64,000 nucleotides of DNA from Candidatus Poribacteria bacterium. GTDB lineage: Bacteria > Poribacteria > WGA-4E > PCPOR2b. This document shows positions 1 to 64,000 of the stretch, in pieces. Under the pieces are notes generated by a model. That model did no database searches, was not told the origin of the DNA, and worked only from the letters and a program-made list of their open reading frames with translations. The DNA lies in contig OZ242326.1 in the NCBI GenBank assembly GCA_965208325.1, positions 4,192,001-4,256,000 of the forward strand, given 5' to 3'. Made by a program: the position numbers and the translations under genes. Numbering within the stretch: position 1 is the first letter of the stretch; every line of letters begins with the position of its first letter.

Positions 1-596
1 TGCAACCCTTCTGGATTATCCACGTCATACCACGGCGGCAGCAAATGCAAGCGCGCATTGACGGCTTTAGTTTTTTGAAGTGTCTGGCGGAAAACTATGT
101 CCGTACTCCATGAAATATCCTGAAAGACTTTGGGGATTGCCAACGATGCTCCGTGGGCGGAAAATCCTATCAGGTAGTACCCACCATCCATACTCGGTCC
201 AATAGCCACATCGCAAGAGTCCAACAGCTTGAAAGCGCGCTCTACATACGAGAGCGGCAGCGTTGGACTATCAGAACCCACCAAAAGCAATTTTGAATAA
301 TTTTGACTGGACGCCCATTGAGCAGCGGAGATTAGGCGTTCGCCTAGATTCGATCCAGCCTGTGGGATATAAATTACCTCTAAGCCAATCAAATTTTTCA
401 TAGGAATCAGGCTGTCAGGCGGAGTGTAGGCAATAACAAGCTGAGCGGCAGGAATTCTGTGGAGCATATGGCACCAATCGACAAGAAACGCTCGGTATAA
501 TGATGCTGCTCGTTCTGGCGGTAGGAAGGGAATCAGACGAGTTTTTACTTCGTTGGGAACTGGATTTTTGGCGAAGACAATTATACAATTTGCCAA
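1..596 (-). CDS. TIGR04282/DUF2064 family glycosyltransferase-like protein (3' end runs off the window)
   Basis: Not in the ORF track. Manual minus-strand translation from TTG at 596 gives CIIVFAKNPVPNEVKTRL...LGERL...LVGSDSPTLP...AIGPSMDGGYYLIG...LPPWYDVDNPEGL, which are the family motifs. Confidence 0.85.
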   Translation of the reverse strand, partial: MANCIIVFAKNPVPNEVKTRLIPFLPPERAASLYRAFLVDWCHMLHRIPAAQLVIAYTPPDSLIPMKNLIGLEVIYIPQAGSNLGERLISAAQWASSQNYSKLLLVGSDSPTLPLSYVERAFKLLDSCDVAIGPSMDGGYYLIGFSAHGASLAIPKVFQDISWSTDIVFRQTLQKTKAVNARLHLLPPWYDVDNPEGL

Positions 597-648
597 AATT
601 CGTCTCTACGCGAGATGGTTCAAATGTTAGCGGGTGCAACGAAGAGAA

Positions 649-1569
649 TCAGCCGCCCAAAAAAGAAAAAATGGTTCTCAAAACTATCGCAACGCAGGCT
701 ATGATAACAGCAAGCATGGCGATGCGGCCTCCCTTCAACGCGCCGCCGCGGGCATTAATATGGAATTTTGCCCCGATGCCGGTGACGATGGCGAGCAGAG
801 ACAACCCATACCCGACATTCCATTGGATTTGGAAAGTGACGGCCGACAGAGAAATTAGCGCAAATCCTAGGCTGGCTTTGGCAAAAAAGCTGATTCGGAC
901 TGCAGCCTCCCCGGAACTGCTTGAATCCAATGCTACCGCGGCGTCCGGGTGTTGATTGCGACGGCGAGGGGGAGGCACTTCGCGATAGGTTGATTCGACC
1001 AAACGGATGAACTCAGCCATTAATTTTTGCGCTTTCAGCCACTGAAAAAGTTGGAAATATTCGTGCCGGAGTAGCATTGAGAATTCTTGACGTTGGGCAC
1101 TGAGATCGATAAACTCGCCCCAACGGCTCTCCTCTATTACCCCATAGGGTTCTGGTCCGACTCGCAACTCGTATCCTCTGCCCGGGTAATGAATAATCCT
1201 GCCAATGCCTTCACGTTCCGCAATGGTAACCTCTTCAAAGACGGTTGGTGCGGCTTTTGGCGGCTCGTTCATAGTCGGAGTGTTAAGATGGTTACGTGCG
1301 GGAACCTTCGCTGTTGCACGGTCAGCGTGTTCTTCATTGGCGATTGCCAAGTTGATGTCACTTACAATTTCTAATGCTTCGACTTGATCATCACGAGAAA
1401 CGGAAAGTATAATTTGGCGTTTTCCGTCCGCGTCTCTCTCGCGTGTGGGTCGGCACTGGATGTGTTGATTCTTAAGTGTTGTCTGAACCAAATTGGATTC
1501 CCACTCATCGGTCGTGCGATAGATTTCGATCCAATCGCCGGTACTGAAAAGTGAATCGTCGTGAGGCAC
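649..1569 (-). CDS. Membrane protein with DUF2007-like N-terminal domain and C-terminal TM helices (DUF4190-like)
   Basis: 306-aa ORF with an AGGAG RBS upstream; N-terminal WIEIYRTTDEWESNLVQTTLKNQHI pattern; hydrophobic C-terminus with LLAIVTG...GGRIA. Confidence 0.6.
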   Translation of the reverse strand: MPHDDSLFSTGDWIEIYRTTDEWESNLVQTTLKNQHIQCRPTRERDADGKRQIILSVSRDDQVEALEIVSDINLAIANEEHADRATAKVPARNHLNTPTMNEPPKAAPTVFEEVTIAEREGIGRIIHYPGRGYELRVGPEPYGVIEESRWGEFIDLSAQRQEFSMLLRHEYFQLFQWLKAQKLMAEFIRLVESTYREVPPPRRRNQHPDAAVALDSSSSGEAAVRISFFAKASLGFALISLSAVTFQIQWNVGYGLSLLAIVTGIGAKFHINARGGALKGGRIAMLAVIIACVAIVLRTIFSFLGG

Positions 1570-1979
1570 GCATTCTCCTTTGCCGATTGCGGTTTGGCCA
1601 GCCGCTCCCGGTTTTAAACCTGCTAGATTTATCTCGCCGCAAAATCGAACCCAATTCTGATTTTATCACGATTCAAAATAGTTGTCAACGGGCGCAATCC
1701 ATCTTTCAATACGGCGCGTTAAGGCTTCCCAACAGGTCTTTGTGGAAACCGTTGCAGTGCGGAAATCGTAATTATTCTTGCATTCACAGGGAAAATAGTG
1801 TATACTGTGCGTGCTAACTGTTGAATGGTTAAACTTAGCATTGTAAGTAAGTAAGTAGTATGAGGGGCAAAACTGAAGCATCTTCCCCAGATTCGCTGTC
1901 TTTTTGTACCTCTATGCTTCTTCAGCTTCATGCGACATTTGCAGTATAGAATCTTACAGAAGAAAGGAGGTGCAACACG

Positions 1980-2180
1980 ATGGCAAGAGGTCAAGTCAAA
2001 TGGTTCAATGACCAAAAAGGTTATGGATTCATAACCACTGATGAGGGGGAAGATGTGTTCGTGCATTATTCCGCCATTGAAGGATCCGGTTTCAAGTCTC
2101 TCCAAGAGGGGCAAGAGGTCGAGTTCAAAATTGTAAGCGGCCCCAAGGGCTTTCAGGCAGAAGAAGTGATGAAGGTTTAA
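1980..2180 (+). CDS. cspA: Cold-shock protein (CSD family)
   Basis: 66 aa with [13 protein letters not shown] and [12 protein letters not shown] motifs; AAGGAGG RBS. Confidence 0.95.
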
Positions 2181-2235
2181 GGCTGTAATGGCTCAAAAAC
2201 CTGTTTCACGTTAATCCAGATTTTTTAATTTACCG

Positions 2236-2268
2236 AAAGGCTCCCAAGTTTTTGGGAGCCTTTTTTTT
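2236..2268 (+). terminator. Rho-independent terminator after csp gene
   Basis: Stem AAAGGCTCCCAA / TTGGGAGCCTTT followed by a T run. Confidence 0.85.
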
Positions 2269-2426
2269 GGCTGACGGTAGGGCGAGCGTAGGAATCAACC
2301 GCTTTTTTAGTCGTGCATTCTATAGGGATTTGCTATAATGCGCCGGAAGCGGTGTTAGTTTGCACGTTGAAAAGTATCATGAATTTTGTCGGTAGAAGCA
2401 GTAATTGAAGGGTTCTGACTGTACAG

Positions 2427-3440
2427 ATGGTCAAGATTGATAACATAGAATTAGGCGATTTTCCGATTCTGTTGGCACCCATGGAAGATGTCAGCGATCC
2501 GCCTTTTCGGAAGGTTTGCCACGATAACGGGGCGGACCTGATGTTTACGGAGTTCATCTCTTCGGAGGGACTTATCAGGAACGCTGCCAAGAGCGTATCG
2601 AAGCTAGATATCTTCGAGTATGAGCGCCCTATCGGCATTCAGATTTTCGGCAGCGAAATTTCATCAATGCGAGAGGCAGTTGGAATTGCCGAGAAGGCCG
2701 ATCCCGATCTGATTGACATCAACTACGGCTGCCCCGTGAAAAAGGTTGCGTGTAAAGGGGCGGGTGCCGGGATTTTACTGGATCTTCCGAAGATGATAAA
2801 AATGACGGACGAGATTGTAAAGTCCACGGCAGTCCCGGTAACGGTCAAAACCCGGCTCGGTTGGGACGAAAAGACGAAATTCATTGTGGATGTCGCAGAG
2901 AGATTACAGGATGTAGGGATTCAGGCGATTACTGTTCACGGCAGAACGCGGGTGCAGATGTACAAAGGTGACGCCGACTGGACTTTGATAGGGGAAATAA
3001 ATAATAACCCTCGCATGAAAATTCCTGTTTTTGGAAACGGCGATGTTGACAGCCCCAAAAAGGCGTTTGAATTGCGCCAAACGTACGGCGTGGATGGCAT
3101 GATGATTGGGCGGGCTGCGATTGGTTATCCGTGGATTTTCAACGAAATAAAACACTATCTTTCCACGGGGCAATTACTGCCGCCGCCGACTCTGAAAGAG
3201 AGCCTACACGTCATGGAACAGCATCTGAACCTCTCCATAAAATGGAAAGGGATGCGGTTGGGCATACTAGAGATGAGACGGCATTATAAGAACTATCTCA
3301 AGGGCATACCGAACATGAAACCTTACCGCTCAAAGCTAGTGACGAGCGATAGTTATGGAGAAATTATCCAAGTTATAGACGATTTACAAGAACGTACTAG
3401 ATTGACCGGATACGATCATATCGAACAACATGGAGGATAA
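2427..3440 (+). CDS. dusB: tRNA-dihydrouridine synthase DusB
   Basis: LAPMEDVSD, DINYGCPVKKV, VTVKTRLG, TVHGRT, GNGDV and MIGRAA motifs. Confidence 0.93.
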   Translation: MVKIDNIELGDFPILLAPMEDVSDPPFRKVCHDNGADLMFTEFISSEGLIRNAAKSVSKLDIFEYERPIGIQIFGSEISSMREAVGIAEKADPDLIDINYGCPVKKVACKGAGAGILLDLPKMIKMTDEIVKSTAVPVTVKTRLGWDEKTKFIVDVAERLQDVGIQAITVHGRTRVQMYKGDADWTLIGEINNNPRMKIPVFGNGDVDSPKKAFELRQTYGVDGMMIGRAAIGYPWIFNEIKHYLSTGQLLPPPTLKESLHVMEQHLNLSIKWKGMRLGILEMRRHYKNYLKGIPNMKPYRSKLVTSDSYGEIIQVIDDLQERTRLTGYDHIEQHGG

Positions 3441-3444
3441 GATT

Positions 3445-4197
3445 ATGAAAATCAGGCCAAACCGGGTGAAGCAGAAACTTGCAGCGGGGGAACTCTCGTA
3501 CACAATCAGCGGCATCACCCACGCGGACGACATTGACGCATTCGGCCCGAACGGATTTGACGGTGTGTGGCTGGAAGCCGAGCACGGGGCGGTGGACGCT
3601 GCGGATCTCGGCAACCTCACCCGCGCTTGCGACATTTGGAATATGACTTCGGTGGTTCGTGTCAACCGCAACGACCAGGCACTCATTTACCGTACACTTG
3701 ACCGCGGCGCGCAGGGCATCGTCGTCCCGCACGTGAATACCAAGGAAGAAGCCCAGAACGTCGTTGACGGCGGCAAGTTCGCGCCGATGGGGCACCGCGG
3801 CATGTTCACAAGCCGCCAGGGTTACGCAGTGCCCGATTATTACGATGTTGCGAACGATGAGACACTGCTAATCGTACTGATTGAGGACATTGTTGCTATC
3901 GGGAATCTTGATGAAATTCTAAGTGTGGACGGCATAGACGTGTTCATGGTCGCCCCGACAGATTTGGCGGCTTCGATGGGGCATCTGGCGAACATTCAGC
4001 ACCCGGAAGTTCAAGCCACAATTGATGACGCACTTGCGCGCATTCAGGCGGCGGGACGGGTAGCCGGCACGCTTGTCAATAACCAAAACGTCGCGAAATA
4101 CGTTCAGGCGGGGGTGAGATTCTTATTGACGCAAGTTAAACCGTGGCTTTCTGCTGGGGCAACCGAATTCATTGCCAACGCCCAGAACGCGAGGTGA
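3445..4197 (+). CDS. HpcH/HpaI aldolase/citrate lyase family protein
   Basis: GFDGVWLEAEHG, VVRV, LDRGAQGIVVPHV, LIED and APTDLAASMG motifs; GGAGG RBS overlaps the end of dusB. Confidence 0.9.
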   Translation: MKIRPNRVKQKLAAGELSYTISGITHADDIDAFGPNGFDGVWLEAEHGAVDAADLGNLTRACDIWNMTSVVRVNRNDQALIYRTLDRGAQGIVVPHVNTKEEAQNVVDGGKFAPMGHRGMFTSRQGYAVPDYYDVANDETLLIVLIEDIVAIGNLDEILSVDGIDVFMVAPTDLAASMGHLANIQHPEVQATIDDALARIQAAGRVAGTLVNNQNVAKYVQAGVRFLLTQVKPWLSAGATEFIANAQNAR

Positions 4198-4282
4198 CTC
4201 TGGTGAGCATTCGCCGATATTGAGCGAGGAGCAGAACAGTCCAGTTAACGGTTGCAGTTGGGGGAGTCCATTTTTCAGAATC

Positions 4283-5470
4283 TTACACGACACCTTGACG
4301 TTTTAACCGGTCGACATCATCAGGCGCCATTCCCAACAAACCGGTTAGAATCTCGCCAGTATGCTCACCGAGATTGGGCGCGGGCGCATCGACACTGCCG
4401 GGGGTTTCCGATAGCTTAATCGGAACACCCGGAATTCCGACGGCGCCCGTCATTTGGTGTTCGACTTCGACAATCATCTCCCTCGCTCGGACTTGCGGAT
4501 CGCTGGCTACCTTGTCCACTGTGTTGACGGGGCCGCACGGCACACCAATTTCCTCGAGCGCTGTCACCCACTGCTCGGTTGAACGTTGGCGCATAATCTC
4601 CGCAAGGATTGGGAACAGTTCTTCATGGTTCTCGGTGCGCAGCGCGTTCGTGCTGAACCTACTGTCGTCGATTAGCTCAGGCTGCTTGACATGCTCGCAA
4701 AACTTCTTCCACAACACGTTGTTTCCCATGGCTATGACCACATAACCGTCCGCGGATTCAAACGCCTCAAACGGCGTTATTGTTGGATGGCGCCTACCCA
4801 ACGGCTGCGGCACCTCGCCAGTCGAGAGGTACCGCACCATGGCGTTTTCCAAGATTGCCACTTGGCAATCCAACATCGCGACATCAATGAACTGCCCCTC
4901 TCCTGTCTTGTCGCGGTGCCGCAGCGCCGAGAGGATTCCGATCGCCGTAAACAGTGCGGCAGTGATGTCGCTAATCGACGTGCCGACGCGAACGGGCGGA
5001 CGATTCGGTTCGCCGGTGATACTAATCATGCCGCCCATCCCTTGAATTATCATGTCGTACGCACCGCGGCCGGCATAGGGTCCGGTCTGCCCAAATCCCG
5101 AACAGGCTGCGTAGAGCAAGGGTGGGTGGTGCGTCTTTAGCGTTTCGTAGTCCAAGCCGAGTTTTTTCATTGCCCCCGGACGAAAATTTTCAAGGAGTAC
5201 GTCCGACTTCTTGACCAACTCCACGAGGATGTCCTTGCCAGGCTGGGATTTGAGGTTCAGTGTCAAGCTTTTCTTGCCCCGGTTTATGCTCATAAAATAC
5301 AAACTGAAGTCGTTTTTGAATGGACCGATGCCTCTGGCTTCATCTCCGACACCGGGTTGCTCAATTTTTATGACTTCGGCGCCGAGATCGCGCAAGATCA
5401 TGGCTGCATAGGGTCCCGCTAAAATCCGGGTGAGATCCAAGACTCGTATCCCCTTTAATGGGCCTTGCAT
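4283..5470 (-). CDS. Family III CoA-transferase (CaiB/BaiF)
   Basis: PLKGIRVLDLTRILAGPY, GAEVIKIE, NRGKKS, ENFRPG and GAYD motifs. Confidence 0.95.
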   Translation of the reverse strand: MQGPLKGIRVLDLTRILAGPYAAMILRDLGAEVIKIEQPGVGDEARGIGPFKNDFSLYFMSINRGKKSLTLNLKSQPGKDILVELVKKSDVLLENFRPGAMKKLGLDYETLKTHHPPLLYAACSGFGQTGPYAGRGAYDMIIQGMGGMISITGEPNRPPVRVGTSISDITAALFTAIGILSALRHRDKTGEGQFIDVAMLDCQVAILENAMVRYLSTGEVPQPLGRRHPTITPFEAFESADGYVVIAMGNNVLWKKFCEHVKQPELIDDSRFSTNALRTENHEELFPILAEIMRQRSTEQWVTALEEIGVPCGPVNTVDKVASDPQVRAREMIVEVEHQMTGAVGIPGVPIKLSETPGSVDAPAPNLGEHTGEILTGLLGMAPDDVDRLKRQGVV

Positions 5471-5658
5471 GAGTTTTCCTTTCTGTCCATTGTGCTTCCT
5501 ATTTTAACACGATTTACGTATCGAATTGTATTGAAAACCGATACGGCGGTTTCATGAGAGCGACGGCAAATTTTTGTTGATTTTCTACCAAACACCTGTA
5601 CAATATAGCGTGTGAAAATTCAGATAACCAGACGACGCGAACATTGGAGGCAGCGATT

Positions 5659-6444
5659 ATGCGACACAACAAATTGCGCGAATTACTGAACACGGGCCAA
5701 CCGAGCGTTAGCACGCACGTGCACAGCACTTGGCCGAGTGTTGTTGAAGCCATCGGGCATACAGGCATGTACGACTACGTCGAATTCGTTGCGGAATATG
5801 CGCCGTTCGACCTGTACGCGCTCGACAACTTCTGCCGCGCAGTTGAACTATTTGACATGTCCGCCATGATTAAGATTGATCAGGAACCTCGAAACTTTCT
5901 GGCGCAACGCGCCATCGGATCCGGCTTCCAGAGTGTTTTGTTTGCGGATGTCCGGACGGTCGAGGATGCACACGAGTGTGTTCGAGCGGTACGCCCCGAA
6001 ACGCCTGAAGCCGGCGGCTATCACGGAGTTGCGACGCGGCGCGCCACATATATGGGATATGGAGGCACAAAAGACTATGTAAACGCACTAAATGACGTTG
6101 TAATTGCGTTTATGATAGAAAAAAAGCCTACAATAGATGCCCTACCGGACATCCTGTCGGTGGATGGGGTAGACATGCTCCAGTGGGGCGGGGCGGACTT
6201 TTCTATGAGTATTGGACGCCCCGGAGAGCGGTACAAAGCGGACATCAGATCCATCGAACGGACGGTAATAGAAACAGGCCTGAAGATGAACGTTCCGCCG
6301 CGAGCGGAAATTGACAGCGTGGACGACGCAAAGTATTACCTAGATTTAGGCGTGCGCCACTTTTCCATTGGTACGGACATTATGGTGCTGCACAAGTGGA
6401 TGAAGGAAAACGGGGAGGCGCTGCGTAAAGAGATTTTGGGGTAG
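5659..6444 (+). CDS. HpcH/HpaI aldolase family protein
   Basis: YDYVEFVAEY, FMIEK and WGGADFSMSIG motifs; GGAGG RBS before ATG 5659. Confidence 0.85.
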   Translation: MRHNKLRELLNTGQPSVSTHVHSTWPSVVEAIGHTGMYDYVEFVAEYAPFDLYALDNFCRAVELFDMSAMIKIDQEPRNFLAQRAIGSGFQSVLFADVRTVEDAHECVRAVRPETPEAGGYHGVATRRATYMGYGGTKDYVNALNDVVIAFMIEKKPTIDALPDILSVDGVDMLQWGGADFSMSIGRPGERYKADIRSIERTVIETGLKMNVPPRAEIDSVDDAKYYLDLGVRHFSIGTDIMVLHKWMKENGEALRKEILG

Positions 6445-6642
6445 GCAGCGTTGGAACGGTTTTTGCGTTGAAAAACATTAACATCATGGGCAAAATAGGG
6501 GATGGGGGTTATAAAGTGCGGTGTGGATGCAATACGATTTTGCAGAATATGACAGCACGCGGAGTGTGCCGTCATGGGCGGCGAGACGCCGCGCCTACTG
6601 CGGAGGCGCGGTGAGATGGCACGCGTACGGGGGATGGAAAAT

Positions 6643-7938
6643 ATGACGAATCGCGCGATGAGAATTTTTGTGTTGGCGGTGATAAACACCGTGTTGTTCG
6701 GACACGCCGTTGCCGACGACTGGCCGCAGTGGCGAGGCGTTAACCGCGACGGCGTATGGCTGGAAACCGGCATTGTCGAGAAATTCGACGAACTTTCGAT
6801 TCGGTGGCGGACAGAGATTGGCGCTGGATACAGTGGTCCCACTGTCGCCGAGGGACGCGTGTACGTGACCGACCGCATCACGAAACCGCAGCAGATGGAG
6901 CGCGTCCACTGTTTCGATTGGGAAACCGGAAACGAGATCTGGACTTATGCTTACGTCTGCGAATACCGAAACGTCGGTTACACCGCAGGGCCGCGCGCCA
7001 ACGTGACTGTGCACGAGGGTCTGGTGTACGCACTGGGCGCCATGGGGCATCTGCACTGCTTTAACGCGGCGGACGGCGATATCGTGTGGAAAAGAGACCT
7101 CAACACCGAATACAACATCCGCATGCCGACATGGGGGATTGCTAGCGCGCCGATTATCGATAAGGATTTAATCATCGTCCAGATCGGCGGGTCTTCCGGC
7201 GCATGCCTCGTTGCCTTCGACCGCAAAAACGGCGAGGAGCGGTGGACAGCGCTTGATGACCGCGCCTCCTACGCCGCACCTATTTTAATCAGTCAGGCAG
7301 GCGAGCGGGTGCTGGTCTGTTGGACGGGCGACAACCTTGCCGGACTTAACCCGCAAACCGGGGAACTACATTGGAAACACCCGTTTGCACCGGACAAAGG
7401 GGTTATATCCATTGCGACACCGGTATTTCACGACGGACGTCTCTTCGTCTCCAACTTTTTCGAAGGATCGCTCATGCTCAGGGTTCACCCCGACCGATTG
7501 GCGGTTGAGAAGATTTGGCGGCGAAAAGGCGTTGATGAGAAAAATACCGACAGCCTACACGCCATCATGTCGACGCCGCTTCTGATCGGCGACTACATTT
7601 ACGGCGTTGACAGCTACGGCGAACTGCGATGCCTTGAAGCCGACACGGGCGACCGAATCTGGGAAGATGTCACCGCGGTTCCTAGAGCGCGCTGGGGTAC
7701 GATTCACTGTGTACGCAACGGCGATAGGGTCTGGATGTTCAACGAACGCGGCGAGTTGCTTGTCACCACGCTGTCTCCGGAGGGGCTTAACATCATCAGC
7801 CGCGCCAAACTCATTGAGCCGACCCGCGGCCAACTCAACAGCCGCGGCGGCGTTTGCTGGTCGCATCCCGCCTACGCCTACAAACATGTTTTTGCCCGCA
7901 ATGACGAGGAACTGGTGTGCGCGGGGTTGGCGAAGTAG
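6643..7938 (+). CDS. Secreted PQQ-like beta-propeller repeat protein (BamB-like)
   Basis: Signal peptide followed by DWPQWRG, GYSGP, repeated DxxTGxxxW motifs and WSHPA. Start moved downstream because 6553-6598 is a repeat module. Confidence 0.85.
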   Translation: MTNRAMRIFVLAVINTVLFGHAVADDWPQWRGVNRDGVWLETGIVEKFDELSIRWRTEIGAGYSGPTVAEGRVYVTDRITKPQQMERVHCFDWETGNEIWTYAYVCEYRNVGYTAGPRANVTVHEGLVYALGAMGHLHCFNAADGDIVWKRDLNTEYNIRMPTWGIASAPIIDKDLIIVQIGGSSGACLVAFDRKNGEERWTALDDRASYAAPILISQAGERVLVCWTGDNLAGLNPQTGELHWKHPFAPDKGVISIATPVFHDGRLFVSNFFEGSLMLRVHPDRLAVEKIWRRKGVDEKNTDSLHAIMSTPLLIGDYIYGVDSYGELRCLEADTGDRIWEDVTAVPRARWGTIHCVRNGDRVWMFNERGELLVTTLSPEGLNIISRAKLIEPTRGQLNSRGGVCWSHPAYAYKHVFARNDEELVCAGLAK

Positions 7939-8142
7939 CTGGACGTTGGATGAACGTAGTCGCCGTGCCGTGCGCGCCGCCATGCCCAACCTCTCACTCC
8001 AATTCGCACTCATCCCTCAACCCACGATGCGGACAGACGTTTCGGCGAGACAAATTGCATTGGGATATGCGAAATATTTAGCATGATAAACTTGATAGTT
8101 CTGTGTTCGATACTGGTATCGAGCCAACGCGAGGTTATTCCG

Positions 8143-9588
8143 ATGACCAACGATTCCAATCAGGCGCATCTAAAGCGGCAGCAGATGGCTGGCGACCCGT
8201 ACCGCCCGCTATACCACTTCCTACCGCCGGCGAACTGGATGAACGACCCGAACGGCGCAATCTATTGGAAAGGGAAATACCATCTGTTCTATCAATACAA
8301 CCCAAACGGCGCATTCCACGGCACTATTCACTGGGGGCACACGGTGAGCGAGGATTTGGTGCATTGGACGGATTTGCCAATCGCACTGTCGCCGACGCCG
8401 GGCGGCGCTGACCGGGAGGGTTGCTATAGCGGCGGCGCCGTCGTTAATGACGGCGTTCCGACGCTAATTTACTTCGGCAATCCTGACGGCAATTGCATTG
8501 CTACCAGTACGGACGATCTGCTCACGTGGCAAAAACCGCCCGAAAATCCGGTTATCCCGCAGTCGGCGCCCGGCGCGGAGTGGCGGGCGTTTGATCCGTG
8601 CGCGTGGCGGGAAGGCGACACCTGGTACTCGCTCGCCGGCGGGCGGCTCGACGACATTGGGGACACGGCGTTCCTATTCCGGTCGCCGGACATGATAAAT
8701 TGGGAATACCTGCACCCATTTTACGCCAGCGAATTGGACAAGGAACCCGAATCGGATTGTGCAGTCCCCGATTTCTTTCCCCTCGGCGGCAAGCACATGC
8801 TGCTGTTCGCCAGCCACGAGCGCGGCGTGCAGTATTACATCGGCGCATACGCCGATCAGAAGTTTTACCCTGAGCGCCACGGCAGGCTGAATTTCGGCGA
8901 ATTCGGCGGCAACAGCGGGCACTTGTGCGCAAGCATCACGTTGAAAGACGGCGGGGGCCGCCGCATCTTCTTCGGCTGGGTTTCAGAGGGCCGCAGCGAA
9001 GCGGTGCAGCGCGCCTCCGGTTGGGCGGGGGTGATGTGTATCCCGCGTGTGTTGTCGCTGTTTGACGACGATACGCTGCGCATCGAACCGGTGCCGGAAA
9101 TAGAGAAGCTGCGCGGCAATCATCGCCGGACAACCGGCCTCCGCGTCAGCGGCGGCAGTTCGGTGCGGCTTGAGGGTATTTCAGGGGATTGCCTTGAACT
9201 CGACGTTGAGCTTGATCCGGGTGGCGCCGAGGCAATCGGCGTCAAGGTGCGCTGCGCACCCGACGGCGGCGAACAGACGATAATCGCTTATGACCGTAAA
9301 GAGAAACGCCTCATTTTGGATGCGGCGCAGTCGAGCGTAAATCCTGACGCGGTTAACCGCGGCGCGCAGCGCGCGCCGTTTGCGTTGGATGCGGGCGAAC
9401 TGCTGCAGTTGCGTATCTTCGTAGACCGTTCTATTGTTGAGGTTTTCGCCAACAAGCGGGTGTGCCTCACGAAACGAATTTATCCGTCGGGGCAGGACAG
9501 CGTTGGGGTGGAAGTTTTCGCTTTGGGCGGGGAGGCGGCCGTAAAGTCGGTGGACGCTTGGCAGATGGCGGCGATTTGGCCGGAGTGA
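8143..9588 (+). CDS. Glycoside hydrolase family 32 (beta-fructofuranosidase-like)
   Basis: WMNDPNG, HLFYQYNP, WGH, YSG, FDP and DCAVPD motifs, plus the C-terminal DRSIVEVF beta-sandwich. Confidence 0.93.
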   Translation: MTNDSNQAHLKRQQMAGDPYRPLYHFLPPANWMNDPNGAIYWKGKYHLFYQYNPNGAFHGTIHWGHTVSEDLVHWTDLPIALSPTPGGADREGCYSGGAVVNDGVPTLIYFGNPDGNCIATSTDDLLTWQKPPENPVIPQSAPGAEWRAFDPCAWREGDTWYSLAGGRLDDIGDTAFLFRSPDMINWEYLHPFYASELDKEPESDCAVPDFFPLGGKHMLLFASHERGVQYYIGAYADQKFYPERHGRLNFGEFGGNSGHLCASITLKDGGGRRIFFGWVSEGRSEAVQRASGWAGVMCIPRVLSLFDDDTLRIEPVPEIEKLRGNHRRTTGLRVSGGSSVRLEGISGDCLELDVELDPGGAEAIGVKVRCAPDGGEQTIIAYDRKEKRLILDAAQSSVNPDAVNRGAQRAPFALDAGELLQLRIFVDRSIVEVFANKRVCLTKRIYPSGQDSVGVEVFALGGEAAVKSVDAWQMAAIWPE

Positions 9589-9599
9589 GTCGGGTGAAA

Positions 9600-10960
9600 G
9601 GAATGGAAGGGATTGCGATTTTCGATACTGTCTGAACTGTGATTTTTGTGATTAAATGATGGGCTGTGATTAAGGGAGCGTAAGAGGATTTGGGAGTTGA
9701 TGGGGTTGCGGGAGGTTACAAAAGCGTTGGGTTTCGCTCGATTCATCGGGATTCGTGCGCGTTTAGATTGACGGGTGTGGTTGGTTTTGATGGGCGGTTA
9801 TTGGGTGAATCCGCTCTACCCAACCTACAAAAACTTTGCGGACGGCATACGGAGTATGCCTGCTACTTTATCGCGGCTGGAAGCCGCTCCCACAGGGGTT
9901 CTTGTGATTAAATGATGGGATGTGATTAAGGGAGCGTATAAGGATTTGGGAGTTGATGGGGTTGCGGAAGGTTACAAAAGCGTTGGGTTTCGCGCGATTC
10001 ATCGGGATTTGTGCGCGTTTAGATTGACGGGTGTGGTTGGTTTTGATGGACGGTTATTGGGTGAATCCGCTCTACCCAACCTACAAAAACTTTGCGGACG
10101 GCATACGGAGTATGCCTGCTACTTTATCGCGGCTGGAAGCCGCTCCCACAGGGGGAGGGTCGCGATTCGGAGATGACTCGTACAGGGGTGGGAGTATTTG
10201 TAGAAGGGACTTCCGAATCCCGACGCAAGCCGACCTACAGGAGTTGTCTGAACTGTGATTCGTGTGATTAAATGATGGGCTGTGATTAAGGGAGCGTATA
10301 AGGATTTGGGAGTTGATGGGGTTGCGGGAGGTTACAAAAGCGTTGGGTTTCGCTCGATTCATCGGGATTTGTGCGCGTTTAGATTGACGGGTGTGGTTGG
10401 TTTTGATGGACGGTTATTGGGTGAATCCGCTCTACCCAACCTACAAAAACTTTGCGGACGGCATACGGAGTATGCCTGCTACTTTATCGCGGCTGGAAGC
10501 CGCTCCCACAGGAGGAGGGTCGCGATTTGGAGATGGCTCGTACAGGGGTGGGAGTATTTGTAGAAGGGACGTCCGAATCCCGACGCAAGCCGACCTACAG
10601 GAGTTGTCTGAACTGTGATTCGTGTGATTAAATGATGGGCTGTGATTAAGGGAGCGTATAAGGATTTGGGAGTTGATGGGGTTGCGGAAGGTTACAAAAG
10701 CGTTGGGTTTCGCTACATTTATTGGATTTTGTGTGCAGTGAGGTAGACATGGTGGTTCGCTAAAATGAGCGGTTATTGGGTGAATCCGCTCTACCCAACC
10801 TACAAAAACTTTGCGGACGGCATACGGAGTATGCCTGCTACTTTATCGGGAGGGTCGCGAATCGGAGATCGCTCCTACAGGATACAGTGTTGGGTTAAAG
10901 AAACGGAGTTTTGAAGAAAAAACTCCGTTTCAATGAAAAAAACTCCGTTTCAAGGAGACG
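9600..10960. repeat. Modular REP-like repeat cluster with a 360-bp tandem unit
   Basis: GTTGGGTTTCGC arms at about 9727, 9982, 10342 and 10702 (spacings 255/360/360), with GCGGACGGCATACGGAGTATGCCTGCTAC and ATCGCGGCTGGAAGCCGCTCCCAC modules. Confidence 0.95.
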
Positions 10961-10992
10961 CGCCGTTTCGTGTAAGGTCACGGTTCTTTTCC

Positions 10993-11021
10993 TTGCCGTG
11001 GGGCGGGTATTGTGCTATAAT
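10993..11021 (+). promoter_or_regulatory. Sigma70-type promoter for smpB
   Basis: TTGCCG-17 nt-TATAAT with TGn extended -10. Confidence 0.65.
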
Positions 11022-11029
11022 TTAAGCGG

Positions 11030-11503
11030 GTGAAAGTCGTGGCTGCACCAATCAAAATAATCACTGTTAATCGGAAAGCACGCCACGAGTATCACTTGCA
11101 GGACCGGTTTGAAGCGGGGGTTGTGCTGCAGGGCACGGAGGTAAAATCCATCCGCGCCGGCAACTTCAGCTTGACCGATAGTTACGTGCGGATTCGAGAC
11201 GGCGAGACGTTCCTGATTGATGCGCACATTCCCGCTTACACGCACGGAAACCGCGAAAACCACGAACCGAAGCGGGCGCGCAAGTTGCTTTTGCATCGGC
11301 GTGAAATCAAGAAAATCTCGGAAAAGACGCATTCGTCCGGGATGACAGTTGTGCCGACCAGAGCCTATTTTAGCGGCGGGAACGTCAAGGTTGAAATCGC
11401 GGTGGCGCGCGGCAAACAAGACTACGACAAGCGCGAAGATATGAAAAAGGATGCGGATAGGCGCGCAATCCAATCGTACAAACAGCGGTATTCAGCGCGA
11501 TAG
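11030..11503 (+). CDS. smpB: SsrA-binding protein SmpB
   Basis: NRKARHEY, EAGVVLQGTEVKSIR, RKLLLHRREI and GKQDYDKR motifs. True start may be GTG 11039. Confidence 0.97.
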   Translation: MKVVAAPIKIITVNRKARHEYHLQDRFEAGVVLQGTEVKSIRAGNFSLTDSYVRIRDGETFLIDAHIPAYTHGNRENHEPKRARKLLLHRREIKKISEKTHSSGMTVVPTRAYFSGGNVKVEIAVARGKQDYDKREDMKKDADRRAIQSYKQRYSAR

Positions 11504-11548
11504 CAGTGCAAGAACGGGTTTTGACCGCCGGGTTCTTGCGCACGATTT

Positions 11549-11904
11549 GGGGGTGAAAAGGTTTCGACGGAAGTAGATGAGATGAAGGTTGCATGCCGAG
11601 GTCTCCGCAGGCCTCGTTAAACAGGCGGAACAAACACAACTGCCGATTACGAAGAATTGGCTCTAGCCGCTTAAAGCGGCTACGTTCGGTTTGCCTGCGG
11701 CCCGTCGGGTTAACCGGGCGACGAGATACGGGCTGTGCGATTTGCTTGTTCTTCAGGGGCAACCCGCGAGATTTACTGGGGATAGCTAATGCGAATCCGG
11801 CATAAGGGAGCCGCTGCGGCGAAGAATTTAAACTTATGCTAAGCATGTAGTAGCCTTTGTTGAAATGCCTCCGGACGCGGGTTCGATTCCCGCCACCTCC
11901 ATCA
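11549..11904 (+). ncRNA. ssrA: tmRNA; tag peptide (A)ADYEELALAA
   Basis: 5' GGGGGTG pairs with 3' CACCTCC including a G3-U wobble; GGTTTCGAC and GGGTTCGATTCCC T-arm present; tag ORF at 11642-11674; lies directly after smpB. Confidence 0.96.
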
Positions 11905-12002
11905 CGTTATTTGGTTCGCTAGTTTGGTTGAAGCACACTCATTCTTTGATAGGCTTGGCAACTGTGCAGCCTAGTTTTGGATTTACCATTTGAAAGATTG
12001 TT

Positions 12003-14525
12003 GTGCGTGAATTAGGAAACAACAGTTTCTTGATTAAATGCTGGAGCATGACGTGTGCGGCAATCAAGAGTGCAATTGCGCTCGGATTGATCGTGTGCAC
12101 GATTGGGAGGGTATCCGTTGCCCGCGATCCGGTCGTACCACCGGTCGTCACCTTCGATACCGTGGTCGTGACAGCAACCCGCGTCGAGGAACCGCTGCAG
12201 CAAGTGCCGCTTAGCATCTCGGCGGTGACCGGTGCAGACCTTGAGCAGCGGGCCATCGGGAACCTCACGGAGTTGGCACGCTGGATGCCCGGTTTCGCCG
12301 TGGTAGACCAGGGTGCGCGCGGCAGCAACGCCATCATCGCCCGCGGACTCAACACGGATTCGTTGAGCGGATCGGAGTTCAACGGCAACAACTACAACAA
12401 TAGCGTCGCCACATATCTCGGGGACATCCCCCTAGCGGTTGACCTGCGGCTGCACGACATTGAGCGGGTCGAAGTGCTACTCGGACCGCAAGGGACGCTG
12501 TACGGCGCCGGCACGCTAGCAGGGGCGGTTCGCTACCTGCCGCGCCGGCCCGACACCGGGCGGCGCACGTTCGAGGGACGCGGCGACCTGTTCGCCCTGG
12601 CGCACGGCGGCGTGCCCGGCTCGGATGCCGGTGTCACGTTCAACCTGCCGCTGGTTTCGCGCAAACTAGCACTACGCGGCTCGGTCGACTACTACGTCGA
12701 CCCCGGATTCATAGACTACGACTATCTGTTGCGCACGCCCGGCGTCTCCGAGCCGGAACCGGACCTGAGCGACCCCGGCGCGGTAGAAGCAAACCTGCGC
12801 AGCGAGCCGGATGCCAACACCGAGGAGACGGTTGCGTCGCGTCTCTCGCTGTTATGGGAGGCGACCGCGGAGCTGTCGGCTCTTTTCACCTACCATCTAC
12901 AGGATCAGCGGGTCGGCGCGCGCCAGATCAACCATGTCAAGTCGTTCGACACCGGCCGCTACGTCGCGGCGCATCGCTACCTTGAGCCAAACGATCGCAG
13001 GAACCAGTTGTGGAGTTTGGAACTGACCTGGACGCCGGATTGGGCGGAGTTGACCACCGCGGTCGGCTACTCCCGTTTTACGGAGGAGGGTCAGCGCGAC
13101 CAAACCGACCTGCTGATCCAGGCCTTCGGCATCAAGGGGCTGCTGCCGGCGGAGTTCCCGGCGTTAGCGCAGGCTCAGGCGTTGGATCCGAACGTCTCTG
13201 CCACCGACCTGACGGCGCAGTTCCGGTCTTTCTCGGCGTACACGCATGAAGACTCCTGGGAGGAGCGTTTCAACTGGGAGACGCGGCTAGTCTCGACGGG
13301 CGATGGACCGTGGCGCTGGGTCGGCGGCGTCTTTTTCAACAACTACGACAGTAGCGGGACGAGCTTTGAATTCACGCCCGGGCTGACGGAATTTTCGGGC
13401 ATCACGCCCGTCCGGGGAGGTGTGCCGGAATCCGAACCGGTCGAGTACTACAGCGTCGACAGCCAGTCAGTAGGAGAGCGCGCCCTGTTCGGGGAAATCT
13501 CGCGCGACCTGGGCGAGCGCTTGCAAGTAACGGTCGGCGGCCGCTGGTTTGGCTACCTCATCGACACCGGCAGCCTGACCGAGTTTCCCTATACACCGCT
13601 GTACAATTCGCCGTTCACCGCCTTCGAGTCCGACGACCGCGGGGTGCTGCTCAAGGCAAGCGTCAGCCACCGTTTCGACGACCAGACGAGCGCCTACTTT
13701 ACCCGATCGGAAGGCTACCGCATCGGCGGCGGCAACAACTTCCGCGTCTGCAGCGACGAGGAGATTGCGCTGCTCAGCGACGCGAATCCCGACAACGACC
13801 CGCCGCAATCCGGCTGCATCTACGAGGACCAGGCTCTGATTAAGCCCGACAGGACGACCAACTACGAGGTGGGTTTGCGGCGCTCGTGGAGCAACAGGCG
13901 TTTCCTTGCCAGCGGTACGCTGTTCCACGTGGACTGGACGGACATTCAAGTCGCGGGCGAGACGCCTTTCAGCGCGCAGCCGATTATTCTGAACGGCGCC
14001 GCGGCCATAAGCCGCGGCGTGGAGGTCTCCGGTGCCGCCGCGCTGTCGAGTGCGCTGCTCCTGCGCGGGAATTGGTCGTACACGCACGCGGAGCTGAGTC
14101 AGGATTCGCCAGGTCTGCTCGCTGACGGCGCCGACACCTTCAAGGGCGACCGCCTGCCGGGCGCGCCGCGGCAGCAAGGCAGCCTGCTGGCATCCTACGG
14201 CGTGCAGCTAGGCGGGGGGACTACGCTGGATCTGCTGTACGGCTACACCTACGTTGGCGACGTGCTCACGCGAATCGGTCTGCGCGCCGGCGGCGAAGTG
14301 CTGCCGGCGTACGACCTCCACAACTTATCGGCGGCAGTCTTGGTGGACGGCTGGACGCTTACGTTCTACGCCGACAACTTGTTCGACAAGTACGCCGTAA
14401 CCGGCGTGCGCCAGACGCCTGACCAGATTGGTACCACGGAGGACGGTTTCCGTGCACGCCGCTACTTCGCCAACGTGCTGACCCCGCGGCGAGTGGGTGC
14501 GCGCATCCGCTACTCGTTTCAGTAA
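12003..14525 (+). CDS. TonB-dependent receptor
   Basis: DTVVVTATR TonB-box region, plug motif DIERVEVLLGPQGTLYG, NYEVG, and a C-terminal PRRVGARIRYSF beta-strand. Start uncertain. Confidence 0.93.
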   Translation: MRELGNNSFLIKCWSMTCAAIKSAIALGLIVCTIGRVSVARDPVVPPVVTFDTVVVTATRVEEPLQQVPLSISAVTGADLEQRAIGNLTELARWMPGFAVVDQGARGSNAIIARGLNTDSLSGSEFNGNNYNNSVATYLGDIPLAVDLRLHDIERVEVLLGPQGTLYGAGTLAGAVRYLPRRPDTGRRTFEGRGDLFALAHGGVPGSDAGVTFNLPLVSRKLALRGSVDYYVDPGFIDYDYLLRTPGVSEPEPDLSDPGAVEANLRSEPDANTEETVASRLSLLWEATAELSALFTYHLQDQRVGARQINHVKSFDTGRYVAAHRYLEPNDRRNQLWSLELTWTPDWAELTTAVGYSRFTEEGQRDQTDLLIQAFGIKGLLPAEFPALAQAQALDPNVSATDLTAQFRSFSAYTHEDSWEERFNWETRLVSTGDGPWRWVGGVFFNNYDSSGTSFEFTPGLTEFSGITPVRGGVPESEPVEYYSVDSQSVGERALFGEISRDLGERLQVTVGGRWFGYLIDTGSLTEFPYTPLYNSPFTAFESDDRGVLLKASVSHRFDDQTSAYFTRSEGYRIGGGNNFRVCSDEEIALLSDANPDNDPPQSGCIYEDQALIKPDRTTNYEVGLRRSWSNRRFLASGTLFHVDWTDIQVAGETPFSAQPIILNGAAAISRGVEVSGAAALSSALLLRGNWSYTHAELSQDSPGLLADGADTFKGDRLPGAPRQQGSLLASYGVQLGGGTTLDLLYGYTYVGDVLTRIGLRAGGEVLPAYDLHNLSAAVLVDGWTLTFYADNLFDKYAVTGVRQTPDQIGTTEDGFRARRYFANVLTPRRVGARIRYSFQ

Positions 14526-14529
14526 ATCT

Positions 14530-14875
14530 TGGGCGATCAACTGAGCGAATAGCGAAGGCGATAGTCTTGTCTTAATTGTGAGACGTTTCGGTTGCCGGTT
14601 GTCGGTCGGAACGATAAATACGATTTGAATGGAAAAAACAAGAGGGTTGTTTGGAATTCGGGAGGTGTTGGTGTTTGAAAGTCGTTTTGGTTTCCGGAGG
14701 TTACAAAAGCGTTGGGTTTCGCTCCAATCATCGAATTTTGTACGCGGTTAGGTTGACGGTGCGGTAAGTTTTGATGGACGGTTATTGGATGAATCCGCTC
14801 TACCCAACCTACAAAAACTGGTGCGATCAAAAAACCGAGTTTTGAAGAAAAAACTCGGTTTTAAGTGAAGGTTGC
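14530..14875. repeat. Modular repeat cluster
   Basis: GATCAAC..GAATAGCGAAGGCGATAGTCTT module, a fixed-core element at 14711-14811, and an AAACCGAGTTTT-GAAGA-AAAACTCGGTTT hairpin. Confidence 0.9.
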
Positions 14876-14911
14876 GGTTCGGAATTCGTTCGTACCTAAG
14901 TTAAGGGGATT

Positions 14912-15307
14912 TTGGCTAAGATGGCTGAGTTTCAACGCTTGCCATCTCGAATTCGTGATACGGTCACATCGGAAATTGGTGCGGATGAGCAAATCGAGTT
15001 ATGTTTGCTCGGCAGATCGAATTTCCTAAGCCCGGATTTTGTTGTCATCACTTCACATCGGTTGTTGGTGCTCGAAGAACGCAGTATGGGGAGCTTGGGG
15101 GCGTCCTACACCAACATTCGGTGCAACCTTGTGTTTTCCGAAATTTCGGCGGTAAAGCTGAGCCGTCGTTGGAAACACCGACTGTTACGCCAAGCCTGCG
15201 TCGAAATTGATAAACGTAACAGCGATAGATATCTCATCAATCGTGTGAGTCTGCGTGAAGCCAAACTGGCGCTCGAATTGATTTCCACACAGATTCAGCC
15301 GGATTGA
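14912..15307 (+). CDS. Bacterial PH-domain-like protein
   Basis: 131 aa with FVVITSHRLLV and FSEISAV patterns typical of bPH domains. Confidence 0.55.
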   Translation: MAKMAEFQRLPSRIRDTVTSEIGADEQIELCLLGRSNFLSPDFVVITSHRLLVLEERSMGSLGASYTNIRCNLVFSEISAVKLSRRWKHRLLRQACVEIDKRNSDRYLINRVSLREAKLALELISTQIQPD

Positions 15308-15361
15308 GAATGGGGCTTGCCCCCCAGATGCGCACCGCATTTCAGGTATGAGATATTAATC

Positions 15362-16042
15362 ATGTTGGAATTTCTCGTTGAACTCACCCATTGGTATAAC
15401 CTGTTGTTCGTGCTGCCCGTCCTCGCCGCGCTCATTTATCTATTCTTGCACACCATGACAGCCTCTGACATCGGCGGTTTAGAGGCAGGATTCGGGGATT
15501 TGAGTGTCATAGCGGCAGAGCGGCTGCCCACGGTGCAAGAACGCACGGTATTGGTTCGCTTCTTCACGTTTCTGAATGCGGGCCGCCTCCCGCCATTAAT
15601 GGTTGTTGCGCCCTTTTTTCTTTGCTGGGGATTTATCGGGTTCGTTTGTAATCACTGGTTCGTCCCGTTGTTCGAGGGCATGGTGTTGCTAGCCGTGCTG
15701 GTTTCAGCGTTGACGGCTTTCGTCCTCAGCAGCCTGGTGACGCGGTTGTTGTCGCAAGTCATCGCCTTCGTTTTCCCGACCGCTCAAGCGGCTGAAATCC
15801 AGCGAACCGATCTGGTGGGAACGGTTGCGACGGTTACGAGCATTGACGTGAACGCGGATTTTGGTATGGCGCGCACGGAAGACGTTCCTTTCAACGTGAC
15901 GATATTCTGCCGGGTTGACGAAGGGGAGGCGCGTATTAAGCAGGGCCAGCGAGTTGTATTGTGGGATTATGACCCGCAGATGAATTGCTATAAGGTGCAG
16001 GAATTTAACGAGGATGGATTGGAGGACGATCGGGGAGGTTAG
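15362..16042 (+). CDS. YqiJ/DUF1449-like (NfeD-type OB-fold) membrane protein
   Basis: N-terminal TM helix, LNAGRLPP, further TM helices, and a C-terminal DLVGTVATV...IKQGQRVVL OB-fold pattern. Confidence 0.65.
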   Translation: MLEFLVELTHWYNLLFVLPVLAALIYLFLHTMTASDIGGLEAGFGDLSVIAAERLPTVQERTVLVRFFTFLNAGRLPPLMVVAPFFLCWGFIGFVCNHWFVPLFEGMVLLAVLVSALTAFVLSSLVTRLLSQVIAFVFPTAQAAEIQRTDLVGTVATVTSIDVNADFGMARTEDVPFNVTIFCRVDEGEARIKQGQRVVLWDYDPQMNCYKVQEFNEDGLEDDRGG

Positions 16043-16049
16043 GGCGAGG

Positions 16050-16330
16050 GAGGCTGTCTTAACTGTGGCTTTTGTAATTGAATGATGGGGTGTGATTAAG
16101 TGAACGTAGCGTTGTTGTAACCCCCCTCAGTCCCCCCTTGGTAAGGGGGGAGGCGAAAGAGATGCCCCGTTGGTAAGGGGGGAGGATACATGTGCCCTCT
16201 ATTATGAAGAAACCGAGTTTTGAAGAAAAAACTCGGTTTCAAATTAGGGTCGCGATACGGAGATTGTTCCTACAGGAGACAGTGTTGCGTTTAAGAAACG
16301 GATTATTGAAGAAAAATTCGGGTTCAAATA
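16050..16330. repeat. Modular repeat cluster
   Basis: Degenerate CTGAACTGTG module, CCCCCCTTGGTAAGGGGGG hairpin and two AAACCGAG-type hairpins. Confidence 0.85.
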
Positions 16331-16421
16331 CTGAATTACTGCTTGCCTTCTGCACGGTAAAACATTTATAATACAAAGCGCATCGTCGGTGGACATAATA
16401 AAATTACACGGAGGAGCAACC

Positions 16422-16928
16422 ATGGTAGAGGTAGAAGTTGCACTCATTACTGTTGATACGAGAGTAAACATGCCGATAGTCCTTCTGAAAGAGAAGGAAG
16501 GCAGTCCGAAGCGGGTATTGCCAATCTGGATTGGACAAGCGGAAGCTACGGCGATCCAATTAAAACTTAAGAACGCGCCCAGTACCCCCCGCCCAATGAC
16601 GCACGATTTGATGAAGAACCTCATTGAAAGCCTTGATGCTCGGGTTGATTCGATTTTTGTTCATTCAGTGATTGCATCGGAGGGCGAAGGCGGCACATAC
16701 TTGGGCCAGATTAACCTTGAGGTGGCTGGTAAGAAAATCGAGGTCGATTCCCGTCCGAGCGACGCAATCGCGCTCGCATTAAGGCTCGAAGCGCCCATTC
16801 ATGTTGCCGACCAGATTCTGGAAGATAACGGATTTTCCGAAGACGAATTAAAAGATTCGGGCAAGGAAGCCGCGAAGAGCGCCCTTGAGAATTTGGACGA
16901 GGACGCGTTGGGGCGGTACAGTGTGTAG
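16422..16928 (+). CDS. Bifunctional nuclease family protein (DUF151/BFN)
   Basis: LPIWIGQAEA, RPMTHDL and DSRPSDAIALA motifs; GGAGGA RBS. Confidence 0.92.
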   Translation: MVEVEVALITVDTRVNMPIVLLKEKEGSPKRVLPIWIGQAEATAIQLKLKNAPSTPRPMTHDLMKNLIESLDARVDSIFVHSVIASEGEGGTYLGQINLEVAGKKIEVDSRPSDAIALALRLEAPIHVADQILEDNGFSEDELKDSGKEAAKSALENLDEDALGRYSV

Positions 16929-17108
16929 CCGTAGCGTTTGGCAAGCGTAATCGCTGAATATTTACGGTCTAATTGATTTAATCAGTTACCTATCTACGTA
17001 TCATGCAGTTTTTTTACCGTTGATATGGTTTGAGGTTAGCCGCCGCCGTGTTGTGGGCCGACGGCATGTGTATGCGAAACCCCTATCTTTGGCAAGGTGG
17101 AAATTCGG

Positions 17109-17294
17109 ATGAAAGTCCTCAGAAATGTCGCGTTATTGGTGTTAATCTTGGTGCTTGTCTATATAGCGCTAGAAATAATAACGACGTTTGTCTTCCCGTT
17201 AATCGCTTGGGTCATTAACATCGTCATTACGCTGGTGCTGCTTGTTGCGATTGGCGTTGCGCTTGTTTATTTGTACCGAAAACTTAAGGCGTAG
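17109..17294 (+). CDS. Small two-TM membrane protein
   Basis: 61-aa hydrophobic ORF with a basic C-terminus, followed by a terminator. Confidence 0.6.
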   Translation: MKVLRNVALLVLILVLVYIALEIITTFVFPLIAWVINIVITLVLLVAIGVALVYLYRKLKA

Positions 17295-17383
17295 CGGGTA
17301 GTTGGACGGATGCCGGTTCGGTTCGGAAGCCGTATCTGCCGGTGGTGTGAAATAATTTGTTTCGTTGAGATTTGGGGATATTG

Positions 17384-17421
17384 AGCCGAGGGAGCGTGGT
17401 TTGCGCTACTCGGCTTTTTTT
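17384..17421 (+). terminator. Rho-independent terminator
   Basis: AGCCGAG...CTCGGCT stem followed by T7. Confidence 0.65.
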
Positions 17422-17449
17422 GTGTTGTTTGGGGGGAGTTATGGAGGAA

Positions 17450-19146
17450 AAATGCGCGGCAAGATGCCGCGCCTACGGCGTGTGGTGTGGGGCGAGGTGC
17501 GGTACGTGCGGTTGATGTAAGCGCGGCAAGATGGTGCGCCTACACATCCCACCCGTAGGCGCGGCGTCCCGCCGCGCGAATTTTTTAGGTGCGGCAAATT
17601 ACGTTGCAAACGTTGGATTTGTGCGGGGTGTGTCAATGTTGAAGAAACCGAGTTTTGAAGAAAAAACTCGGTTTAGAATGCGGGTTGAGATGCGGTACGT
17701 GCGGGTTGATATGAGCGCGGCAAGATGGTGCGCCTACACATCCCACCCGTAGGCGCGGCGTCCCGCCGCGCGAATTTTTTAGGTGCGGCAAATTACGTTG
17801 CAAACGGTGGATGTGTGTGGGGTGTGTCAATGTTGAAGAAACCGAGTTTTGAAGAAAAAACTCGGTTTGAAATGCGGGTTGAGGTGCGGTACGTGCGGTT
17901 GATGTAAGCGCGGCAAGATGGTGCGCCTACACATCCCACCCCGTAGGCGCGGCGTCTCGCCGCGCGTATTTCTTATGTGCGGCAAATTGCGTTGCAAACG
18001 GTAGATATGTGTGGGGTGTGTCAATGTTGAAGAAACCGAGTTTTGAAGAAAAAACACGGTTTCAAATGCGGGTTGAGATTCGGCGTGTGTGGTTGACATA
18101 AGCGCGGCAAGATGCCGCGCCTACGGCGGGGGTGTGGGTTGAGATTCGGCGTGTGCGGTTGACATAAGCGCGGCAAGATGCCGCGCCTACGGGGGAAGGG
18201 TGTAGGTGTGGCGTCATGGCGCGCGTATTTCTTATGTGCGGCAAATTGCGTTGCAAACGGTAGATATGTGTGGGGTGTGTCAATGTTGAAGAAACCGAGT
18301 TTTGAAGAAAAAACTCGGTTTGAAGTGAGGGTTGAGATTCGGCGTGTGTGGTTGACATAAGCGCGGCAAGATGGTGTGCCTACACATCCCACCCCGTAGG
18401 CGCGGCGTCTCGCCGCGCGTATTTCTTAGGTGCGGCAAATTGCGTTGCAAACGGTAGATATGTGTGGGGTGTGTCAATGTTGAAGAAACCGAGTTTTGAA
18501 GAAAAAACACGGTTTCAAATGCGGGTTGAGATTCGGCGTGTGCGGGTTGATGTAAGCGCGGCAAGATGGTGCGCCTACACATCCCACCCCGTAGGCGCGG
18601 CGTCTCGCCGCGCGTATTTCCTGGGTGCGGCAGATTGCGTTGCAAACGGTAGATATGTGTGGGGTGTGTCAATGTTGAAGAAACCGAGTTTTGAAGAAAA
18701 AACTCGGTTTGAAGTGAGGGTTGAGATTCGGCGTGTGTGGTTGACATAAGCGCGGCAAGATGGTGTGCCTACACATCCCACCCCGTAGGCGCGGCGTCTC
18801 GCCGCGCAAATTTCCTGCGTGTGGGAAGTTGCGTTGCAAACGGTAGATATGTGTGGGGTGTGTCAATGTTGAAGAAACCGAGTTTTGAAGAAAAAACTCG
18901 GTTTGAAATGCGGGTTGAGGTGCGGTGTGTGCGGTTGAAATGAGCGCGGCAAGATGCCGCGCCTACGGCGGGGGTGAGGGTTGAGATTCGGTGTGTGCGG
19001 TTGAAATGAGCGCGGCAAGATGGTGCGCCTACGGGTGGTGTGGGGCGAGACGGCGCGGGTATGGTGGGTGGGGGTTACGGCGTGCGGTGGTGTGTGTAGT
19101 GCGATTTTGAAGAAGATTACGGCACACGGAGTGTGCCTATTACTTT
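17450..19146. repeat. Tandem array of seven ~194-bp units carrying GTAG-footed hairpins
   Basis: GAAGAAACCGAG anchors at about 17641, 17835, 18029, 18288, 18482, 18677 and 18871. Confidence 0.95.
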
Positions 19147-19156
19147 GATTTTTTGT

Positions 19157-19185
19157 TTGATTCTCGAATGATTATCTGTTACAAT
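19157..19185 (+). promoter_or_regulatory. Sigma70-type promoter for CBS genes
   Basis: TTGATT-17 nt-TACAAT with TGn. Confidence 0.55.
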
Positions 19186-19294
19186 CGTGATGTTTGCGAA
19201 TTGGATTCTCGGACATCAATTTGGTTTTACGCAGATAGGTATGCGCATGCCCGATAAATTTGCCGTCCTACCCGCCGATGAAGGGAGGCAGTAA

Positions 19295-19726
19295 ATGGAC
19301 GCACGAACACTATCGTCACCCATTCACACGCTGAATCTGAATGAACCTTGTTATGTGGACCTCGGCACTCCTGTACTGGAGGTAATCAACCTCATGCAGG
19401 AGGGTCAATTTGGGTGTGTGCTGGTTGTCGATAACCGCGACCAACTTGTCGGCATCGTCACCGAGCGTGATTTTCTTGTCAAAATCATGGGTAAGCAGAT
19501 TGATCCGGCGGATGTGATTGTGGATGCGATAATGACGCCGTCGCCGGAATGCTTGCGTCCGACCGATACCGTTGCATTTGCCTTGAACCTCATGCAGTTA
19601 GGGCACTACCGGCATATTCCACTAGTGATTCGCGATGACAAAGACAAATATCCCGTAAGTGTTGTGTCGATTAAGGACATCCTGAACCATGTTGCCGCGT
19701 TTTTGGAGACAGGTAAGGAGGAATAG
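19295..19726 (+). CDS. CBS-domain pair protein
   Basis: GCVLVVD...GIVTERD, IMTPSP and GHYRHIPLV motifs. Confidence 0.92.
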   Translation: MDARTLSSPIHTLNLNEPCYVDLGTPVLEVINLMQEGQFGCVLVVDNRDQLVGIVTERDFLVKIMGKQIDPADVIVDAIMTPSPECLRPTDTVAFALNLMQLGHYRHIPLVIRDDKDKYPVSVVSIKDILNHVAAFLETGKEE

Positions 19727-19729
19727 CAT

Positions 19730-20269
19730 ATGCTTTACGAGGAAATGGTTGACGAAGAGCTGGCGATTATGGATGAAGAGCCCGAAGAACCCTCAAAAAC
19801 TTTGAGTCCGCCGGCAATTCAGGTGCCGCTAAGTTCTCTGATGCGTTCGCCCGTTACCATTGAGATGGGGGCTAGTGTACAAGAGGCGATTAATCTGATG
19901 ATTGAGAATCGGGTCGGTGCTATCCTCGTCGTATCCGATGGGGTGCTCAAGGGCATTTTCGGTGAACGCGATGTACTTCTGAAAATTTTGAACAAACCGG
20001 TGGGGGATGTATCGGAGATTCCGGTCGAGAATTTTATGAAATTTGATCCGCATACGGCGCGGGTAGAGGATTCGCTCGACACGGCGGTATTTCATATGGC
20101 GCGGGGCGGATTCCGCCATATCCCGGTCGTAAATGAGTTGAACCAACCGGTTGGGATGGTTTCGACACGGCATATTGTGTCGTATATAATTGATCATTAC
20201 CCGCAAGAGGTGTTGACGTTGCCGCCGGAGCCGGTTCGGAAGGCGATGCAGGCGAGGGAAGGGGCGTAG
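19730..20269 (+). CDS. CBS-domain pair protein
   Basis: GAILVV...GIFGERD and GGFRHIPVV motifs; acidic N-terminus. Confidence 0.92.
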   Translation: MLYEEMVDEELAIMDEEPEEPSKTLSPPAIQVPLSSLMRSPVTIEMGASVQEAINLMIENRVGAILVVSDGVLKGIFGERDVLLKILNKPVGDVSEIPVENFMKFDPHTARVEDSLDTAVFHMARGGFRHIPVVNELNQPVGMVSTRHIVSYIIDHYPQEVLTLPPEPVRKAMQAREGA

Positions 20270-21125
20270 GATATGTGTGAAGGGTGTGGCAATGTTGAAG
20301 AAACCGAGTTTTGAAGAAAAAACACGGTTTGAAGTGTGGGTTGAGATTCGGCGCGTGCGGTTGATGTAAGCGCGGCAAGATGCCGCGCCTACACATCCCA
20401 CCCCGTAGGCGCGGCGTCTCGCCGCGCGTATTTCTTAGGTGCGGCAAATTACGTTGCAAACGGTGGATGTGTGTGAGGGGTGTGGTAATGTTGAAGAAAC
20501 CGAGTTTTGAAGAAAAAACACGGTTTAGAATGCGGGTTGAGATTGGGTGTGTGCGGTTGATGTAAGCGCGGCAAGATGCCGCGCCTACGGGTGGTGTGGG
20601 TTGAGATTCGGTGTGTGCGGTTGAAATGAGCGCGGCAAGATGCCGCGCCTACGGGGGGGTGTGGGTCGAGATTCGGTGTGTGCGGTTGAAATGAGCACGG
20701 CAAGATGCCGCGCCTACGGCGGGGGTGTGGGTTGAGATTCGGTGTGTGCGGGTTGAAATAAGCGCGGCAAGATGCCGCGCCTACGGGGGGGTGTGGGTCG
20801 AGATTCGGCGTGTGCGGTTGAAATGAGCGCGGCAAGATGCCGCGCCTACGGGAGGGTGTGGGTCGAGATTGGGTGTGTGCGGTTGATATGAGCGCGGCAA
20901 GATGCCGCGCCTACGGCGGGGGTGTGGGTTGAGATTCGGTGCGTGCGGTTGACATAAGCGCAGCAAGATGCCGCGCCTACGGCGGGGGTGTGGGTTGAGA
21001 TTCGGTGCGTGCGGTTGAAATAAGCGCGGCAAGATGCCGCGCCTACGGCGGGGGTGTGGGTCGAGATTCGGTGTGTGCGGTTGATGTAAGCGCGGCAAGA
21101 TGCCGCGCCTACGGCGGGGGTGTGG
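20270..21125. repeat. Two ~196-bp units plus nine tandem 64-67-bp units with a GCGCGGCAAGATGCCGCGCCTAC hairpin
   Basis: Hairpin starts at 20566, 20630, 20695, 20762, 20827, 20892, 20958, 21024 and 21090. Confidence 0.95.
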
Positions 21126-21249
21126 GCGCGGTGAGATGGGGCGGGTACGGTGAAATTTAGATGAAACCGATGCACGGTAAAATACGTGTTAATCATGGAA
21201 TCCATATACGCAGATTGCGGTTGAATGAATAGAGAGAAGGACAGATGTA

Positions 21250-23088
21250 ATGAGAAAGGACGTGCAATCTATTGAGTCGGCTACGCTCCTGTTTGCCGGT
21301 GACTCCGGTGATGGCTCGCAGACGATTGGCACGCAAATGACAGAGGCGTCGGCGATTGCAGGGAACGATGTGGCGACGCTTCCGGACTATCCTGCGGAGA
21401 TTCGCGCACCCGCGGGTTCGCTAGCCGGCGTATCCGGATTCCAACTGCACTTTTCCAGTGAAACCATCCACACCCCCGGCGATACGTGCGATGTTTTGGT
21501 CGCAATGAATCCTGCGGCGTTGAGAGTTAATCTCGATAAGCTCAAGCCCAACGGCATTCTGATTGTCAACACGGACAATTTTGCAGCGCGGAATCTCAAG
21601 TTAGCTGGATACACCGACAACCCCTTAGAAGACGGGTCGCTGGTAAAATACCAAGTTTTTCCTGTGCCGTTAACGCGATTAACACGAGATTCGCTTAAAG
21701 GCACAAGCCTTGCGCACCGAGAGGCTGACCGGTGCAAGAATTTTTTTGCGCTCGGTATGGTGTGCTGGCTTTACAACCGGCAGATGGATAACACCGTCAA
21801 GTTCATCAGAGAGAAGTACCGCAAGAAACCGCAGTATGTTGAAGCCAACACGATTGCATTGAAGGCGGGAAACGTCTATTGTGAAGCGACGGAGCAGTTC
21901 GCGACCTCTTATGAGGTCAAGCCGGCGCATTTTGAGCCGGGCACGTACCGCAATATCGAAGGCAACATGGCGGCAGCCTTTGGGCTGATTGCCGCCTCGC
22001 AACGGTCAGGGCTGCCGCTTGTGTACGGGAGTTACCCCATTACGCCTGCGAGCTCGATTCTCCACGAACTGGCGAAATACAAGAATTTTGGCGTCATCAC
22101 GATGCAGATGGAAGACGAAATCGCAGCCATTGGCGCCGCGATTGGCGCGGCGTTTAGCGGCGCGTTGGGTGCGACCGGCAGCAGCGGGCCCGGGCTTGCG
22201 CTCAAGTCGGAGTCAATTAACCTAGCGGTGATGGCGGAGTTGCCGCTGATCATCTGCAACATTCAGCGGTCGGGCCCCTCGACGGGTATGCCGACGAAGA
22301 CGGAGCAAACGGATTTGCTCCAGATGTTTTACGGACGCAACGGCGAGTCGCCGGTACCGATAATTGCGGCGTCGCGGCCGGCGGATTGCTTTGAAACTAT
22401 CTATGAAGCCGCCCGAATCGCTGTCAAATACATGACGCCCGTGATTTTCATGTCCGAGCTTTACATCGCCTTCGGCGCGGAACCGTGGCGTATCCCGGAG
22501 GTTTCGGAATTGCCGTCGATAACGGTGCATTACGAAACCACCGCCGACGGGTTTCAGCCGTACATGCGCGACGAAAAAACGCTTGCCCGCCCCTGGGCAA
22601 TCCCCGGCACCCCCGGTTTGGAACATCGGATTGGCGGCTTGGAAAAGGCGGACATTTCCGGAAACGTGAGTTATGACCCCGAGAACCATGAGCAAATGTC
22701 GTTGCTCAGGGCGGAAAAGGTGGCTCGTATTGCGGATGACATCCCGCCGACCGAGATATTCGGCGAACCAGAGGGCGAACTGCTTGTATTGGCTTGGGGC
22801 GGGACCTACGGCGCAGTTAGAACCGCGGTCGAACACAAGCTAGCGGAGGGCGCGTCGGTGTCGCACGTGCACCTGCGGTATCTCAATCCGCTGCCGAGCG
22901 ATCTCGGCGGTATTCTCAAGCAGTTTGACAAGGTGCTTATTCCCGAACTCAATTTCGGGCAGCTGCTCAAACTGATTCGCGCGGACTTTTTGATTGACGC
23001 GGTTGGATTGAATAAGGTGCAAGGGTTGCCGTTTTATGTTTTTGAGGTTGAATCTAAAATCCATGAGTTGCTAAGGGGCGATGCATGA
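21250..23088 (+). CDS. korA: 2-oxoacid:ferredoxin oxidoreductase alpha subunit (gamma-alpha fusion)
   Basis: AGDSGDG, YPAEIRAP, YPITPAS, EDEIAA, SGPG and RSGPSTGMPTK motifs. Confidence 0.93.
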   Translation: MRKDVQSIESATLLFAGDSGDGSQTIGTQMTEASAIAGNDVATLPDYPAEIRAPAGSLAGVSGFQLHFSSETIHTPGDTCDVLVAMNPAALRVNLDKLKPNGILIVNTDNFAARNLKLAGYTDNPLEDGSLVKYQVFPVPLTRLTRDSLKGTSLAHREADRCKNFFALGMVCWLYNRQMDNTVKFIREKYRKKPQYVEANTIALKAGNVYCEATEQFATSYEVKPAHFEPGTYRNIEGNMAAAFGLIAASQRSGLPLVYGSYPITPASSILHELAKYKNFGVITMQMEDEIAAIGAAIGAAFSGALGATGSSGPGLALKSESINLAVMAELPLIICNIQRSGPSTGMPTKTEQTDLLQMFYGRNGESPVPIIAASRPADCFETIYEAARIAVKYMTPVIFMSELYIAFGAEPWRIPEVSELPSITVHYETTADGFQPYMRDEKTLARPWAIPGTPGLEHRIGGLEKADISGNVSYDPENHEQMSLLRAEKVARIADDIPPTEIFGEPEGELLVLAWGGTYGAVRTAVEHKLAEGASVSHVHLRYLNPLPSDLGGILKQFDKVLIPELNFGQLLKLIRADFLIDAVGLNKVQGLPFYVFEVESKIHELLRGDA

Positions 23089-24131
23089 GAAAACGTACTT
23101 CCACTGAGATACCGGTAGCGGTGCCCACGTTAACCAAAAAGAATTTTGAATCGGATCAGGATGTCCGGTGGTGCCCGGGCTGCGGAGATTATTCGATACT
23201 GTCTCAAACGCAGCGAATTCTCCCGGACCTCGGCGTCCCGAAGGAGGATTTTGTGTTCATCTCCGGGATTGGATGTTCGAGCCGGTTTCCGTACTATATG
23301 AACGCGTACGGTTTTCACACGATTCACGGGCGCGCGCCGACGGTTGCGGCTGGCGTCAAGGTCGCCCACCCGGAACTTTCGGTATGGGTGATTACGGGCG
23401 ACGGCGATGCGTTATCGATCGGCGGCAACCACTTTATTCACCTAATGCGGCGCAATTTCGACATCAACGTCCTGTTGTTCAACAACCAGATTTATGGATT
23501 GACGAAGGGGCAGTATTCGCCCACGTCCGAACAGGGGAAGACAACCTTCTCCACGCCGATGGGGTCGCTTGATAACCCGTTCAATCCGATCAGCCTTGCA
23601 TTGGCGTCGGGCGCGACATTTGTCGCCCGCTCGCTGGATAGGGATCCGGAACATTTACGCGGCGTCATCAAGGCGGCGTTTGAACATAAGGGCACGTCGT
23701 TTGTCGAGATTTACCAGAACTGCAACGTGTATAACGACGGCGCGTTTTTCTCCTTTACGGAAAAGGAGACAAAAGCCGAGAACACGGTGTTTTTGGAACA
23801 TGGAGAGCCGCTAGTTTTTGGCAAGGACCGCGACAAGGGTATCCGCCTGAACGAGTTTCAACCGGAGGTTTTTTCCCTCACCGAGGGCAACTATTCGCCC
23901 GATGAGCTCATCAAACACAACCAGTACGCCGAGAATCCAACGCTCGCGTACTTCCTTGCGCGGATGAGCGTGATACCGGATGTGCCGCATCCGATAGGTG
24001 TGTTTCGGAGCATCAAGCACGCCTGCTATGAAGATTTGATGGCGCAGCAGGTTGAGACGGCGAAGCGGCAGCGCGGAGAAGGCGATCTTGAGGCGCTGCT
24101 CAATGAAGCCGATACCTGGCGCGTCGAATAG
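23085..24131 (+). CDS. korB: 2-oxoacid:ferredoxin oxidoreductase beta subunit
   Basis: WCPGCGD, SGIGCS, HGRA, GDGD TPP motif and YGLTKGQYSPT; ATGA overlap with korA. Confidence 0.95.
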   Translation: MRKRTSTEIPVAVPTLTKKNFESDQDVRWCPGCGDYSILSQTQRILPDLGVPKEDFVFISGIGCSSRFPYYMNAYGFHTIHGRAPTVAAGVKVAHPELSVWVITGDGDALSIGGNHFIHLMRRNFDINVLLFNNQIYGLTKGQYSPTSEQGKTTFSTPMGSLDNPFNPISLALASGATFVARSLDRDPEHLRGVIKAAFEHKGTSFVEIYQNCNVYNDGAFFSFTEKETKAENTVFLEHGEPLVFGKDRDKGIRLNEFQPEVFSLTEGNYSPDELIKHNQYAENPTLAYFLARMSVIPDVPHPIGVFRSIKHACYEDLMAQQVETAKRQRGEGDLEALLNEADTWRVE

Positions 24132-24229
24132 GGTGCGGCAAGGAACCGCAACGCATTTGTTCGCCCTCAAGATACACGCATGACCGCGCGGGCTATTTGC
24201 TCCCACCCTGAACCGGTAAAATTGTCAAT

Positions 24230-25276
24230 TTGCACATCAAACCATCCCAGATTCTCTTTCCAATCCTCATCATAATCTTAGCGCTGCTCATTAACGCCCT
24301 CATCATGCTTGCGTGCGGTTACCAACCGGCGGCGGCATTTGCCGCACTGTTTCAGGGGGCGCTGGGCGGGCCGAAGCAGGTCACAGAGACGTTTGTCAAG
24401 ACGTGTCCGTTGCTGCTGACCGGGTTGGCTGTTGCGTTTGCGTTTCGCTGCGGCGTGTGGAACATTGGCGCAGAGGGGCAATACCTCGCCGCGGCGCTGG
24501 TTGCGACATGGATTGGGACATCGGTTGTAACCCTGCCCTCAATTTTGCTGATTCCGCTGGTGCTGGCTGCAGGGTTCGCCGCGGGCGGGTTTTGGGCTAC
24601 CATTGCCGGGGTACTCAAGGCGTACCGCGGCGTCGGCGAAGTGATTAGCACCATCATGCTCAATTTTATTGCGATCCAACTGGTGAGCTATTCCGTCGAC
24701 GGCGGGCCGCTGCAGGAGGCGTCGCAATCGTACCAGTGGAGCGATCGGATTGTCTCGAATGCGCTGCTGCCGCATCTCCTGCCGAAATCTTGGATTCCAG
24801 GCAACCGGTTCCACCTGGGCATTCTGATCGCGTTGATATCCGCCTTGTGCTTGTATGTGGTTCTGTTTCAGACTTCGCTGGGTTACCAAATTCGGGCGGT
24901 CGGGAAAAACCAAGTCGCGGCGCGGGCGGCGGGGATTCAGGTTTCCAAGAATATTATCATTGCGATGTTGATTAGCGGCGGGCTGGCGGGGTTGGCGGGC
25001 ACCATTGAGTTGACGGGGTTAAGTCCGCATCGGCTCGACCAGAGCGCTCCGGGTTACGGGTATACGGCAATCGCCGTGGCGTTGCTTGGGCGTTTGCACC
25101 CGATTGGGGTGGTTTTTTCGGCGCTGTTGTTCGGGGTTTTGCAAGCCGGGTCGGAGACGATGAAGTTGGAGGCTCAGGTTCCCACGAAGCTGACGTGGGT
25201 GATTCAAGCCACGGTGTTGTTGCTGGTGTTGGGGGTTAGTATGTATGAGGCGAGACGGGAGAAGATGAGGGAGTGA
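24230..25276 (+). CDS. ABC transporter permease (nucleoside/simple-sugar type, first subunit)
   Basis: WNIGAEGQ, EVISTIMLN, LGYQIRAVG and GYGYTAIAVALLG motifs. Confidence 0.92.
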   Translation: MHIKPSQILFPILIIILALLINALIMLACGYQPAAAFAALFQGALGGPKQVTETFVKTCPLLLTGLAVAFAFRCGVWNIGAEGQYLAAALVATWIGTSVVTLPSILLIPLVLAAGFAAGGFWATIAGVLKAYRGVGEVISTIMLNFIAIQLVSYSVDGGPLQEASQSYQWSDRIVSNALLPHLLPKSWIPGNRFHLGILIALISALCLYVVLFQTSLGYQIRAVGKNQVAARAAGIQVSKNIIIAMLISGGLAGLAGTIELTGLSPHRLDQSAPGYGYTAIAVALLGRLHPIGVVFSALLFGVLQAGSETMKLEAQVPTKLTWVIQATVLLLVLGVSMYEARREKMRE

Positions 25277-25279
25277 GTT

Positions 25280-25960
25280 GGAAGGTAGTGAATTGCGATT
25301 GGCGATGTTGTCTGAACTGTGGTTTTTGAGATTAAATGATGGGCTATGATTAAGGGAACGCATGAGCATTCGGACGTTGATAGGGTTGCGGGAGGTTGCC
25401 AAAGCGTTGGGGTTATAAGGGAGGTTTTTGGTACGATTAAGAAACCGAGTTTTGAAGAAAAAACTCGGTTTCAGATAAAGTATTACAAGAGCTGTAGGTG
25501 GTCGTAGGGGCGGGGTTTCCCCGCCCATTGATGAGCCGCATGCGGCGAATTCCCGACCATACAAAAATTATGTGGGAACAAAGGGTTGGGGAACCCAACC
25601 CCTACGAACGATCGCATTTTGAATGTCGTAAGGTTTCGCAGTCCGCCACGTGAAATTGGCCGTTAATTGGTGAAGACCGCTCTACCCAACCTACAAGAGA
25701 TGCTACATTGCGGACGGCACACGGAGTGTGCCTGCTACTTTATCGCGGCTGGAAGCTGCTCCCACAGGGGGAGGGTCGCGAGTCGGAGATCGCTCCTACA
25801 GTGAGATGATTTCTTTTAATTATAGCCTATCATTTAATCAAATAAATCACAGTTCAGACAGTTTTTGAAATTTGAATGCGATGAAGAAACCGAGTTTTGA
25901 AGAAAAAACTCGGTTTCAGATAAAGTAAAGGTCGCCATTCAGAAGCCGCTCCCATAGGGG
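25280..25960. repeat. Modular repeat cluster between the two permease genes
   Basis: Contains GTAGGGGCGGGGTTTCCCCGCCC, GGGTTGGGGAACCCAACCCCTAC, CCGCTCTACCCAACCTAC, GGCACACGGAGTGTGCC and two AAACCGAG hairpins. Confidence 0.92.
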
Positions 25961-25974
25961 GTTAGGGGATTGGT

Positions 25975-26910
25975 ATGGTACAGGATATTTTTGAGGCGGC
26001 GGTGCGGCAGGCGACGCCGCTGCTGATTGTGGCGCTCGGCGAGGTTATTGTTCAGCGGTCGGGTGTCATCAATATCGGGCTTGAAGGCCTCATGATTTTC
26101 AGCGCATTTATCGGGTGGCTGGGTTCGTACGCCATACAGAGCGCGTCGCCGGCGCTTGCGCCGTGGGCTGGTATTCTGTTCGCTGGCGCCAGCGGTGTGT
26201 TGCTCGCCGCCTTTTTCGGCATTTTCGCGCTGCGCTTGAAAACCGATCAGATTGTGACCGGCACCGGCATTAACCTGTTGGCGTTCGGACTCGTGGAGGT
26301 GCTGTACCGCCGCATCTTCGGCGCGACGGGCAGGTCGCTCAAGGTGGCTATTTTTGAACCGCTGCATATCCCCGTGTTGTCGGACATACCATTTCTCGGC
26401 GGCATCTTGTTTCAGCACAACATCCTCGTCTACGGCGCCTTTCTGGCGGTGCCTGCGGCCTACTTTTACCTGTTTCACACCTATCCCGGATTGTCGATTC
26501 AGGCGTGCGGCGAACACCCGAGGGCGGCGGATGCCGCCGGTGTCAGCGTGACCCGGCTGCAAGCGAAATGTGTGCTTTTTGGCGGGTTTATGGCGGGCAT
26601 TGCCGGCGGCTATCTCTCGCTGGTCGACGTTCCGTATTTCAGCCCGGAGATGACCGCCGGACGCGGATTTATTGCGCTTGCAATCGTGGTGTTCGGCAAG
26701 TGGCACCCGGTCAAGGCGTGCGGCGCCGCGCTATTGTTTAGTTTATGCAATGCCGTGCTGAATCGGTTTCAGGCGATTCCCGATCTCGGTTTTATTCCCT
26801 ACCAGTTCTTTCTTATGCTGCCCTACATCTTGACGCTTCTGGTGCTTACGGGGTTTGTCGGGCAGGCGAAACAGCCAGCCGCGCTCGCCGTACCGTATGA
26901 GCGAGAATAG
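25975..26910 (+). CDS. ABC transporter permease (nucleoside/simple-sugar type, second subunit)
   Basis: QRSGVINIGLEG, ACGEHPRAADAAG, GRGFIALA and MLPY motifs. Confidence 0.92.
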   Translation: MVQDIFEAAVRQATPLLIVALGEVIVQRSGVINIGLEGLMIFSAFIGWLGSYAIQSASPALAPWAGILFAGASGVLLAAFFGIFALRLKTDQIVTGTGINLLAFGLVEVLYRRIFGATGRSLKVAIFEPLHIPVLSDIPFLGGILFQHNILVYGAFLAVPAAYFYLFHTYPGLSIQACGEHPRAADAAGVSVTRLQAKCVLFGGFMAGIAGGYLSLVDVPYFSPEMTAGRGFIALAIVVFGKWHPVKACGAALLFSLCNAVLNRFQAIPDLGFIPYQFFLMLPYILTLLVLTGFVGQAKQPAALAVPYERE

Positions 26911-26936
26911 CGTCTCACCGCGCACCTACTTCCATT

Positions 26937-27977
26937 TTACAACGGCAGGTCTACCGATCTGCCCTGTTCAGCCGACTGGTAACAGGCTTGCATGAGTTCA
27001 GTCAGGTTGCGTCCATCCTGTATGGTGATGGTCGTGGGTTCGCCGTGCAATATGGCGTTAAACCACTGCTGCATCGGCGGGGGCGGCGGCGGATGGCTGC
27101 TGGCGGCGTATTCCGCTTTTTCGTCGTCGGACAGGTTGCGCGTCTCGAAGTGGACATTCTCTTGACCGACGGCGATGGAGTGAAGCGTTTCGAAGTGTTT
27201 ATCGCCGTAACCGCTGACGATGGCGCCGTCGGTGCCGTAGAGTTCGAGCATGTTTGGGCCGTGCCGATGCACCCAAGAGACGTCAACGACGCCGAGCGCG
27301 TTGTTCTCAAATTCAATCACGGAGGCGCTGTTGTCGTCGATGGGGTAGGTGCCGCGGTGGTTGTTAATTTTTGCGATAACGCTCTTGGGCGTGCCCATGA
27401 GCCACGGTACAACGTCCATTCGATGGCAGCCGAGGTCAAACAGCGCACCGCCGCCGGCGCGTTTTGCGTCGGCGAACCAGAGGCTCGTGTCTCTGAGCCA
27501 TCCATCGACCGCGGCGGGATGTGCGATACGTCCTCTGCCAAAGGTTAAATCGCCCAGCAGCCCGTCATCGACGGCTCGTTTGGCGAATAGCAGCCCGGCG
27601 TTGCAACGCGACGGCAGCGAAATCATGAATTTAACGCCCGCATTTTCGACAGCGGCGATAATCTCGTCACATTCGTCGACCGTGATTGCCAAGGCTTTTT
27701 CGGTGAAGATGTGTTTGCCAGCCTCCGCCGCGGCAATCATGACGCGCGGGTGTTCCGACGTCGGCGCATTGACGACGACGGCATCCACGTCGTCCAAGTT
27801 TAGGACGGCGTCGAGGTCGGCGTAGAAGGGGGCGTTAAAGTCGCTCGCGGCTTCTCTCCCGCCGTATTCCTCCTCGTCCCACACCGCAACAATTTGGGCG
27901 TCCGGGTTGTTTTGAACATCGTTGGCGTATCCTCTGGCGTGCGTGTGGGCGAAACTCAACATTGCGACGTTGACCAT
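26937..27977 (-). CDS. Gfo/Idh/MocA family oxidoreductase
   Basis: AGKHIFTEKA and GGGALFDLGCH motifs. Confidence 0.92.
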   Translation of the reverse strand: MVNVAMLSFAHTHARGYANDVQNNPDAQIVAVWDEEEYGGREAASDFNAPFYADLDAVLNLDDVDAVVVNAPTSEHPRVMIAAAEAGKHIFTEKALAITVDECDEIIAAVENAGVKFMISLPSRCNAGLLFAKRAVDDGLLGDLTFGRGRIAHPAAVDGWLRDTSLWFADAKRAGGGALFDLGCHRMDVVPWLMGTPKSVIAKINNHRGTYPIDDNSASVIEFENNALGVVDVSWVHRHGPNMLELYGTDGAIVSGYGDKHFETLHSIAVGQENVHFETRNLSDDEKAEYAASSHPPPPPPMQQWFNAILHGEPTTITIQDGRNLTELMQACYQSAEQGRSVDLPL

Positions 27978-27994
27978 GATTGTGTCTCCTGGTT

Positions 27995-28606
27995 TTTGTA
28001 GGTTGGGTTAAGCGGAGTAAATGAGAGACGCGATAAATGTCGAATGGATATCGGTATTTGAATACGTGTGGTAATTGTTAGAGCGGAGCGAACCCGACGT
28101 TTTTGAGAGGTTTCGGTTGCCGGTTGTCGGGCGGAATGATAAATACGATTTGGAATAGAAGAAACAGAAGGGTTATTGGGAATTCGGGGCGGTATTTGTG
28201 TTTGGTAATCGTTTGGGTTGCCGGAGGTTTTAAAAGCGTTGGGTTTCGCTCGATTCATCGGATTTTGGACGTTGGTCGGTTTACCGCAACGAAATGTAAA
28301 ATTGTATGTCTATTCGTGTTTTCCGCTCTACCCAACCTACGAGAACTACAAGAACTGTAGGTGGCCGTAGGGGCGGGGTTTCCCCGCCCATTGATGAGCC
28401 GCATGCGGCGAATTCCCGACCATACAAAAATTATGTGGGAACAAAGGGTTGGGGAACCCAACCCCTACGAACGACCGGATTTTGAATGTCGTAGGGTTTC
28501 CCAGTATGCCACGTGAAATTGTACGTTAATTGGTGAATTCCGCTCAACCCAACCTACAAGAACTGCTACATTGCGGACGGCACACGGAGTGTGCCTGCTA
28601 CTTTGA
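27995..28606. repeat. Modular repeat cluster
   Basis: Inverted pair of fixed-core elements (27998-28098, 28238-28340), followed by a GTAGGGGCGGGG/AACCCCTAC doublet and a GGCACACGGAGTGTGCC module. Confidence 0.92.
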
Positions 28607-28623
28607 GGTGAAGCATTTAGGCG

Positions 28624-29655
28624 TTATTCGTACGTGATTGGCACCGATCTGCCAATCCGAGCCGACTCGTAAATGGCGTCGAAAATTTTGGTGGTGAGCA
28701 GCACCTCTTCCGCCGGGACGGGCGACGGCAATCCTTCGCGGATGGCTTTGTGAAAAGATTCAAACTCGCCGGGCGTGTCGGGCGCGAATTCGGGTTTGTA
28801 TTCGACCAGGTGCCCGTCTTTGTCGGTATAGATGCACAATGGGTGGTAGGTTGCGCCTGCCAGGTCGCCCATGAAGAATGTCGTGCCGGTATTTTCGATG
28901 TGAGCCGCCCAGGCGGATTCCAATGTCACGGTTAACCCGTCTTCGAATCGGATGGTGCCCATAGCGAAATCTTCCACATCGTATTTGGCGCGGTCCCAAT
29001 CGACAGGGTTTACGATATCGTGCCGGTGCCCGAATCTCTGGGCGACCGATCCGAAGACTTCAACCGGCTTGGGGCAGCCGATCATCCACAACAGCACATC
29101 AAGTTCGTGCACGCCGATGTCGATGAGCGGCCCGCCCCCGGAAATGGACTTTACCATGAATGTCGGCGAAAGCCCCATGCCGCGGCGGCGCATGGTGACG
29201 GCGCGGGCGTAATAGACATGGCCGAAAAGCCCCTCCTCCCACAGTTTGCGCAGGGTTCTGGCGCCTTTGCCGAAACGGGACTGCAGCCCAATCTGCAGGA
29301 TTTTGCCCGATGCGCGCGCGGCATTGACCATGGCTTGCCCATCTTCAGCGTTCCCAGCGAGCGGCTTCTCGCAGATTACGTGTTTGCCCGCGTTCAGCGC
29401 GGCGATGGTCGGCGCGGCGTGAAAGTTGTTCGGGGTGCAAACGCTGATTGCGTCAATTTCAGGCATCGCAATCAGTTCATGGTAGTCCGTAAAAACATGT
29501 TCAACGTCGTAATCATGAGCGCAATATCTCGCCCGCTCTTCGTCTATGTCGCATACTGCGATGACGGAAACGCCTTCGACTTCTCGGTGGCTCACCAGAT
29601 GTTTCGCTTTCCCGATTGCGCCGGCGCCAACGATGCCAACATTAATTTTTTGCAT
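28624..29655 (-). CDS. Gfo/Idh/MocA family oxidoreductase
   Basis: VGIVGAGAIG Rossmann motif, GKHVICEKP and GGGPLIDIGVH. Confidence 0.93.
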   Translation of the reverse strand: MQKINVGIVGAGAIGKAKHLVSHREVEGVSVIAVCDIDEERARYCAHDYDVEHVFTDYHELIAMPEIDAISVCTPNNFHAAPTIAALNAGKHVICEKPLAGNAEDGQAMVNAARASGKILQIGLQSRFGKGARTLRKLWEEGLFGHVYYARAVTMRRRGMGLSPTFMVKSISGGGPLIDIGVHELDVLLWMIGCPKPVEVFGSVAQRFGHRHDIVNPVDWDRAKYDVEDFAMGTIRFEDGLTVTLESAWAAHIENTGTTFFMGDLAGATYHPLCIYTDKDGHLVEYKPEFAPDTPGEFESFHKAIREGLPSPVPAEEVLLTTKIFDAIYESARIGRSVPITYE

Positions 29656-29710
29656 GGTATTTCTCTGCTCCTTCCGGCTATGGTGCGTCCAGATTGCCTG
29701 TGCAAATCTT

Positions 29711-29730
29711 TGTGGATAATTTGTGGATAA
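29711..29730 (-). promoter_or_regulatory. Two tandem perfect DnaA-box 9-mers
   Basis: TGTGGATAA at 29711-29719 and 29722-29730 (reverse complement of TTATCCACA). Confidence 0.6.
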
Positions 29731-29790
29731 CTCGCCAAGTGTGTGTGATTAACGCCGCGGCGCGTTAATGCCAGTTGTCCCCATTATACC

Positions 29791-30780
29791 TCAAATGTGC
29801 TGAATTGGAATACCGATTTTTCCGACGGATGCGCCGGTGGCGACCATTGGGTAGCCCGGGTGAGACCAGAATATGCCGCTCTCCGGGGCGCGGATTGTCT
29901 CTTGCGGATGGCCGAAGGCGTCGCAGATTTCGGCGATGGGCTGGTATACCTCGACGCAGTCGTATAGGTTGGCTTTATAGTGGACGAATCCGCCGCGGTT
30001 GCTCAAGAGGGTGACGAATCGATCGATGACCACCTGTTGCACGGGGATTTCTGGGTCGCCGTCGATGAACGCGAAATGTTTGAGAACATTGAGCACGCCG
30101 CGCACCCCCTTTTCGATGCTCGCCGGGTTCCAGCCGCGGCAGCCGCCGAGTTCGGGGTCGATGGTTGGGATACCGACCTCCGGCGCGGCTTGCGCCAGTT
30201 GCCCCTTGGGTCCTTTTTTATCGAAGATGTAGCCGATGCCGAAGATTCGAGCCAGTGCCAGACAGGCTTCGTGCTGCGGATGGTTCCGCGATACGCGGAC
30301 ACGGACTTCGTCAATCATGGGGTCGATCCCGCCTTGGTGGAGGTCGATGCAGTAGTCCGATTGTTGGACGAGTCCGTTAAAGAGGCGGTAGGCGATGCGT
30401 TCGCTCGACGTGCCTTCAGATTTGCCCGGGAAGCATCGGTTCATCTTCATCTGATCGACGGGACTGTGGGCTTGTTGGGCGTGGAATGCGTGGAAATTGA
30501 CGATGGGCACGGCGATAATGCGGCCTCGCAAATGCTCTGGGGAAATTTTGCGGATAACCTCGTGGATAACTGCGATACCGTTGAGTTCGTCGCCGTCGCT
30601 TATAGATTGGAGATAGAGCGTTTTATCCCCGTGTTTTCCGTTGATGAGAACGACGGGAAGCCGCACGGGCGTGCCGTCCGGCAGCGAGCCGACGGTGATG
30701 TAGTCTTCGACGCGTTCGCCCGGTTTTGCGGTGATGGAACCTATGGAGAGGCGGTTATTAGTTATCCACATTTTATCCAC
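29791..30780 (-). CDS. Succinylglutamate desuccinylase/aspartoacylase (M14-like) family protein
   Basis: DGDELNG, MNRCFPG, IDLHQG and ELGG motifs. The usual HGDE His is Asp here. Confidence 0.85.
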   Translation of the reverse strand: MDKMWITNNRLSIGSITAKPGERVEDYITVGSLPDGTPVRLPVVLINGKHGDKTLYLQSISDGDELNGIAVIHEVIRKISPEHLRGRIIAVPIVNFHAFHAQQAHSPVDQMKMNRCFPGKSEGTSSERIAYRLFNGLVQQSDYCIDLHQGGIDPMIDEVRVRVSRNHPQHEACLALARIFGIGYIFDKKGPKGQLAQAAPEVGIPTIDPELGGCRGWNPASIEKGVRGVLNVLKHFAFIDGDPEIPVQQVVIDRFVTLLSNRGGFVHYKANLYDCVEVYQPIAEICDAFGHPQETIRAPESGIFWSHPGYPMVATGASVGKIGIPIQHI

Positions 30781-30781
30781 A
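30762..30781 (+). promoter_or_regulatory. Two tandem perfect DnaA-box 9-mers
   Basis: TTATCCACA at 30762-30770 and 30773-30781. Confidence 0.6.
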
Positions 30782-30819
30782 ATCGGGTTACAATTTTTTG
30801 GGGGTGACAGTGTAAATCA

Positions 30820-30972
30820 AGCTGTCTGAACTGTGATTTATTTGGTTAATTGATGGGCTGTGATTGGGGGGGGCATGATGATTTGGTGTTGAAGTTACGT
30901 TAAAAAAACCGAGTTTTGAAGAAAAAACTCGGTTTTAAATGAGGGCCGCGATTCGGAGATTGGTCCTACGGG
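30820..30972. repeat. Modular repeat cluster
   Basis: CTGTCTGAACTGTGATTT module, AAACCGAG hairpin and CGCGATTCGGAGAT..CCTAC; nearly the same block recurs at 31929-32075. Confidence 0.88.
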
Positions 30973-31015
30973 GTAAGGGATTGCGATTCCCGGCGATGGA
31001 TTCAACCACTGCCGT

Positions 31016-31177
31016 TTACTTGCCGCGCTCGCCTTCCTTCCGACTGATGAGCCTGCCAGTTTTTGCATCGCGGCTGCCTCGCTTGCCGCTAACAACCTTT
31101 TCAACAGCCCGTTGAGCTTGTCTTTTTGTGAGTTTGCCGCGTTTGGGCGGGTCTTTAACGGTTCTTTCGCGTCCCAC
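31016..31177 (-). CDS. Small basic protein, 53 aa (paralog of 31331-31582)
   Basis: Manual translation MGRERTVKDPPKRGKLTKRQAQRAVEKVVSGKRGSRDAKTGRLISRKEGERGK; AAGGTGA RBS; aligns with the neighbouring ORF. Confidence 0.75.
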   Translation of the reverse strand: MGRERTVKDPPKRGKLTKRQAQRAVEKVVSGKRGSRDAKTGRLISRKEGERGK

Positions 31178-31330
31178 TATTATCACCTTATTGAATTATG
31201 TTTTAAACATCGGTCAGTTGGGCTCAATGGGGGTAAAAAATATCCGTTTGCCGTAGGATGGATTTCGGGGAAGACTAACGCTGTCGCTATGGACTCCGAT
31301 GACCCCGATCCACCCAACCTACAAGGGCTG

Positions 31331-31582
31331 TTATCCTCGTTTATTCGGCCTCGTGATGGTCTCAACCACTGCCGTATCCTTACGGCGTTCGGCTTCCTGA
31401 CAACTGATAAACCTGCCCGTTGCTGCGTCGCGACCAACCTTAATGGTCGTTACACCATGGTTCGCCGAAGACTTGCCGCCGCCGTTTTTGCCGTAAACGA
31501 CCTCTCGTACGGCTCGTTTGATTTCGCTTCTTTTGAGCTTACCTTTTTTGGGTGGATACTTGACGATTCTTGGTCTTGCCAC
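31331..31582 (-). CDS. Small basic protein, 83 aa, with RDAxTGRF motif
   Basis: GGAGGTGA RBS before GTG; homologous to 31016-31177. Confidence 0.75.
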   Translation of the reverse strand: MARPRIVKYPPKKGKLKRSEIKRAVREVVYGKNGGGKSSANHGVTTIKVGRDAATGRFISCQEAERRKDTAVVETITRPNKRG

Positions 31583-31584
31583 GT

Positions 31585-31659
31585 AATCACCTCCTTGAAT
31601 TGTGAATCAAAGGGACAATTTAGAAAGATATTATCATTATAGTTTTTGGGTAAGCTCAT
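31585..31659 (-). pseudogene. Possible N-terminal remnant of an FxNCPFD-type (TIR/deoxyribosyltransferase-like) gene
   Basis: MSLPKNYNDNIFLNCPFDSQF, after which the frame runs out of phase into the next gene. Family recognised from memory only. Confidence 0.4.
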
Positions 31660-31774
31660 GATTTGCTCAGTTTATCTGTTTAATCGCTTCGCTCATAAAA
31701 TTCAGGATAATATTATGCCATAATTTAAGGACATATATCAACGAAAACCAAATGCGAAAAAGCTGGCAATCAGG

Positions 31775-32075
31775 GGATCAACCGGCCGAATAGGGAGGGC
31801 GATAGTCTTTTATTTGAAACCGAGTTTTTTCTTCAAAACTCGGTTTCTTTAAGGCTACTTTATCGCGGCTGGAAACCGCTCCCACAGGGGCGGGATTGTG
31901 AATTTCGATGCAAGCCGATCTACAAGAGCTGTCTGAACTGTGATTTGTGTGATTAAATGATGGGCTATGATTGGGGGGACATGGTGATTTGGTGTTGAAG
32001 TTACGTAAAAAAACCGAGTTTTGAAGAAAAAACTCGGTTTTAATGGAGGGTCGCGATTCGGAGATCGCTCCTACT
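31775..32075. repeat. Modular repeat cluster
   Basis: GATCAAC..GGCGATAGTC, inverted AAACCGAG hairpin, ATCGCGGCTGGAA..CCCAC and CTGAACTGTG modules. Confidence 0.9.
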
Positions 32076-32082
32076 GGAACTA

Positions 32083-32754
32083 TTACTTACGGGCGATGAC
32101 GACGGCGATGGGGCCGCGGCGCCAAACGCATTCGGCGTCGAAGCCGGCGGTGCGGACAGCGTCGAGTTCGTCCTCGAGCGGGAAATAGGTGTCCTCCTCC
32201 GCCCATTGAGCGAAATATTCGCGCGCACGCGGCTCCTCGATGCCTGAAGCGGCCATGTGATCGATCCAGCTTCGCCACGCCGCGTCGCGTTCAGGGGACG
32301 CCGCTGGCATCGTGGCGTCGGCGTTGACGAAGACGCCGCCGGCTCGGAGCGCACCGTAAATCCGCCGGTACAGGCCGCGCTTTTCGCCGATTGACGGAAT
32401 ATGGTGCAGCGCCAATGACGCCGCGACTGCATCGCAGGGCGGCAACGGCGCATGGAACGACGATTCGGTGAATCGTGCGCGTCCGTCAAACCGCGCGAGC
32501 CGCGACCGGGCTTGCGCCAGCATGCCGCGGTCGATGTCGATGAGTTCCACCGTTCCGGAGGCGTCCGCCGAAAGGATTGCCTCGGACAGGGCGCCGGTGC
32601 CCCCGCCGAGGTCGAGCGTCAAGTCCGGTTTTGTGCGGACAATTTCGCGCGCGGCAACGGCGAGCATGGTCTCGTAGCCCGGAATGAAGCGGCGAATCTT
32701 ATCGTCGTAAGTGCGGATTTCAATGCCGAGGTGGCGGTGTACGGAGTGGTTCAT
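32083..32754 (-). CDS. Class I SAM-dependent methyltransferase
   Basis: LDLGGGTG, LIDID, SLALHH and LRAGGVFVNAD motifs; GC-rich. Confidence 0.9.
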   Translation of the reverse strand: MNHSVHRHLGIEIRTYDDKIRRFIPGYETMLAVAAREIVRTKPDLTLDLGGGTGALSEAILSADASGTVELIDIDRGMLAQARSRLARFDGRARFTESSFHAPLPPCDAVAASLALHHIPSIGEKRGLYRRIYGALRAGGVFVNADATMPAASPERDAAWRSWIDHMAASGIEEPRAREYFAQWAEEDTYFPLEDELDAVRTAGFDAECVWRRGPIAVVIARK

Positions 32755-32788
32755 GGGTGATTGACGGTTGTGAGGTTTGGGATTTGAG

Positions 32789-32818
32789 TTGACATTGTAC
32801 CAAATGCGGTGGTATAAT
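32789..32818 (+). promoter_or_regulatory. Sigma70-type promoter for the coiled-coil gene
   Basis: TTGACA-18 nt-TATAAT with TGG extended -10. Confidence 0.7.
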
Positions 32819-32872
32819 CGCAACCATAGCGTGACATACAGAAGGGCCGCTTTTGGATTTGAGGAGTGACAA

Positions 32873-33295
32873 ATGGAAGTTTTTGCCAGCTACATACCCG
32901 TCGTTCTAATAGTGCTAGCCATATTTGCCGCTAATTGGCGGACGACCGTACAGTTTGGACATATAACGATGAATATGGCGACTAAAGACGACATTCGGAA
33001 TCTGAATAATATAGTGGCGAATATGGCGACTAAAGAAGAACTTCGGGACATAAAAGAAGACATTCGGGAGATAAAAGAGGAATTCAGGTACATGAGAGAT
33101 GAAATCAAGGACATGAGAAATGACATCAGGGCGCTTGACGACCGAATGAATCGTTTTGAAATGCACGTGACTCAACAGTTCGCCGAGATTAAGGGAGAAA
33201 TCAGCGATTTGAAACGGGATGTCAATACGCTTCAACAATCGTATGTAAACCACCTAATTACAGAGCATAACATTAAACCCGCGCAGCCGGGTTAA
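32873..33295 (+). CDS. N-terminally membrane-anchored coiled-coil protein (ATKxD/E motif, Bdr/CCDC90-like)
   Basis: TM helix, NMATKDDI and NMATKEEL repeats, heptads; GAGGAG RBS; terminator downstream. Confidence 0.75.
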   Translation: MEVFASYIPVVLIVLAIFAANWRTTVQFGHITMNMATKDDIRNLNNIVANMATKEELRDIKEDIREIKEEFRYMRDEIKDMRNDIRALDDRMNRFEMHVTQQFAEIKGEISDLKRDVNTLQQSYVNHLITEHNIKPAQPG

Positions 33296-33331
33296 TCAGC
33301 TTGTGCAAGAAATGACCTGTATCGCACCGCC

Positions 33332-33361
33332 AGCCGTTGGTATATGCCAGCGGCTTTTTTT
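33332..33361 (+). terminator. Rho-independent terminator
   Basis: AGCCGTTGG...CCAGCGGCT stem followed by a T run. Confidence 0.7.
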
Positions 33362-33384
33362 GTGGAATGGGAGCGGACGAGGAA

Positions 33385-34285
33385 TTTGTTTTTGTAGGTT
33401 GGGTAGAGCGGAGTAAATGAAAAACGCGAACAGTGTCGAATGGATAATGGTATGTGAATTTGATTGAAAATGTTTAAGAAATAGCGAAACCCAACGATCA
33501 ACCGACCGAATAGGGAGGGCGATAGTCTTGTCTTAATTTTGAGACATTTCGGTTGCTGGTTGTCGGTCGGTAATTGTTTAATGTGTGTGGCAATAGAAAA
33601 AACAGAAAAGTTGCTGGGGAATTAATGACGGTGTGGGTGTTTGGGAGTCATTCAGGATGGGAGAGGTTTTAAAAGCGTTGGGTTTCGCTCCATTCATCGG
33701 ATTTAGTGCGTGGTTGAGTTGACGGGGGTGGTTCGTTAAATTGGGCGTTTATTGGGTGAATCCGCTCTACCCAACCTACAAGAGCTGTCCGTGGTCGTAG
33801 GGGCGGGGTTCCCCCGCCCATTGAGCAGCCGGAGGCGGCGAATTCCCGACCATACCAATATGATGTGTGAACAAAGGGTTGGGAAACCCAACCCCTACGA
33901 ATTATCGAATATTGGATGTCGCTAGGTTTTCTAGCGCGCCGCGTGAAATTTTACGTCATTTGGTGCAGACCGCTCAACCCAACCTATAAGAACTGGTACT
34001 TTGCGGACGGCACACGGAGTGTGCCTGCTACTTTTCGTTATGAAGAAACCGAGTTTTGAAGAAAAAACTCGGTTTCTAGCGGCTAAAAACTCGGTTTCAA
34101 GCAGCCAAAAAGAGAATTTTTGAAACCGGGTTTTGGGGGGAGGCGTATATTTGCGTACAGTGTCAGGTTTAGGATGGAAGTGTCGATTTTTGGTGGGTTA
34201 TCGAAGAAACCGAGTTTTGAAGAAAAAACTCGGTTTCAAGCGGCCAAAAACTTGGTTTCTAGCAGTCAAAAATCGGTTTTTGGTA
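33385..34285. repeat. Modular repeat cluster
   Basis: Same order of modules as 27995-28606, plus AAACCGAG hairpins with partial ~21-bp echoes. Confidence 0.92.
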
Positions 34286-34310
34286 CCCTATGAACCTTGG
34301 CAGAAAAGTA

Positions 34311-34454
34311 TTGACAGATGTTAAAATCTGTTGTACTATGTAGCGGATTCTGAAGGCGGGTGTTGGGGCGGTTTCGGCTCGGTTGAGCGGGGGCGAAAAA
34401 GGTGAAAAAAGTCCCAAGAAAAGTCTTGACAACTTGCGGGATCTGTTATATTAT
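34311..34454 (+). promoter_or_regulatory. Tandem near-consensus sigma70 promoters
   Basis: TTGACA-17-TACTAT (34311-34339) and TTGACA-17-TATTAT (34426-34454). Confidence 0.75.
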
Positions 34455-34818
34455 AGTTATGTGTTGCGTCAGGGCTGCGCGGCGGGTACGCCGGGCGTCC
34501 GGGTGCGGCGCGGGAAGTACGGGCTTCATTCTAGACAACTATTCTCTAGAGGATCAACAAGCGGCACCCTCCGGAGACACGTTTTGAGTGAGGACAACAT
34601 TTCAGTCAGTGTGTGGAGGGTGTGTTTGCCCTCACGAGTGAGTCCCGAAATCCGGACGTGCGGGTTTCGGGGTTTTGTTGATTCTGTTTTATGGTTTATT
34701 TGGAAAGGACGACTAACCGATTATGGATAGTTCAACTAGGGCTTGCGAATCCAGCAAGCGAAACAGACTAAAATTTAATTCTTCAACATACAAACAAGCA
34801 AGGAGGAAACATAAAGTC

Positions 34819-37800
34819 ATGTTGAGTAGAATTTCGAAAATGAGTGTACTCGGTATCGTTGCGCTCATGCTTGTGCTCGGTCTGACGGCGGACGATGCGT
34901 TCGCGCAGGCGGCGGGTACGTATGGCGTGGCCGTGACATCGAGTCCGGACCACACTACCGATCCCAGTGGACTACGCGCAGCGGGCACTGCAACGTCGAT
35001 AACGTTTACCCTCACGGTTGCTGAACGGCAGGATAAAGGAACGCAGGATCCGCCCGATCCTCCGGCGTCTACAGCGGCGCGCGAAGTCACGATTACCATT
35101 CCGCACGAGTGGACGACTCGACCGATTGAGGACAACGGCGACACAGATCCTCCCGCGGATGCAGGCGAGGTGACGTTTAGCGACGGCACAAACACCGGCA
35201 GAACTGTCGGCTACGTTTCGGGCCGAAACCTGAAGATTAAGATTCCGGAAGGCGCCGCCGGTAACGGCACATACACCGTCGTTTACTACAACGCAACCAT
35301 ACCGCACCGCAAAGGCGACTACAGATTTCCAATCACCAATGCTGATGTCAGCTTTGTGCAGGTTTCGGTATATTATGTGGCGAACGGTTCGGGTAAGGTG
35401 ACCTTTACGTCATCTGTTGCCAAGCAGGGCGAGCTCAAGGAAGGCGATGTCAATCACGCTTATAACAACCAGTATGTTGCGGTCAGCGAGCAGCCGTTAA
35501 ACAACGCCGTTTTTAGGTTTGAAGCATTGGGATCCATGCCAAAGGATTCGCAGGTGAGAGTCACGATGGCTGGTGACGCATTTATGCTCGGGAATCGTCC
35601 CAACGACGACAGCACCGCGTCGGTGAGCGGCGCCGGCAGTCCGGAGCTTGCCCGGGCGGCGGATACCGTGACCGCTACCATCAAAGCGGATGGCGGGATC
35701 GAGAAGGGCAGTTCGATTACCATAACCATAAAGGGTCTGAAGGCACCTGCGGTCGCTGCGGATGCGGCGCCAAATACCGCTCATTCGTTTACAGTCGCAT
35801 CGGGAGTTTTTGCGGATCCGGTTGTATTTGCAGATGTCGCAGACGCCGCATTTCCTTTCACTACGACCGGCCCATCGGGGCGCGGTACACTAGCCATGGC
35901 GACCACCGGCGATCCTGCCGACCCGCCTAGTATCGCGGACGTTGCGAATCAAGCCGTGCAGGAAGGCACTAACCTCAAGACGTTGGCATTTACCATTGCC
36001 GGCGATGCGTCTCTTGGCGCAGGCGCCAGTTATGAAATTAAGCTTCCGAGCGCTTTCCCGGCGCCGACGATGGCAATTGCGCCCATCGGCGGCACTGTTG
36101 ATGTAAACGTTGTCGGACACACGAATGCGGCAAAGCATGACGGCGGCGCACGGACACTAAGTGGCCCGCTTCGGGCTTGGGCCGATCAGACGACCGATTC
36201 GCTTACGGCGGCAGTAGAATACCGAGCCGGTCCGATTTCGACGCAGGGCAGGCACGTCTTCGGGTTCAAAACCAGCACGGGGCCGCACGGCGGATTGATG
36301 GATGTCGGCGGCGACGGTTATCCGCGGTACATTGATGTCACGGCGAAGCACGACAGCGGTACGTTTGTGGTTAAGGAGAATGGCCAGCCGTTGGTTCGGA
36401 CTACAGCCGAGGCACAGCACGACGTTCTCGAATTGGTCTTCACCGCCGCCGGTTATATGCCTAAAGGCGTGGTCGTTTTTGCAGTTCCGACTAATGCGGA
36501 CACGGATCCGGTACTGTCGCCGGCGCTGCCTTGGCCGCGTCCCCGTAACGACAACGGCGACAGCACCCCCGATGTGGGCGAGGTGACGTTTAGCGGCAAA
36601 GCCGACTTTGTCATTAACGCCGACGGCACCATTACCGCGACAGGGAACGCGGCTTGGAACATGAACGACGAGATTAAGGTGACATACAAGAACGTCAAAG
36701 TTCCGAAGGGGCCGGATAGCGCCCCTAACCAGCCTTTCGCATTTACTGCAATGTCACGGTCCTTTGGCACTGGTGATACTGAAAATTTGCACACAAAGAT
36801 GCATAAAATCGGCGCCGGGCGCACGGCGGACGGCAGCGGAACGTTGGCGGTTGCGCCGGACAGCGCGAACTCCAACACGACGATCGACGTGAAATTGACT
36901 TTCACATCGCAAGGCGACATGCCTGTCGGGTCGGCTGTCGAGGTAACCATCCCTGACGGATTTCCCGATCTGACCGGAAATGTGGCAATCGGACAAGAGG
37001 GCGTTGCGGCGACCTTGACATCAACGGCGAGGACCATGACCGCCACGGTTGCGAACACATTGGGCAATAACGGCACACTTGTGTTCGATATCACCGGCGT
37101 AGTTACGCCTGCGTCGGGCGGGCCTTACGAGTACACGGCGAAGTCGAAAGCTCATCCGAGCGGCACGCTGACGGCGCTTTCGAGCGGAGCTGCTAGGATT
37201 ACCATTAACCAGGTGACGGCTGGAACGGTGATGTTGTCCACCACCTCTGCAGAGCCAGGTACGTTCATTGATGATAACCTGACGATTACCTTCACCGCAG
37301 GCGCGCAGATGCAGTCCGGTTCGAAGGTTACGGTCGAGATTCCGGAGGCGTTTACATCGGTGCGCCCGGACAACAACGACGGTATTGATGATGCGGGTGA
37401 GGTCTTGCTCACGGGTTCCGCTGACCTTGGAGTCTCTGGCGGCGGGACGACGCCGTGGGTGCTAACCGCGACGGTGAATGCTGTCATAGAATCCGGCGGA
37501 ACGCTGGTTATCACCTACAAAGACGTGACCGTACCGATGGCGGAAGCTGTGTATACGTTCACCACGATGGCGTCTGTTACCGCGGATCAGGGGCTGCTGC
37601 CAGTTTCAGTTCAGCCGACCCTGACTGTCAGGAAGTCTGTCACCGCTATCGCGATGGTTTCCGATCCCGATCCGGCAACGGTGTTCACTGGCGAGTCCAT
37701 TACGCTCACTGTGTCGCTTATGGCTGGAACCGAAGCGGGCAAGGCGTTGGGCGACCAGGTTGTGATGCTGTCCGACGGAGACGCGGGCGGTACGTTCATG

Positions 37801-40095
37801 CCCGCCTCAATCACGATTGCGGATAACACGGGTGAAGGATCCGCCACCTATACGAACAGCACGGCTAGTAATCCTACGTATACGTTGACCGCTACATTAG
37901 GCGACTTGGATGCGGTTACCGTCGAAGCTACGATTAAGTCGAAGATTCGCGATCTGACGGTTAACGGCAAGAAAGCGGATATCGTTGTCGCAGCCGGTCA
38001 AATGCTCACCGTGAGCGCAATCGGTCAAGCCGGTACGGGTACCGTGACTATCAAGGATGCCGACGGCAATAAGGTCGGGCTGACGCGCGCGCTAGATCCG
38101 ATTGGCGAAGTCGATCCCGACGGCGACCAGCAGTTCCAGCGAGACGTGATGCTGCCGGATTCCACTGTCGACGGCGAATACACGGTCAACGTTATGATTA
38201 ACGACCAACCCGGCACGATTTCGATTACGGTGCTGAACGACCAGTCACCGCCGACGTTGAGCAACGCCAGTGTGCTGTCCAACACCGATACGATTATGAA
38301 CGGCAGCGTGCTGACGCTTAGCGTGGACGTTGTCGCGGCAAGCGAGAGCAATCCGATTGACGACGACACAGTGATGGCGGATCTCAGCGAGGTTGACTCA
38401 ACGCGCACGGAAATGCTTCCGTTGGGGAAACAGGCTGGAACCGACAACACATATATCGCTGTTTACACCATCAGCATGGACAACGAAAGTGCGGATGGCG
38501 AAAAGACGGTCACGTTCTCGGCGCAAGCCATGATTGGCGACGCCAGCACGGCGACTGCGATGGTCAACTTGGAGAACGATCCGAGCACGCTTGACAGCGT
38601 AATGGTACCGGACGATACGTTCAGGCCGGGCGATATGGTCACGATTACCGCGATGGGTACGGCGGGGCAGATGGTGAAATTCACCGTGACGTCCTCCGAC
38701 GGCACGGCGATGCCTGACGGCAAAGCCATGACGGAAGGACCGGACGGAACGTATACCGGAACCTTCGACGTCGTGGGTGATGTCCATACCGAAGGCATGT
38801 ACGACGTGACGGTCACCATGAACGACAATCCGGCGAAGTCGATGACTATGGCAGGTTCGCTGGACATTGGTCCTGCGGGCTACATGTTCACCTTGTCGAT
38901 TCCGGCGGGTACGCACGCCATACATATCCCGTTGGCGGTTAACATGATTAACGGCGAAGACGGCACGATTGAGACGGTCGGCGATGTCTACGACGCGCTC
39001 GGCGATGCGGTCAACTTCATCATCACGCTCGGCGCTGACGGAAGCTGGATGAGCTACCTCGGCGACGATAGTGCGGGCAGCATGGCGGACGCGGCTATCG
39101 GCGACGATTCGGGTCTGATTGTTGTGATGAAGAGCGCTGCGACGTTAGAGTTGGTCGGTGACGCGTTAGGCACCGGCGGCGTTTCCATGGTTAGCATTGA
39201 AGCCGGGAACAACCTCGTCGGTGTACCGCTCGATCCGGCGGTCGACATGATGATTAGTGACGCACTGGTCGAAGGCGTGCAGGCAATCGCGGTATCCAAC
39301 GCTGCAGGCGACGGATTCCATAGGATTACGGCAGCCGGCGACATGGGCGACGGTCCTATTGAAGGCGGCGTGGGTTACATCGTTGTGGCTACGGCGTCGG
39401 CGAGCATTCCGGTCATCGGTTCCGCATGGGAGAACGAAGGCGCCGCGGCAGCACCCGCAGTGGTGTTCAGCGGTTCGCAGACACCGGTTCTCCATGTTGA
39501 CGGCGGCGTTATGGATGAGTTCGACATGTTGGCACAGGTTCCCGAACTTCGTGTCACTGTGAAGAACCTGTCTACCGGCGCTTCGCTGGATACGGTTCTC
39601 GGATCGGAAGCATCGTACAGCGCGACGTTTGTTGAGTTCGGACGCCATGCCGCCAAGGCTGGCGATGTGCTGGAAATCGTAGCGCATTCACCGAACCCGT
39701 ACGTCGGTGTACGTCCGGTACCGCAGATAGTCGTTAGCGCGGAAGAGGTGTTGACGAGCCGTATCAGTCTGCCCGACTTGGAACTCTATGAGATTCCGTC
39801 GGAGACCGAGCTGTTGGCTAACTACCCGAATCCGTTTAACCCTGAAACGTGGATTCCGTACCGGTTAGCGAAAGCTGCCGAAGTGACGTTGAGTATCTAT
39901 GACACCAACGGCGCCTTGGTACGGTCCATAGATGTCGGCTTCAAACCAGCGGCTGTGTACGAATCACGTGCATCGGCGATTTACTGGGATGGTCGCAACA
40001 ACTACGGTGAACGCGTTGCCAGTGGCACGTACTTCTACCACTTGACGGCGGGCGAAGATTATGCATCGACGCGCCGGATGGTGATTCTGAAGTAA
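34819..40095 (+). CDS. Large secreted beta-sandwich repeat protein with T9SS type A/FlgD-like C-terminal domain
   Basis: AGGAGG RBS; signal peptide ending AFA-Q; repeated Thr/Gly/Asp-rich domains; C-terminus LANYPNPFNPETWIPY...IYD..G.LVR...WDGRN..GE.VASG.YFY...RRMVILK. Confidence 0.88.
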   Translation: MLSRISKMSVLGIVALMLVLGLTADDAFAQAAGTYGVAVTSSPDHTTDPSGLRAAGTATSITFTLTVAERQDKGTQDPPDPPASTAAREVTITIPHEWTTRPIEDNGDTDPPADAGEVTFSDGTNTGRTVGYVSGRNLKIKIPEGAAGNGTYTVVYYNATIPHRKGDYRFPITNADVSFVQVSVYYVANGSGKVTFTSSVAKQGELKEGDVNHAYNNQYVAVSEQPLNNAVFRFEALGSMPKDSQVRVTMAGDAFMLGNRPNDDSTASVSGAGSPELARAADTVTATIKADGGIEKGSSITITIKGLKAPAVAADAAPNTAHSFTVASGVFADPVVFADVADAAFPFTTTGPSGRGTLAMATTGDPADPPSIADVANQAVQEGTNLKTLAFTIAGDASLGAGASYEIKLPSAFPAPTMAIAPIGGTVDVNVVGHTNAAKHDGGARTLSGPLRAWADQTTDSLTAAVEYRAGPISTQGRHVFGFKTSTGPHGGLMDVGGDGYPRYIDVTAKHDSGTFVVKENGQPLVRTTAEAQHDVLELVFTAAGYMPKGVVVFAVPTNADTDPVLSPALPWPRPRNDNGDSTPDVGEVTFSGKADFVINADGTITATGNAAWNMNDEIKVTYKNVKVPKGPDSAPNQPFAFTAMSRSFGTGDTENLHTKMHKIGAGRTADGSGTLAVAPDSANSNTTIDVKLTFTSQGDMPVGSAVEVTIPDGFPDLTGNVAIGQEGVAATLTSTARTMTATVANTLGNNGTLVFDITGVVTPASGGPYEYTAKSKAHPSGTLTALSSGAARITINQVTAGTVMLSTTSAEPGTFIDDNLTITFTAGAQMQSGSKVTVEIPEAFTSVRPDNNDGIDDAGEVLLTGSADLGVSGGGTTPWVLTATVNAVIESGGTLVITYKDVTVPMAEAVYTFTTMASVTADQGLLPVSVQPTLTVRKSVTAIAMVSDPDPATVFTGESITLTVSLMAGTEAGKALGDQVVMLSDGDAGGTFMPASITIADNTGEGSATYTNSTASNPTYTLTATLGDLDAVTVEATIKSKIRDLTVNGKKADIVVAAGQMLTVSAIGQAGTGTVTIKDADGNKVGLTRALDPIGEVDPDGDQQFQRDVMLPDSTVDGEYTVNVMINDQPGTISITVLNDQSPPTLSNASVLSNTDTIMNGSVLTLSVDVVAASESNPIDDDTVMADLSEVDSTRTEMLPLGKQAGTDNTYIAVYTISMDNESADGEKTVTFSAQAMIGDASTATAMVNLENDPSTLDSVMVPDDTFRPGDMVTITAMGTAGQMVKFTVTSSDGTAMPDGKAMTEGPDGTYTGTFDVVGDVHTEGMYDVTVTMNDNPAKSMTMAGSLDIGPAGYMFTLSIPAGTHAIHIPLAVNMINGEDGTIETVGDVYDALGDAVNFIITLGADGSWMSYLGDDSAGSMADAAIGDDSGLIVVMKSAATLELVGDALGTGGVSMVSIEAGNNLVGVPLDPAVDMMISDALVEGVQAIAVSNAAGDGFHRITAAGDMGDGPIEGGVGYIVVATASASIPVIGSAWENEGAAAAPAVVFSGSQTPVLHVDGGVMDEFDMLAQVPELRVTVKNLSTGASLDTVLGSEASYSATFVEFGRHAAKAGDVLEIVAHSPNPYVGVRPVPQIVVSAEEVLTSRISLPDLELYEIPSETELLANYPNPFNPETWIPYRLAKAAEVTLSIYDTNGALVRSIDVGFKPAAVYESRASAIYWDGRNNYGERVASGTYFYHLTAGEDYASTRRMVILK

Positions 40096-40116
40096 GTGTT
40101 CGCCGCAGAATAATCT

Positions 40117-40163
40117 ATTAGCTGCTAGGCGGGCTAGTTGTGTTGCCTAGCAGCTAATTTTTT
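40117..40163 (+). terminator. Rho-independent terminator
   Basis: ATTAGCTGCTAGGC / GCCTAGCAGCTAAT stem followed by a T run. Confidence 0.8.
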
Positions 40164-40184
40164 GTTTTAGATTGTTGAATCATT

Positions 40185-40520
40185 GTATTTTCTTTGTAGG
40201 TTGGGTAGAGCGTATTTTCTTTGTAGGTTGGGTAGAGCGGTATTGTTAAAACATGTGAGCTAATTCGGATATGCTTGGATTGATTGATAGCGTTCAAAAT
40301 ACGATTGATTGTAGCGAAACCCAACGCTTTACGAACGTCTCGAATCTCCAGAGACTCAAAAGCGTTGGGTTTCGCTACGCGAATTTTGATGTCGTCATCG
40401 ATCAGATATCTGAACCGTTTTCTCCACAGGAACGGTTGTGAAATTACCCGCTCTACCCAACCTACAAAAGCATTTTTTTTAGATGTGTTGTATCGCGGCT
40501 GGAAGCCTCTCCCACAGGGT
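40185..40520. repeat. Inverted pair of fixed-core elements plus GTGG-footed hairpin
   Basis: GTAGGTTGGGTAGAGCGG-72 nt-AGCGAAACCCAAC, a short linker, then the inverse copy with a 71-nt core. Confidence 0.92.
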
Positions 40521-40558
40521 AAGGCAATCAATTTTTTGTTAAAATCGAATAAACAACT

Positions 40559-40587
40559 TTGAAAACCGTTGTTGGCTATGCTATAAT
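40559..40587 (+). promoter_or_regulatory. Sigma70-type promoter for the 3126-aa gene
   Basis: TTGAAA-17-TATAAT with TGn. Confidence 0.7.
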
Positions 40588-40756
40588 AGATATGATTCGA
40601 TGGCTTTATAAAATATAATTTGGTCTGGTGTTACAATTTTGATTTTTTGTTTGTGTTTTAAGAGAAGTGGTGTGGTTGGTCTTGGGTCGGGCTTACATAT
40701 CAAAACCCGCGTGTGAGCCGAATTAGTGATGAGCGAAATTTTTGGGAGGTTGAATA

Positions 40757-43700
40757 GTGTTAAATATCATGAGTAGGGGAAGACTCGCAAGGTATCTGGT
40801 TTTGGTTACGCTTGCGAGCGGTTTGGTGATGAGCGGAGCGCAGTCGGTCCAAGCCCAATCAGTGTTCGTGTTCACATTGAGTGGGACGCTAATGGATGGC
40901 GACGGCAACGCGCTCGTGGGGTACACCGTGGAAGCGCCAATGGCTGAAGCCAGCACATTCGGGATTGGCACTTCGGTTACGGATGAACAAGGGAACTACT
41001 CGATCCTTTACAGCGACTTGAACAGGTCGGTCAGCGTTGGCGATGTATTTGAGATAACGGTGAAGGATCCGGACGGGAATGTTGTATCGACATCGTCGTA
41101 TACCATCAGCGCGGAAGATATCGCGCCAAGGATAGGCACCGGCAGCCACAATATCCAGTTGACGAGTTCCGGATTGACGGTTGCGTTGGGGGAGAATTCA
41201 CTGCCGGCGGACGGCACCTCGACATCGACCATAACGGTTATGATAGTAGACGCCGACGGTGAGCCGGTGAGCGGTGCGCCTCCGACGGTGACATCCGAGA
41301 AGGGCAGTATCGGCGAGATTACGGATAACGGCGACGGGTCGTATACGGTTGAGTATACGGCGCCGGCGTTGGTGATTAGTGAGTCGACGACGGACACGAT
41401 TACGGTAAGTTCCGACACGACGGGCGATTCGGAGTCGGTGACCGTAATGCTGCGGCCGGTTCCGACAGTAATTACAATATCGGTTGAGCCGAGCGCATTC
41501 ACTGCAGGCGCGGGCGAGACGGGCGCAATCTCCATCTCCGTGAACCGCGGCGGCAACGCTGTGGCGGACGCGCAACTATCACTCGGCGTGAGCCGCGCGG
41601 ACGGCGGCGCGGACGCCGGGGCGGCGTCTGATGTGACAAACGACGGCGGCGGCGCTTACAGCGCGTCATACACACCGGCGAACACGGTGGGCAGAGTTAA
41701 CATTACCGCAACGGATGCGGTTTCGGGCGCGAGCGAGAGGGCGTCCGTCAGCGTGAATGCTGGACCGGCGGCGGCAATTATGGTCAGCGCGGCGCCGCCG
41801 ACAGTATCAAGCAACGGCAGCGCTGTGTTAACGGCGATGGTCATGGACGGTTCCGGGAACGGCGTCGGCGGATTGGCGCCGAGCGGTTCGGCGGAGAGCG
41901 GCACGGTCGGCGAATTCAGCGAAGGCACGACAGCCGGAAGTTATAGCGCGACGTACAGCGCGGGCACGGTTGAGGCAGAAGGAACGGATACGGTCACGGT
42001 TAGCGTCGGCGACATTTCCGGTACGGTGGAGATTGGTTTAACGCCGGTTCCGCCCAAGGAAGTCCAGATTCTCGTCATTTCCGGTACGATTTATAAGCAG
42101 GACGGTACGGGACCTGTCAGCGGCGTGAACGTCGAGGTTACGGTCGGCGGTATGGCGTCACAGACGACGACCTCGGGGAGCAACGGGGGCTACAGCGTTA
42201 CCATCGTGAATCCGGGCGGCGTTGCGGGCAAGACGGGCGATATGGTCACCGTCGTTGTCACGGACGACACCGGGGAACGCGGACGCGACGAATCGGTATT
42301 GACGAACGAGGAACTGGGCGACGATACCGCAGCGAATATCGACCGTGACGTGAATACCGATATCTTGGCGCGGACGAATGCGTTGGTGGTTTCGGGCGCA
42401 GTTTTCCGCGAAGAGAGCACGATACCGATTGACGACGTGTTTGCGATTACGGTGATGAACACGACGCGCGGGACGGCAGTGTCCGGTTCGACAGACGGAA
42501 ACGGGATGTTTAATCTCACCTTCTTCGGCACAGATGTTGTGGCGGAGACGAACGATGAGATAGTTGTAACGGCATCTAGAGAGGGAGGCGAATGGAGCAG
42601 CCCGGCGCATTCGTTGTCATCGGCAGAGGTTGAAGACGGCAGAGCCACGGTAAACGTCCCGACGGACATCAAGGCGTCGACGAACACGCTGGTGGTGACG
42701 GGTACGGTTTACTTTGAGGACGGTACGATTGCGGTCGGCGCCGGTGTGACGGTCACCTCAATGAATGCCGGGAAAGGGCAGGAAGCCAACGGCACGACCG
42801 ACGCAGACGGCAATTACAGCGTGACCTTCTTGAGCACCGAAGGGCTGGTTGCGGAAACGGCAGATATCATTACGGTGACAGCGGTGCACGGCGACAAGGG
42901 CGACGGCACTGCGGAGCACACGCTCACATCGGCGGAAGTGGACGCGCAGCGCGCGCAAGTGGATGTGGTGACGAGCGTAAAGGCGTTCACGTCGTCGTTG
43001 GTCGTGACGGGTACGGCGTATTACGAAGGCAGCATGATTCCGGTCGGTCCAGGCAACGCGGTTACGGTCGTGAACAACGCGAACGGGATGGAAGCCTCAG
43101 GGATGACGGATGAGAACGGGACGTTCAGCGTGACGTTCTTTAACCCCGACGGGACGGTTGCGGAAACGGGCGACACGTTGACGGTTACGGTGGATGGCGG
43201 CGAGAACGGCAGCGGCAGCGCCGACCATACCCTGGCGGCGTCGGAGGTTGACGCGCAGCGCGCGGCGGTGAATGTACCGACGAACATCAAGGCGGTTTCG
43301 CCGACGTTCCTGGTGTCGGGCACGGTTTTCCTCGAAGACGGCATTAGCGGCGCCCCGGCTGGATTGACGGTTAAGGTCGTGAACGAGACGCGGGGGATTA
43401 ACGCCAGCGGAACCACAGTCGAGGGCGGCGGATACGTTGTGACGTTCTTGGAGACCGAGGCGGCGGCAGTGAAGACTGCGGACGTGTTGAACCTCGACGT
43501 GTACGTATTGGCTGCCGATGAGACTTCGGTCGGCGAGACTTCGATTACATTGACATCCGCAGACGTGGTTGCCAACAGAAGAGACGGCGTTGATATTACG
43601 ACCAGCCTAGTGGCAGACCCGACGCATGCGTTTTTGGTTGACGGCATGGTCATAGATCCTGCCGGCAACGTTGTTGGCCAAGGCGTAAATGTGCGCGTCA

Positions 43701-46700
43701 CTTTGGGCGGGCACGACCCGATGGCGCTGGAGACCTACGCGAACGGCGGGTTTAGCGGGACGTATTTTAACTCGGACTCACCGGTTGCGAGCGTATACGA
43801 CAACTTGATTATTCAGGCGGTCAACCGCAGCAACGGCGATTCTGCGTATATGTCGATGCAGTTGGCGTCGCACCACGTTTTGGCGCAGCGCATCGAGATT
43901 ACGGTTAATCTGATACCGGACAACGAGAGTCCGGTTGCGGTGTCGCGGGTGAGCCAGCGGTTCCTCGACACGAACGAGGAGACAACGTTCGATGCGAGCC
44001 ACTCGACGGACAGCCCGTTGAACAGCCAACTGATAGACACGTATGTGTGGGATTTCGGCGACGGTACGACTGGCAGCGGTATAACGGCGACGCACGCCTA
44101 TTCGAAACCGGGGCGGTACCTTGTGACACTGACGGTTACCGACCTTGCGGGCAACTTTGGCACGGCGGAGCGCGAAATCTGGGTGAGCACGGTACGGCTC
44201 GGCGGTATTTCGGTGAACACCCGCCATGCACGCGAAGTGATTGATAAGATTATCGGCTTGGCAATCGCGGGTACTGATGTTGCGATAGCGAAGGGCGGCT
44301 CTGACGCGGTGCTGGATATGATACGCGGGAATCCCGCGCTTCAAGCGGCTGTGATTGCGGCGATTGGCGATACGCTGCCGCCCGGACTCATACCGGCGCA
44401 GCTACTGGCTGACGATTTGCCGCTGATATTCGAACAGTATGAGAACATTGACTTAGAGAACTTTGGAAATGCGGTGACGGCGCGAGTCGGCCCGGAAGGC
44501 GGCATCTTGGGGTCGGCGACGCCCGGCTTGACCAGGGTGGTGACGGGCGACAAGTTGGACCTGTACCTCGCCACGCCGCGCGCAGATGTCGGGCACGTTA
44601 CCTTCAGGTTCGACGAGGTGACGCGCGATGCGGAAGAGGTTATCGACAGCCTGCCGCACACCTTCCACTTGGAAGAGGAGCAAGCGATACTGCTGCTGCC
44701 CTCGTGGCCGGGTTCCGGTTCTGACGGCGCGTTCGCGGCGGTGACGCTGATGTTGGCGTCCGAGGAACTTCCGTCGGCATACCACAATTTGATTTCGAGA
44801 AACGCATGGTCTTACCGGGATACGAGCGATTACGAACCGGCGTCCATGAGCCCGCGGATGATTAACGGGAAGCGGGTCTGGGATGTCCAAGTGGATATCG
44901 ATCCCGGAAAAATCTACTACTACTATTACGCTGTTGAACTGGCGTATCCGATCCAAACGCAATTGGGCGCTGAGTTGACGCAGTACGCCATGCCGGATCC
45001 GCGCAACCTACAGTTGCAGGATCGCGGTCTGGTTGAGGCGTTATTCACACCGGAACTTCAGGCGGCGATTGCACCGTTGCTGAACCCAGTCATAGCGGGA
45101 ATTTTGAGCGGGCAGCCTGCGACCGTAGACGATGTTGCGGCGGGGCTTACGCCGGAATCGCTGTTCGAAATTTTGGGCGCGATTCTTAACGCTGCGGCAC
45201 CGTTGGTCGAGCAGATGGCACAGACGCTGGATTCGCAGATGATTTCCGTGTTTACGGTTCCATTGGTGAACGAAGCGCAGTCGCTCTGGCACACGAGCAT
45301 TGATTTGTCGGCTTTCGCTGACGGGATGCATACAATCGACGCGAACGCTTTTGATTCTGAAGGGGTTCAGATAGATAACCGCCCGGTTTTCGGCAAGACG
45401 TTCATGCTGGACAGGGCGGCGCCGGCATACAGTGTGTCGGTTGCACCGGGTGAAAATTCGTCAATGTATATGCGTGATGACGGCGTGTTGATTTCGACGG
45501 GTCTGCCGCCGGTAGGCGATGGCAGCCCGATGGCGTCGCTGCTGTTATCTGCAAGCCCGAACGGCGACGTTAGCGATGTTGCGGAAGGGTTGTACCAGAT
45601 AATTCCGTACAGCGACGATCCGGCTGTGCAAGGGTCGCAGTCTTGGGTAAACATCCTTTCGAGCGAAATGGCGCCGGTGTTCCAAGGGCTGACGCTTGAC
45701 GATTTCACGGCGTTCTTGACGACGTTCCCGGATCTGCTGACGTTGAACGCACCCGCGGTTAACGGCGGCGTGCCGGCGCAGATGGCGATGATGATTCGCG
45801 GCGCGAACGGCGACCCGGCGTTGATTGTCGGTGAATACGGCGTACGCGTTGCGGCGCGGGATACGGTGTTTAATATGTCGACGGATACGGCGCCGATACG
45901 GCTGAACATTGTGCCGCCGGATCCGGATCAGGCGATGGTGGTGCGGATATCGCTCGGCGATTGCAACGGCGACGGCGATACGGACGACCTGTATGAGACC
46001 GGCGCTCCTGCGGACATGATTCTGTTCTCGGATACGCCGAACGTGATGGTGACGGCAGAGGTGACGAAGCAGGTTCACCCGATTACGTCAATCTTGTTCC
46101 AGTACCGGACGGGCGACGCCGAATGGCAGGATATCGGTATGCTTGAAGGCGAGATGGTGGCTGGCGCTGTCGAGGGTTCACAGTACGATATGGCGTGGAG
46201 CATTGAGAATTTGGGCGTCATGATTCAGGCAGGTATGCCGGTCATGCTGCGCGCGGTTGTCACGAATGCGCTTTCCATATCGGACGATGAAGCTACGGAA
46301 GCGGCGCTGAATGTGAAAGACCATCCGTGCCCAATCGAGGCGGAGATTCACGCGCTTAACCACACGGTTAACGACCGCAACCCCGACAGCAATGCGCCGC
46401 GCGGCATGATTTCGCTCATGGCGGTAACGCGCGAACTGACATCGCCGCACACGGCGAGCGTGGTTTTTGAAGTGCGCCGCATGCAAGGCGAGGAGTGGCA
46501 GGCAATCGGCGAAGTGGCGATAGCGGACAGCGTTGTCGAAGAAGCCATTGTTGAAGCCATTGAAGAGGCGTTGGAAGAGGTTGTCGAGGGCGAGGAGAGT
46601 GCGGTATTCGTACCGACTCGCCGTGTATGGGCGCTTGAATTCGACAGCACAGCAATAGATGATACGATTATGGTGGGCGACGCCGCCGAACGCGATATGA

Positions 46701-49700
46701 CATTGGATGAAAATCCGTACGTGCTGCGCGCGGTGGCGGTTGACGACACTGGCGCCCGGTATGCATCGTCGGAAGAAATGTCACAGAGTTTCTCGGTGGA
46801 CAACATTGACGATGTGCCGCCGCTGACAGGTACGGCGATTACCCAAATTTCGGACGCTGCGGGGGCGATTGAGCCAGTTGACGGCGTGTATACGGTCGGC
46901 GGTATCGTTGACGAGAGCGTTGACTCGCCGTTCGGATTGGTGGTGTCCGTGCCGATAGCCGATCCGATTACATATAACCGGGTCGATCTGCTGATTAACC
47001 GCCGCAATGAGGATGGAAGTCTCGGCGACATGGTCAGCGAGATGCAGGCGGAGATGGGCGAGGAGAATTACACCGCTACGGTTGATGTATCAGCCCTAGA
47101 GAACGGTGCGTATTTCTTCCAAGCTTTGGCAATGGACGAGGTCGGGAATCAAGAGGTGCGAGACATCGCATTCGCCGCTATGATTCATGTAGCCAACTTC
47201 ATTCCGCCGCCGGTTATCGATCTGAGCGGGCAGACGTTGAGCAGGCAGCCGGTTGAGGGAAGCACGGTTGAGGAGTTTACGGAAGCGTATCCGGGCGGAT
47301 TCCCAGTATCCGGGGATTACGTATTCACGGCGGGCGGCATTGCGTTGAACGCCGGCGATATCGACGTCCTAGTCGATGGGGCGTCCGCGAACGCAATGGG
47401 CGCACTCACGGTCGATACGATTGAAGAGGGGGCGTCTAGCACGTTTATGTTGACGCTCGATACGACCATGTATGCGTTGGGCTATCACGAGACCGCGCTG
47501 CAGATTACGAAGCGGAACGGCAGCATCAGTTTCCCGTTGGCGCCGCTGTTTGTTGACAATGAAGCGCCGCAATTGGCGGTTAATTCGCCGATAGCGAACG
47601 ACGAGGTGAGTGCATTGCCGACGACGCGCGCGGCGTATCATGACGGCGCAGGCGCGGGGCTTGAACTATCGTTCGTTACCATTAGCTTGATGAGGTTGAC
47701 GCCGCCGGATATGATGGCGGTCGAAATCAACATGAGCGAGGTTTTGACGGATTTGACCGACCTTGTGTATACCCGCCGTGCGGATATGCTGCCGGCTGGC
47801 GTATACCGGGTGATGGTTACGGTGACCGATATCGTTGACAATACGAGCGAAGCATCGGCTGACTTTACGGTGGTGACGACGTTGCCGTCGGTGGCAATCC
47901 GATCGCCGAATTCAGGCGAAATTGTCGGCGTGTCACAGCCGCTCATCAGCGCGGAATTCTCGGGCATCGGCGCGAGTGTGACATCGTTCACGATTGACGC
48001 CGGCGAGGAAATCACAGATGCGGCAATTAGTGGAAACCGGCTGGAGTATACGCCTGGCGTATTGACGGACGGCGACCATACGGTTGCGATTATGGTTACG
48101 GATGGCGAAGGCAATACGGCTGACGACAGTGTGACCTTCACGGTAAAGACTGCGGATACGACGCCGCCGTTGATAACGGAAGCGAGTCCGCAAGGGGTTA
48201 TTAAGTCTGCGTCCGCTATGTTGTCGGTTGCAGCCTCTGACCCGGAATCCGGAATTGCCAATGTATCGTATGCGCTTGACGGCGGTGACGCCGTTGACGG
48301 CATGACCCGCGAGGTTAGCGGATTGGAGTCGGGGACGCACACGGTTATGGCGGTCGCCACGAACGGTGCCGGTCTGCAAAGCACGTTCAGTTGGACGTTC
48401 ACCGTGGAGTTGGATACGACGCCGCCGGTAATTTCCGCAGTTGCGCCTCAGGGCATTGTTAAATCTGCCGAGGCGGCATTGTCGGCGACAGTGACCGACG
48501 AACAGTCGGATGTCTCGAACGTGACGATAGCGCTTGACGGCGGCAGTGCTGAGTCTGTTGCAGTTGACGGCGGCGGTGTGAGCCGTAACGTCAGCGGACT
48601 AACGCCGGGCACGCATTCGGTAACGGTTGTTGCTACGAGCGGGGGCGGTTCCTCGACGCATACCTGGACGTTCACGGTCGAGTTGGATACGACACCTCCT
48701 GTCATTTCCGAGGTTGCACCGCAGGGCGTCATCAAAGAGGCGTCCACTACGATTTCGGTGGCAGTCGGCGATGAGCAGTCGGATGTAACGCGTGTCAACA
48801 TTGACGTAGACGGCACCGGCGCAAGGGCTGTTTCAATACGGGAAGGCCGTGCTAGCCGGGTGGTTAGCGGGCTTACTCCGGGAACGCACACCGTGACGGT
48901 GACGGCAGAGAGCGCCGGCGGTACGTCGAGGCATACGTGGAAATTTACGGTTGAATTGGATACGACACCGCCCGTCATCTCGGCGGTTTCACCGCAAGGG
49001 ATTATACGAGAGGATTCGGCGCGGATTTCAGCCGCAATCGGTGACGAGCAGTCGGATATCACGAACGCGACGATTGCGATTGACGGCGGTTCCGCTGGAA
49101 CCGTGACGGTGACGAACGGACGTGCGAGCCGCACAGCCAGAGGCCTGGAATCGGGTACGCATACAGTGACGGTAACGGCGACGAGCGCCGGCGGAACTTC
49201 GACGCATAGCTGGGCGTTTACGGTTGATTTGGATACGACCCCGCCCGAAGTTTCGGCGACATCGCCGCACGGCACAGTGCTTGTCGAGAATCCGGAAATC
49301 TCAGTCGCGGCGAGCGATAACCGCGGCGGACCGCTTGCGATTAGAATTTCGGTCGAAGACAGCGCAGGGGTTCGGGTCGGCGGCGATGCCGAGGCGAGCG
49401 ATGACGGAAGGTCTGCGACCTTTGTCCCGTCGGCGGGGCTGACCACCGGGACGTACTCCGTCAATGCAACTGTCAAAGACGAGAGCGGGAACGAGTCCTC
49501 GGCGAACTGGAGTTTCTCGGTAATTATCGATACGACACCGCCGAGCGTCACGGGCGTAACGCCTGAAGGCGAAGCGCGGGTCTCCGAAGAACGCAGACCG
49601 ATGATAACGGCGAGCTATACCGACGCCGGTGCGGGGATTGATATGAGTTCCGTGGTGATGATGCTCAACGGAAACCCGATCGTGCCAACTTCGGTTTCGG

Positions 49701-50137
49701 CGACTCAAGCGGTTTACATGCCGCCGGCAGACCTCGATTTTGGCCGTCACACGGTTCGGTTGGAAGTCTCCGACATTGCGCAGCCGTCTGCAAACACGGC
49801 GGTGCACGAATGGAGTTTCGTGCTTGAGGACGGCAAGGGGCCAATCTTCCGCGGCGTGCTGCGGAATTACCCGAATCCGTTCAAGGATAGTACGACCGTT
49901 TCCTTCACGCTGGCGCGTGAAGCGACGCTGACGATTGAAGTTTACGATGTCACGGGGCGGCTGGTTCGGGTCTTGGCGCAAGACGAGGTTCGAGAAGCCG
50001 GTCATAATGAATTTCCGTGGGATGGTAAGACATCGGCAGGCGACGTGCTGGCTCGCGGTGTGTACTTCGCTCAGGTTATGGTGACAAGCGAACCGAGGCC
50101 AGAGGTAATTGTCCTGAGAATGGCGCTGTTGCGCTAG
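40757..50137 (+). CDS. Giant secreted adhesin-like protein (invasin/Big_1-like, PKD and DTTPP Ig repeats) with FlgD/T9SS-like C-terminal domain
   Basis: Signal peptide; LPADGTSTSTITV and ITDNGDGSYT; PKD motif WDFGDG...HAY..PG.Y.VTLTVTD; repeated DTTPP...GTHTVTV...WTFTV; C-terminus NYPNPF...YDVTGRLVR...WDGK...GVYF...MALLR. Confidence 0.9.
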   Translation: MLNIMSRGRLARYLVLVTLASGLVMSGAQSVQAQSVFVFTLSGTLMDGDGNALVGYTVEAPMAEASTFGIGTSVTDEQGNYSILYSDLNRSVSVGDVFEITVKDPDGNVVSTSSYTISAEDIAPRIGTGSHNIQLTSSGLTVALGENSLPADGTSTSTITVMIVDADGEPVSGAPPTVTSEKGSIGEITDNGDGSYTVEYTAPALVISESTTDTITVSSDTTGDSESVTVMLRPVPTVITISVEPSAFTAGAGETGAISISVNRGGNAVADAQLSLGVSRADGGADAGAASDVTNDGGGAYSASYTPANTVGRVNITATDAVSGASERASVSVNAGPAAAIMVSAAPPTVSSNGSAVLTAMVMDGSGNGVGGLAPSGSAESGTVGEFSEGTTAGSYSATYSAGTVEAEGTDTVTVSVGDISGTVEIGLTPVPPKEVQILVISGTIYKQDGTGPVSGVNVEVTVGGMASQTTTSGSNGGYSVTIVNPGGVAGKTGDMVTVVVTDDTGERGRDESVLTNEELGDDTAANIDRDVNTDILARTNALVVSGAVFREESTIPIDDVFAITVMNTTRGTAVSGSTDGNGMFNLTFFGTDVVAETNDEIVVTASREGGEWSSPAHSLSSAEVEDGRATVNVPTDIKASTNTLVVTGTVYFEDGTIAVGAGVTVTSMNAGKGQEANGTTDADGNYSVTFLSTEGLVAETADIITVTAVHGDKGDGTAEHTLTSAEVDAQRAQVDVVTSVKAFTSSLVVTGTAYYEGSMIPVGPGNAVTVVNNANGMEASGMTDENGTFSVTFFNPDGTVAETGDTLTVTVDGGENGSGSADHTLAASEVDAQRAAVNVPTNIKAVSPTFLVSGTVFLEDGISGAPAGLTVKVVNETRGINASGTTVEGGGYVVTFLETEAAAVKTADVLNLDVYVLAADETSVGETSITLTSADVVANRRDGVDITTSLVADPTHAFLVDGMVIDPAGNVVGQGVNVRVTLGGHDPMALETYANGGFSGTYFNSDSPVASVYDNLIIQAVNRSNGDSAYMSMQLASHHVLAQRIEITVNLIPDNESPVAVSRVSQRFLDTNEETTFDASHSTDSPLNSQLIDTYVWDFGDGTTGSGITATHAYSKPGRYLVTLTVTDLAGNFGTAEREIWVSTVRLGGISVNTRHAREVIDKIIGLAIAGTDVAIAKGGSDAVLDMIRGNPALQAAVIAAIGDTLPPGLIPAQLLADDLPLIFEQYENIDLENFGNAVTARVGPEGGILGSATPGLTRVVTGDKLDLYLATPRADVGHVTFRFDEVTRDAEEVIDSLPHTFHLEEEQAILLLPSWPGSGSDGAFAAVTLMLASEELPSAYHNLISRNAWSYRDTSDYEPASMSPRMINGKRVWDVQVDIDPGKIYYYYYAVELAYPIQTQLGAELTQYAMPDPRNLQLQDRGLVEALFTPELQAAIAPLLNPVIAGILSGQPATVDDVAAGLTPESLFEILGAILNAAAPLVEQMAQTLDSQMISVFTVPLVNEAQSLWHTSIDLSAFADGMHTIDANAFDSEGVQIDNRPVFGKTFMLDRAAPAYSVSVAPGENSSMYMRDDGVLISTGLPPVGDGSPMASLLLSASPNGDVSDVAEGLYQIIPYSDDPAVQGSQSWVNILSSEMAPVFQGLTLDDFTAFLTTFPDLLTLNAPAVNGGVPAQMAMMIRGANGDPALIVGEYGVRVAARDTVFNMSTDTAPIRLNIVPPDPDQAMVVRISLGDCNGDGDTDDLYETGAPADMILFSDTPNVMVTAEVTKQVHPITSILFQYRTGDAEWQDIGMLEGEMVAGAVEGSQYDMAWSIENLGVMIQAGMPVMLRAVVTNALSISDDEATEAALNVKDHPCPIEAEIHALNHTVNDRNPDSNAPRGMISLMAVTRELTSPHTASVVFEVRRMQGEEWQAIGEVAIADSVVEEAIVEAIEEALEEVVEGEESAVFVPTRRVWALEFDSTAIDDTIMVGDAAERDMTLDENPYVLRAVAVDDTGARYASSEEMSQSFSVDNIDDVPPLTGTAITQISDAAGAIEPVDGVYTVGGIVDESVDSPFGLVVSVPIADPITYNRVDLLINRRNEDGSLGDMVSEMQAEMGEENYTATVDVSALENGAYFFQALAMDEVGNQEVRDIAFAAMIHVANFIPPPVIDLSGQTLSRQPVEGSTVEEFTEAYPGGFPVSGDYVFTAGGIALNAGDIDVLVDGASANAMGALTVDTIEEGASSTFMLTLDTTMYALGYHETALQITKRNGSISFPLAPLFVDNEAPQLAVNSPIANDEVSALPTTRAAYHDGAGAGLELSFVTISLMRLTPPDMMAVEINMSEVLTDLTDLVYTRRADMLPAGVYRVMVTVTDIVDNTSEASADFTVVTTLPSVAIRSPNSGEIVGVSQPLISAEFSGIGASVTSFTIDAGEEITDAAISGNRLEYTPGVLTDGDHTVAIMVTDGEGNTADDSVTFTVKTADTTPPLITEASPQGVIKSASAMLSVAASDPESGIANVSYALDGGDAVDGMTREVSGLESGTHTVMAVATNGAGLQSTFSWTFTVELDTTPPVISAVAPQGIVKSAEAALSATVTDEQSDVSNVTIALDGGSAESVAVDGGGVSRNVSGLTPGTHSVTVVATSGGGSSTHTWTFTVELDTTPPVISEVAPQGVIKEASTTISVAVGDEQSDVTRVNIDVDGTGARAVSIREGRASRVVSGLTPGTHTVTVTAESAGGTSRHTWKFTVELDTTPPVISAVSPQGIIREDSARISAAIGDEQSDITNATIAIDGGSAGTVTVTNGRASRTARGLESGTHTVTVTATSAGGTSTHSWAFTVDLDTTPPEVSATSPHGTVLVENPEISVAASDNRGGPLAIRISVEDSAGVRVGGDAEASDDGRSATFVPSAGLTTGTYSVNATVKDESGNESSANWSFSVIIDTTPPSVTGVTPEGEARVSEERRPMITASYTDAGAGIDMSSVVMMLNGNPIVPTSVSATQAVYMPPADLDFGRHTVRLEVSDIAQPSANTAVHEWSFVLEDGKGPIFRGVLRNYPNPFKDSTTVSFTLAREATLTIEVYDVTGRLVRVLAQDEVREAGHNEFPWDGKTSAGDVLARGVYFAQVMVTSEPRPEVIVLRMALLR

Positions 50138-50238
50138 TGATCCGAAAGGATTCCTTTGTGATTGCGGGAGTGGGTTGAACCCCGCTCCCGCAATTGCAAT
50201 CATGAAAAGTAGATACGCAATACGTTAAGGGGGAAAAC

Positions 50239-51177
50239 ATGTTTCAAATGAAGCAGAAGTTGATTATTAGCGCAGTAGGGTTTATGGCGCTCTTACTCGC
50301 CTTTGCACCGATTTGTCTTGCGAGCGGCAATGCTGCCCCGTATCTTCGGGACGGCGTCGGCGCACGGTCAATTGGGCTGGGCGGCGCGTTTACAGCCATC
50401 GCCGACGACGCCACCTCCACAATTTGGAATCCTGCGGGCTTACCGGCGACTGAGACGCTCGATTTTACGTTGTCCCGTGTACCGATGGCGTTCGATAGCA
50501 CAAAGAACTTCATGGCAATTGTTAAAGGGCTGGGCGAAAACACCTCAATCGGTTTTTCGTGGATGAATGTCGGCGTTGACGATATCATGGAGGTCAACTC
50601 GAACAACGAAATTACCGGGAATCGTTTTAACTACGATTCGAATGCGCTGGCGTTGTCGTTCGGGCATGCGTTGGAGAGTTTTAATCTTGGTGCGAGCGTG
50701 CGCGTGCTTTCCGATGCGGTCGGATTGGATGCATTCGATGGGGTGACGAGTTTTGGCGGCGTAGATGTGGGTATGTTGGCGCGCCCGGGTACGTCATTCA
50801 GCTACGGCTTGGCACTTAGGAACCTCGGTGGTGTGGTTGGAGACGAGAGCGTACCGATTCTCATTGGCGGCGGGGTTGCCTTTCATATACTGGAAGGACA
50901 CCGTGCGACGATAGCCTGCGATGTGGAGCACGAAATCGGCATTCTGGACGAAAGCCCCACAAGCGTTCGAATGGGTACGGAATACCGCATTGCGCGAACC
51001 TTTGCGGTACGCGGCGGTACACAGGCGTCCAAAGACCGCCAAGCGCTCTTTGTCGGGTTTGGTGTTGACGTTGGCGGGCTCCAACTCGATTATGCACTGA
51101 AGGCTTTGGAGCGTGCGAGCCGCAGTTTGCAAGACGCGGGCGAAACCCATTACGTGTCACTGTCTTACGGATATTAA
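50239..51177 (+). CDS. PorV/PorQ (UPF0164) family outer-membrane beta-barrel
   Basis: Signal peptide, YLRDGVGARSIGLGGAFTAIADDATSTIWNPAGL, G.EY, LDYA and a terminal aromatic strand VSLSYGY. Confidence 0.85.
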   Translation: MFQMKQKLIISAVGFMALLLAFAPICLASGNAAPYLRDGVGARSIGLGGAFTAIADDATSTIWNPAGLPATETLDFTLSRVPMAFDSTKNFMAIVKGLGENTSIGFSWMNVGVDDIMEVNSNNEITGNRFNYDSNALALSFGHALESFNLGASVRVLSDAVGLDAFDGVTSFGGVDVGMLARPGTSFSYGLALRNLGGVVGDESVPILIGGGVAFHILEGHRATIACDVEHEIGILDESPTSVRMGTEYRIARTFAVRGGTQASKDRQALFVGFGVDVGGLQLDYALKALERASRSLQDAGETHYVSLSYGY

Positions 51178-51277
51178 ATTTTAAATAGACGCAAGCGAAT
51201 TTCATCGCAACTCGGCGTGAAAGGTGTGCTTACGTTCTTATAGCGATACAATTTTAACGTACAAAGGAGAATGCCCG

Positions 51278-52156
51278 ATGAAGATGATGAAATCCACCTT
51301 TAGCTTGGCGATTATTCTTTATCTTTGTGTCTATCTGACGGGTGCGCCGTTCGTACTCACTGCTTCCGCAAAGATTACGCCGATAGATGTGGATGAACCG
51401 ACACACTTTTACGAGATTCAGAAAGGCGATACGCTCTGGCATCTCGCGAAAAAATACCGAAAAGATGCGCTGTTGTGGATGGAGTTCAAGAAATATAACA
51501 TTTTTACCAACCCGAATCTGATTTATCCGAAGGAAATGCTGCAGGTCAAAAACGGTTGGGGATTCCCCGGCGATGAGCCGGTAATGATGGAAGAGCCGCC
51601 AATGGTGGAAGAGGGTCCGTCCGAGATGGACATGCTCAAGATGAGCATGGACGAGAAATTGGATTCTATGTCGAAGGCGATAATGAAGCTCAAACACAAG
51701 GCGGGTGAATCCCACGAACACCACAAGAAGCTAAGCGGAGATGTCGGCAAAATCAAAGGTATGCTTAAAGCGCACGACAAAGCATTAGAGGGGCTGAGTA
51801 AAGCCGCCATGTCGCACGCTGAAGAGACCAAGAAGGGGTTGTCGAAGGTTAAGGGCAAGATTAAAGACTTGAACAACGACCTGAACGCAAAGGCTGAGAA
51901 GCTGGGCGAGAAGCAGGCAAAGACGATGATGATGCTCGGCGAGACGACGGAAGCCATGAACAGCGAATTCGCCAAAAATGCGGAGCGGGTCGACAAGCTC
52001 CAAGCCGGCGTTGATGAGATTCATTCGGAACTTCACCACTGGAGAGGTGAATACAGAGATTCAACGAGCACGGAACGTACGCTGGGCGCGCTAGCAATCT
52101 TGGCTGGCGGGATTGCAGTGTTTACACTGAATTCGCTCGGTGAAAGTCTCGATTAA
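51278..52156 (+). CDS. LysM domain + coiled coil + C-terminal TM protein
   Basis: Signal peptide, YEIQKGDTLWHLAKKY...NPNLIYP, long heptad region and hydrophobic tail; AAAGGAG RBS. Confidence 0.8.
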   Translation: MKMMKSTFSLAIILYLCVYLTGAPFVLTASAKITPIDVDEPTHFYEIQKGDTLWHLAKKYRKDALLWMEFKKYNIFTNPNLIYPKEMLQVKNGWGFPGDEPVMMEEPPMVEEGPSEMDMLKMSMDEKLDSMSKAIMKLKHKAGESHEHHKKLSGDVGKIKGMLKAHDKALEGLSKAAMSHAEETKKGLSKVKGKIKDLNNDLNAKAEKLGEKQAKTMMMLGETTEAMNSEFAKNAERVDKLQAGVDEIHSELHHWRGEYRDSTSTERTLGALAILAGGIAVFTLNSLGESLD

Positions 52157-52183
52157 GGCGAAGTATTACACCAGTAAAAATTT

Positions 52184-52242
52184 GCAGGGGCGGTGCCGGA
52201 GGCATGAGGATGTGCTCGGGTGCGTTGTCCCTGCTTTTTTTT
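52184..52242 (+). terminator. Probable terminator
   Basis: GCAGGG...CCCTGC stem followed by T8. Confidence 0.5.
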
Positions 52243-52269
52243 ACCTGTTAACCGGCGACAACGTTGCAT

Positions 52270-52670
52270 GACGCAAGCGGGGCAAGATGCCCCGCCTACA
52301 GTTGGAGTAGGGGCAAGAAGTCCCGGCTACGGTGGGAGTAGGGGCAAGATGCCCCGCCTACGGTTGACGTAGGCGCAAGATGCCTCGGTTACGATGGGAG
52401 TAAGGTGTTGTAGTTCGATGTTTCATCGGGAAAGCCGGGTAGGATGCCTCGCCTCGTGTGGGAGGCTGTTCGCCGGCGGCATTATGGTAGTATTAGGGCG
52501 TGTTGACGTGTGTATGGAACCCTCTGTCGTAGCGGATCAACCGAGTGAATAGCGAGGGCGATAGTGTTTCTCAGGTCACCCTGCCCAGAGATCGACCGCT
52601 GGCACGAAACTCCCAACCATATAGATATGGTTGGGAAAAGAGGGTTGGGTAACCCAACCCCTACGAATGG
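52270..52670. repeat. Degenerate repeat cluster with ~31-bp GTAG...CTAC units
   Basis: GGGGCAAGATGCCCCGCCTAC variants in tandem, a GATCAAC..GGCGATAGT module and GGGTTGGGTAACCCAACCCCTAC. Confidence 0.8.
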
Positions 52671-52682
52671 TCTTGGGGGGGA

Positions 52683-53306
52683 ATGCTACAAGAAATCGAT
52701 AGGTATTGGGACGGAATGCATTCGGAAGGATTAGACTGCACAATCACAAAATTCATTGAACTCTACGGCGACCGCACCGGACAGAAGGGCGATGGCGTGC
52801 ACGGCGGGGCGGCGTGGATAGGCGGCGAAAAATTCGTGCTGCTCGCGTCGGGCGGGGAAAATGCTCCCGATGCGGCGGATTGGCGGCGCATGTCTCGGCT
52901 GGCAGCGCTGGCGCAACACCTTCGGCGTCCGGTGCTTCTGTGGGATATGCCGCTGCAGGTTGTCGCGACGGCGTTGCAAAAGCAGCCGCTGGTGATTAAT
53001 GAGGCGATTCAGGATTGTAAATTGGCGCTGTTAAGGATGCGCGTTCCAGTCATTAGCGTCTTCAAGGAACGCTTTCCGGTTGTGTTGGCGCCGGAGATCG
53101 CCATGGTCGATGGCGCGGTGATAGTGTCGGATCATCCGGAGTTGCTCGCCTCAATAAGCGAAGATTTGCCGCCTATCACGATGGCTCGCAATGGGAAACA
53201 CAACCTGACGCAGGAAATTTTGGCGCTTTTTGAAGGGGTATCGAAAATCGGCGGGGTGGATTTGGAGCGGCGGCGCGTCGAACAGATTCGGAAAATCACG
53301 ATGTAA
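52683..53306 (+). CDS. Divergent AccA-like (carboxyltransferase alpha) protein lacking catalytic motifs
   Basis: FIELYGDR, GG, RL..LA....RPV, EAI...LLRMRVPVISV and DLERRR are collinear with AccA; DTPGA and GEGGSGG are absent. Confidence 0.65.
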   Translation: MLQEIDRYWDGMHSEGLDCTITKFIELYGDRTGQKGDGVHGGAAWIGGEKFVLLASGGENAPDAADWRRMSRLAALAQHLRRPVLLWDMPLQVVATALQKQPLVINEAIQDCKLALLRMRVPVISVFKERFPVVLAPEIAMVDGAVIVSDHPELLASISEDLPPITMARNGKHNLTQEILALFEGVSKIGGVDLERRRVEQIRKITM

Positions 53307-53492
53307 AGAGATTGAATTACGGGTGCATTTGTGTTAACATAGGTGGCGCGGTTAGGGAGTCGAAAAGGGTTGCCCCTACAACCGCGCGTAGCCGAAGCGG
53401 ACATTCAAAAATGGTCGCATTAGGTTGCGGAAAACCCAATGATTCGCATCCTTATTTCCGTTTTCCACTGGGGAAAGTGGTAGATTCCTCTC

Positions 53493-54119
53493 ATGCTAGA
53501 ACGTATGTTCAGAGGCAAAATCAGTGTGTTTCTTTCGCTCGTTGCGAGGAAGTTGGTGTCAATTGGCGTGACGGCGAACATGATTACCTTGATCGGCTTT
53601 TGCGTTAATGTACTTGCGGCATTCTTTTTGGCGACCGGGCGGCTTGTGCTTGCGGGTGTATTGATATTGTTCGGCGGCACTTTCGATATGTTGGATGGCG
53701 CGGCGGCTCGCGCGGCGCCCAAATCTAGCGAATCGGGCGCGTTGTTGGATTCGGTGGTTGACCGGTATTCGGAGGGAGCGGTCTTTCTCGGAGCGCTCAT
53801 CTACTTCTATGTAAACGAAAAGCTTAACGGCGTCGTCCTGGTTTTTGCCGCCATGATTGGATCAATCCTTGTGAGCTACGTCCGTGCCCGTGCGGAAGGG
53901 CTGCGAATCGAATGCAAGGTTGGATTTATGCAACGTCCGGAGCGAATCGCGGTCTTGGCGTTCGGTACTTTGATGCAGGGTCTGGTTGGAAACCACTTCC
54001 AAGTCGTCCAGTCAAGCGGGCTGGTTCTCATCGCTGTAATTGCTATTCTCGCCATTACCTCCCACATCACTGCCGTCCACCGGCTTGTTTTTTCTCTTTG
54101 TGAATTGAGTGATCGATGA
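53493..54119 (+). CDS. CDP-alcohol phosphatidyltransferase family protein
   Basis: NMIT, DMLDGAAAR...GALLDSVVDR signature, VSYVRARAE and RPER. Confidence 0.93.
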   Translation: MLERMFRGKISVFLSLVARKLVSIGVTANMITLIGFCVNVLAAFFLATGRLVLAGVLILFGGTFDMLDGAAARAAPKSSESGALLDSVVDRYSEGAVFLGALIYFYVNEKLNGVVLVFAAMIGSILVSYVRARAEGLRIECKVGFMQRPERIAVLAFGTLMQGLVGNHFQVVQSSGLVLIAVIAILAITSHITAVHRLVFSLCELSDR

Positions 54120-54144
54120 ATTGATGCGATGTCCGAGATGAGTG

Positions 54145-54325
54145 AGCCGCGAGTCGGAGATTGGAAGTGAAGACTATCGCCTTCGCTATTCGCTCAGTTG
54201 CCCCCCCTCAGTCCCCCCTTGGTAAGGGGGGAGGTTTAGGTGCGCGGCTTGGTAAAGGGGAAGGATTGTGCGCGCGGCGTCGAATCATTCCCCTGCTTAC
54301 GAAGGAGGGGTTAGGGGAGGTTGTA
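54145..54325. repeat. Modular repeat cluster
   Basis: AAGACTATCGCCTTCGCTATTCG module and CCCCCCTCAGTCCCCCCTTGGTAAGGGGGGA, identical to the copy at 16121. Confidence 0.85.
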
Positions 54326-54423
54326 GATGGTGTGCTGGGGATTGGAGAAGAATATTGACCTGCAAGGGATTGAAGATGGTTAAGCAAGGGAGCGGGGTTG
54401 TTTTTTTGGCGGCGCTGAAGGTG

Positions 54424-55455
54424 TTAGGCGCTTAATGTGTGTATTTCCGGGTCGTTAATGTGATCCGAAATTTTCTGGTCAATCGCATTCACCTGTTCGG
54501 TGAGTTTACGGTGTGCCGCACTCATTTCTTCGCGGAGGTCGTCTATCCGACTGTTGGTATCGTCAATTCGGCTGATAGTCTCATCAATCCGACTGTCAAT
54601 ACCATCAATGCGTTTGTCTAGGAAATCACGCATGACTGTCGACGCCGCATACATTTCTTCCTTGGTTGGCACATTCGCAAACTTCGCATCAAGCAGCTTT
54701 TCAAAATGCTCAGATCTCGCAATTGACGATTTATCGAGTTGTTCAATGCGATCATCTGAAGATTTTTCGAGCTGGGCAATGAGTTTGTTTGTCGATTCTT
54801 CAGAGTGTGCAATCCCAGCATTTAAAGACTTATCGAGTTGTTCGATGAGTTTGTTTGTCGATTCTTCAGAGTCTGCAATCCGGTCATTTAAAGATTTATC
54901 GAGATGCGCAATGAGATTGTTTGACGTTTCTTCATAGTGTTCAATGCGATCATTTATAGATTTGTCGAGTTGCTCGTAGCGGGCATTTAAGGAATTTACG
55001 AGCAGTTCAAAGCGATCATTTATGGATTTGTCGAAATGCTCGAAACGCGCATTTATGGAATTTTCGAATATTTCCAAGCGATCATTTATAGATTTGTCGA
55101 CATGCTCGAAACGAGCATTTATGGAATTTTCGAATATTTCAAGCCGATCATTTATGGAGTTTTCGAATATTTCAAATCGCGCATTTAATGAATTTTCAAA
55201 TATTTTCAAGCGATCATTTATAGATTTGTCAACATGCTCAAATCGAGCGTTTATGGAGTTTTCGAATATTTCCAAGCGATCATTTATGGATTTGTCGAAT
55301 ATTTCTAAGCGAGCATTTAAGGAGTTTTCAAACTGTTCAAACCGTTTATCGAGGCGTCCGAAAAAGAAGTTTAGTACGCCGATAACCAACCCGCCGCCCG
55401 CAACGATCGGCACCGCAATTGCCGTGATGATTTTGACAACGTCGATCCAACTCAT
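54424..55455 (-). CDS. Membrane-anchored coiled-coil protein with about 20 tandem 11-aa repeats (Bdr-like)
   Basis: N-terminal TM helix; INDRLEIFENS/INARFEHVDKS repeats; PTKEEM. GGAGG RBS supports ATG 55455; TGTGGTATAAT upstream. Confidence 0.82.
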   Translation of the reverse strand: MSWIDVVKIITAIAVPIVAGGGLVIGVLNFFFGRLDKRFEQFENSLNARLEIFDKSINDRLEIFENSINARFEHVDKSINDRLKIFENSLNARFEIFENSINDRLEIFENSINARFEHVDKSINDRLEIFENSINARFEHFDKSINDRFELLVNSLNARYEQLDKSINDRIEHYEETSNNLIAHLDKSLNDRIADSEESTNKLIEQLDKSLNAGIAHSEESTNKLIAQLEKSSDDRIEQLDKSSIARSEHFEKLLDAKFANVPTKEEMYAASTVMRDFLDKRIDGIDSRIDETISRIDDTNSRIDDLREEMSAAHRKLTEQVNAIDQKISDHINDPEIHTLSA

Positions 55456-55554
55456 TCCGATTACCTCCATTTCATGATATTATACCACAATGCCGCCCAA
55501 AATGTCGAGTTTTCGTATGTTGGGTTGAGGGATTGACGGCGTATGTGTTGAGTG

Positions 55555-56600
55555 CACCGCGATTCGGAGATTGACCGTACGGGTTGTTGGCAGAGGTTGA
55601 AGGTAGTGTGTTGGGAAGGAGAGTAGACTGTCTGAACTGTGATTTGTGTGATTAAATGATGGGCTGTGATTGAAGGAATTAACTGGTGCTGGCGGCGATG
55701 TGGGTGTTTGGGAGTCAATTGGGATGGGAGAGGTTTTAAAAGAGTTGGGTTTCGCTCGATTCATCGGGTTTTGTGCGTGGATAGATTGACGATGGCGGTT
55801 CGTTTAATTGTGCGGTTTTTGGGTGAACTCGCTCTACCCAACCTACAAGAGCGACTGCTACTTTGCGGACGGCACACGGAGTGTGCCTGCTACTTTATCG
55901 CGGCTGGAAGCCGCTCTCACAGGGGCTGGTTTTTGGAAGGTGTGAGGGGATTGGGATTGGTGATGCTGTCTGAAATGTGATTTGTGTGATTAAATGATGG
56001 GCTGTGATTGAAGGAATTAACTGGTGCTGGCGGCGGTGTGGGTGTTTGGGCGTCAACTGGGATGGGTGAGGTTTTAAAAGAGTTGGGTTTCGCTCGATTC
56101 ATCGGGTTTTGTGCGTGGATAGATTGACGATGGCGGTTCGTCTTATTGGTCGGTTTTTGGGTGAAACCGCTCTACCCAACCTACAAGAGCGACTGCTACT
56201 TTGCGGACGGCACACGGAGTGTGCCTGCTACTTTATCGCGGCTGGAAGCCGCTCCCACAGGGGCTGGTTTTTGGAAGTTTGGAGGGGATTGGGATTGGCG
56301 ATGCTGTCTGAACTGTGATTTGTGTGATTAAATGATGGGCTGTGATTGAGGGAATTGATTGGTGTTCGCGGCGGTGTGGGTGTTTGGGAGTCATTTGGGA
56401 TGGGTGAGGTTTTAAAAGAGTTGGGTTTCGCTCGATTCATCGGGTTTTGTGCGCGGTTAGATTGACCGGGGCGGTTCGTTTAATTGTGCGTTTTTTGGGT
56501 GAATCCGCTCTACCCAACCTACAAGAGCGACTGCTACTTTGCGGACGGCACACGGAGTGTGCCTGCTACTTTATCGCGGCTGGAAGCCGCTCCCACAGGA
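55555..56600. repeat. Three tandem 338-bp modular units
   Basis: GCGGACGGCACACGG anchors at about 55865, 56203 and 56541. Confidence 0.95.
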
Positions 56601-56650
56601 GAAGGAATTTGGCAGGTTGGGTTTGCAGTTGTCGAAACGAGGTATGATTT

Positions 56651-58588
56651 TTGAGTAAGTTCACTCTAGTCGAAAAGCAAAAGGCGAATGACATCCCACT
56701 CCGAATCTTGGTGATTGGCATCTTCTTCGCTCTGGTAAATGCGTATTGGGTTTCGACAAATGATTTGCTGATTGGTCTCGTTCACAACTATATGTCGCTG
56801 TTCAGCAACGCGGTTTTCACGCTGTTTCTACTGGTGTTGCTGAATTCCCTTCTAAAGAAATACCTTCCGAGGCTTGCATTTAGAGCCGCCGACTTACTGG
56901 TGATTTATGTGATGACCGTAATGGTTACGACCTTTGCGGGGAATCGAATGAACCGGTTTGTCGGACTGCTCTCCCACCCTTACTGGTTTGCCACGCCGGA
57001 AAATGACTGGCGAAACTTGTTCTGGCGATATATCCCGCCTTGGTTTACGGTCAAGGATGAGCATGCGTTGAGCGCCCTTTATCACGGCGATACGACGTTT
57101 TTTAGCCGCGCAAACTTTATGCCTTGGTTGGGGCCGATTGTCTATTGGTCGGCGTTTCTGATTGTGTTGTACGTCGTCCTGATCTGCATCAATACGTTGA
57201 TACGCAAGCAATTTACGGAACATGAGAGGCTGACCTACCCCGTTACCTGGCTGCCGCTGGAGATGGCGAAGGACATCACGTTTTTTCTGAAGAATAGGCT
57301 GATGTGGGCGGGTTTCGGCATTGCAGCGGCAATTGGCATTCTGAATGGACTGAGCGTGTTATTTCCGTCGCTTCCGGATATTCCTGTCGGGTGGACATCA
57401 ATTCATTTCCGGGAGAAACCGTGGAGCTACATGGGCGGCACCCGAATTTCGTTCCAGCCGTTTGTGATTGGGCTTTCGTATTTCATGCCGCTGGATCTCG
57501 CCTTTTCTGCTTGGTTTTTCTATTTCCTAAAGAAATTCACGCAGTTGACACTTGGGGCGACCATGGGTTGGCGCAACCTTTACTTCCCCGAACAGGCTCA
57601 AGGCGCATGGAGCGGGTTGGGTATTCTGGCGCTCTGGGTCGGACGCAGGCATCTAAAGCGGGTTTTCACGCAGGTATTCACGCGCAAGCGGGTTATTGAC
57701 GACGCTAAAGAACCGATGTCGTATCGGACCGCGGTATTTGGCGTCGTCGCCGGCATAATTTTTCTCCTGTTTTTTGCGTACAAAGCCGGGCTTTCGTTGT
57801 GGATTATTTTGGTGTTTTTTGTAATTTACGTATGCAGCGCCCTCGGTGTGAACAAGATTAGAGCCGGGCTTGGTGTAGCGGTGCATGAGTTGCTGTGGGT
57901 CGACCCCGGTGAGACGATGGTTAGCTCGATGGGAACACGGACGTTTGGCGCACGAAATCTGACGGTGCTTTCATTTCTATTTGTGCTGAATCGGGATCAG
58001 CCCGGCCACCCGATGCCGAACCAACTGGAAGCGTTTCGCATCGGCGAGCAGGCTAACATCCATCCGAGAAAACTGGCCTGGGCGATAATTTTAACGTGCG
58101 CCATCGGGATACCGGTGACCTTTGTGATATTTTTCAACCATCTGTATCAACAGGGGGCTGAAAATTCGACGGGTACGATTTTCATGCCCATAGGGAGAGA
58201 AGGGTTTACCCAGCGGCTGCAGATTTGGCTAACGAATCCGACGGGGCATGATTATGCGGCGGCGGGTTTCATGGGGTTTGGCTTCGCTATGACGGGGATT
58301 CTGTTAGTTATGAAGATGCGGTTTCTGTGGTGGCCGTTTCACCCCGTGGGTTATGTGTTGGGATCGAGCCCGGCGGAGATGATATATATCTGGGTACCGG
58401 TGCTGATTAGTTGGTGCCTGAAGTTTGCCATCCTTCGGTACGGCGGGTTGCGGGCGTATCGCAGCGCATTGCCGTTTTTTGTGGGTTTGATATTAGGGGA
58501 TTATTCATTGGGATGCTTTTGGAGTATTGTCGGGGCGGTGTTCAGGATTCCGGTGTATAATATGGGTTGGCATCCGGTGACATCGTGA
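56651..58588 (+). CDS. Polytopic membrane protein, DUF6785/DUF6784-like (possible transporter)
   Basis: 645 aa with many TM helices; ATPENDW, EHERLTYP, WWPFHPVGY and PFFVGLILGD motifs. Confidence 0.75.
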   Translation: MSKFTLVEKQKANDIPLRILVIGIFFALVNAYWVSTNDLLIGLVHNYMSLFSNAVFTLFLLVLLNSLLKKYLPRLAFRAADLLVIYVMTVMVTTFAGNRMNRFVGLLSHPYWFATPENDWRNLFWRYIPPWFTVKDEHALSALYHGDTTFFSRANFMPWLGPIVYWSAFLIVLYVVLICINTLIRKQFTEHERLTYPVTWLPLEMAKDITFFLKNRLMWAGFGIAAAIGILNGLSVLFPSLPDIPVGWTSIHFREKPWSYMGGTRISFQPFVIGLSYFMPLDLAFSAWFFYFLKKFTQLTLGATMGWRNLYFPEQAQGAWSGLGILALWVGRRHLKRVFTQVFTRKRVIDDAKEPMSYRTAVFGVVAGIIFLLFFAYKAGLSLWIILVFFVIYVCSALGVNKIRAGLGVAVHELLWVDPGETMVSSMGTRTFGARNLTVLSFLFVLNRDQPGHPMPNQLEAFRIGEQANIHPRKLAWAIILTCAIGIPVTFVIFFNHLYQQGAENSTGTIFMPIGREGFTQRLQIWLTNPTGHDYAAAGFMGFGFAMTGILLVMKMRFLWWPFHPVGYVLGSSPAEMIYIWVPVLISWCLKFAILRYGGLRAYRSALPFFVGLILGDYSLGCFWSIVGAVFRIPVYNMGWHPVTS

Positions 58589-58604
58589 TAGGGGTGGTAG
58601 GATT

Positions 58605-58897
58605 GAAAAGCGTTGGGTTTCGCTCGATTCATCGGGTTTTGTGCGTGGATAGACTGACGATGGCGGTTCGTTTAATTGTGCGTTTTTTGGGTGAATCCGC
58701 TCTACCCAACCTACAGGAGCGACTGCTACTTTGCGGACGGCACACGGAGTGTGCCTGCTACTCTATCGCGGCTGGAAGCCGCTCCCACAAGGGATGATTA
58801 TTGGGAGGTAGGAAAGAAATGCGATTTTCGATGCAACCGAACCTACAGGAGCGACTGCTACTTTGCGGACGGCACACGGAGTGTGCCTGCTACTTTA
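58605..58897. repeat. Partial copy of the 338-bp unit
   Basis: Near-identical to the matching parts of the 55555-56600 units (e.g. 56420-56598), in the same orientation. Confidence 0.92.
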
Positions 58898-58998
58898 GCT
58901 AGGAAAGCAGCGGAAATGATTTTGGATGTGGTAAACCGCGTTGGAATATCTCACGTTTACGGGTTTGAGAATCTGAAAGTAATGAGGAGAACCAAGTA

Positions 58999-60093
58999 AT
59001 GAAACGAATCAAACAACTTGTTTATGCAGCAGTCAGCTTGTGCATGGCAGCGGGATTGTGCTCGCCTGTTTTCGCCGGGGCTGGGCGAACCGGCGCACAA
59101 ATTCTCGACCTTGGCGGCGGGACGCGTGCGGCGGCGCTGGGCGATGCCTTTTCTGCGGTTGACGGCGATGTCACCGCAGCGTTTTGGAATCCAAGCGGCT
59201 TGGGAATAATCCAAGACACACAGGCTGCGATTTCGTATATGGACTATAGTCAACTTTTTGGTGAAGCGAGTGCGGGGTTATACTACGCTTTTTTCGCCGG
59301 TGCCATGCCGCTCGGTGCGTCGGGAACGCTCGGCACAACGCTTCAAATACAGGGGCAAGGCGAGGTTGCAATTACGACGGATTCACCGCTAATAGAGCGG
59401 TATGAGAACCTTGGGACGAATTGGGCATGGACGGTGTCTTACGCGGACATGTTGGCAAACGGATTGTCAGCGGGCATCAGCGGTAAGATAATTCAGATGA
59501 AATTGGGACGTTACGCTGGGCGCGCTTACGCGATTGACTTCGGCGCACAATACAATCTCCAGCTTCCAGATTTCATGCCGCCGGTGCGCATTGGCGCTGC
59601 TGTACAAAATTGGGGCACGGAGATTGCTTTCATTGACGCAAATCAGAGCGACCCGCTGCCACGTAAGTTCCGGCTGGGAACCGCGGTAACAATCTATGAA
59701 GCAGGGTATCATGACCTACGGCTCATCGGCGATTTGACTGCGTTTATTGATAAGCTGAAAGAGGACGACGAAGAAGGGGTACAGGCGTTTATTGAGGCGA
59801 ATCCGGAGGTCACACGCGATCAACTTCTCGCCGACCGAGGCGTTGGCAGGCATGCGTTTGAGTGGCGGCACATGCAGAAGAGCGTTGGCATAGAGTATTG
59901 GTTGAGTAACCTGCTGGCGCTGCGAGTCGGTTACAAAACCGAACCCGGCATAAACCGCCCGGATTTTTCAGATCATATCACGTACGGTTTGGGTGTGCGT
60001 TTGTTGAATTATCAGTTTGATTATGCCCGCGTGCCCGGCGGTGGACCGAACAATCAGCGCCTCAATGTGTTTGCGTTGGTGTTGCGGTTTTAG
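58999..60093 (+). CDS. PorV/PorQ family outer-membrane beta-barrel
   Basis: Signal peptide, ILDLGGGTRAAALGDAF...FWNPSGL, AIDFGAQY, QSDPLP, GIEY, FDYA and terminal LVLRF. Confidence 0.87.
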   Translation: MKRIKQLVYAAVSLCMAAGLCSPVFAGAGRTGAQILDLGGGTRAAALGDAFSAVDGDVTAAFWNPSGLGIIQDTQAAISYMDYSQLFGEASAGLYYAFFAGAMPLGASGTLGTTLQIQGQGEVAITTDSPLIERYENLGTNWAWTVSYADMLANGLSAGISGKIIQMKLGRYAGRAYAIDFGAQYNLQLPDFMPPVRIGAAVQNWGTEIAFIDANQSDPLPRKFRLGTAVTIYEAGYHDLRLIGDLTAFIDKLKEDDEEGVQAFIEANPEVTRDQLLADRGVGRHAFEWRHMQKSVGIEYWLSNLLALRVGYKTEPGINRPDFSDHITYGLGVRLLNYQFDYARVPGGGPNNQRLNVFALVLRF

Positions 60094-60104
60094 GGATTGT
60101 CGTT

Positions 60105-60868
60105 TATCCTTGGGTTTCGGAGAAGACTGTCTGACCGGCACGTAATTTTCGCACGGTAGTTATTAGCAGTTACCCGCTTAACCCAACCTACAAGAACTGA
60201 AATCAGGAAAGGCGACGGAGCGGGTTGGGATCTGGGACCATTAAAAATTTTCAATGGTTGTTTTGAATGCGGGAGGCTTTAAAAGCGTTGGGTTTCGCTA
60301 CATGGATTTTACGAATGCAGCATGCCGGAGTTTTAACGTTTAGTGGGTGTAGTAACGGCATTAGGGTTATCCGCTCTACCCAACCTACAGAAACTGGAGA
60401 AACCTTAGGCAAGACTATCGCCTTCGCTATTCGCTCAGTTGATCGTTGGGTTTCGCTACATGGATTTTACGAATGCAGCCTGCCAGAGTTTTAACGTTTA
60501 GTGGGTGTAGTTACGGCATTAGGGTTATCCGCTCTACCCAACCTACAGAAACTGGAGAAACCTTAGGCAAGACTATCGCCTTCGCTATTCGCTCAGTTGA
60601 TCGTTGGGTTTCGCTACATGGATTTTACGAATGCAGCATGCCGGAGTTTTAACGTTTAGTGGGTGTAGTAACGGCATTAGGGTTATCCGCTCTACCCAAC
60701 CTACAGAAACTGGAGAAACCTTAGGCAAGACTATCGCCTTCGCTATTCGATCAGTTGATCGTTGGGTTTCGCTGCATGGATTTTACGAATGCAGCATGCC
60801 GGAATTTTAACGTTTAGTGGGTGTAGTAACGGCATTAGGGTTATCCGCTCTACCCAACCTACAGAAGC
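60105..60868. repeat. Tandem 158-bp units (about 3.7 copies) of fixed-core element + AAGACTATCGCC module
   Basis: TTGGGTTTCGCT at about 60288, 60446, 60604 and 60762. Confidence 0.95.
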
Positions 60869-60897
60869 TAAAAGGGCTTTTGTGATAGGGAGTAGAC

Positions 60898-61743
60898 TTG
60901 AAAAAGATAGGTGAAATTATCTTATTGTTTAACTTGATTGGGTTGGTAGTCTTGCCTGTGAATGCAAACTCGGGAGACACAACCGCTAGTGGCTCGGGAG
61001 AAAATGAAGGTGTGTCGTTTCGGCTTGTGTCGGCGTTGGGTGCAAGACACCTAGATGTTGAACAGATTGGCGGCGAAACGGGCGTTGAACGGGCGACACC
61101 ATTGAAATCGCCGAACCGGGCGTTTTTGTCGTCGCTGATAATTCCGGGCGCCGGCCAGTTGTATCTCGGCTCGAAACGGGGTTACATATACATTCTGGCA
61201 GAAGTCGGAATGCTGGCGGCGTATTTCGTCACGCGCAGCGATGCGGAGAATACACGGGAGAGCTATCGAGAACATGTAAGGGCGCACGTGGCTTTCGAAT
61301 GGCCGTACCAGGCGGCGGAGCAATTTGAAAAGTGGGATCCAATCGAAGATTATGAGCATGCCACGCTGTTCGACAATTGGCGCAACGTTTATACGGAGCG
61401 GAACGGTGAACCGCTTGAACGAGTCGGGGCGTGGTATTGGAAGGATCGGCAGGCGTTCAAAGATGAGGAGCGGGGAGAAGGCAATCATGATTCGCCGCAG
61501 CGTGAAATTGCAAAAACGTTACGGTATGAAGCCAATGACAAATTTGAACGGGCGCGCACCTTTTTGGGGATTGTCATCTTAAACCATGTGATTAGCGCAG
61601 TTGAAGCGCGAATTTCCGCAATTCGGAGCAATCGACGGTACGCATCTAACGCTACGTCGGCGCGATCCTTTGAATTCGATGTGCAAACATCAGTATCGGA
61701 CTATGCAGCGGAAACTCAGCTTGTCTTACGCAAACGGTTTTAG
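60898..61743 (+). CDS. DUF5683-like exported/membrane protein
   Basis: Signal peptide, KSPNRAFLSSLIIPGAGQLY, NHVISAVEA and terminal F. Confidence 0.6.
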   Translation: MKKIGEIILLFNLIGLVVLPVNANSGDTTASGSGENEGVSFRLVSALGARHLDVEQIGGETGVERATPLKSPNRAFLSSLIIPGAGQLYLGSKRGYIYILAEVGMLAAYFVTRSDAENTRESYREHVRAHVAFEWPYQAAEQFEKWDPIEDYEHATLFDNWRNVYTERNGEPLERVGAWYWKDRQAFKDEERGEGNHDSPQREIAKTLRYEANDKFERARTFLGIVILNHVISAVEARISAIRSNRRYASNATSARSFEFDVQTSVSDYAAETQLVLRKRF

Positions 61744-61923
61744 TTCGGGCGCAGGCGGCATTTATGCGCATTTCATATGGTAAAACCAGTATTCAGTTCA
61801 ACACGGCGGCCGGTTCGGATTCTTTGCCGAACCTGAATTTATCAGGTCTCGCAAGCGCGGTTGGAAAACGCACCTACCGAATGGAATGACGGCAGCCCCG
61901 GGCTGAAAGCATGGGGCGGGTAC

Positions 61924-61960
61924 AAAAAAAGGGGAATTGGGATATTCCCAATTCCCCTTA
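61924..61960 (-). terminator. Rho-independent terminator for the OmpA-family gene
   Basis: Perfect AAGGGGAATTGGGA / TCCCAATTCCCCTT stem with T7 on the minus strand. Confidence 0.85.
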
Positions 61961-61981
61961 AAATGTATGCGAGATGATCGG

Positions 61982-62857
61982 TTACATCATCGGACTCGGT
62001 GGTGTAATAAAGACCTCGACGCGACGGTTTTTTGCAGCCCCGGCTTTTGTTCTCACGGATGCAATCGGGTCGGTGTGTGCACGTCCAACAGATTCGATGT
62101 CGTTTTGCACGCCCTGCGTTTTGAGATACTTCACAGCGGAATCTGCGCGTGCTTGAGAAAGGTGCCAGTTACTGCGGTATTTTCCGCTCAACACCGGTTT
62201 CCCGTCGGTGTGGCCAATGACCTTGACCATGGAGTCCGGGTGTGCCTCCATGATAGCTTTAACCGCATTATTGAGGTTTTGTTTCGCTTCCTGGTTCAAA
62301 CGGGTTCCGCCGCTGGGGAAGTGCACGGTTGCAATCAAGGTCGGTTTTGCGGCAACCATGGCTTTTAGGGTTTTGGTCTCTGCTTTTACCTCGGCGATCG
62401 CCGCTTGCATCTCCATATGGTCCGCCGCTTGTTCCTTGGACTTGTTGTCTAGGCTGCCAATCATCATACGCAACTTTTCATCTTCGTCCATAGCAAATGC
62501 TTGAGCCTTTTCACGCGCCATATTAACGGCGTTCGTGAGGTCTTCATGCAATTTGGCATGCTGCTCTTTTGCGAAACTCTTGGCGGCGCTGATTGTGTCC
62601 GCATCGCCTTGTTCAGCGGCAGCAACAGCGTCATTCTTTGCCGTAGAGATTTCCGACCTTAAAGAATTCCCTTGCTCATCAACCTTGCCGCCAATCATAG
62701 CGACCTCTTCCCGCAACTTCGAATGTTCCGCTGCAGATTCCGCGTTGTATTTCTCCATCTCTGCATCAAACTCCATCTTGCTCAATTTACCGCACCCGCT
62801 GAGACCGATACCCAGAGCAAAGATGGCGACAATAGCCACTGAGGCTAAGTTTTTCAT
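61982..62857 (-). CDS. Lipoprotein with coiled coil and OmpA/MotB peptidoglycan-binding domain
   Basis: Lipobox LSGC; VIGHTD, NWHLSQARADS and NRRVEV motifs; GGGAGG RBS. Confidence 0.88.
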   Translation of the reverse strand: MKNLASVAIVAIFALGIGLSGCGKLSKMEFDAEMEKYNAESAAEHSKLREEVAMIGGKVDEQGNSLRSEISTAKNDAVAAAEQGDADTISAAKSFAKEQHAKLHEDLTNAVNMAREKAQAFAMDEDEKLRMMIGSLDNKSKEQAADHMEMQAAIAEVKAETKTLKAMVAAKPTLIATVHFPSGGTRLNQEAKQNLNNAVKAIMEAHPDSMVKVIGHTDGKPVLSGKYRSNWHLSQARADSAVKYLKTQGVQNDIESVGRAHTDPIASVRTKAGAAKNRRVEVFITPPSPMM

Positions 62858-63108
62858 TGTTTCCTCCCAAGAATTGAATGCGTTAACATTAGTAATACAG
62901 ACTTTGAGGATCTGATACGCGCATAAGTTTGTAGGGTATTTTAGCACAAGTCACGTCTGAAAACAAGAAAAATCGCTACGCATTTTTGGGTGGGTGTGCA
63001 GATTTTGGTTAATGCTAACCTATCCAGATAATACCGGTTAACGGACGGACTTGGCGGCGGAGTATTACAATTGTTCCAGATGGTTCGGAGAACAACGGTA
63101 CGGACGGG

Positions 63109-64000
63109 TTACTCCGGATGTGCCGACAGGTGGATGCTGCCATTTGAGCTGCGCAGTTTGACGGTTGCGTCGCCGCCTTCGCCAATTTGGCCTTCGAGCC
63201 GATTATATTGTTTCTCGGTGTGCGAGGTGAGCATTTCGGATTTTACATTGCCATTACTAGTTTTGGCGTTCAATTGTCCGGAGAAATCTGCGGGAAGTGT
63301 CACATGAATTGAACCGTTTGTCGTCTGTGCGTCAATTGGGGCGGCGCCGTCGGCAATCGTTACGCCAATAGACCCGTTGGTCGTCGAGAACTCCGCGGCG
63401 TCGGCGAGTTGCCCAATGGACGCCTCGATATTGCCGTTGGTGGTGTCGATGTCAATGGGACCTCTATCGCCATTTACATTTATTGTGCCGTTGACGGTTT
63501 TTGCGGCGATGGCGCCCTCGATTCCGTTGACTCGGATGGCACTGTTTACGGTGGCGAGATTCGCGCCCATTCGGTGAGGGGTTTGAATTTCATAACTGAC
63601 CGTCACATTGACGCCCTTGGGTGGATTGGGGTAGTCTCTGTAAACGCGAATTTCGCCATCGTGCAGTTCGGCGTGGACTTCGACGTTTTGGGCAAACTCC
63701 TCAGCTTCTTCCGCGCTGGGCGCACGTACTTCTTTTAGTGCGGTGACAGCGACGTGATTGACGTCGGCGCCGTCAAATGAAATTGAACCATTTACGGTTT
63801 GCGCGTCGACGGTTGCAACATCGGCGCTATCAAACTGCCACTGAGTTCTTTCTTCAAACTTTCGTTTGCCGCTAGTTTTCTCAATGGCATTGATTGCGTC
63901 TGAGACCGACGTTTTCACCTGATCCACAACATCGCCGACAGCGCCGCCTACGACCTTCCCGACGTCAGCCGTTCGATGCACGGATTCAACGGCTTTATTG
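63109..64000 (-). CDS. DUF4097 family beta-strand repeat protein (5' end probably outside the window)
   Basis: Repeated TVNGSI/TTNGSI/TSNG motifs; frame stays open to the window edge. Confidence 0.82.
   Translation of the reverse strand, partial: NKAVESVHRTADVGKVVGGAVGDVVDQVKTSVSDAINAIEKTSGKRKFEERTQWQFDSADVATVDAQTVNGSISFDGADVNHVAVTALKEVRAPSAEEAEEFAQNVEVHAELHDGEIRVYRDYPNPPKGVNVTVSYEIQTPHRMGANLATVNSAIRVNGIEGAIAAKTVNGTINVNGDRGPIDIDTTNGNIEASIGQLADAAEFSTTNGSIGVTIADGAAPIDAQTTNGSIHVTLPADFSGQLNAKTSNGNVKSEMLTSHTEKQYNRLEGQIGEGGDATVKLRSSNGSIHLSAHPE

Follow-up and report, generated by a model that had tools for sequence, protein, structure and literature searches.

The repeated element described here belongs to a family of selfish DNA units, about 102 nt long, in sponge-associated bacteria, and is probably a REP of the E. 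coli type, i.e., a non-autonomous repeat paired with a single-strand nuclease of RAYT group 2 (TnpAREP). Its two conserved arms are the halves of one GTAG-tagged REP hairpin base, and the core between them is the apical loop of that hairpin, 71 nt (+/-1) in length and devoid of conserved secondary structure. The length of this loop appears to be selected. The interpretation offered in the initial annotation of this DNA is partly supported by our analysis.

Copies of the element in the window

In the window, i.e., the whole stretch of 64,000 nucleotides that was analyzed, the left arm (GTAGGTTGGGTAGAGCGG, at most 3 mismatches) is found 25 times against 0.03 expected by chance, and the right arm (AGCGAAACCCAAC, at most 2 mismatches) 25 times against 2.3 expected. 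The arm-core-arm element first noticed by eye is real: the window contains 18 complete copies, eight with a core of 71 nt and ten with a core of 72 nt, and there are 186 arm pairs with 68-73-nt cores genome-wide. All ten core lengths counted by hand in the initial annotation are correct, nine by arm pairs and the tenth (27998) as 71 nt before a variant arm; nine complete copies had been missed (9982, 10342, 55744, 56082, 56420, 58612, 60445, 60603 and 60761).

A tandem mosaic array on the minus strand starts with the copy at 9726..9828, and the next units follow 256 and 360 nt on (9982..10084, with one mismatch in the right arm, and 10342..10444), all three with 72-nt cores; the minus-strand copy at 10702..10803 has a 71-nt core of a lineage that differs from these three neighbors. 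Other complete copies on the minus strand are located at 14711..14812 (71-nt core) and at 28238..28340, 33677..33779 and 58612..58714 (72-nt cores), and a plus-strand copy with a 71-nt core of a G/T-rich lineage is at 33394..33495. The plus-strand copy at 40223..40325 (72-nt core) is directly preceded by an orphan left arm (40196..40213, plus strand) and forms a tail-to-tail inverted doublet with the minus-strand copy at 40364..40465 (71-nt core). Two more arrays, both on the minus strand, are a 338-nt tandem array of three units with 72-nt cores (55744..55846, 56082..56184 and 56420..56522) and a 158-nt tandem array of four units with 71-nt cores (60287..60388, 60445..60546, 60603..60704 and 60761..60862).

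The variant element at 27998..28098 (plus strand) is made of the left arm GTAGGTTGGGTTAAGCGG, a 71-nt core and the 12-nt right arm AGCGAACCCGAC, and the left arm of another variant copy, at 60174..60191 (minus strand), precedes a shorter loop ending in ...GAAACCCAAGG. In three minus-strand copies, 25606..25694, 28469..28557 and 33899..33987 (the last with an ATAG foot), the left arm and a 71-nt core are retained and the right arm is replaced, at 25606 by another GTAG hairpin (GTAGGGGTTGGGTTCCCCAACCC). A different hairpin does follow after exactly 71 nt in each of them, as had been stated, and it carries GTAG; however, they are paralogues of one 184-column unit, 91% identical including both flanks, so that the replacement represents one event and not three independent ones.

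Structure of the hairpin

Read from the 5' side, the hairpin base begins with the GTAG foot, followed by a lower stem of 7 bp (GTTGGGT/ACCCAAC) with T11 at its end; above this come a mismatch bulge rich in purines and an upper stem of 2 bp. The 7-bp stem is the sole helix common to the copies, with a predicted probability of 0.75-0.84 when copies are weighted by lineage. The upper stem covaries, being A15/T3' in a sample from genera g11 and g5 and G15/C3' in the present genome (G000); in the same sample, TGAACGG is paired with AGTGAA in 29 of 75 sequences, and eight more have TGAACGA. Pair 3 of the lower stem is T-A in 61 of these 75 sequences, T-G in 9, C-A in 3 and C-G in 2, and the compensatory support that it lends to the lower stem is thin. 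The dinucleotide CT is present within 6 nt upstream of 128 of the 186 copies and within 6 nt downstream of 127, the 6-mer background being 0.23. A short form of the same REP, a hairpin of 32-33 nt, also exists: about 21 of the 472 heads in G000 have the right arm 10-16 nt away, and in genus g8 the short hairpins are arranged as inverted doublets.

The E. coli REP/BIME repeats and their TnpAREP nuclease (PDB structure: 4ER8; Messing 2012, PMC3479197; Corneloup 2021, PMC8266576) provide the closest match: in the available text of these reports, the E. coli unit likewise has GTAG as its 5' foot, a lower stem of 7 bp that ends with T at position 11 and is directly topped by a mismatch bulge, border CT dinucleotides, intergenic copies that number in the hundreds and form mosaics with other repeats, and a single-copy RAYT gene with the repeat at its flanks. 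E. coli REPs, however, are 29-37 nt long, with a short upper stem and loop, whereas in the 102-nt unit studied here the 2-bp stem closes an unstructured loop of roughly 73 nt, free in sequence and fixed in length. REPINs, as presented in the accessible part of Bertels and Rainey 2011 (PMC3116915), resemble our element in being non-autonomous units of about 100 nt tied to RAYT, with highly conserved ends and diverged copy populations that persist in a lineage, and our element also forms inverted doublets, e.g., at 40223-40465 and beside RAYT genes. But a REPIN joins two full REPs in inverted orientation, with pairing along the length of both (PMC3116915), and the present single unit has one GTAG, arms that are alike over 7-9 bp only, and an unpaired middle. 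Loops that vary among family members and far exceed the usual 2-4 nt are found in GTAG-14 of Bradyrhizobium and in GTAG-15 (Di Nocera 2013, PMC3733652); these are 9-27 bp long, the long ones self-complementary, and none is described, in the sections available, as constant in length and variable in sequence. The initial annotation knew of no account of such an architecture, and our literature search found none either, the longest REP loops in the same sections of Di Nocera 2013 being the self-complementary ones of 27 bp.

Association with RAYT genes and genomic distribution

The proposed link to RAYT/TnpA-REP nucleases is supported by loci in relatives. Among 41 relatives, the six RAYTs that match best (195-202 bits) all lie between long-form elements (6/6), and so do three more orthologues of this RAYT (78-81% identical; genera g14 and g11), which makes 9/9 loci in four genera and three families; inverted doublets of the element also adjoin RAYT genes in relatives. 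A long-form or short hairpin copy is nearby in only 2 of the 24 other RAYT loci fetched, and the element is absent from the flanks of L019 and L020 (177-181 bits), which belong to the same RAYT class but are more distant, and of L066 (45% identical). The flanked RAYT is closely homologous to TnpAREP of E. coli (match to PDB 4ER8 with E 1.8e-39). The cognate RAYT was not found in the present genome, where the best tblastn matches are 23-29% identical, nor, above the cut-off class, in its closest relative G002; G053 yielded no RAYT orthologue with the query used at E 1e-20 or better, despite its many dispersed copies.

G000 and G002 are the richest in copies, with 197 and 161 pattern matches, respectively. 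The strand on which a locus lies varies with GC skew, computed here from coding DNA only: in regions of positive skew the minus strand carries 53 loci and the plus strand 14, and in regions of negative skew the plus strand carries 35 and the minus strand 17 (Fisher p 6e-7), i.e., the GTAG strand is opposite the G-rich strand, taken as the leading strand. A classical REP family of the same genome is biased in the same direction; no published rule for REPs that matches this direction was found.

It is also conceivable, if unlikely, that the element is a former REP which the host now keeps, independently of RAYT, as a protein-binding or structural site, e.g., for a nucleoid or single-strand-binding protein, whose footprint would set the distance from arm to arm. 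In adjacent tandem paralogues, arms differ at 19 of 1,581 positions (1.2%), cores at 318 of 3,625 (8.8%) and flanks at 161 of 3,500 (4.6%), and this in a genome with no cognate RAYT detected, which indicates that the arms are kept by something that need not be RAYT. Cores separated by more than 10 kb never exceed 93% identity, and none of the 186 reaches 95%, hence there is no sign of recent transposition in this genome. The arms and the modal length are alike in three families, and different families have weak register-specific loop positions in common. Against a unit maintained by the host speaks its fast turnover: the window has 18 copies and the syntenic 78 kb of G002 only 8, and core lineages differ between the two genomes at the same intergenic site. 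Copies are not tied to particular genes, occurring in tandem arrays and in intergenic regions of every type, and other genomes have bursts of near-identical dispersed copies (many in G053, for example), which is the behavior of a selfish element. Moreover, A/T periodicity of 10-11 nt was not found (the top periods are 6.1 and 8.8 nt), and a candidate binding protein is lacking.

The core lacks a conserved fold

A gene for a small structured RNA, about 100 nt long with paired ends and a variable middle, had been suggested as well. The terminal stem predicted in most copies, the fixed length, and the G-T combinations at one stem position (the 9/75 noted above) would suit such a gene, and yet the evidence makes it quite improbable. 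Cores fold no better than their shuffles (mean z -0.3, with z < -2 in 6 of 106 cores) and more weakly than random intergenic 71-mers (-4.4 vs -6.1 kcal/mol); no conserved helix was found in the core, where the fraction of sequences paired at the best 4-bp diagonal is only 0.57. There is no match to an Rfam family, no bias in orientation to flanking genes (57 same, 50 opposite), and no promoter-like site within the elements of 55400-61000, and the element occurs in tandem arrays and beside a transposase-like gene. Nor does the core contain an ORF; each reading frame is open in at most 57% of copies.

The length of the loop

When every left arm in the genome was joined to a right arm within 400 nt, 186 of the 193 pairs enclosed cores of 68-73 nt (one of 68 nt, 7 of 69, 16 of 70, 116 of 71, 38 of 72 and 8 of 73; mean 71.1, sd 0.8). 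In G000 the right arm lies 81-85 nt on from 215 of the 472 heads, with a mode of 83 nt; the mode is also 83 nt in a sample of two other genera, where 78 of 117 heads have spacings of 79-86. Across 151 genomes of the order, spacings of 79-87 account for about 4,753 matches within 9 lengths, against some 930 over the 60 flanking lengths (about 733 for spacings of 49-78 and about 197 for 88-117), and reversed-pattern controls gave 0 matches. The arms, the modal length and the narrow distribution of lengths are shared by three families.

Cores are not free of indels. When neutral non-coding DNA is compared between G000 and its closest relative, gap openings number 0.13 per substitution and include long ones; close core pairs have indels of 1-2 nt only. 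Per substitution, indels number 0.043 in cores vs 0.082 in neighboring spacers, i.e., about half (p 0.065); what argues for a ruler is the net length, and not a lack of indels. Five equal-length core pairs contain compensating sets of indels; one such pair has 21 mismatches when aligned without gaps and 10 with paired gaps. It is because single-base indels are present but compensated, and because the 83-nt mode is shared by two sampled families, that the loop length appears to be selected, and the ruler-like constraint on a drifting sequence proposed in the initial annotation is supported by these observations.

The same data bear on the notion that the copies are the neutrally decaying remains of one old MITE, narrow in length owing to a low indel rate and conserved in their arms by ascertainment. 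The cores do share a common ancestor, their indels per substitution are not significantly below those of spacers, and copies are indeed ascertained by their arms. Still, we regard neutral decay as highly improbable: cores are saturated and, at 0.04-0.13 indels per substitution, should differ by several indels in each pair of lineages, yet the sd of their length is 0.8 nt, the mode is identical in other families, and compensating indels are observed. As to ascertainment, detection through the core enlarges the set of 186 by no more than a few dozen copies, whose arms are degenerate, and in 51 tandem pairs more than 100 arm differences would be expected at the core rate by our own arithmetic estimate, compared with the 19 seen.

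Homology of the cores

The 186 copies have 171 distinct cores, which are mostly 40-60% identical (below 60% in 10,907 of 14,535 pairs) and form 23 clusters at 60% identity. The lineages are as little alike as had been reported, but they are not unrelated. Cluster representatives have weak similarity in the forward orientation only (z up to 8; none in reverse), and cores have register-specific biases in common (A at core positions 9-10, G33/T35/G38, A46 and G70), from which we conclude on the strength of sequence comparison that the cores are diverged homologues in register and not captured inserts.

Integron attC sites have short conserved inverse-repeat ends around a variable centre, are recognized as folded single-stranded DNA, and have consensus end heptamers resembling GTTRRRY/RYYYAAC. 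Similar heptamers at the ends of our element, with its fixed-length variable middle, might evoke a carrier of variable inserts, another suggestion of the initial annotation, with foreign sequence taken up by a length-measuring process in the manner of CRISPR spacers or attC, but this is scarcely credible given the homology of the cores, the reversed polarity of the heptamers, the lack of cassette genes between copies, and a core that is neither variable in length nor self-complementary, as attC centres are. Among the BLAST matches listed there are no armless cores, those outside called copies either adjoining an arm or being another repeat module, and a stretch containing two copies has no phage or plasmid match.

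A probable REP with a long loop

As a monomer, TnpAREP makes contact with GTAG and with the base of the stem, and its cuts fall at CT on either side (PMC3479197, in the text available); the E. coli group, in the published TnpAREP biochemistry available to us, has its determinants in the bulge, in GTAG and in the lower stem with T11 and G32. By analogy, the RAYT would bind the folded single strand of our element through GTAG, the lower stem and the bulge, and would cut at the border-enriched CT dinucleotides. Recognition limited to the arms would place sequence selection on the arms only, so that the loop may drift to saturation, with its length probably held by stabilizing selection; something would have to measure the distance between the arm halves, or to need the weakly conserved loop positions in register, namely a central TTC motif and two A-rich patches, one about 27-30 nt from GTAG and the other about 18 nt from the 3' end. 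In this genome, where the cognate RAYT was not found, recent gain of copies has come solely from local tandem duplication, with the arms still maintained. The published biochemistry of E. coli-type TnpAREP explains the conserved arms and the free loop sequence, but not the fixed length. What appears to be new here is an ordinary REP hairpin base that carries, in place of its tip, a long and floppy loop, free in sequence and kept in length.

Copies of the element in the window

The REP-like element is a unit of about 102 nt, in which a left arm (GTAGGTTGGGTAGAGCGG) and a right arm (AGCGAAACCCAAC) enclose a core of about 71 nt. The window has 25 left arms at up to three mismatches, where chance would give 0.03, and 25 right arms at up to two mismatches, where it would give 2.3. 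When same-strand arms are paired, 18 elements are complete, with a core of 71 nt in 8 and of 72 nt in 10, and a recount returned the same values for all ten core lengths listed in the initial annotation. In the copy at 27998, a 12-nt variant of the right arm is located exactly 71 nt on. Three copies in which one arm had appeared to be replaced do carry a different GTAG hairpin, exactly 71 nt on; they are, however, paralogues of a single 184-column unit, 91% identical over that unit with both flanks included, and thus represent one event. Tandem-duplication units in the window measure 158, 338 and 360 nt.

The genome that carries the window (G000) is a single contig of 4.71 Mb, and the sequencing runs containing the stretch are labelled sponge metagenome. 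Across 24000-41000, contigs of four runs break at the repeat-rich spacers and give no usable presence/absence joints for single elements.

At window 9829-10260 and 10804-10880, the element is interleaved with other hairpin repeats that have a GTAG or GTGG foot (for example, GTAGCAGGCATACTCCGTATGCC... and CCTGTGGGAGCGGCTTCCAGCCGCGAT), forming BIME-like mosaics. Shortly past the first repeat mosaic of the window lies a tmRNA gene (11549-11904, plus strand; tag peptide ADYEELALAA), recognised by ARAGORN and by Rfam RF00023 (183.6 bits). A second repeat module of about 34 nt, GATCAACYGA..CGAATAG..GGCGATAGTCTT (for example, window 60389-60444, and G000 C1:1796075, 2336015 and 3036231), is found behind the right arm of many elements and also repeated in tandem; in some copies it takes the position of the 71-nt core within the REP loop. 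A spacer with an inverted doublet of the element lies between two very long plus-strand ORFs, 34723-40095 and 40757-50137 (1,790 and 3,126 aa).

The arms as the base of a REP hairpin

Size and loop excepted, the element has the defining sequence features of an E. coli-type REP. The left arm consists, in order, of GTAG, GTTGGGT, A/T-G/A-A and GC(G), and the right arm of (A)GC, G-A/T-A and ACCCAAC, the heptamers GTTGGGT and ACCCAAC being able to pair. Among 186 copies in the genome, all within three mismatches of the left-arm consensus by construction, the 18-nt consensus, which places GTAG 5' of the hairpin foot, is exact in 114. The 7-bp lower stem has a pairing probability of 0.75-0.84. It is followed by an unpaired bulge, A12-G13-A14 opposite G-A-A, and by a 2-bp upper stem that covaries between A-T and G-C: GC/GC is replaced by AC/GT in a sample from two other genera (g11 and g5), where 29 of 75 sequences combine TGAACGG with AGTGAA and 8 combine TGAGCGG with AGCGAA. 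The helix common to the copies is limited to the terminal 7-bp stem and the 2-bp upper stem. A compensatory change to GTCGGGT/ACCCGAC is weak proof of the lower stem, with two double changes against nine T-G and three C-A combinations. In the parts of the study by Corneloup (2021, PMC8266576) that describe E. coli REPs, the same geometry is found, namely GTAG, a 7-bp lower stem ending at T11, and a mismatch bulge (A12A13).

Copy number is high, with 186 strict copies and 472 heads (left-arm starts, GTAGGTTGGGT) in 4.7 Mb, and 177 of the 186 lie between ORFs on a crude ORF map. A MITE has the terminal inverted repeats of an IS and a target-site duplication; here the termini show only an inverted repeat of 7-9 bp, and the flanking TCTT (79/186) and GCTT (110/186) are conserved motifs, not copy-specific duplications. 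REPs are typically small (20-40 nt) and have a short apical loop, whereas the present unit measures 100-104 nt and its two lower-stem halves are 84 nt apart. Short versions of the hairpin, 32-33 nt long, are present in the genome as a minority: about 21 of the 472 GTAGGTTGGGT heads are followed by AACCCAAC after 10-16 nt, as in a classical hairpin. Such a short hairpin also adjoins the RAYT (REP-associated nuclease, TnpAREP) gene at locus L015. Genomes of genus g8 have the same REP stem in the classical short form, a hairpin of about 30 nt (GTAGGTCGGGTTGAGGCACGAAACCCGAC) arranged in inverted doublets (for example, G054:C32:74529-74608 and G129:C18:9115-9238).

The core: diverged sequence

Left and right arms follow each other within 400 nt in 193 cases in the genome, and in 186 of these the core is 68-73 nt long (68 nt in 1, 69 in 7, 70 in 16, 71 in 116, 72 in 38 and 73 in 8; mean 71.1, s.d. 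0.8). Under a looser definition, AACCCAAC lies 81-85 nt after 215 of the 472 GTAGGTTGGGT heads (83 nt in 112), while some heads hold a different repeat module, of 34 nt, inside the loop. The 186 copies have 171 distinct cores, which fall into 23 clusters at 60% identity; 10,907 of 14,535 pairs are less than 60% identical.

A carrier of variable inserts, one of the possibilities initially raised, is not borne out, because similarity between cores is found in the forward orientation only and base preferences are position-specific. Representatives of the clusters have weak forward similarity (z mostly 0-8) and none to reverse complements, and ungapped, lineage-weighted 71-nt cores are biased at A9 (0.88), A10 (0.80), G33 (0.71), T35 (0.75), G38 (0.70), A46 (0.73) and G70 (0.83). 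Similar patches are seen in an independent sample from two other genera, in which element positions 27-31 are rich in A, TTTC is found near 52-55, and an AAA lies about 18 nt before the 3' end. Core-like BLAST matches outside the called copies, among those listed, are all beside a complete or degenerate arm or belong to the other repeat module, and a stretch holding two copies has no match in phage and plasmid collections. The cores are diverged homologues. Inversion of cores relative to their arms does not explain the A/C-rich and G/T-rich classes, reverse-complement z being near 0.

A small structured RNA had also been proposed; this found no support, as Rfam reports only the tmRNA and no helix within the core is shared. 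Cores fold no better than their shuffles (mean z -0.3; z < -2 in 6 of 106) and more weakly than random intergenic 71-mers (-4.4 vs -6.1 kcal/mol), and no 4-bp diagonal is paired in more than 0.57 of the lineage-weighted sequences. ARAGORN likewise returns only the tmRNA, which disposes of tRNA-like cores. On the crude ORF map, 107 copies are in tandem, 36 in convergent and 34 in divergent spacers, and in tandem contexts 57 have the orientation of the neighbouring genes and 50 the opposite one. Coding potential is dismissed, no frame being open in more than 57% of copies, and so are an internal promoter (three promoter-like sites against 5.2 expected in 55400-61000, none of them in an element) and a 10-11-nt A/T periodicity of the loop (strongest periods, 6.1 and 8.8 nt).

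The core: constrained length

When non-coding DNA of the genome is aligned with that of its closest relative (G002), 72 gaps are opened per 546 substitutions (0.13) and reach a length of 12 nt; spacers of tandem arrays have indels of up to 52 nt. In a minimum spanning tree of cores, 91 edges join sequences of at least 78% identity; 19 of them have gaps, all of 1-2 nt. Five pairs of equal-length cores need compensating indels (in one, 21 mismatches without gaps become 10 with paired gaps), and the gap rate per substitution is about half of that in spacers (0.043 vs 0.082, p 0.065). Indels thus do occur in cores, but net length is restored.

The same spacing predominates in the bacterial order sampled. 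We searched 151 genomes for GTAGGTYGGGT followed by AACCCRAC, and reversed-pattern controls gave 0 everywhere. About 4,753 matches, in 111 genomes, have a spacing of 79-87 nt. Spacings of 49-78 nt account for about 733, many of them with 77-78 nt, short-REP doublets, or the other module in the loop, and spacings of 88-117 nt for about 197, mostly composites. Of 117 heads at 24 loci sampled from g11 and g5, 78 have a spacing of 79-86 nt, with a mode of 83 as in G000, even though the cores of the two sets have no alignable common sequence. In a phylum sample of 176 genomes, matches were found in one order, three of whose four families have them; those from one genome outside the order, among the matches listed, look like short-REP composites. 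Within the order, the long loop is apparently derived.

We conclude that loop length is under stabilising selection. The candidate causes are register-specific contacts at weakly conserved positions and a protein of fixed footprint on the single-stranded loop.

Association with RAYT genes

The link of the element to a RAYT is upheld in relatives, where all nine orthologous loci, in four genera and three families, have elements on both sides (G001, G003, G011, G012, G018, G023, G044, G047 and G078); in G000 no orthologue was found. In a set of 41 relatives, long-form elements lie on both sides of the six RAYT genes that match best (195-202 bits; genera g1 and g5), as they do at orthologues with 78-81% identity in g14 (G078) and g11 (G044 and G047). 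The copies closest to the RAYT in G044 and G047 are inverted and have their GTAG ends outermost. Only 2 of the other 24 RAYT loci fetched have any long-form or short hairpin copy nearby. The association is not a simple rule: L019 and L020, more distant RAYTs of the class, and L066 have no flanking element, and G053, described below, is a further exception. The flanked RAYT matches E. coli TnpAREP (4ER8) with an E-value of 1.8e-39.

There are two RAYT-like genes in G000 itself. The better one (130 bits to NF047646; C1:1955881-1956294, L001/L031) is flanked by a different, classical REP of 23 nt, GTAGGCGCGGCATCTTGCCGCGC, which has 252 copies at up to three mismatches. This RAYT is only 23% identical to the one flanked by the long element, and a tblastn search of G000 for an orthologue of the latter found none.

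In G053 (g11), dozens of near-identical dispersed copies of one core lineage (for example, C2:504371-506852 and C4:356628-382818) look like a recent burst. A search of this genome, which is 93% complete, with the L015 protein found no cognate RAYT orthologue at E 1e-20 or better.

TnpAREP is described as a monomer whose contacts are with GTAG and the base of the stem and whose cleavage sites are CT dinucleotides to both sides (Messing 2012, PMC3479197). Of 186 copies of the element, 128 have a CT within 6 nt upstream and 127 have one within 6 nt downstream (background, 0.23), which is in line with putative CT cleavage by a RAYT. In the sections that deal with recognition, the determinants of the E. 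coli group are GTAG, the lower stem and the bulge, loop positions are not selected in SELEX, and the role of the upper stem-loop is non-specific and structural (Corneloup 2021, PMC8266576). By analogy, determinants of this type would account for the invariant arms and for a loop whose sequence drifts freely.

Retention of the arms and strand bias

There is no sign of recent dispersal in G000: core identity between copies separated by more than 10 kb never rises above 93% (none of the 186 reaches 95%), whereas 57 of 186 have a neighbour of at least 95% within 10 kb. Recent growth was thus by tandem duplication. The syntenic region of the closest relative, with genes about 92% identical, has 8 copies vs 18 in the window, and in one spacer common to both genomes the core lineage differs.

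A comparison of adjacent tandem paralogues (51 pairs) gives 19 differences in 1,581 arm positions, 318 in 3,625 core positions and 161 in 3,500 flank positions. By our own estimate, more than 100 arm differences would be expected under neutrality, so that the 19 seen are not an artefact of ascertainment by arms. The arms are kept in place in G000, in which the cognate RAYT was not found. This retention is the main fact in favour of a role at the level of the host, and the main one that the preferred RAYT/REP reading leaves unaccounted for.

Orientation of the element follows local GC skew, calculated from coding DNA only: at positive skew 53 loci are on the minus and 14 on the plus strand, and at negative skew 35 are on the plus and 17 on the minus strand (p 6e-7). 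The classical REP family GTAGGCGCGGCATCTTGCCGCGC is biased in the same direction. The bias fits a process tied to replication, and no published rule matching its direction was found. Local skew was used alone because the cumulative profile gave no replichore map; the skew changes sign many times along the single contig, with the cumulative minimum and maximum only 1.5 Mb apart, which suggests many inversions or assembly joins. Gene orientation in G000 still tracks local skew.

Relation to known repeats

A REPIN consists of two inverted REPs that pair into one hairpin, and a single unit of the element does not have this structure: there is one GTAG, the right arm is not an inverted left arm, and the core is unpaired. 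Whole units do form inverted doublets. In integron attC sites, the end boxes are ordered RYYYAAC ... GTTRRRY and the centre is self-complementary, whereas the element has GTTGGGT ... ACCCAAC on both strands and an unstructured centre, which does not fit an attC site. Literature searches with the arm sequence returned only unrelated primer matches, and in the literature searched no REP with a loop of constant length (about 73-84 nt) and variable sequence is described. The longest REP loops in the relevant part of the survey by Di Nocera (2013, PMC3733652) are of 27 bp and self-complementary.

Implications

It is conceivable, if rather unlikely, that the loop, about 73-84 nt long, acts as a genuine molecular ruler. 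The 7-bp stem, which is weak, would then close only while the unstructured loop is covered by a protein of fixed footprint; such a 'protein-closed' REP hairpin would be kept by the host even after loss of the RAYT. One candidate occupant is the single-strand-binding protein tetramer, which has a wrapping mode of roughly 65 nt. If true, this would explain why arms diverge by only 1.2% in G000, where the search for a cognate RAYT was negative, the fact that the preferred RAYT/REP reading does not cover.

Few bacterial repeats are more abundant than REPs, and the way in which RAYTs recognise and spread them is still an open question. The present family is a natural experiment on RAYT recognition, with thousands of copies in three families of sponge-associated bacteria, in which the top of the hairpin has been swapped for a long loop, free in sequence and held in length to within 1 nt. 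Because length is held so closely, something in the system presumably measures it. That REP arms are kept under selection even in genomes that yielded no cognate RAYT also bears on whether REPs benefit their host.
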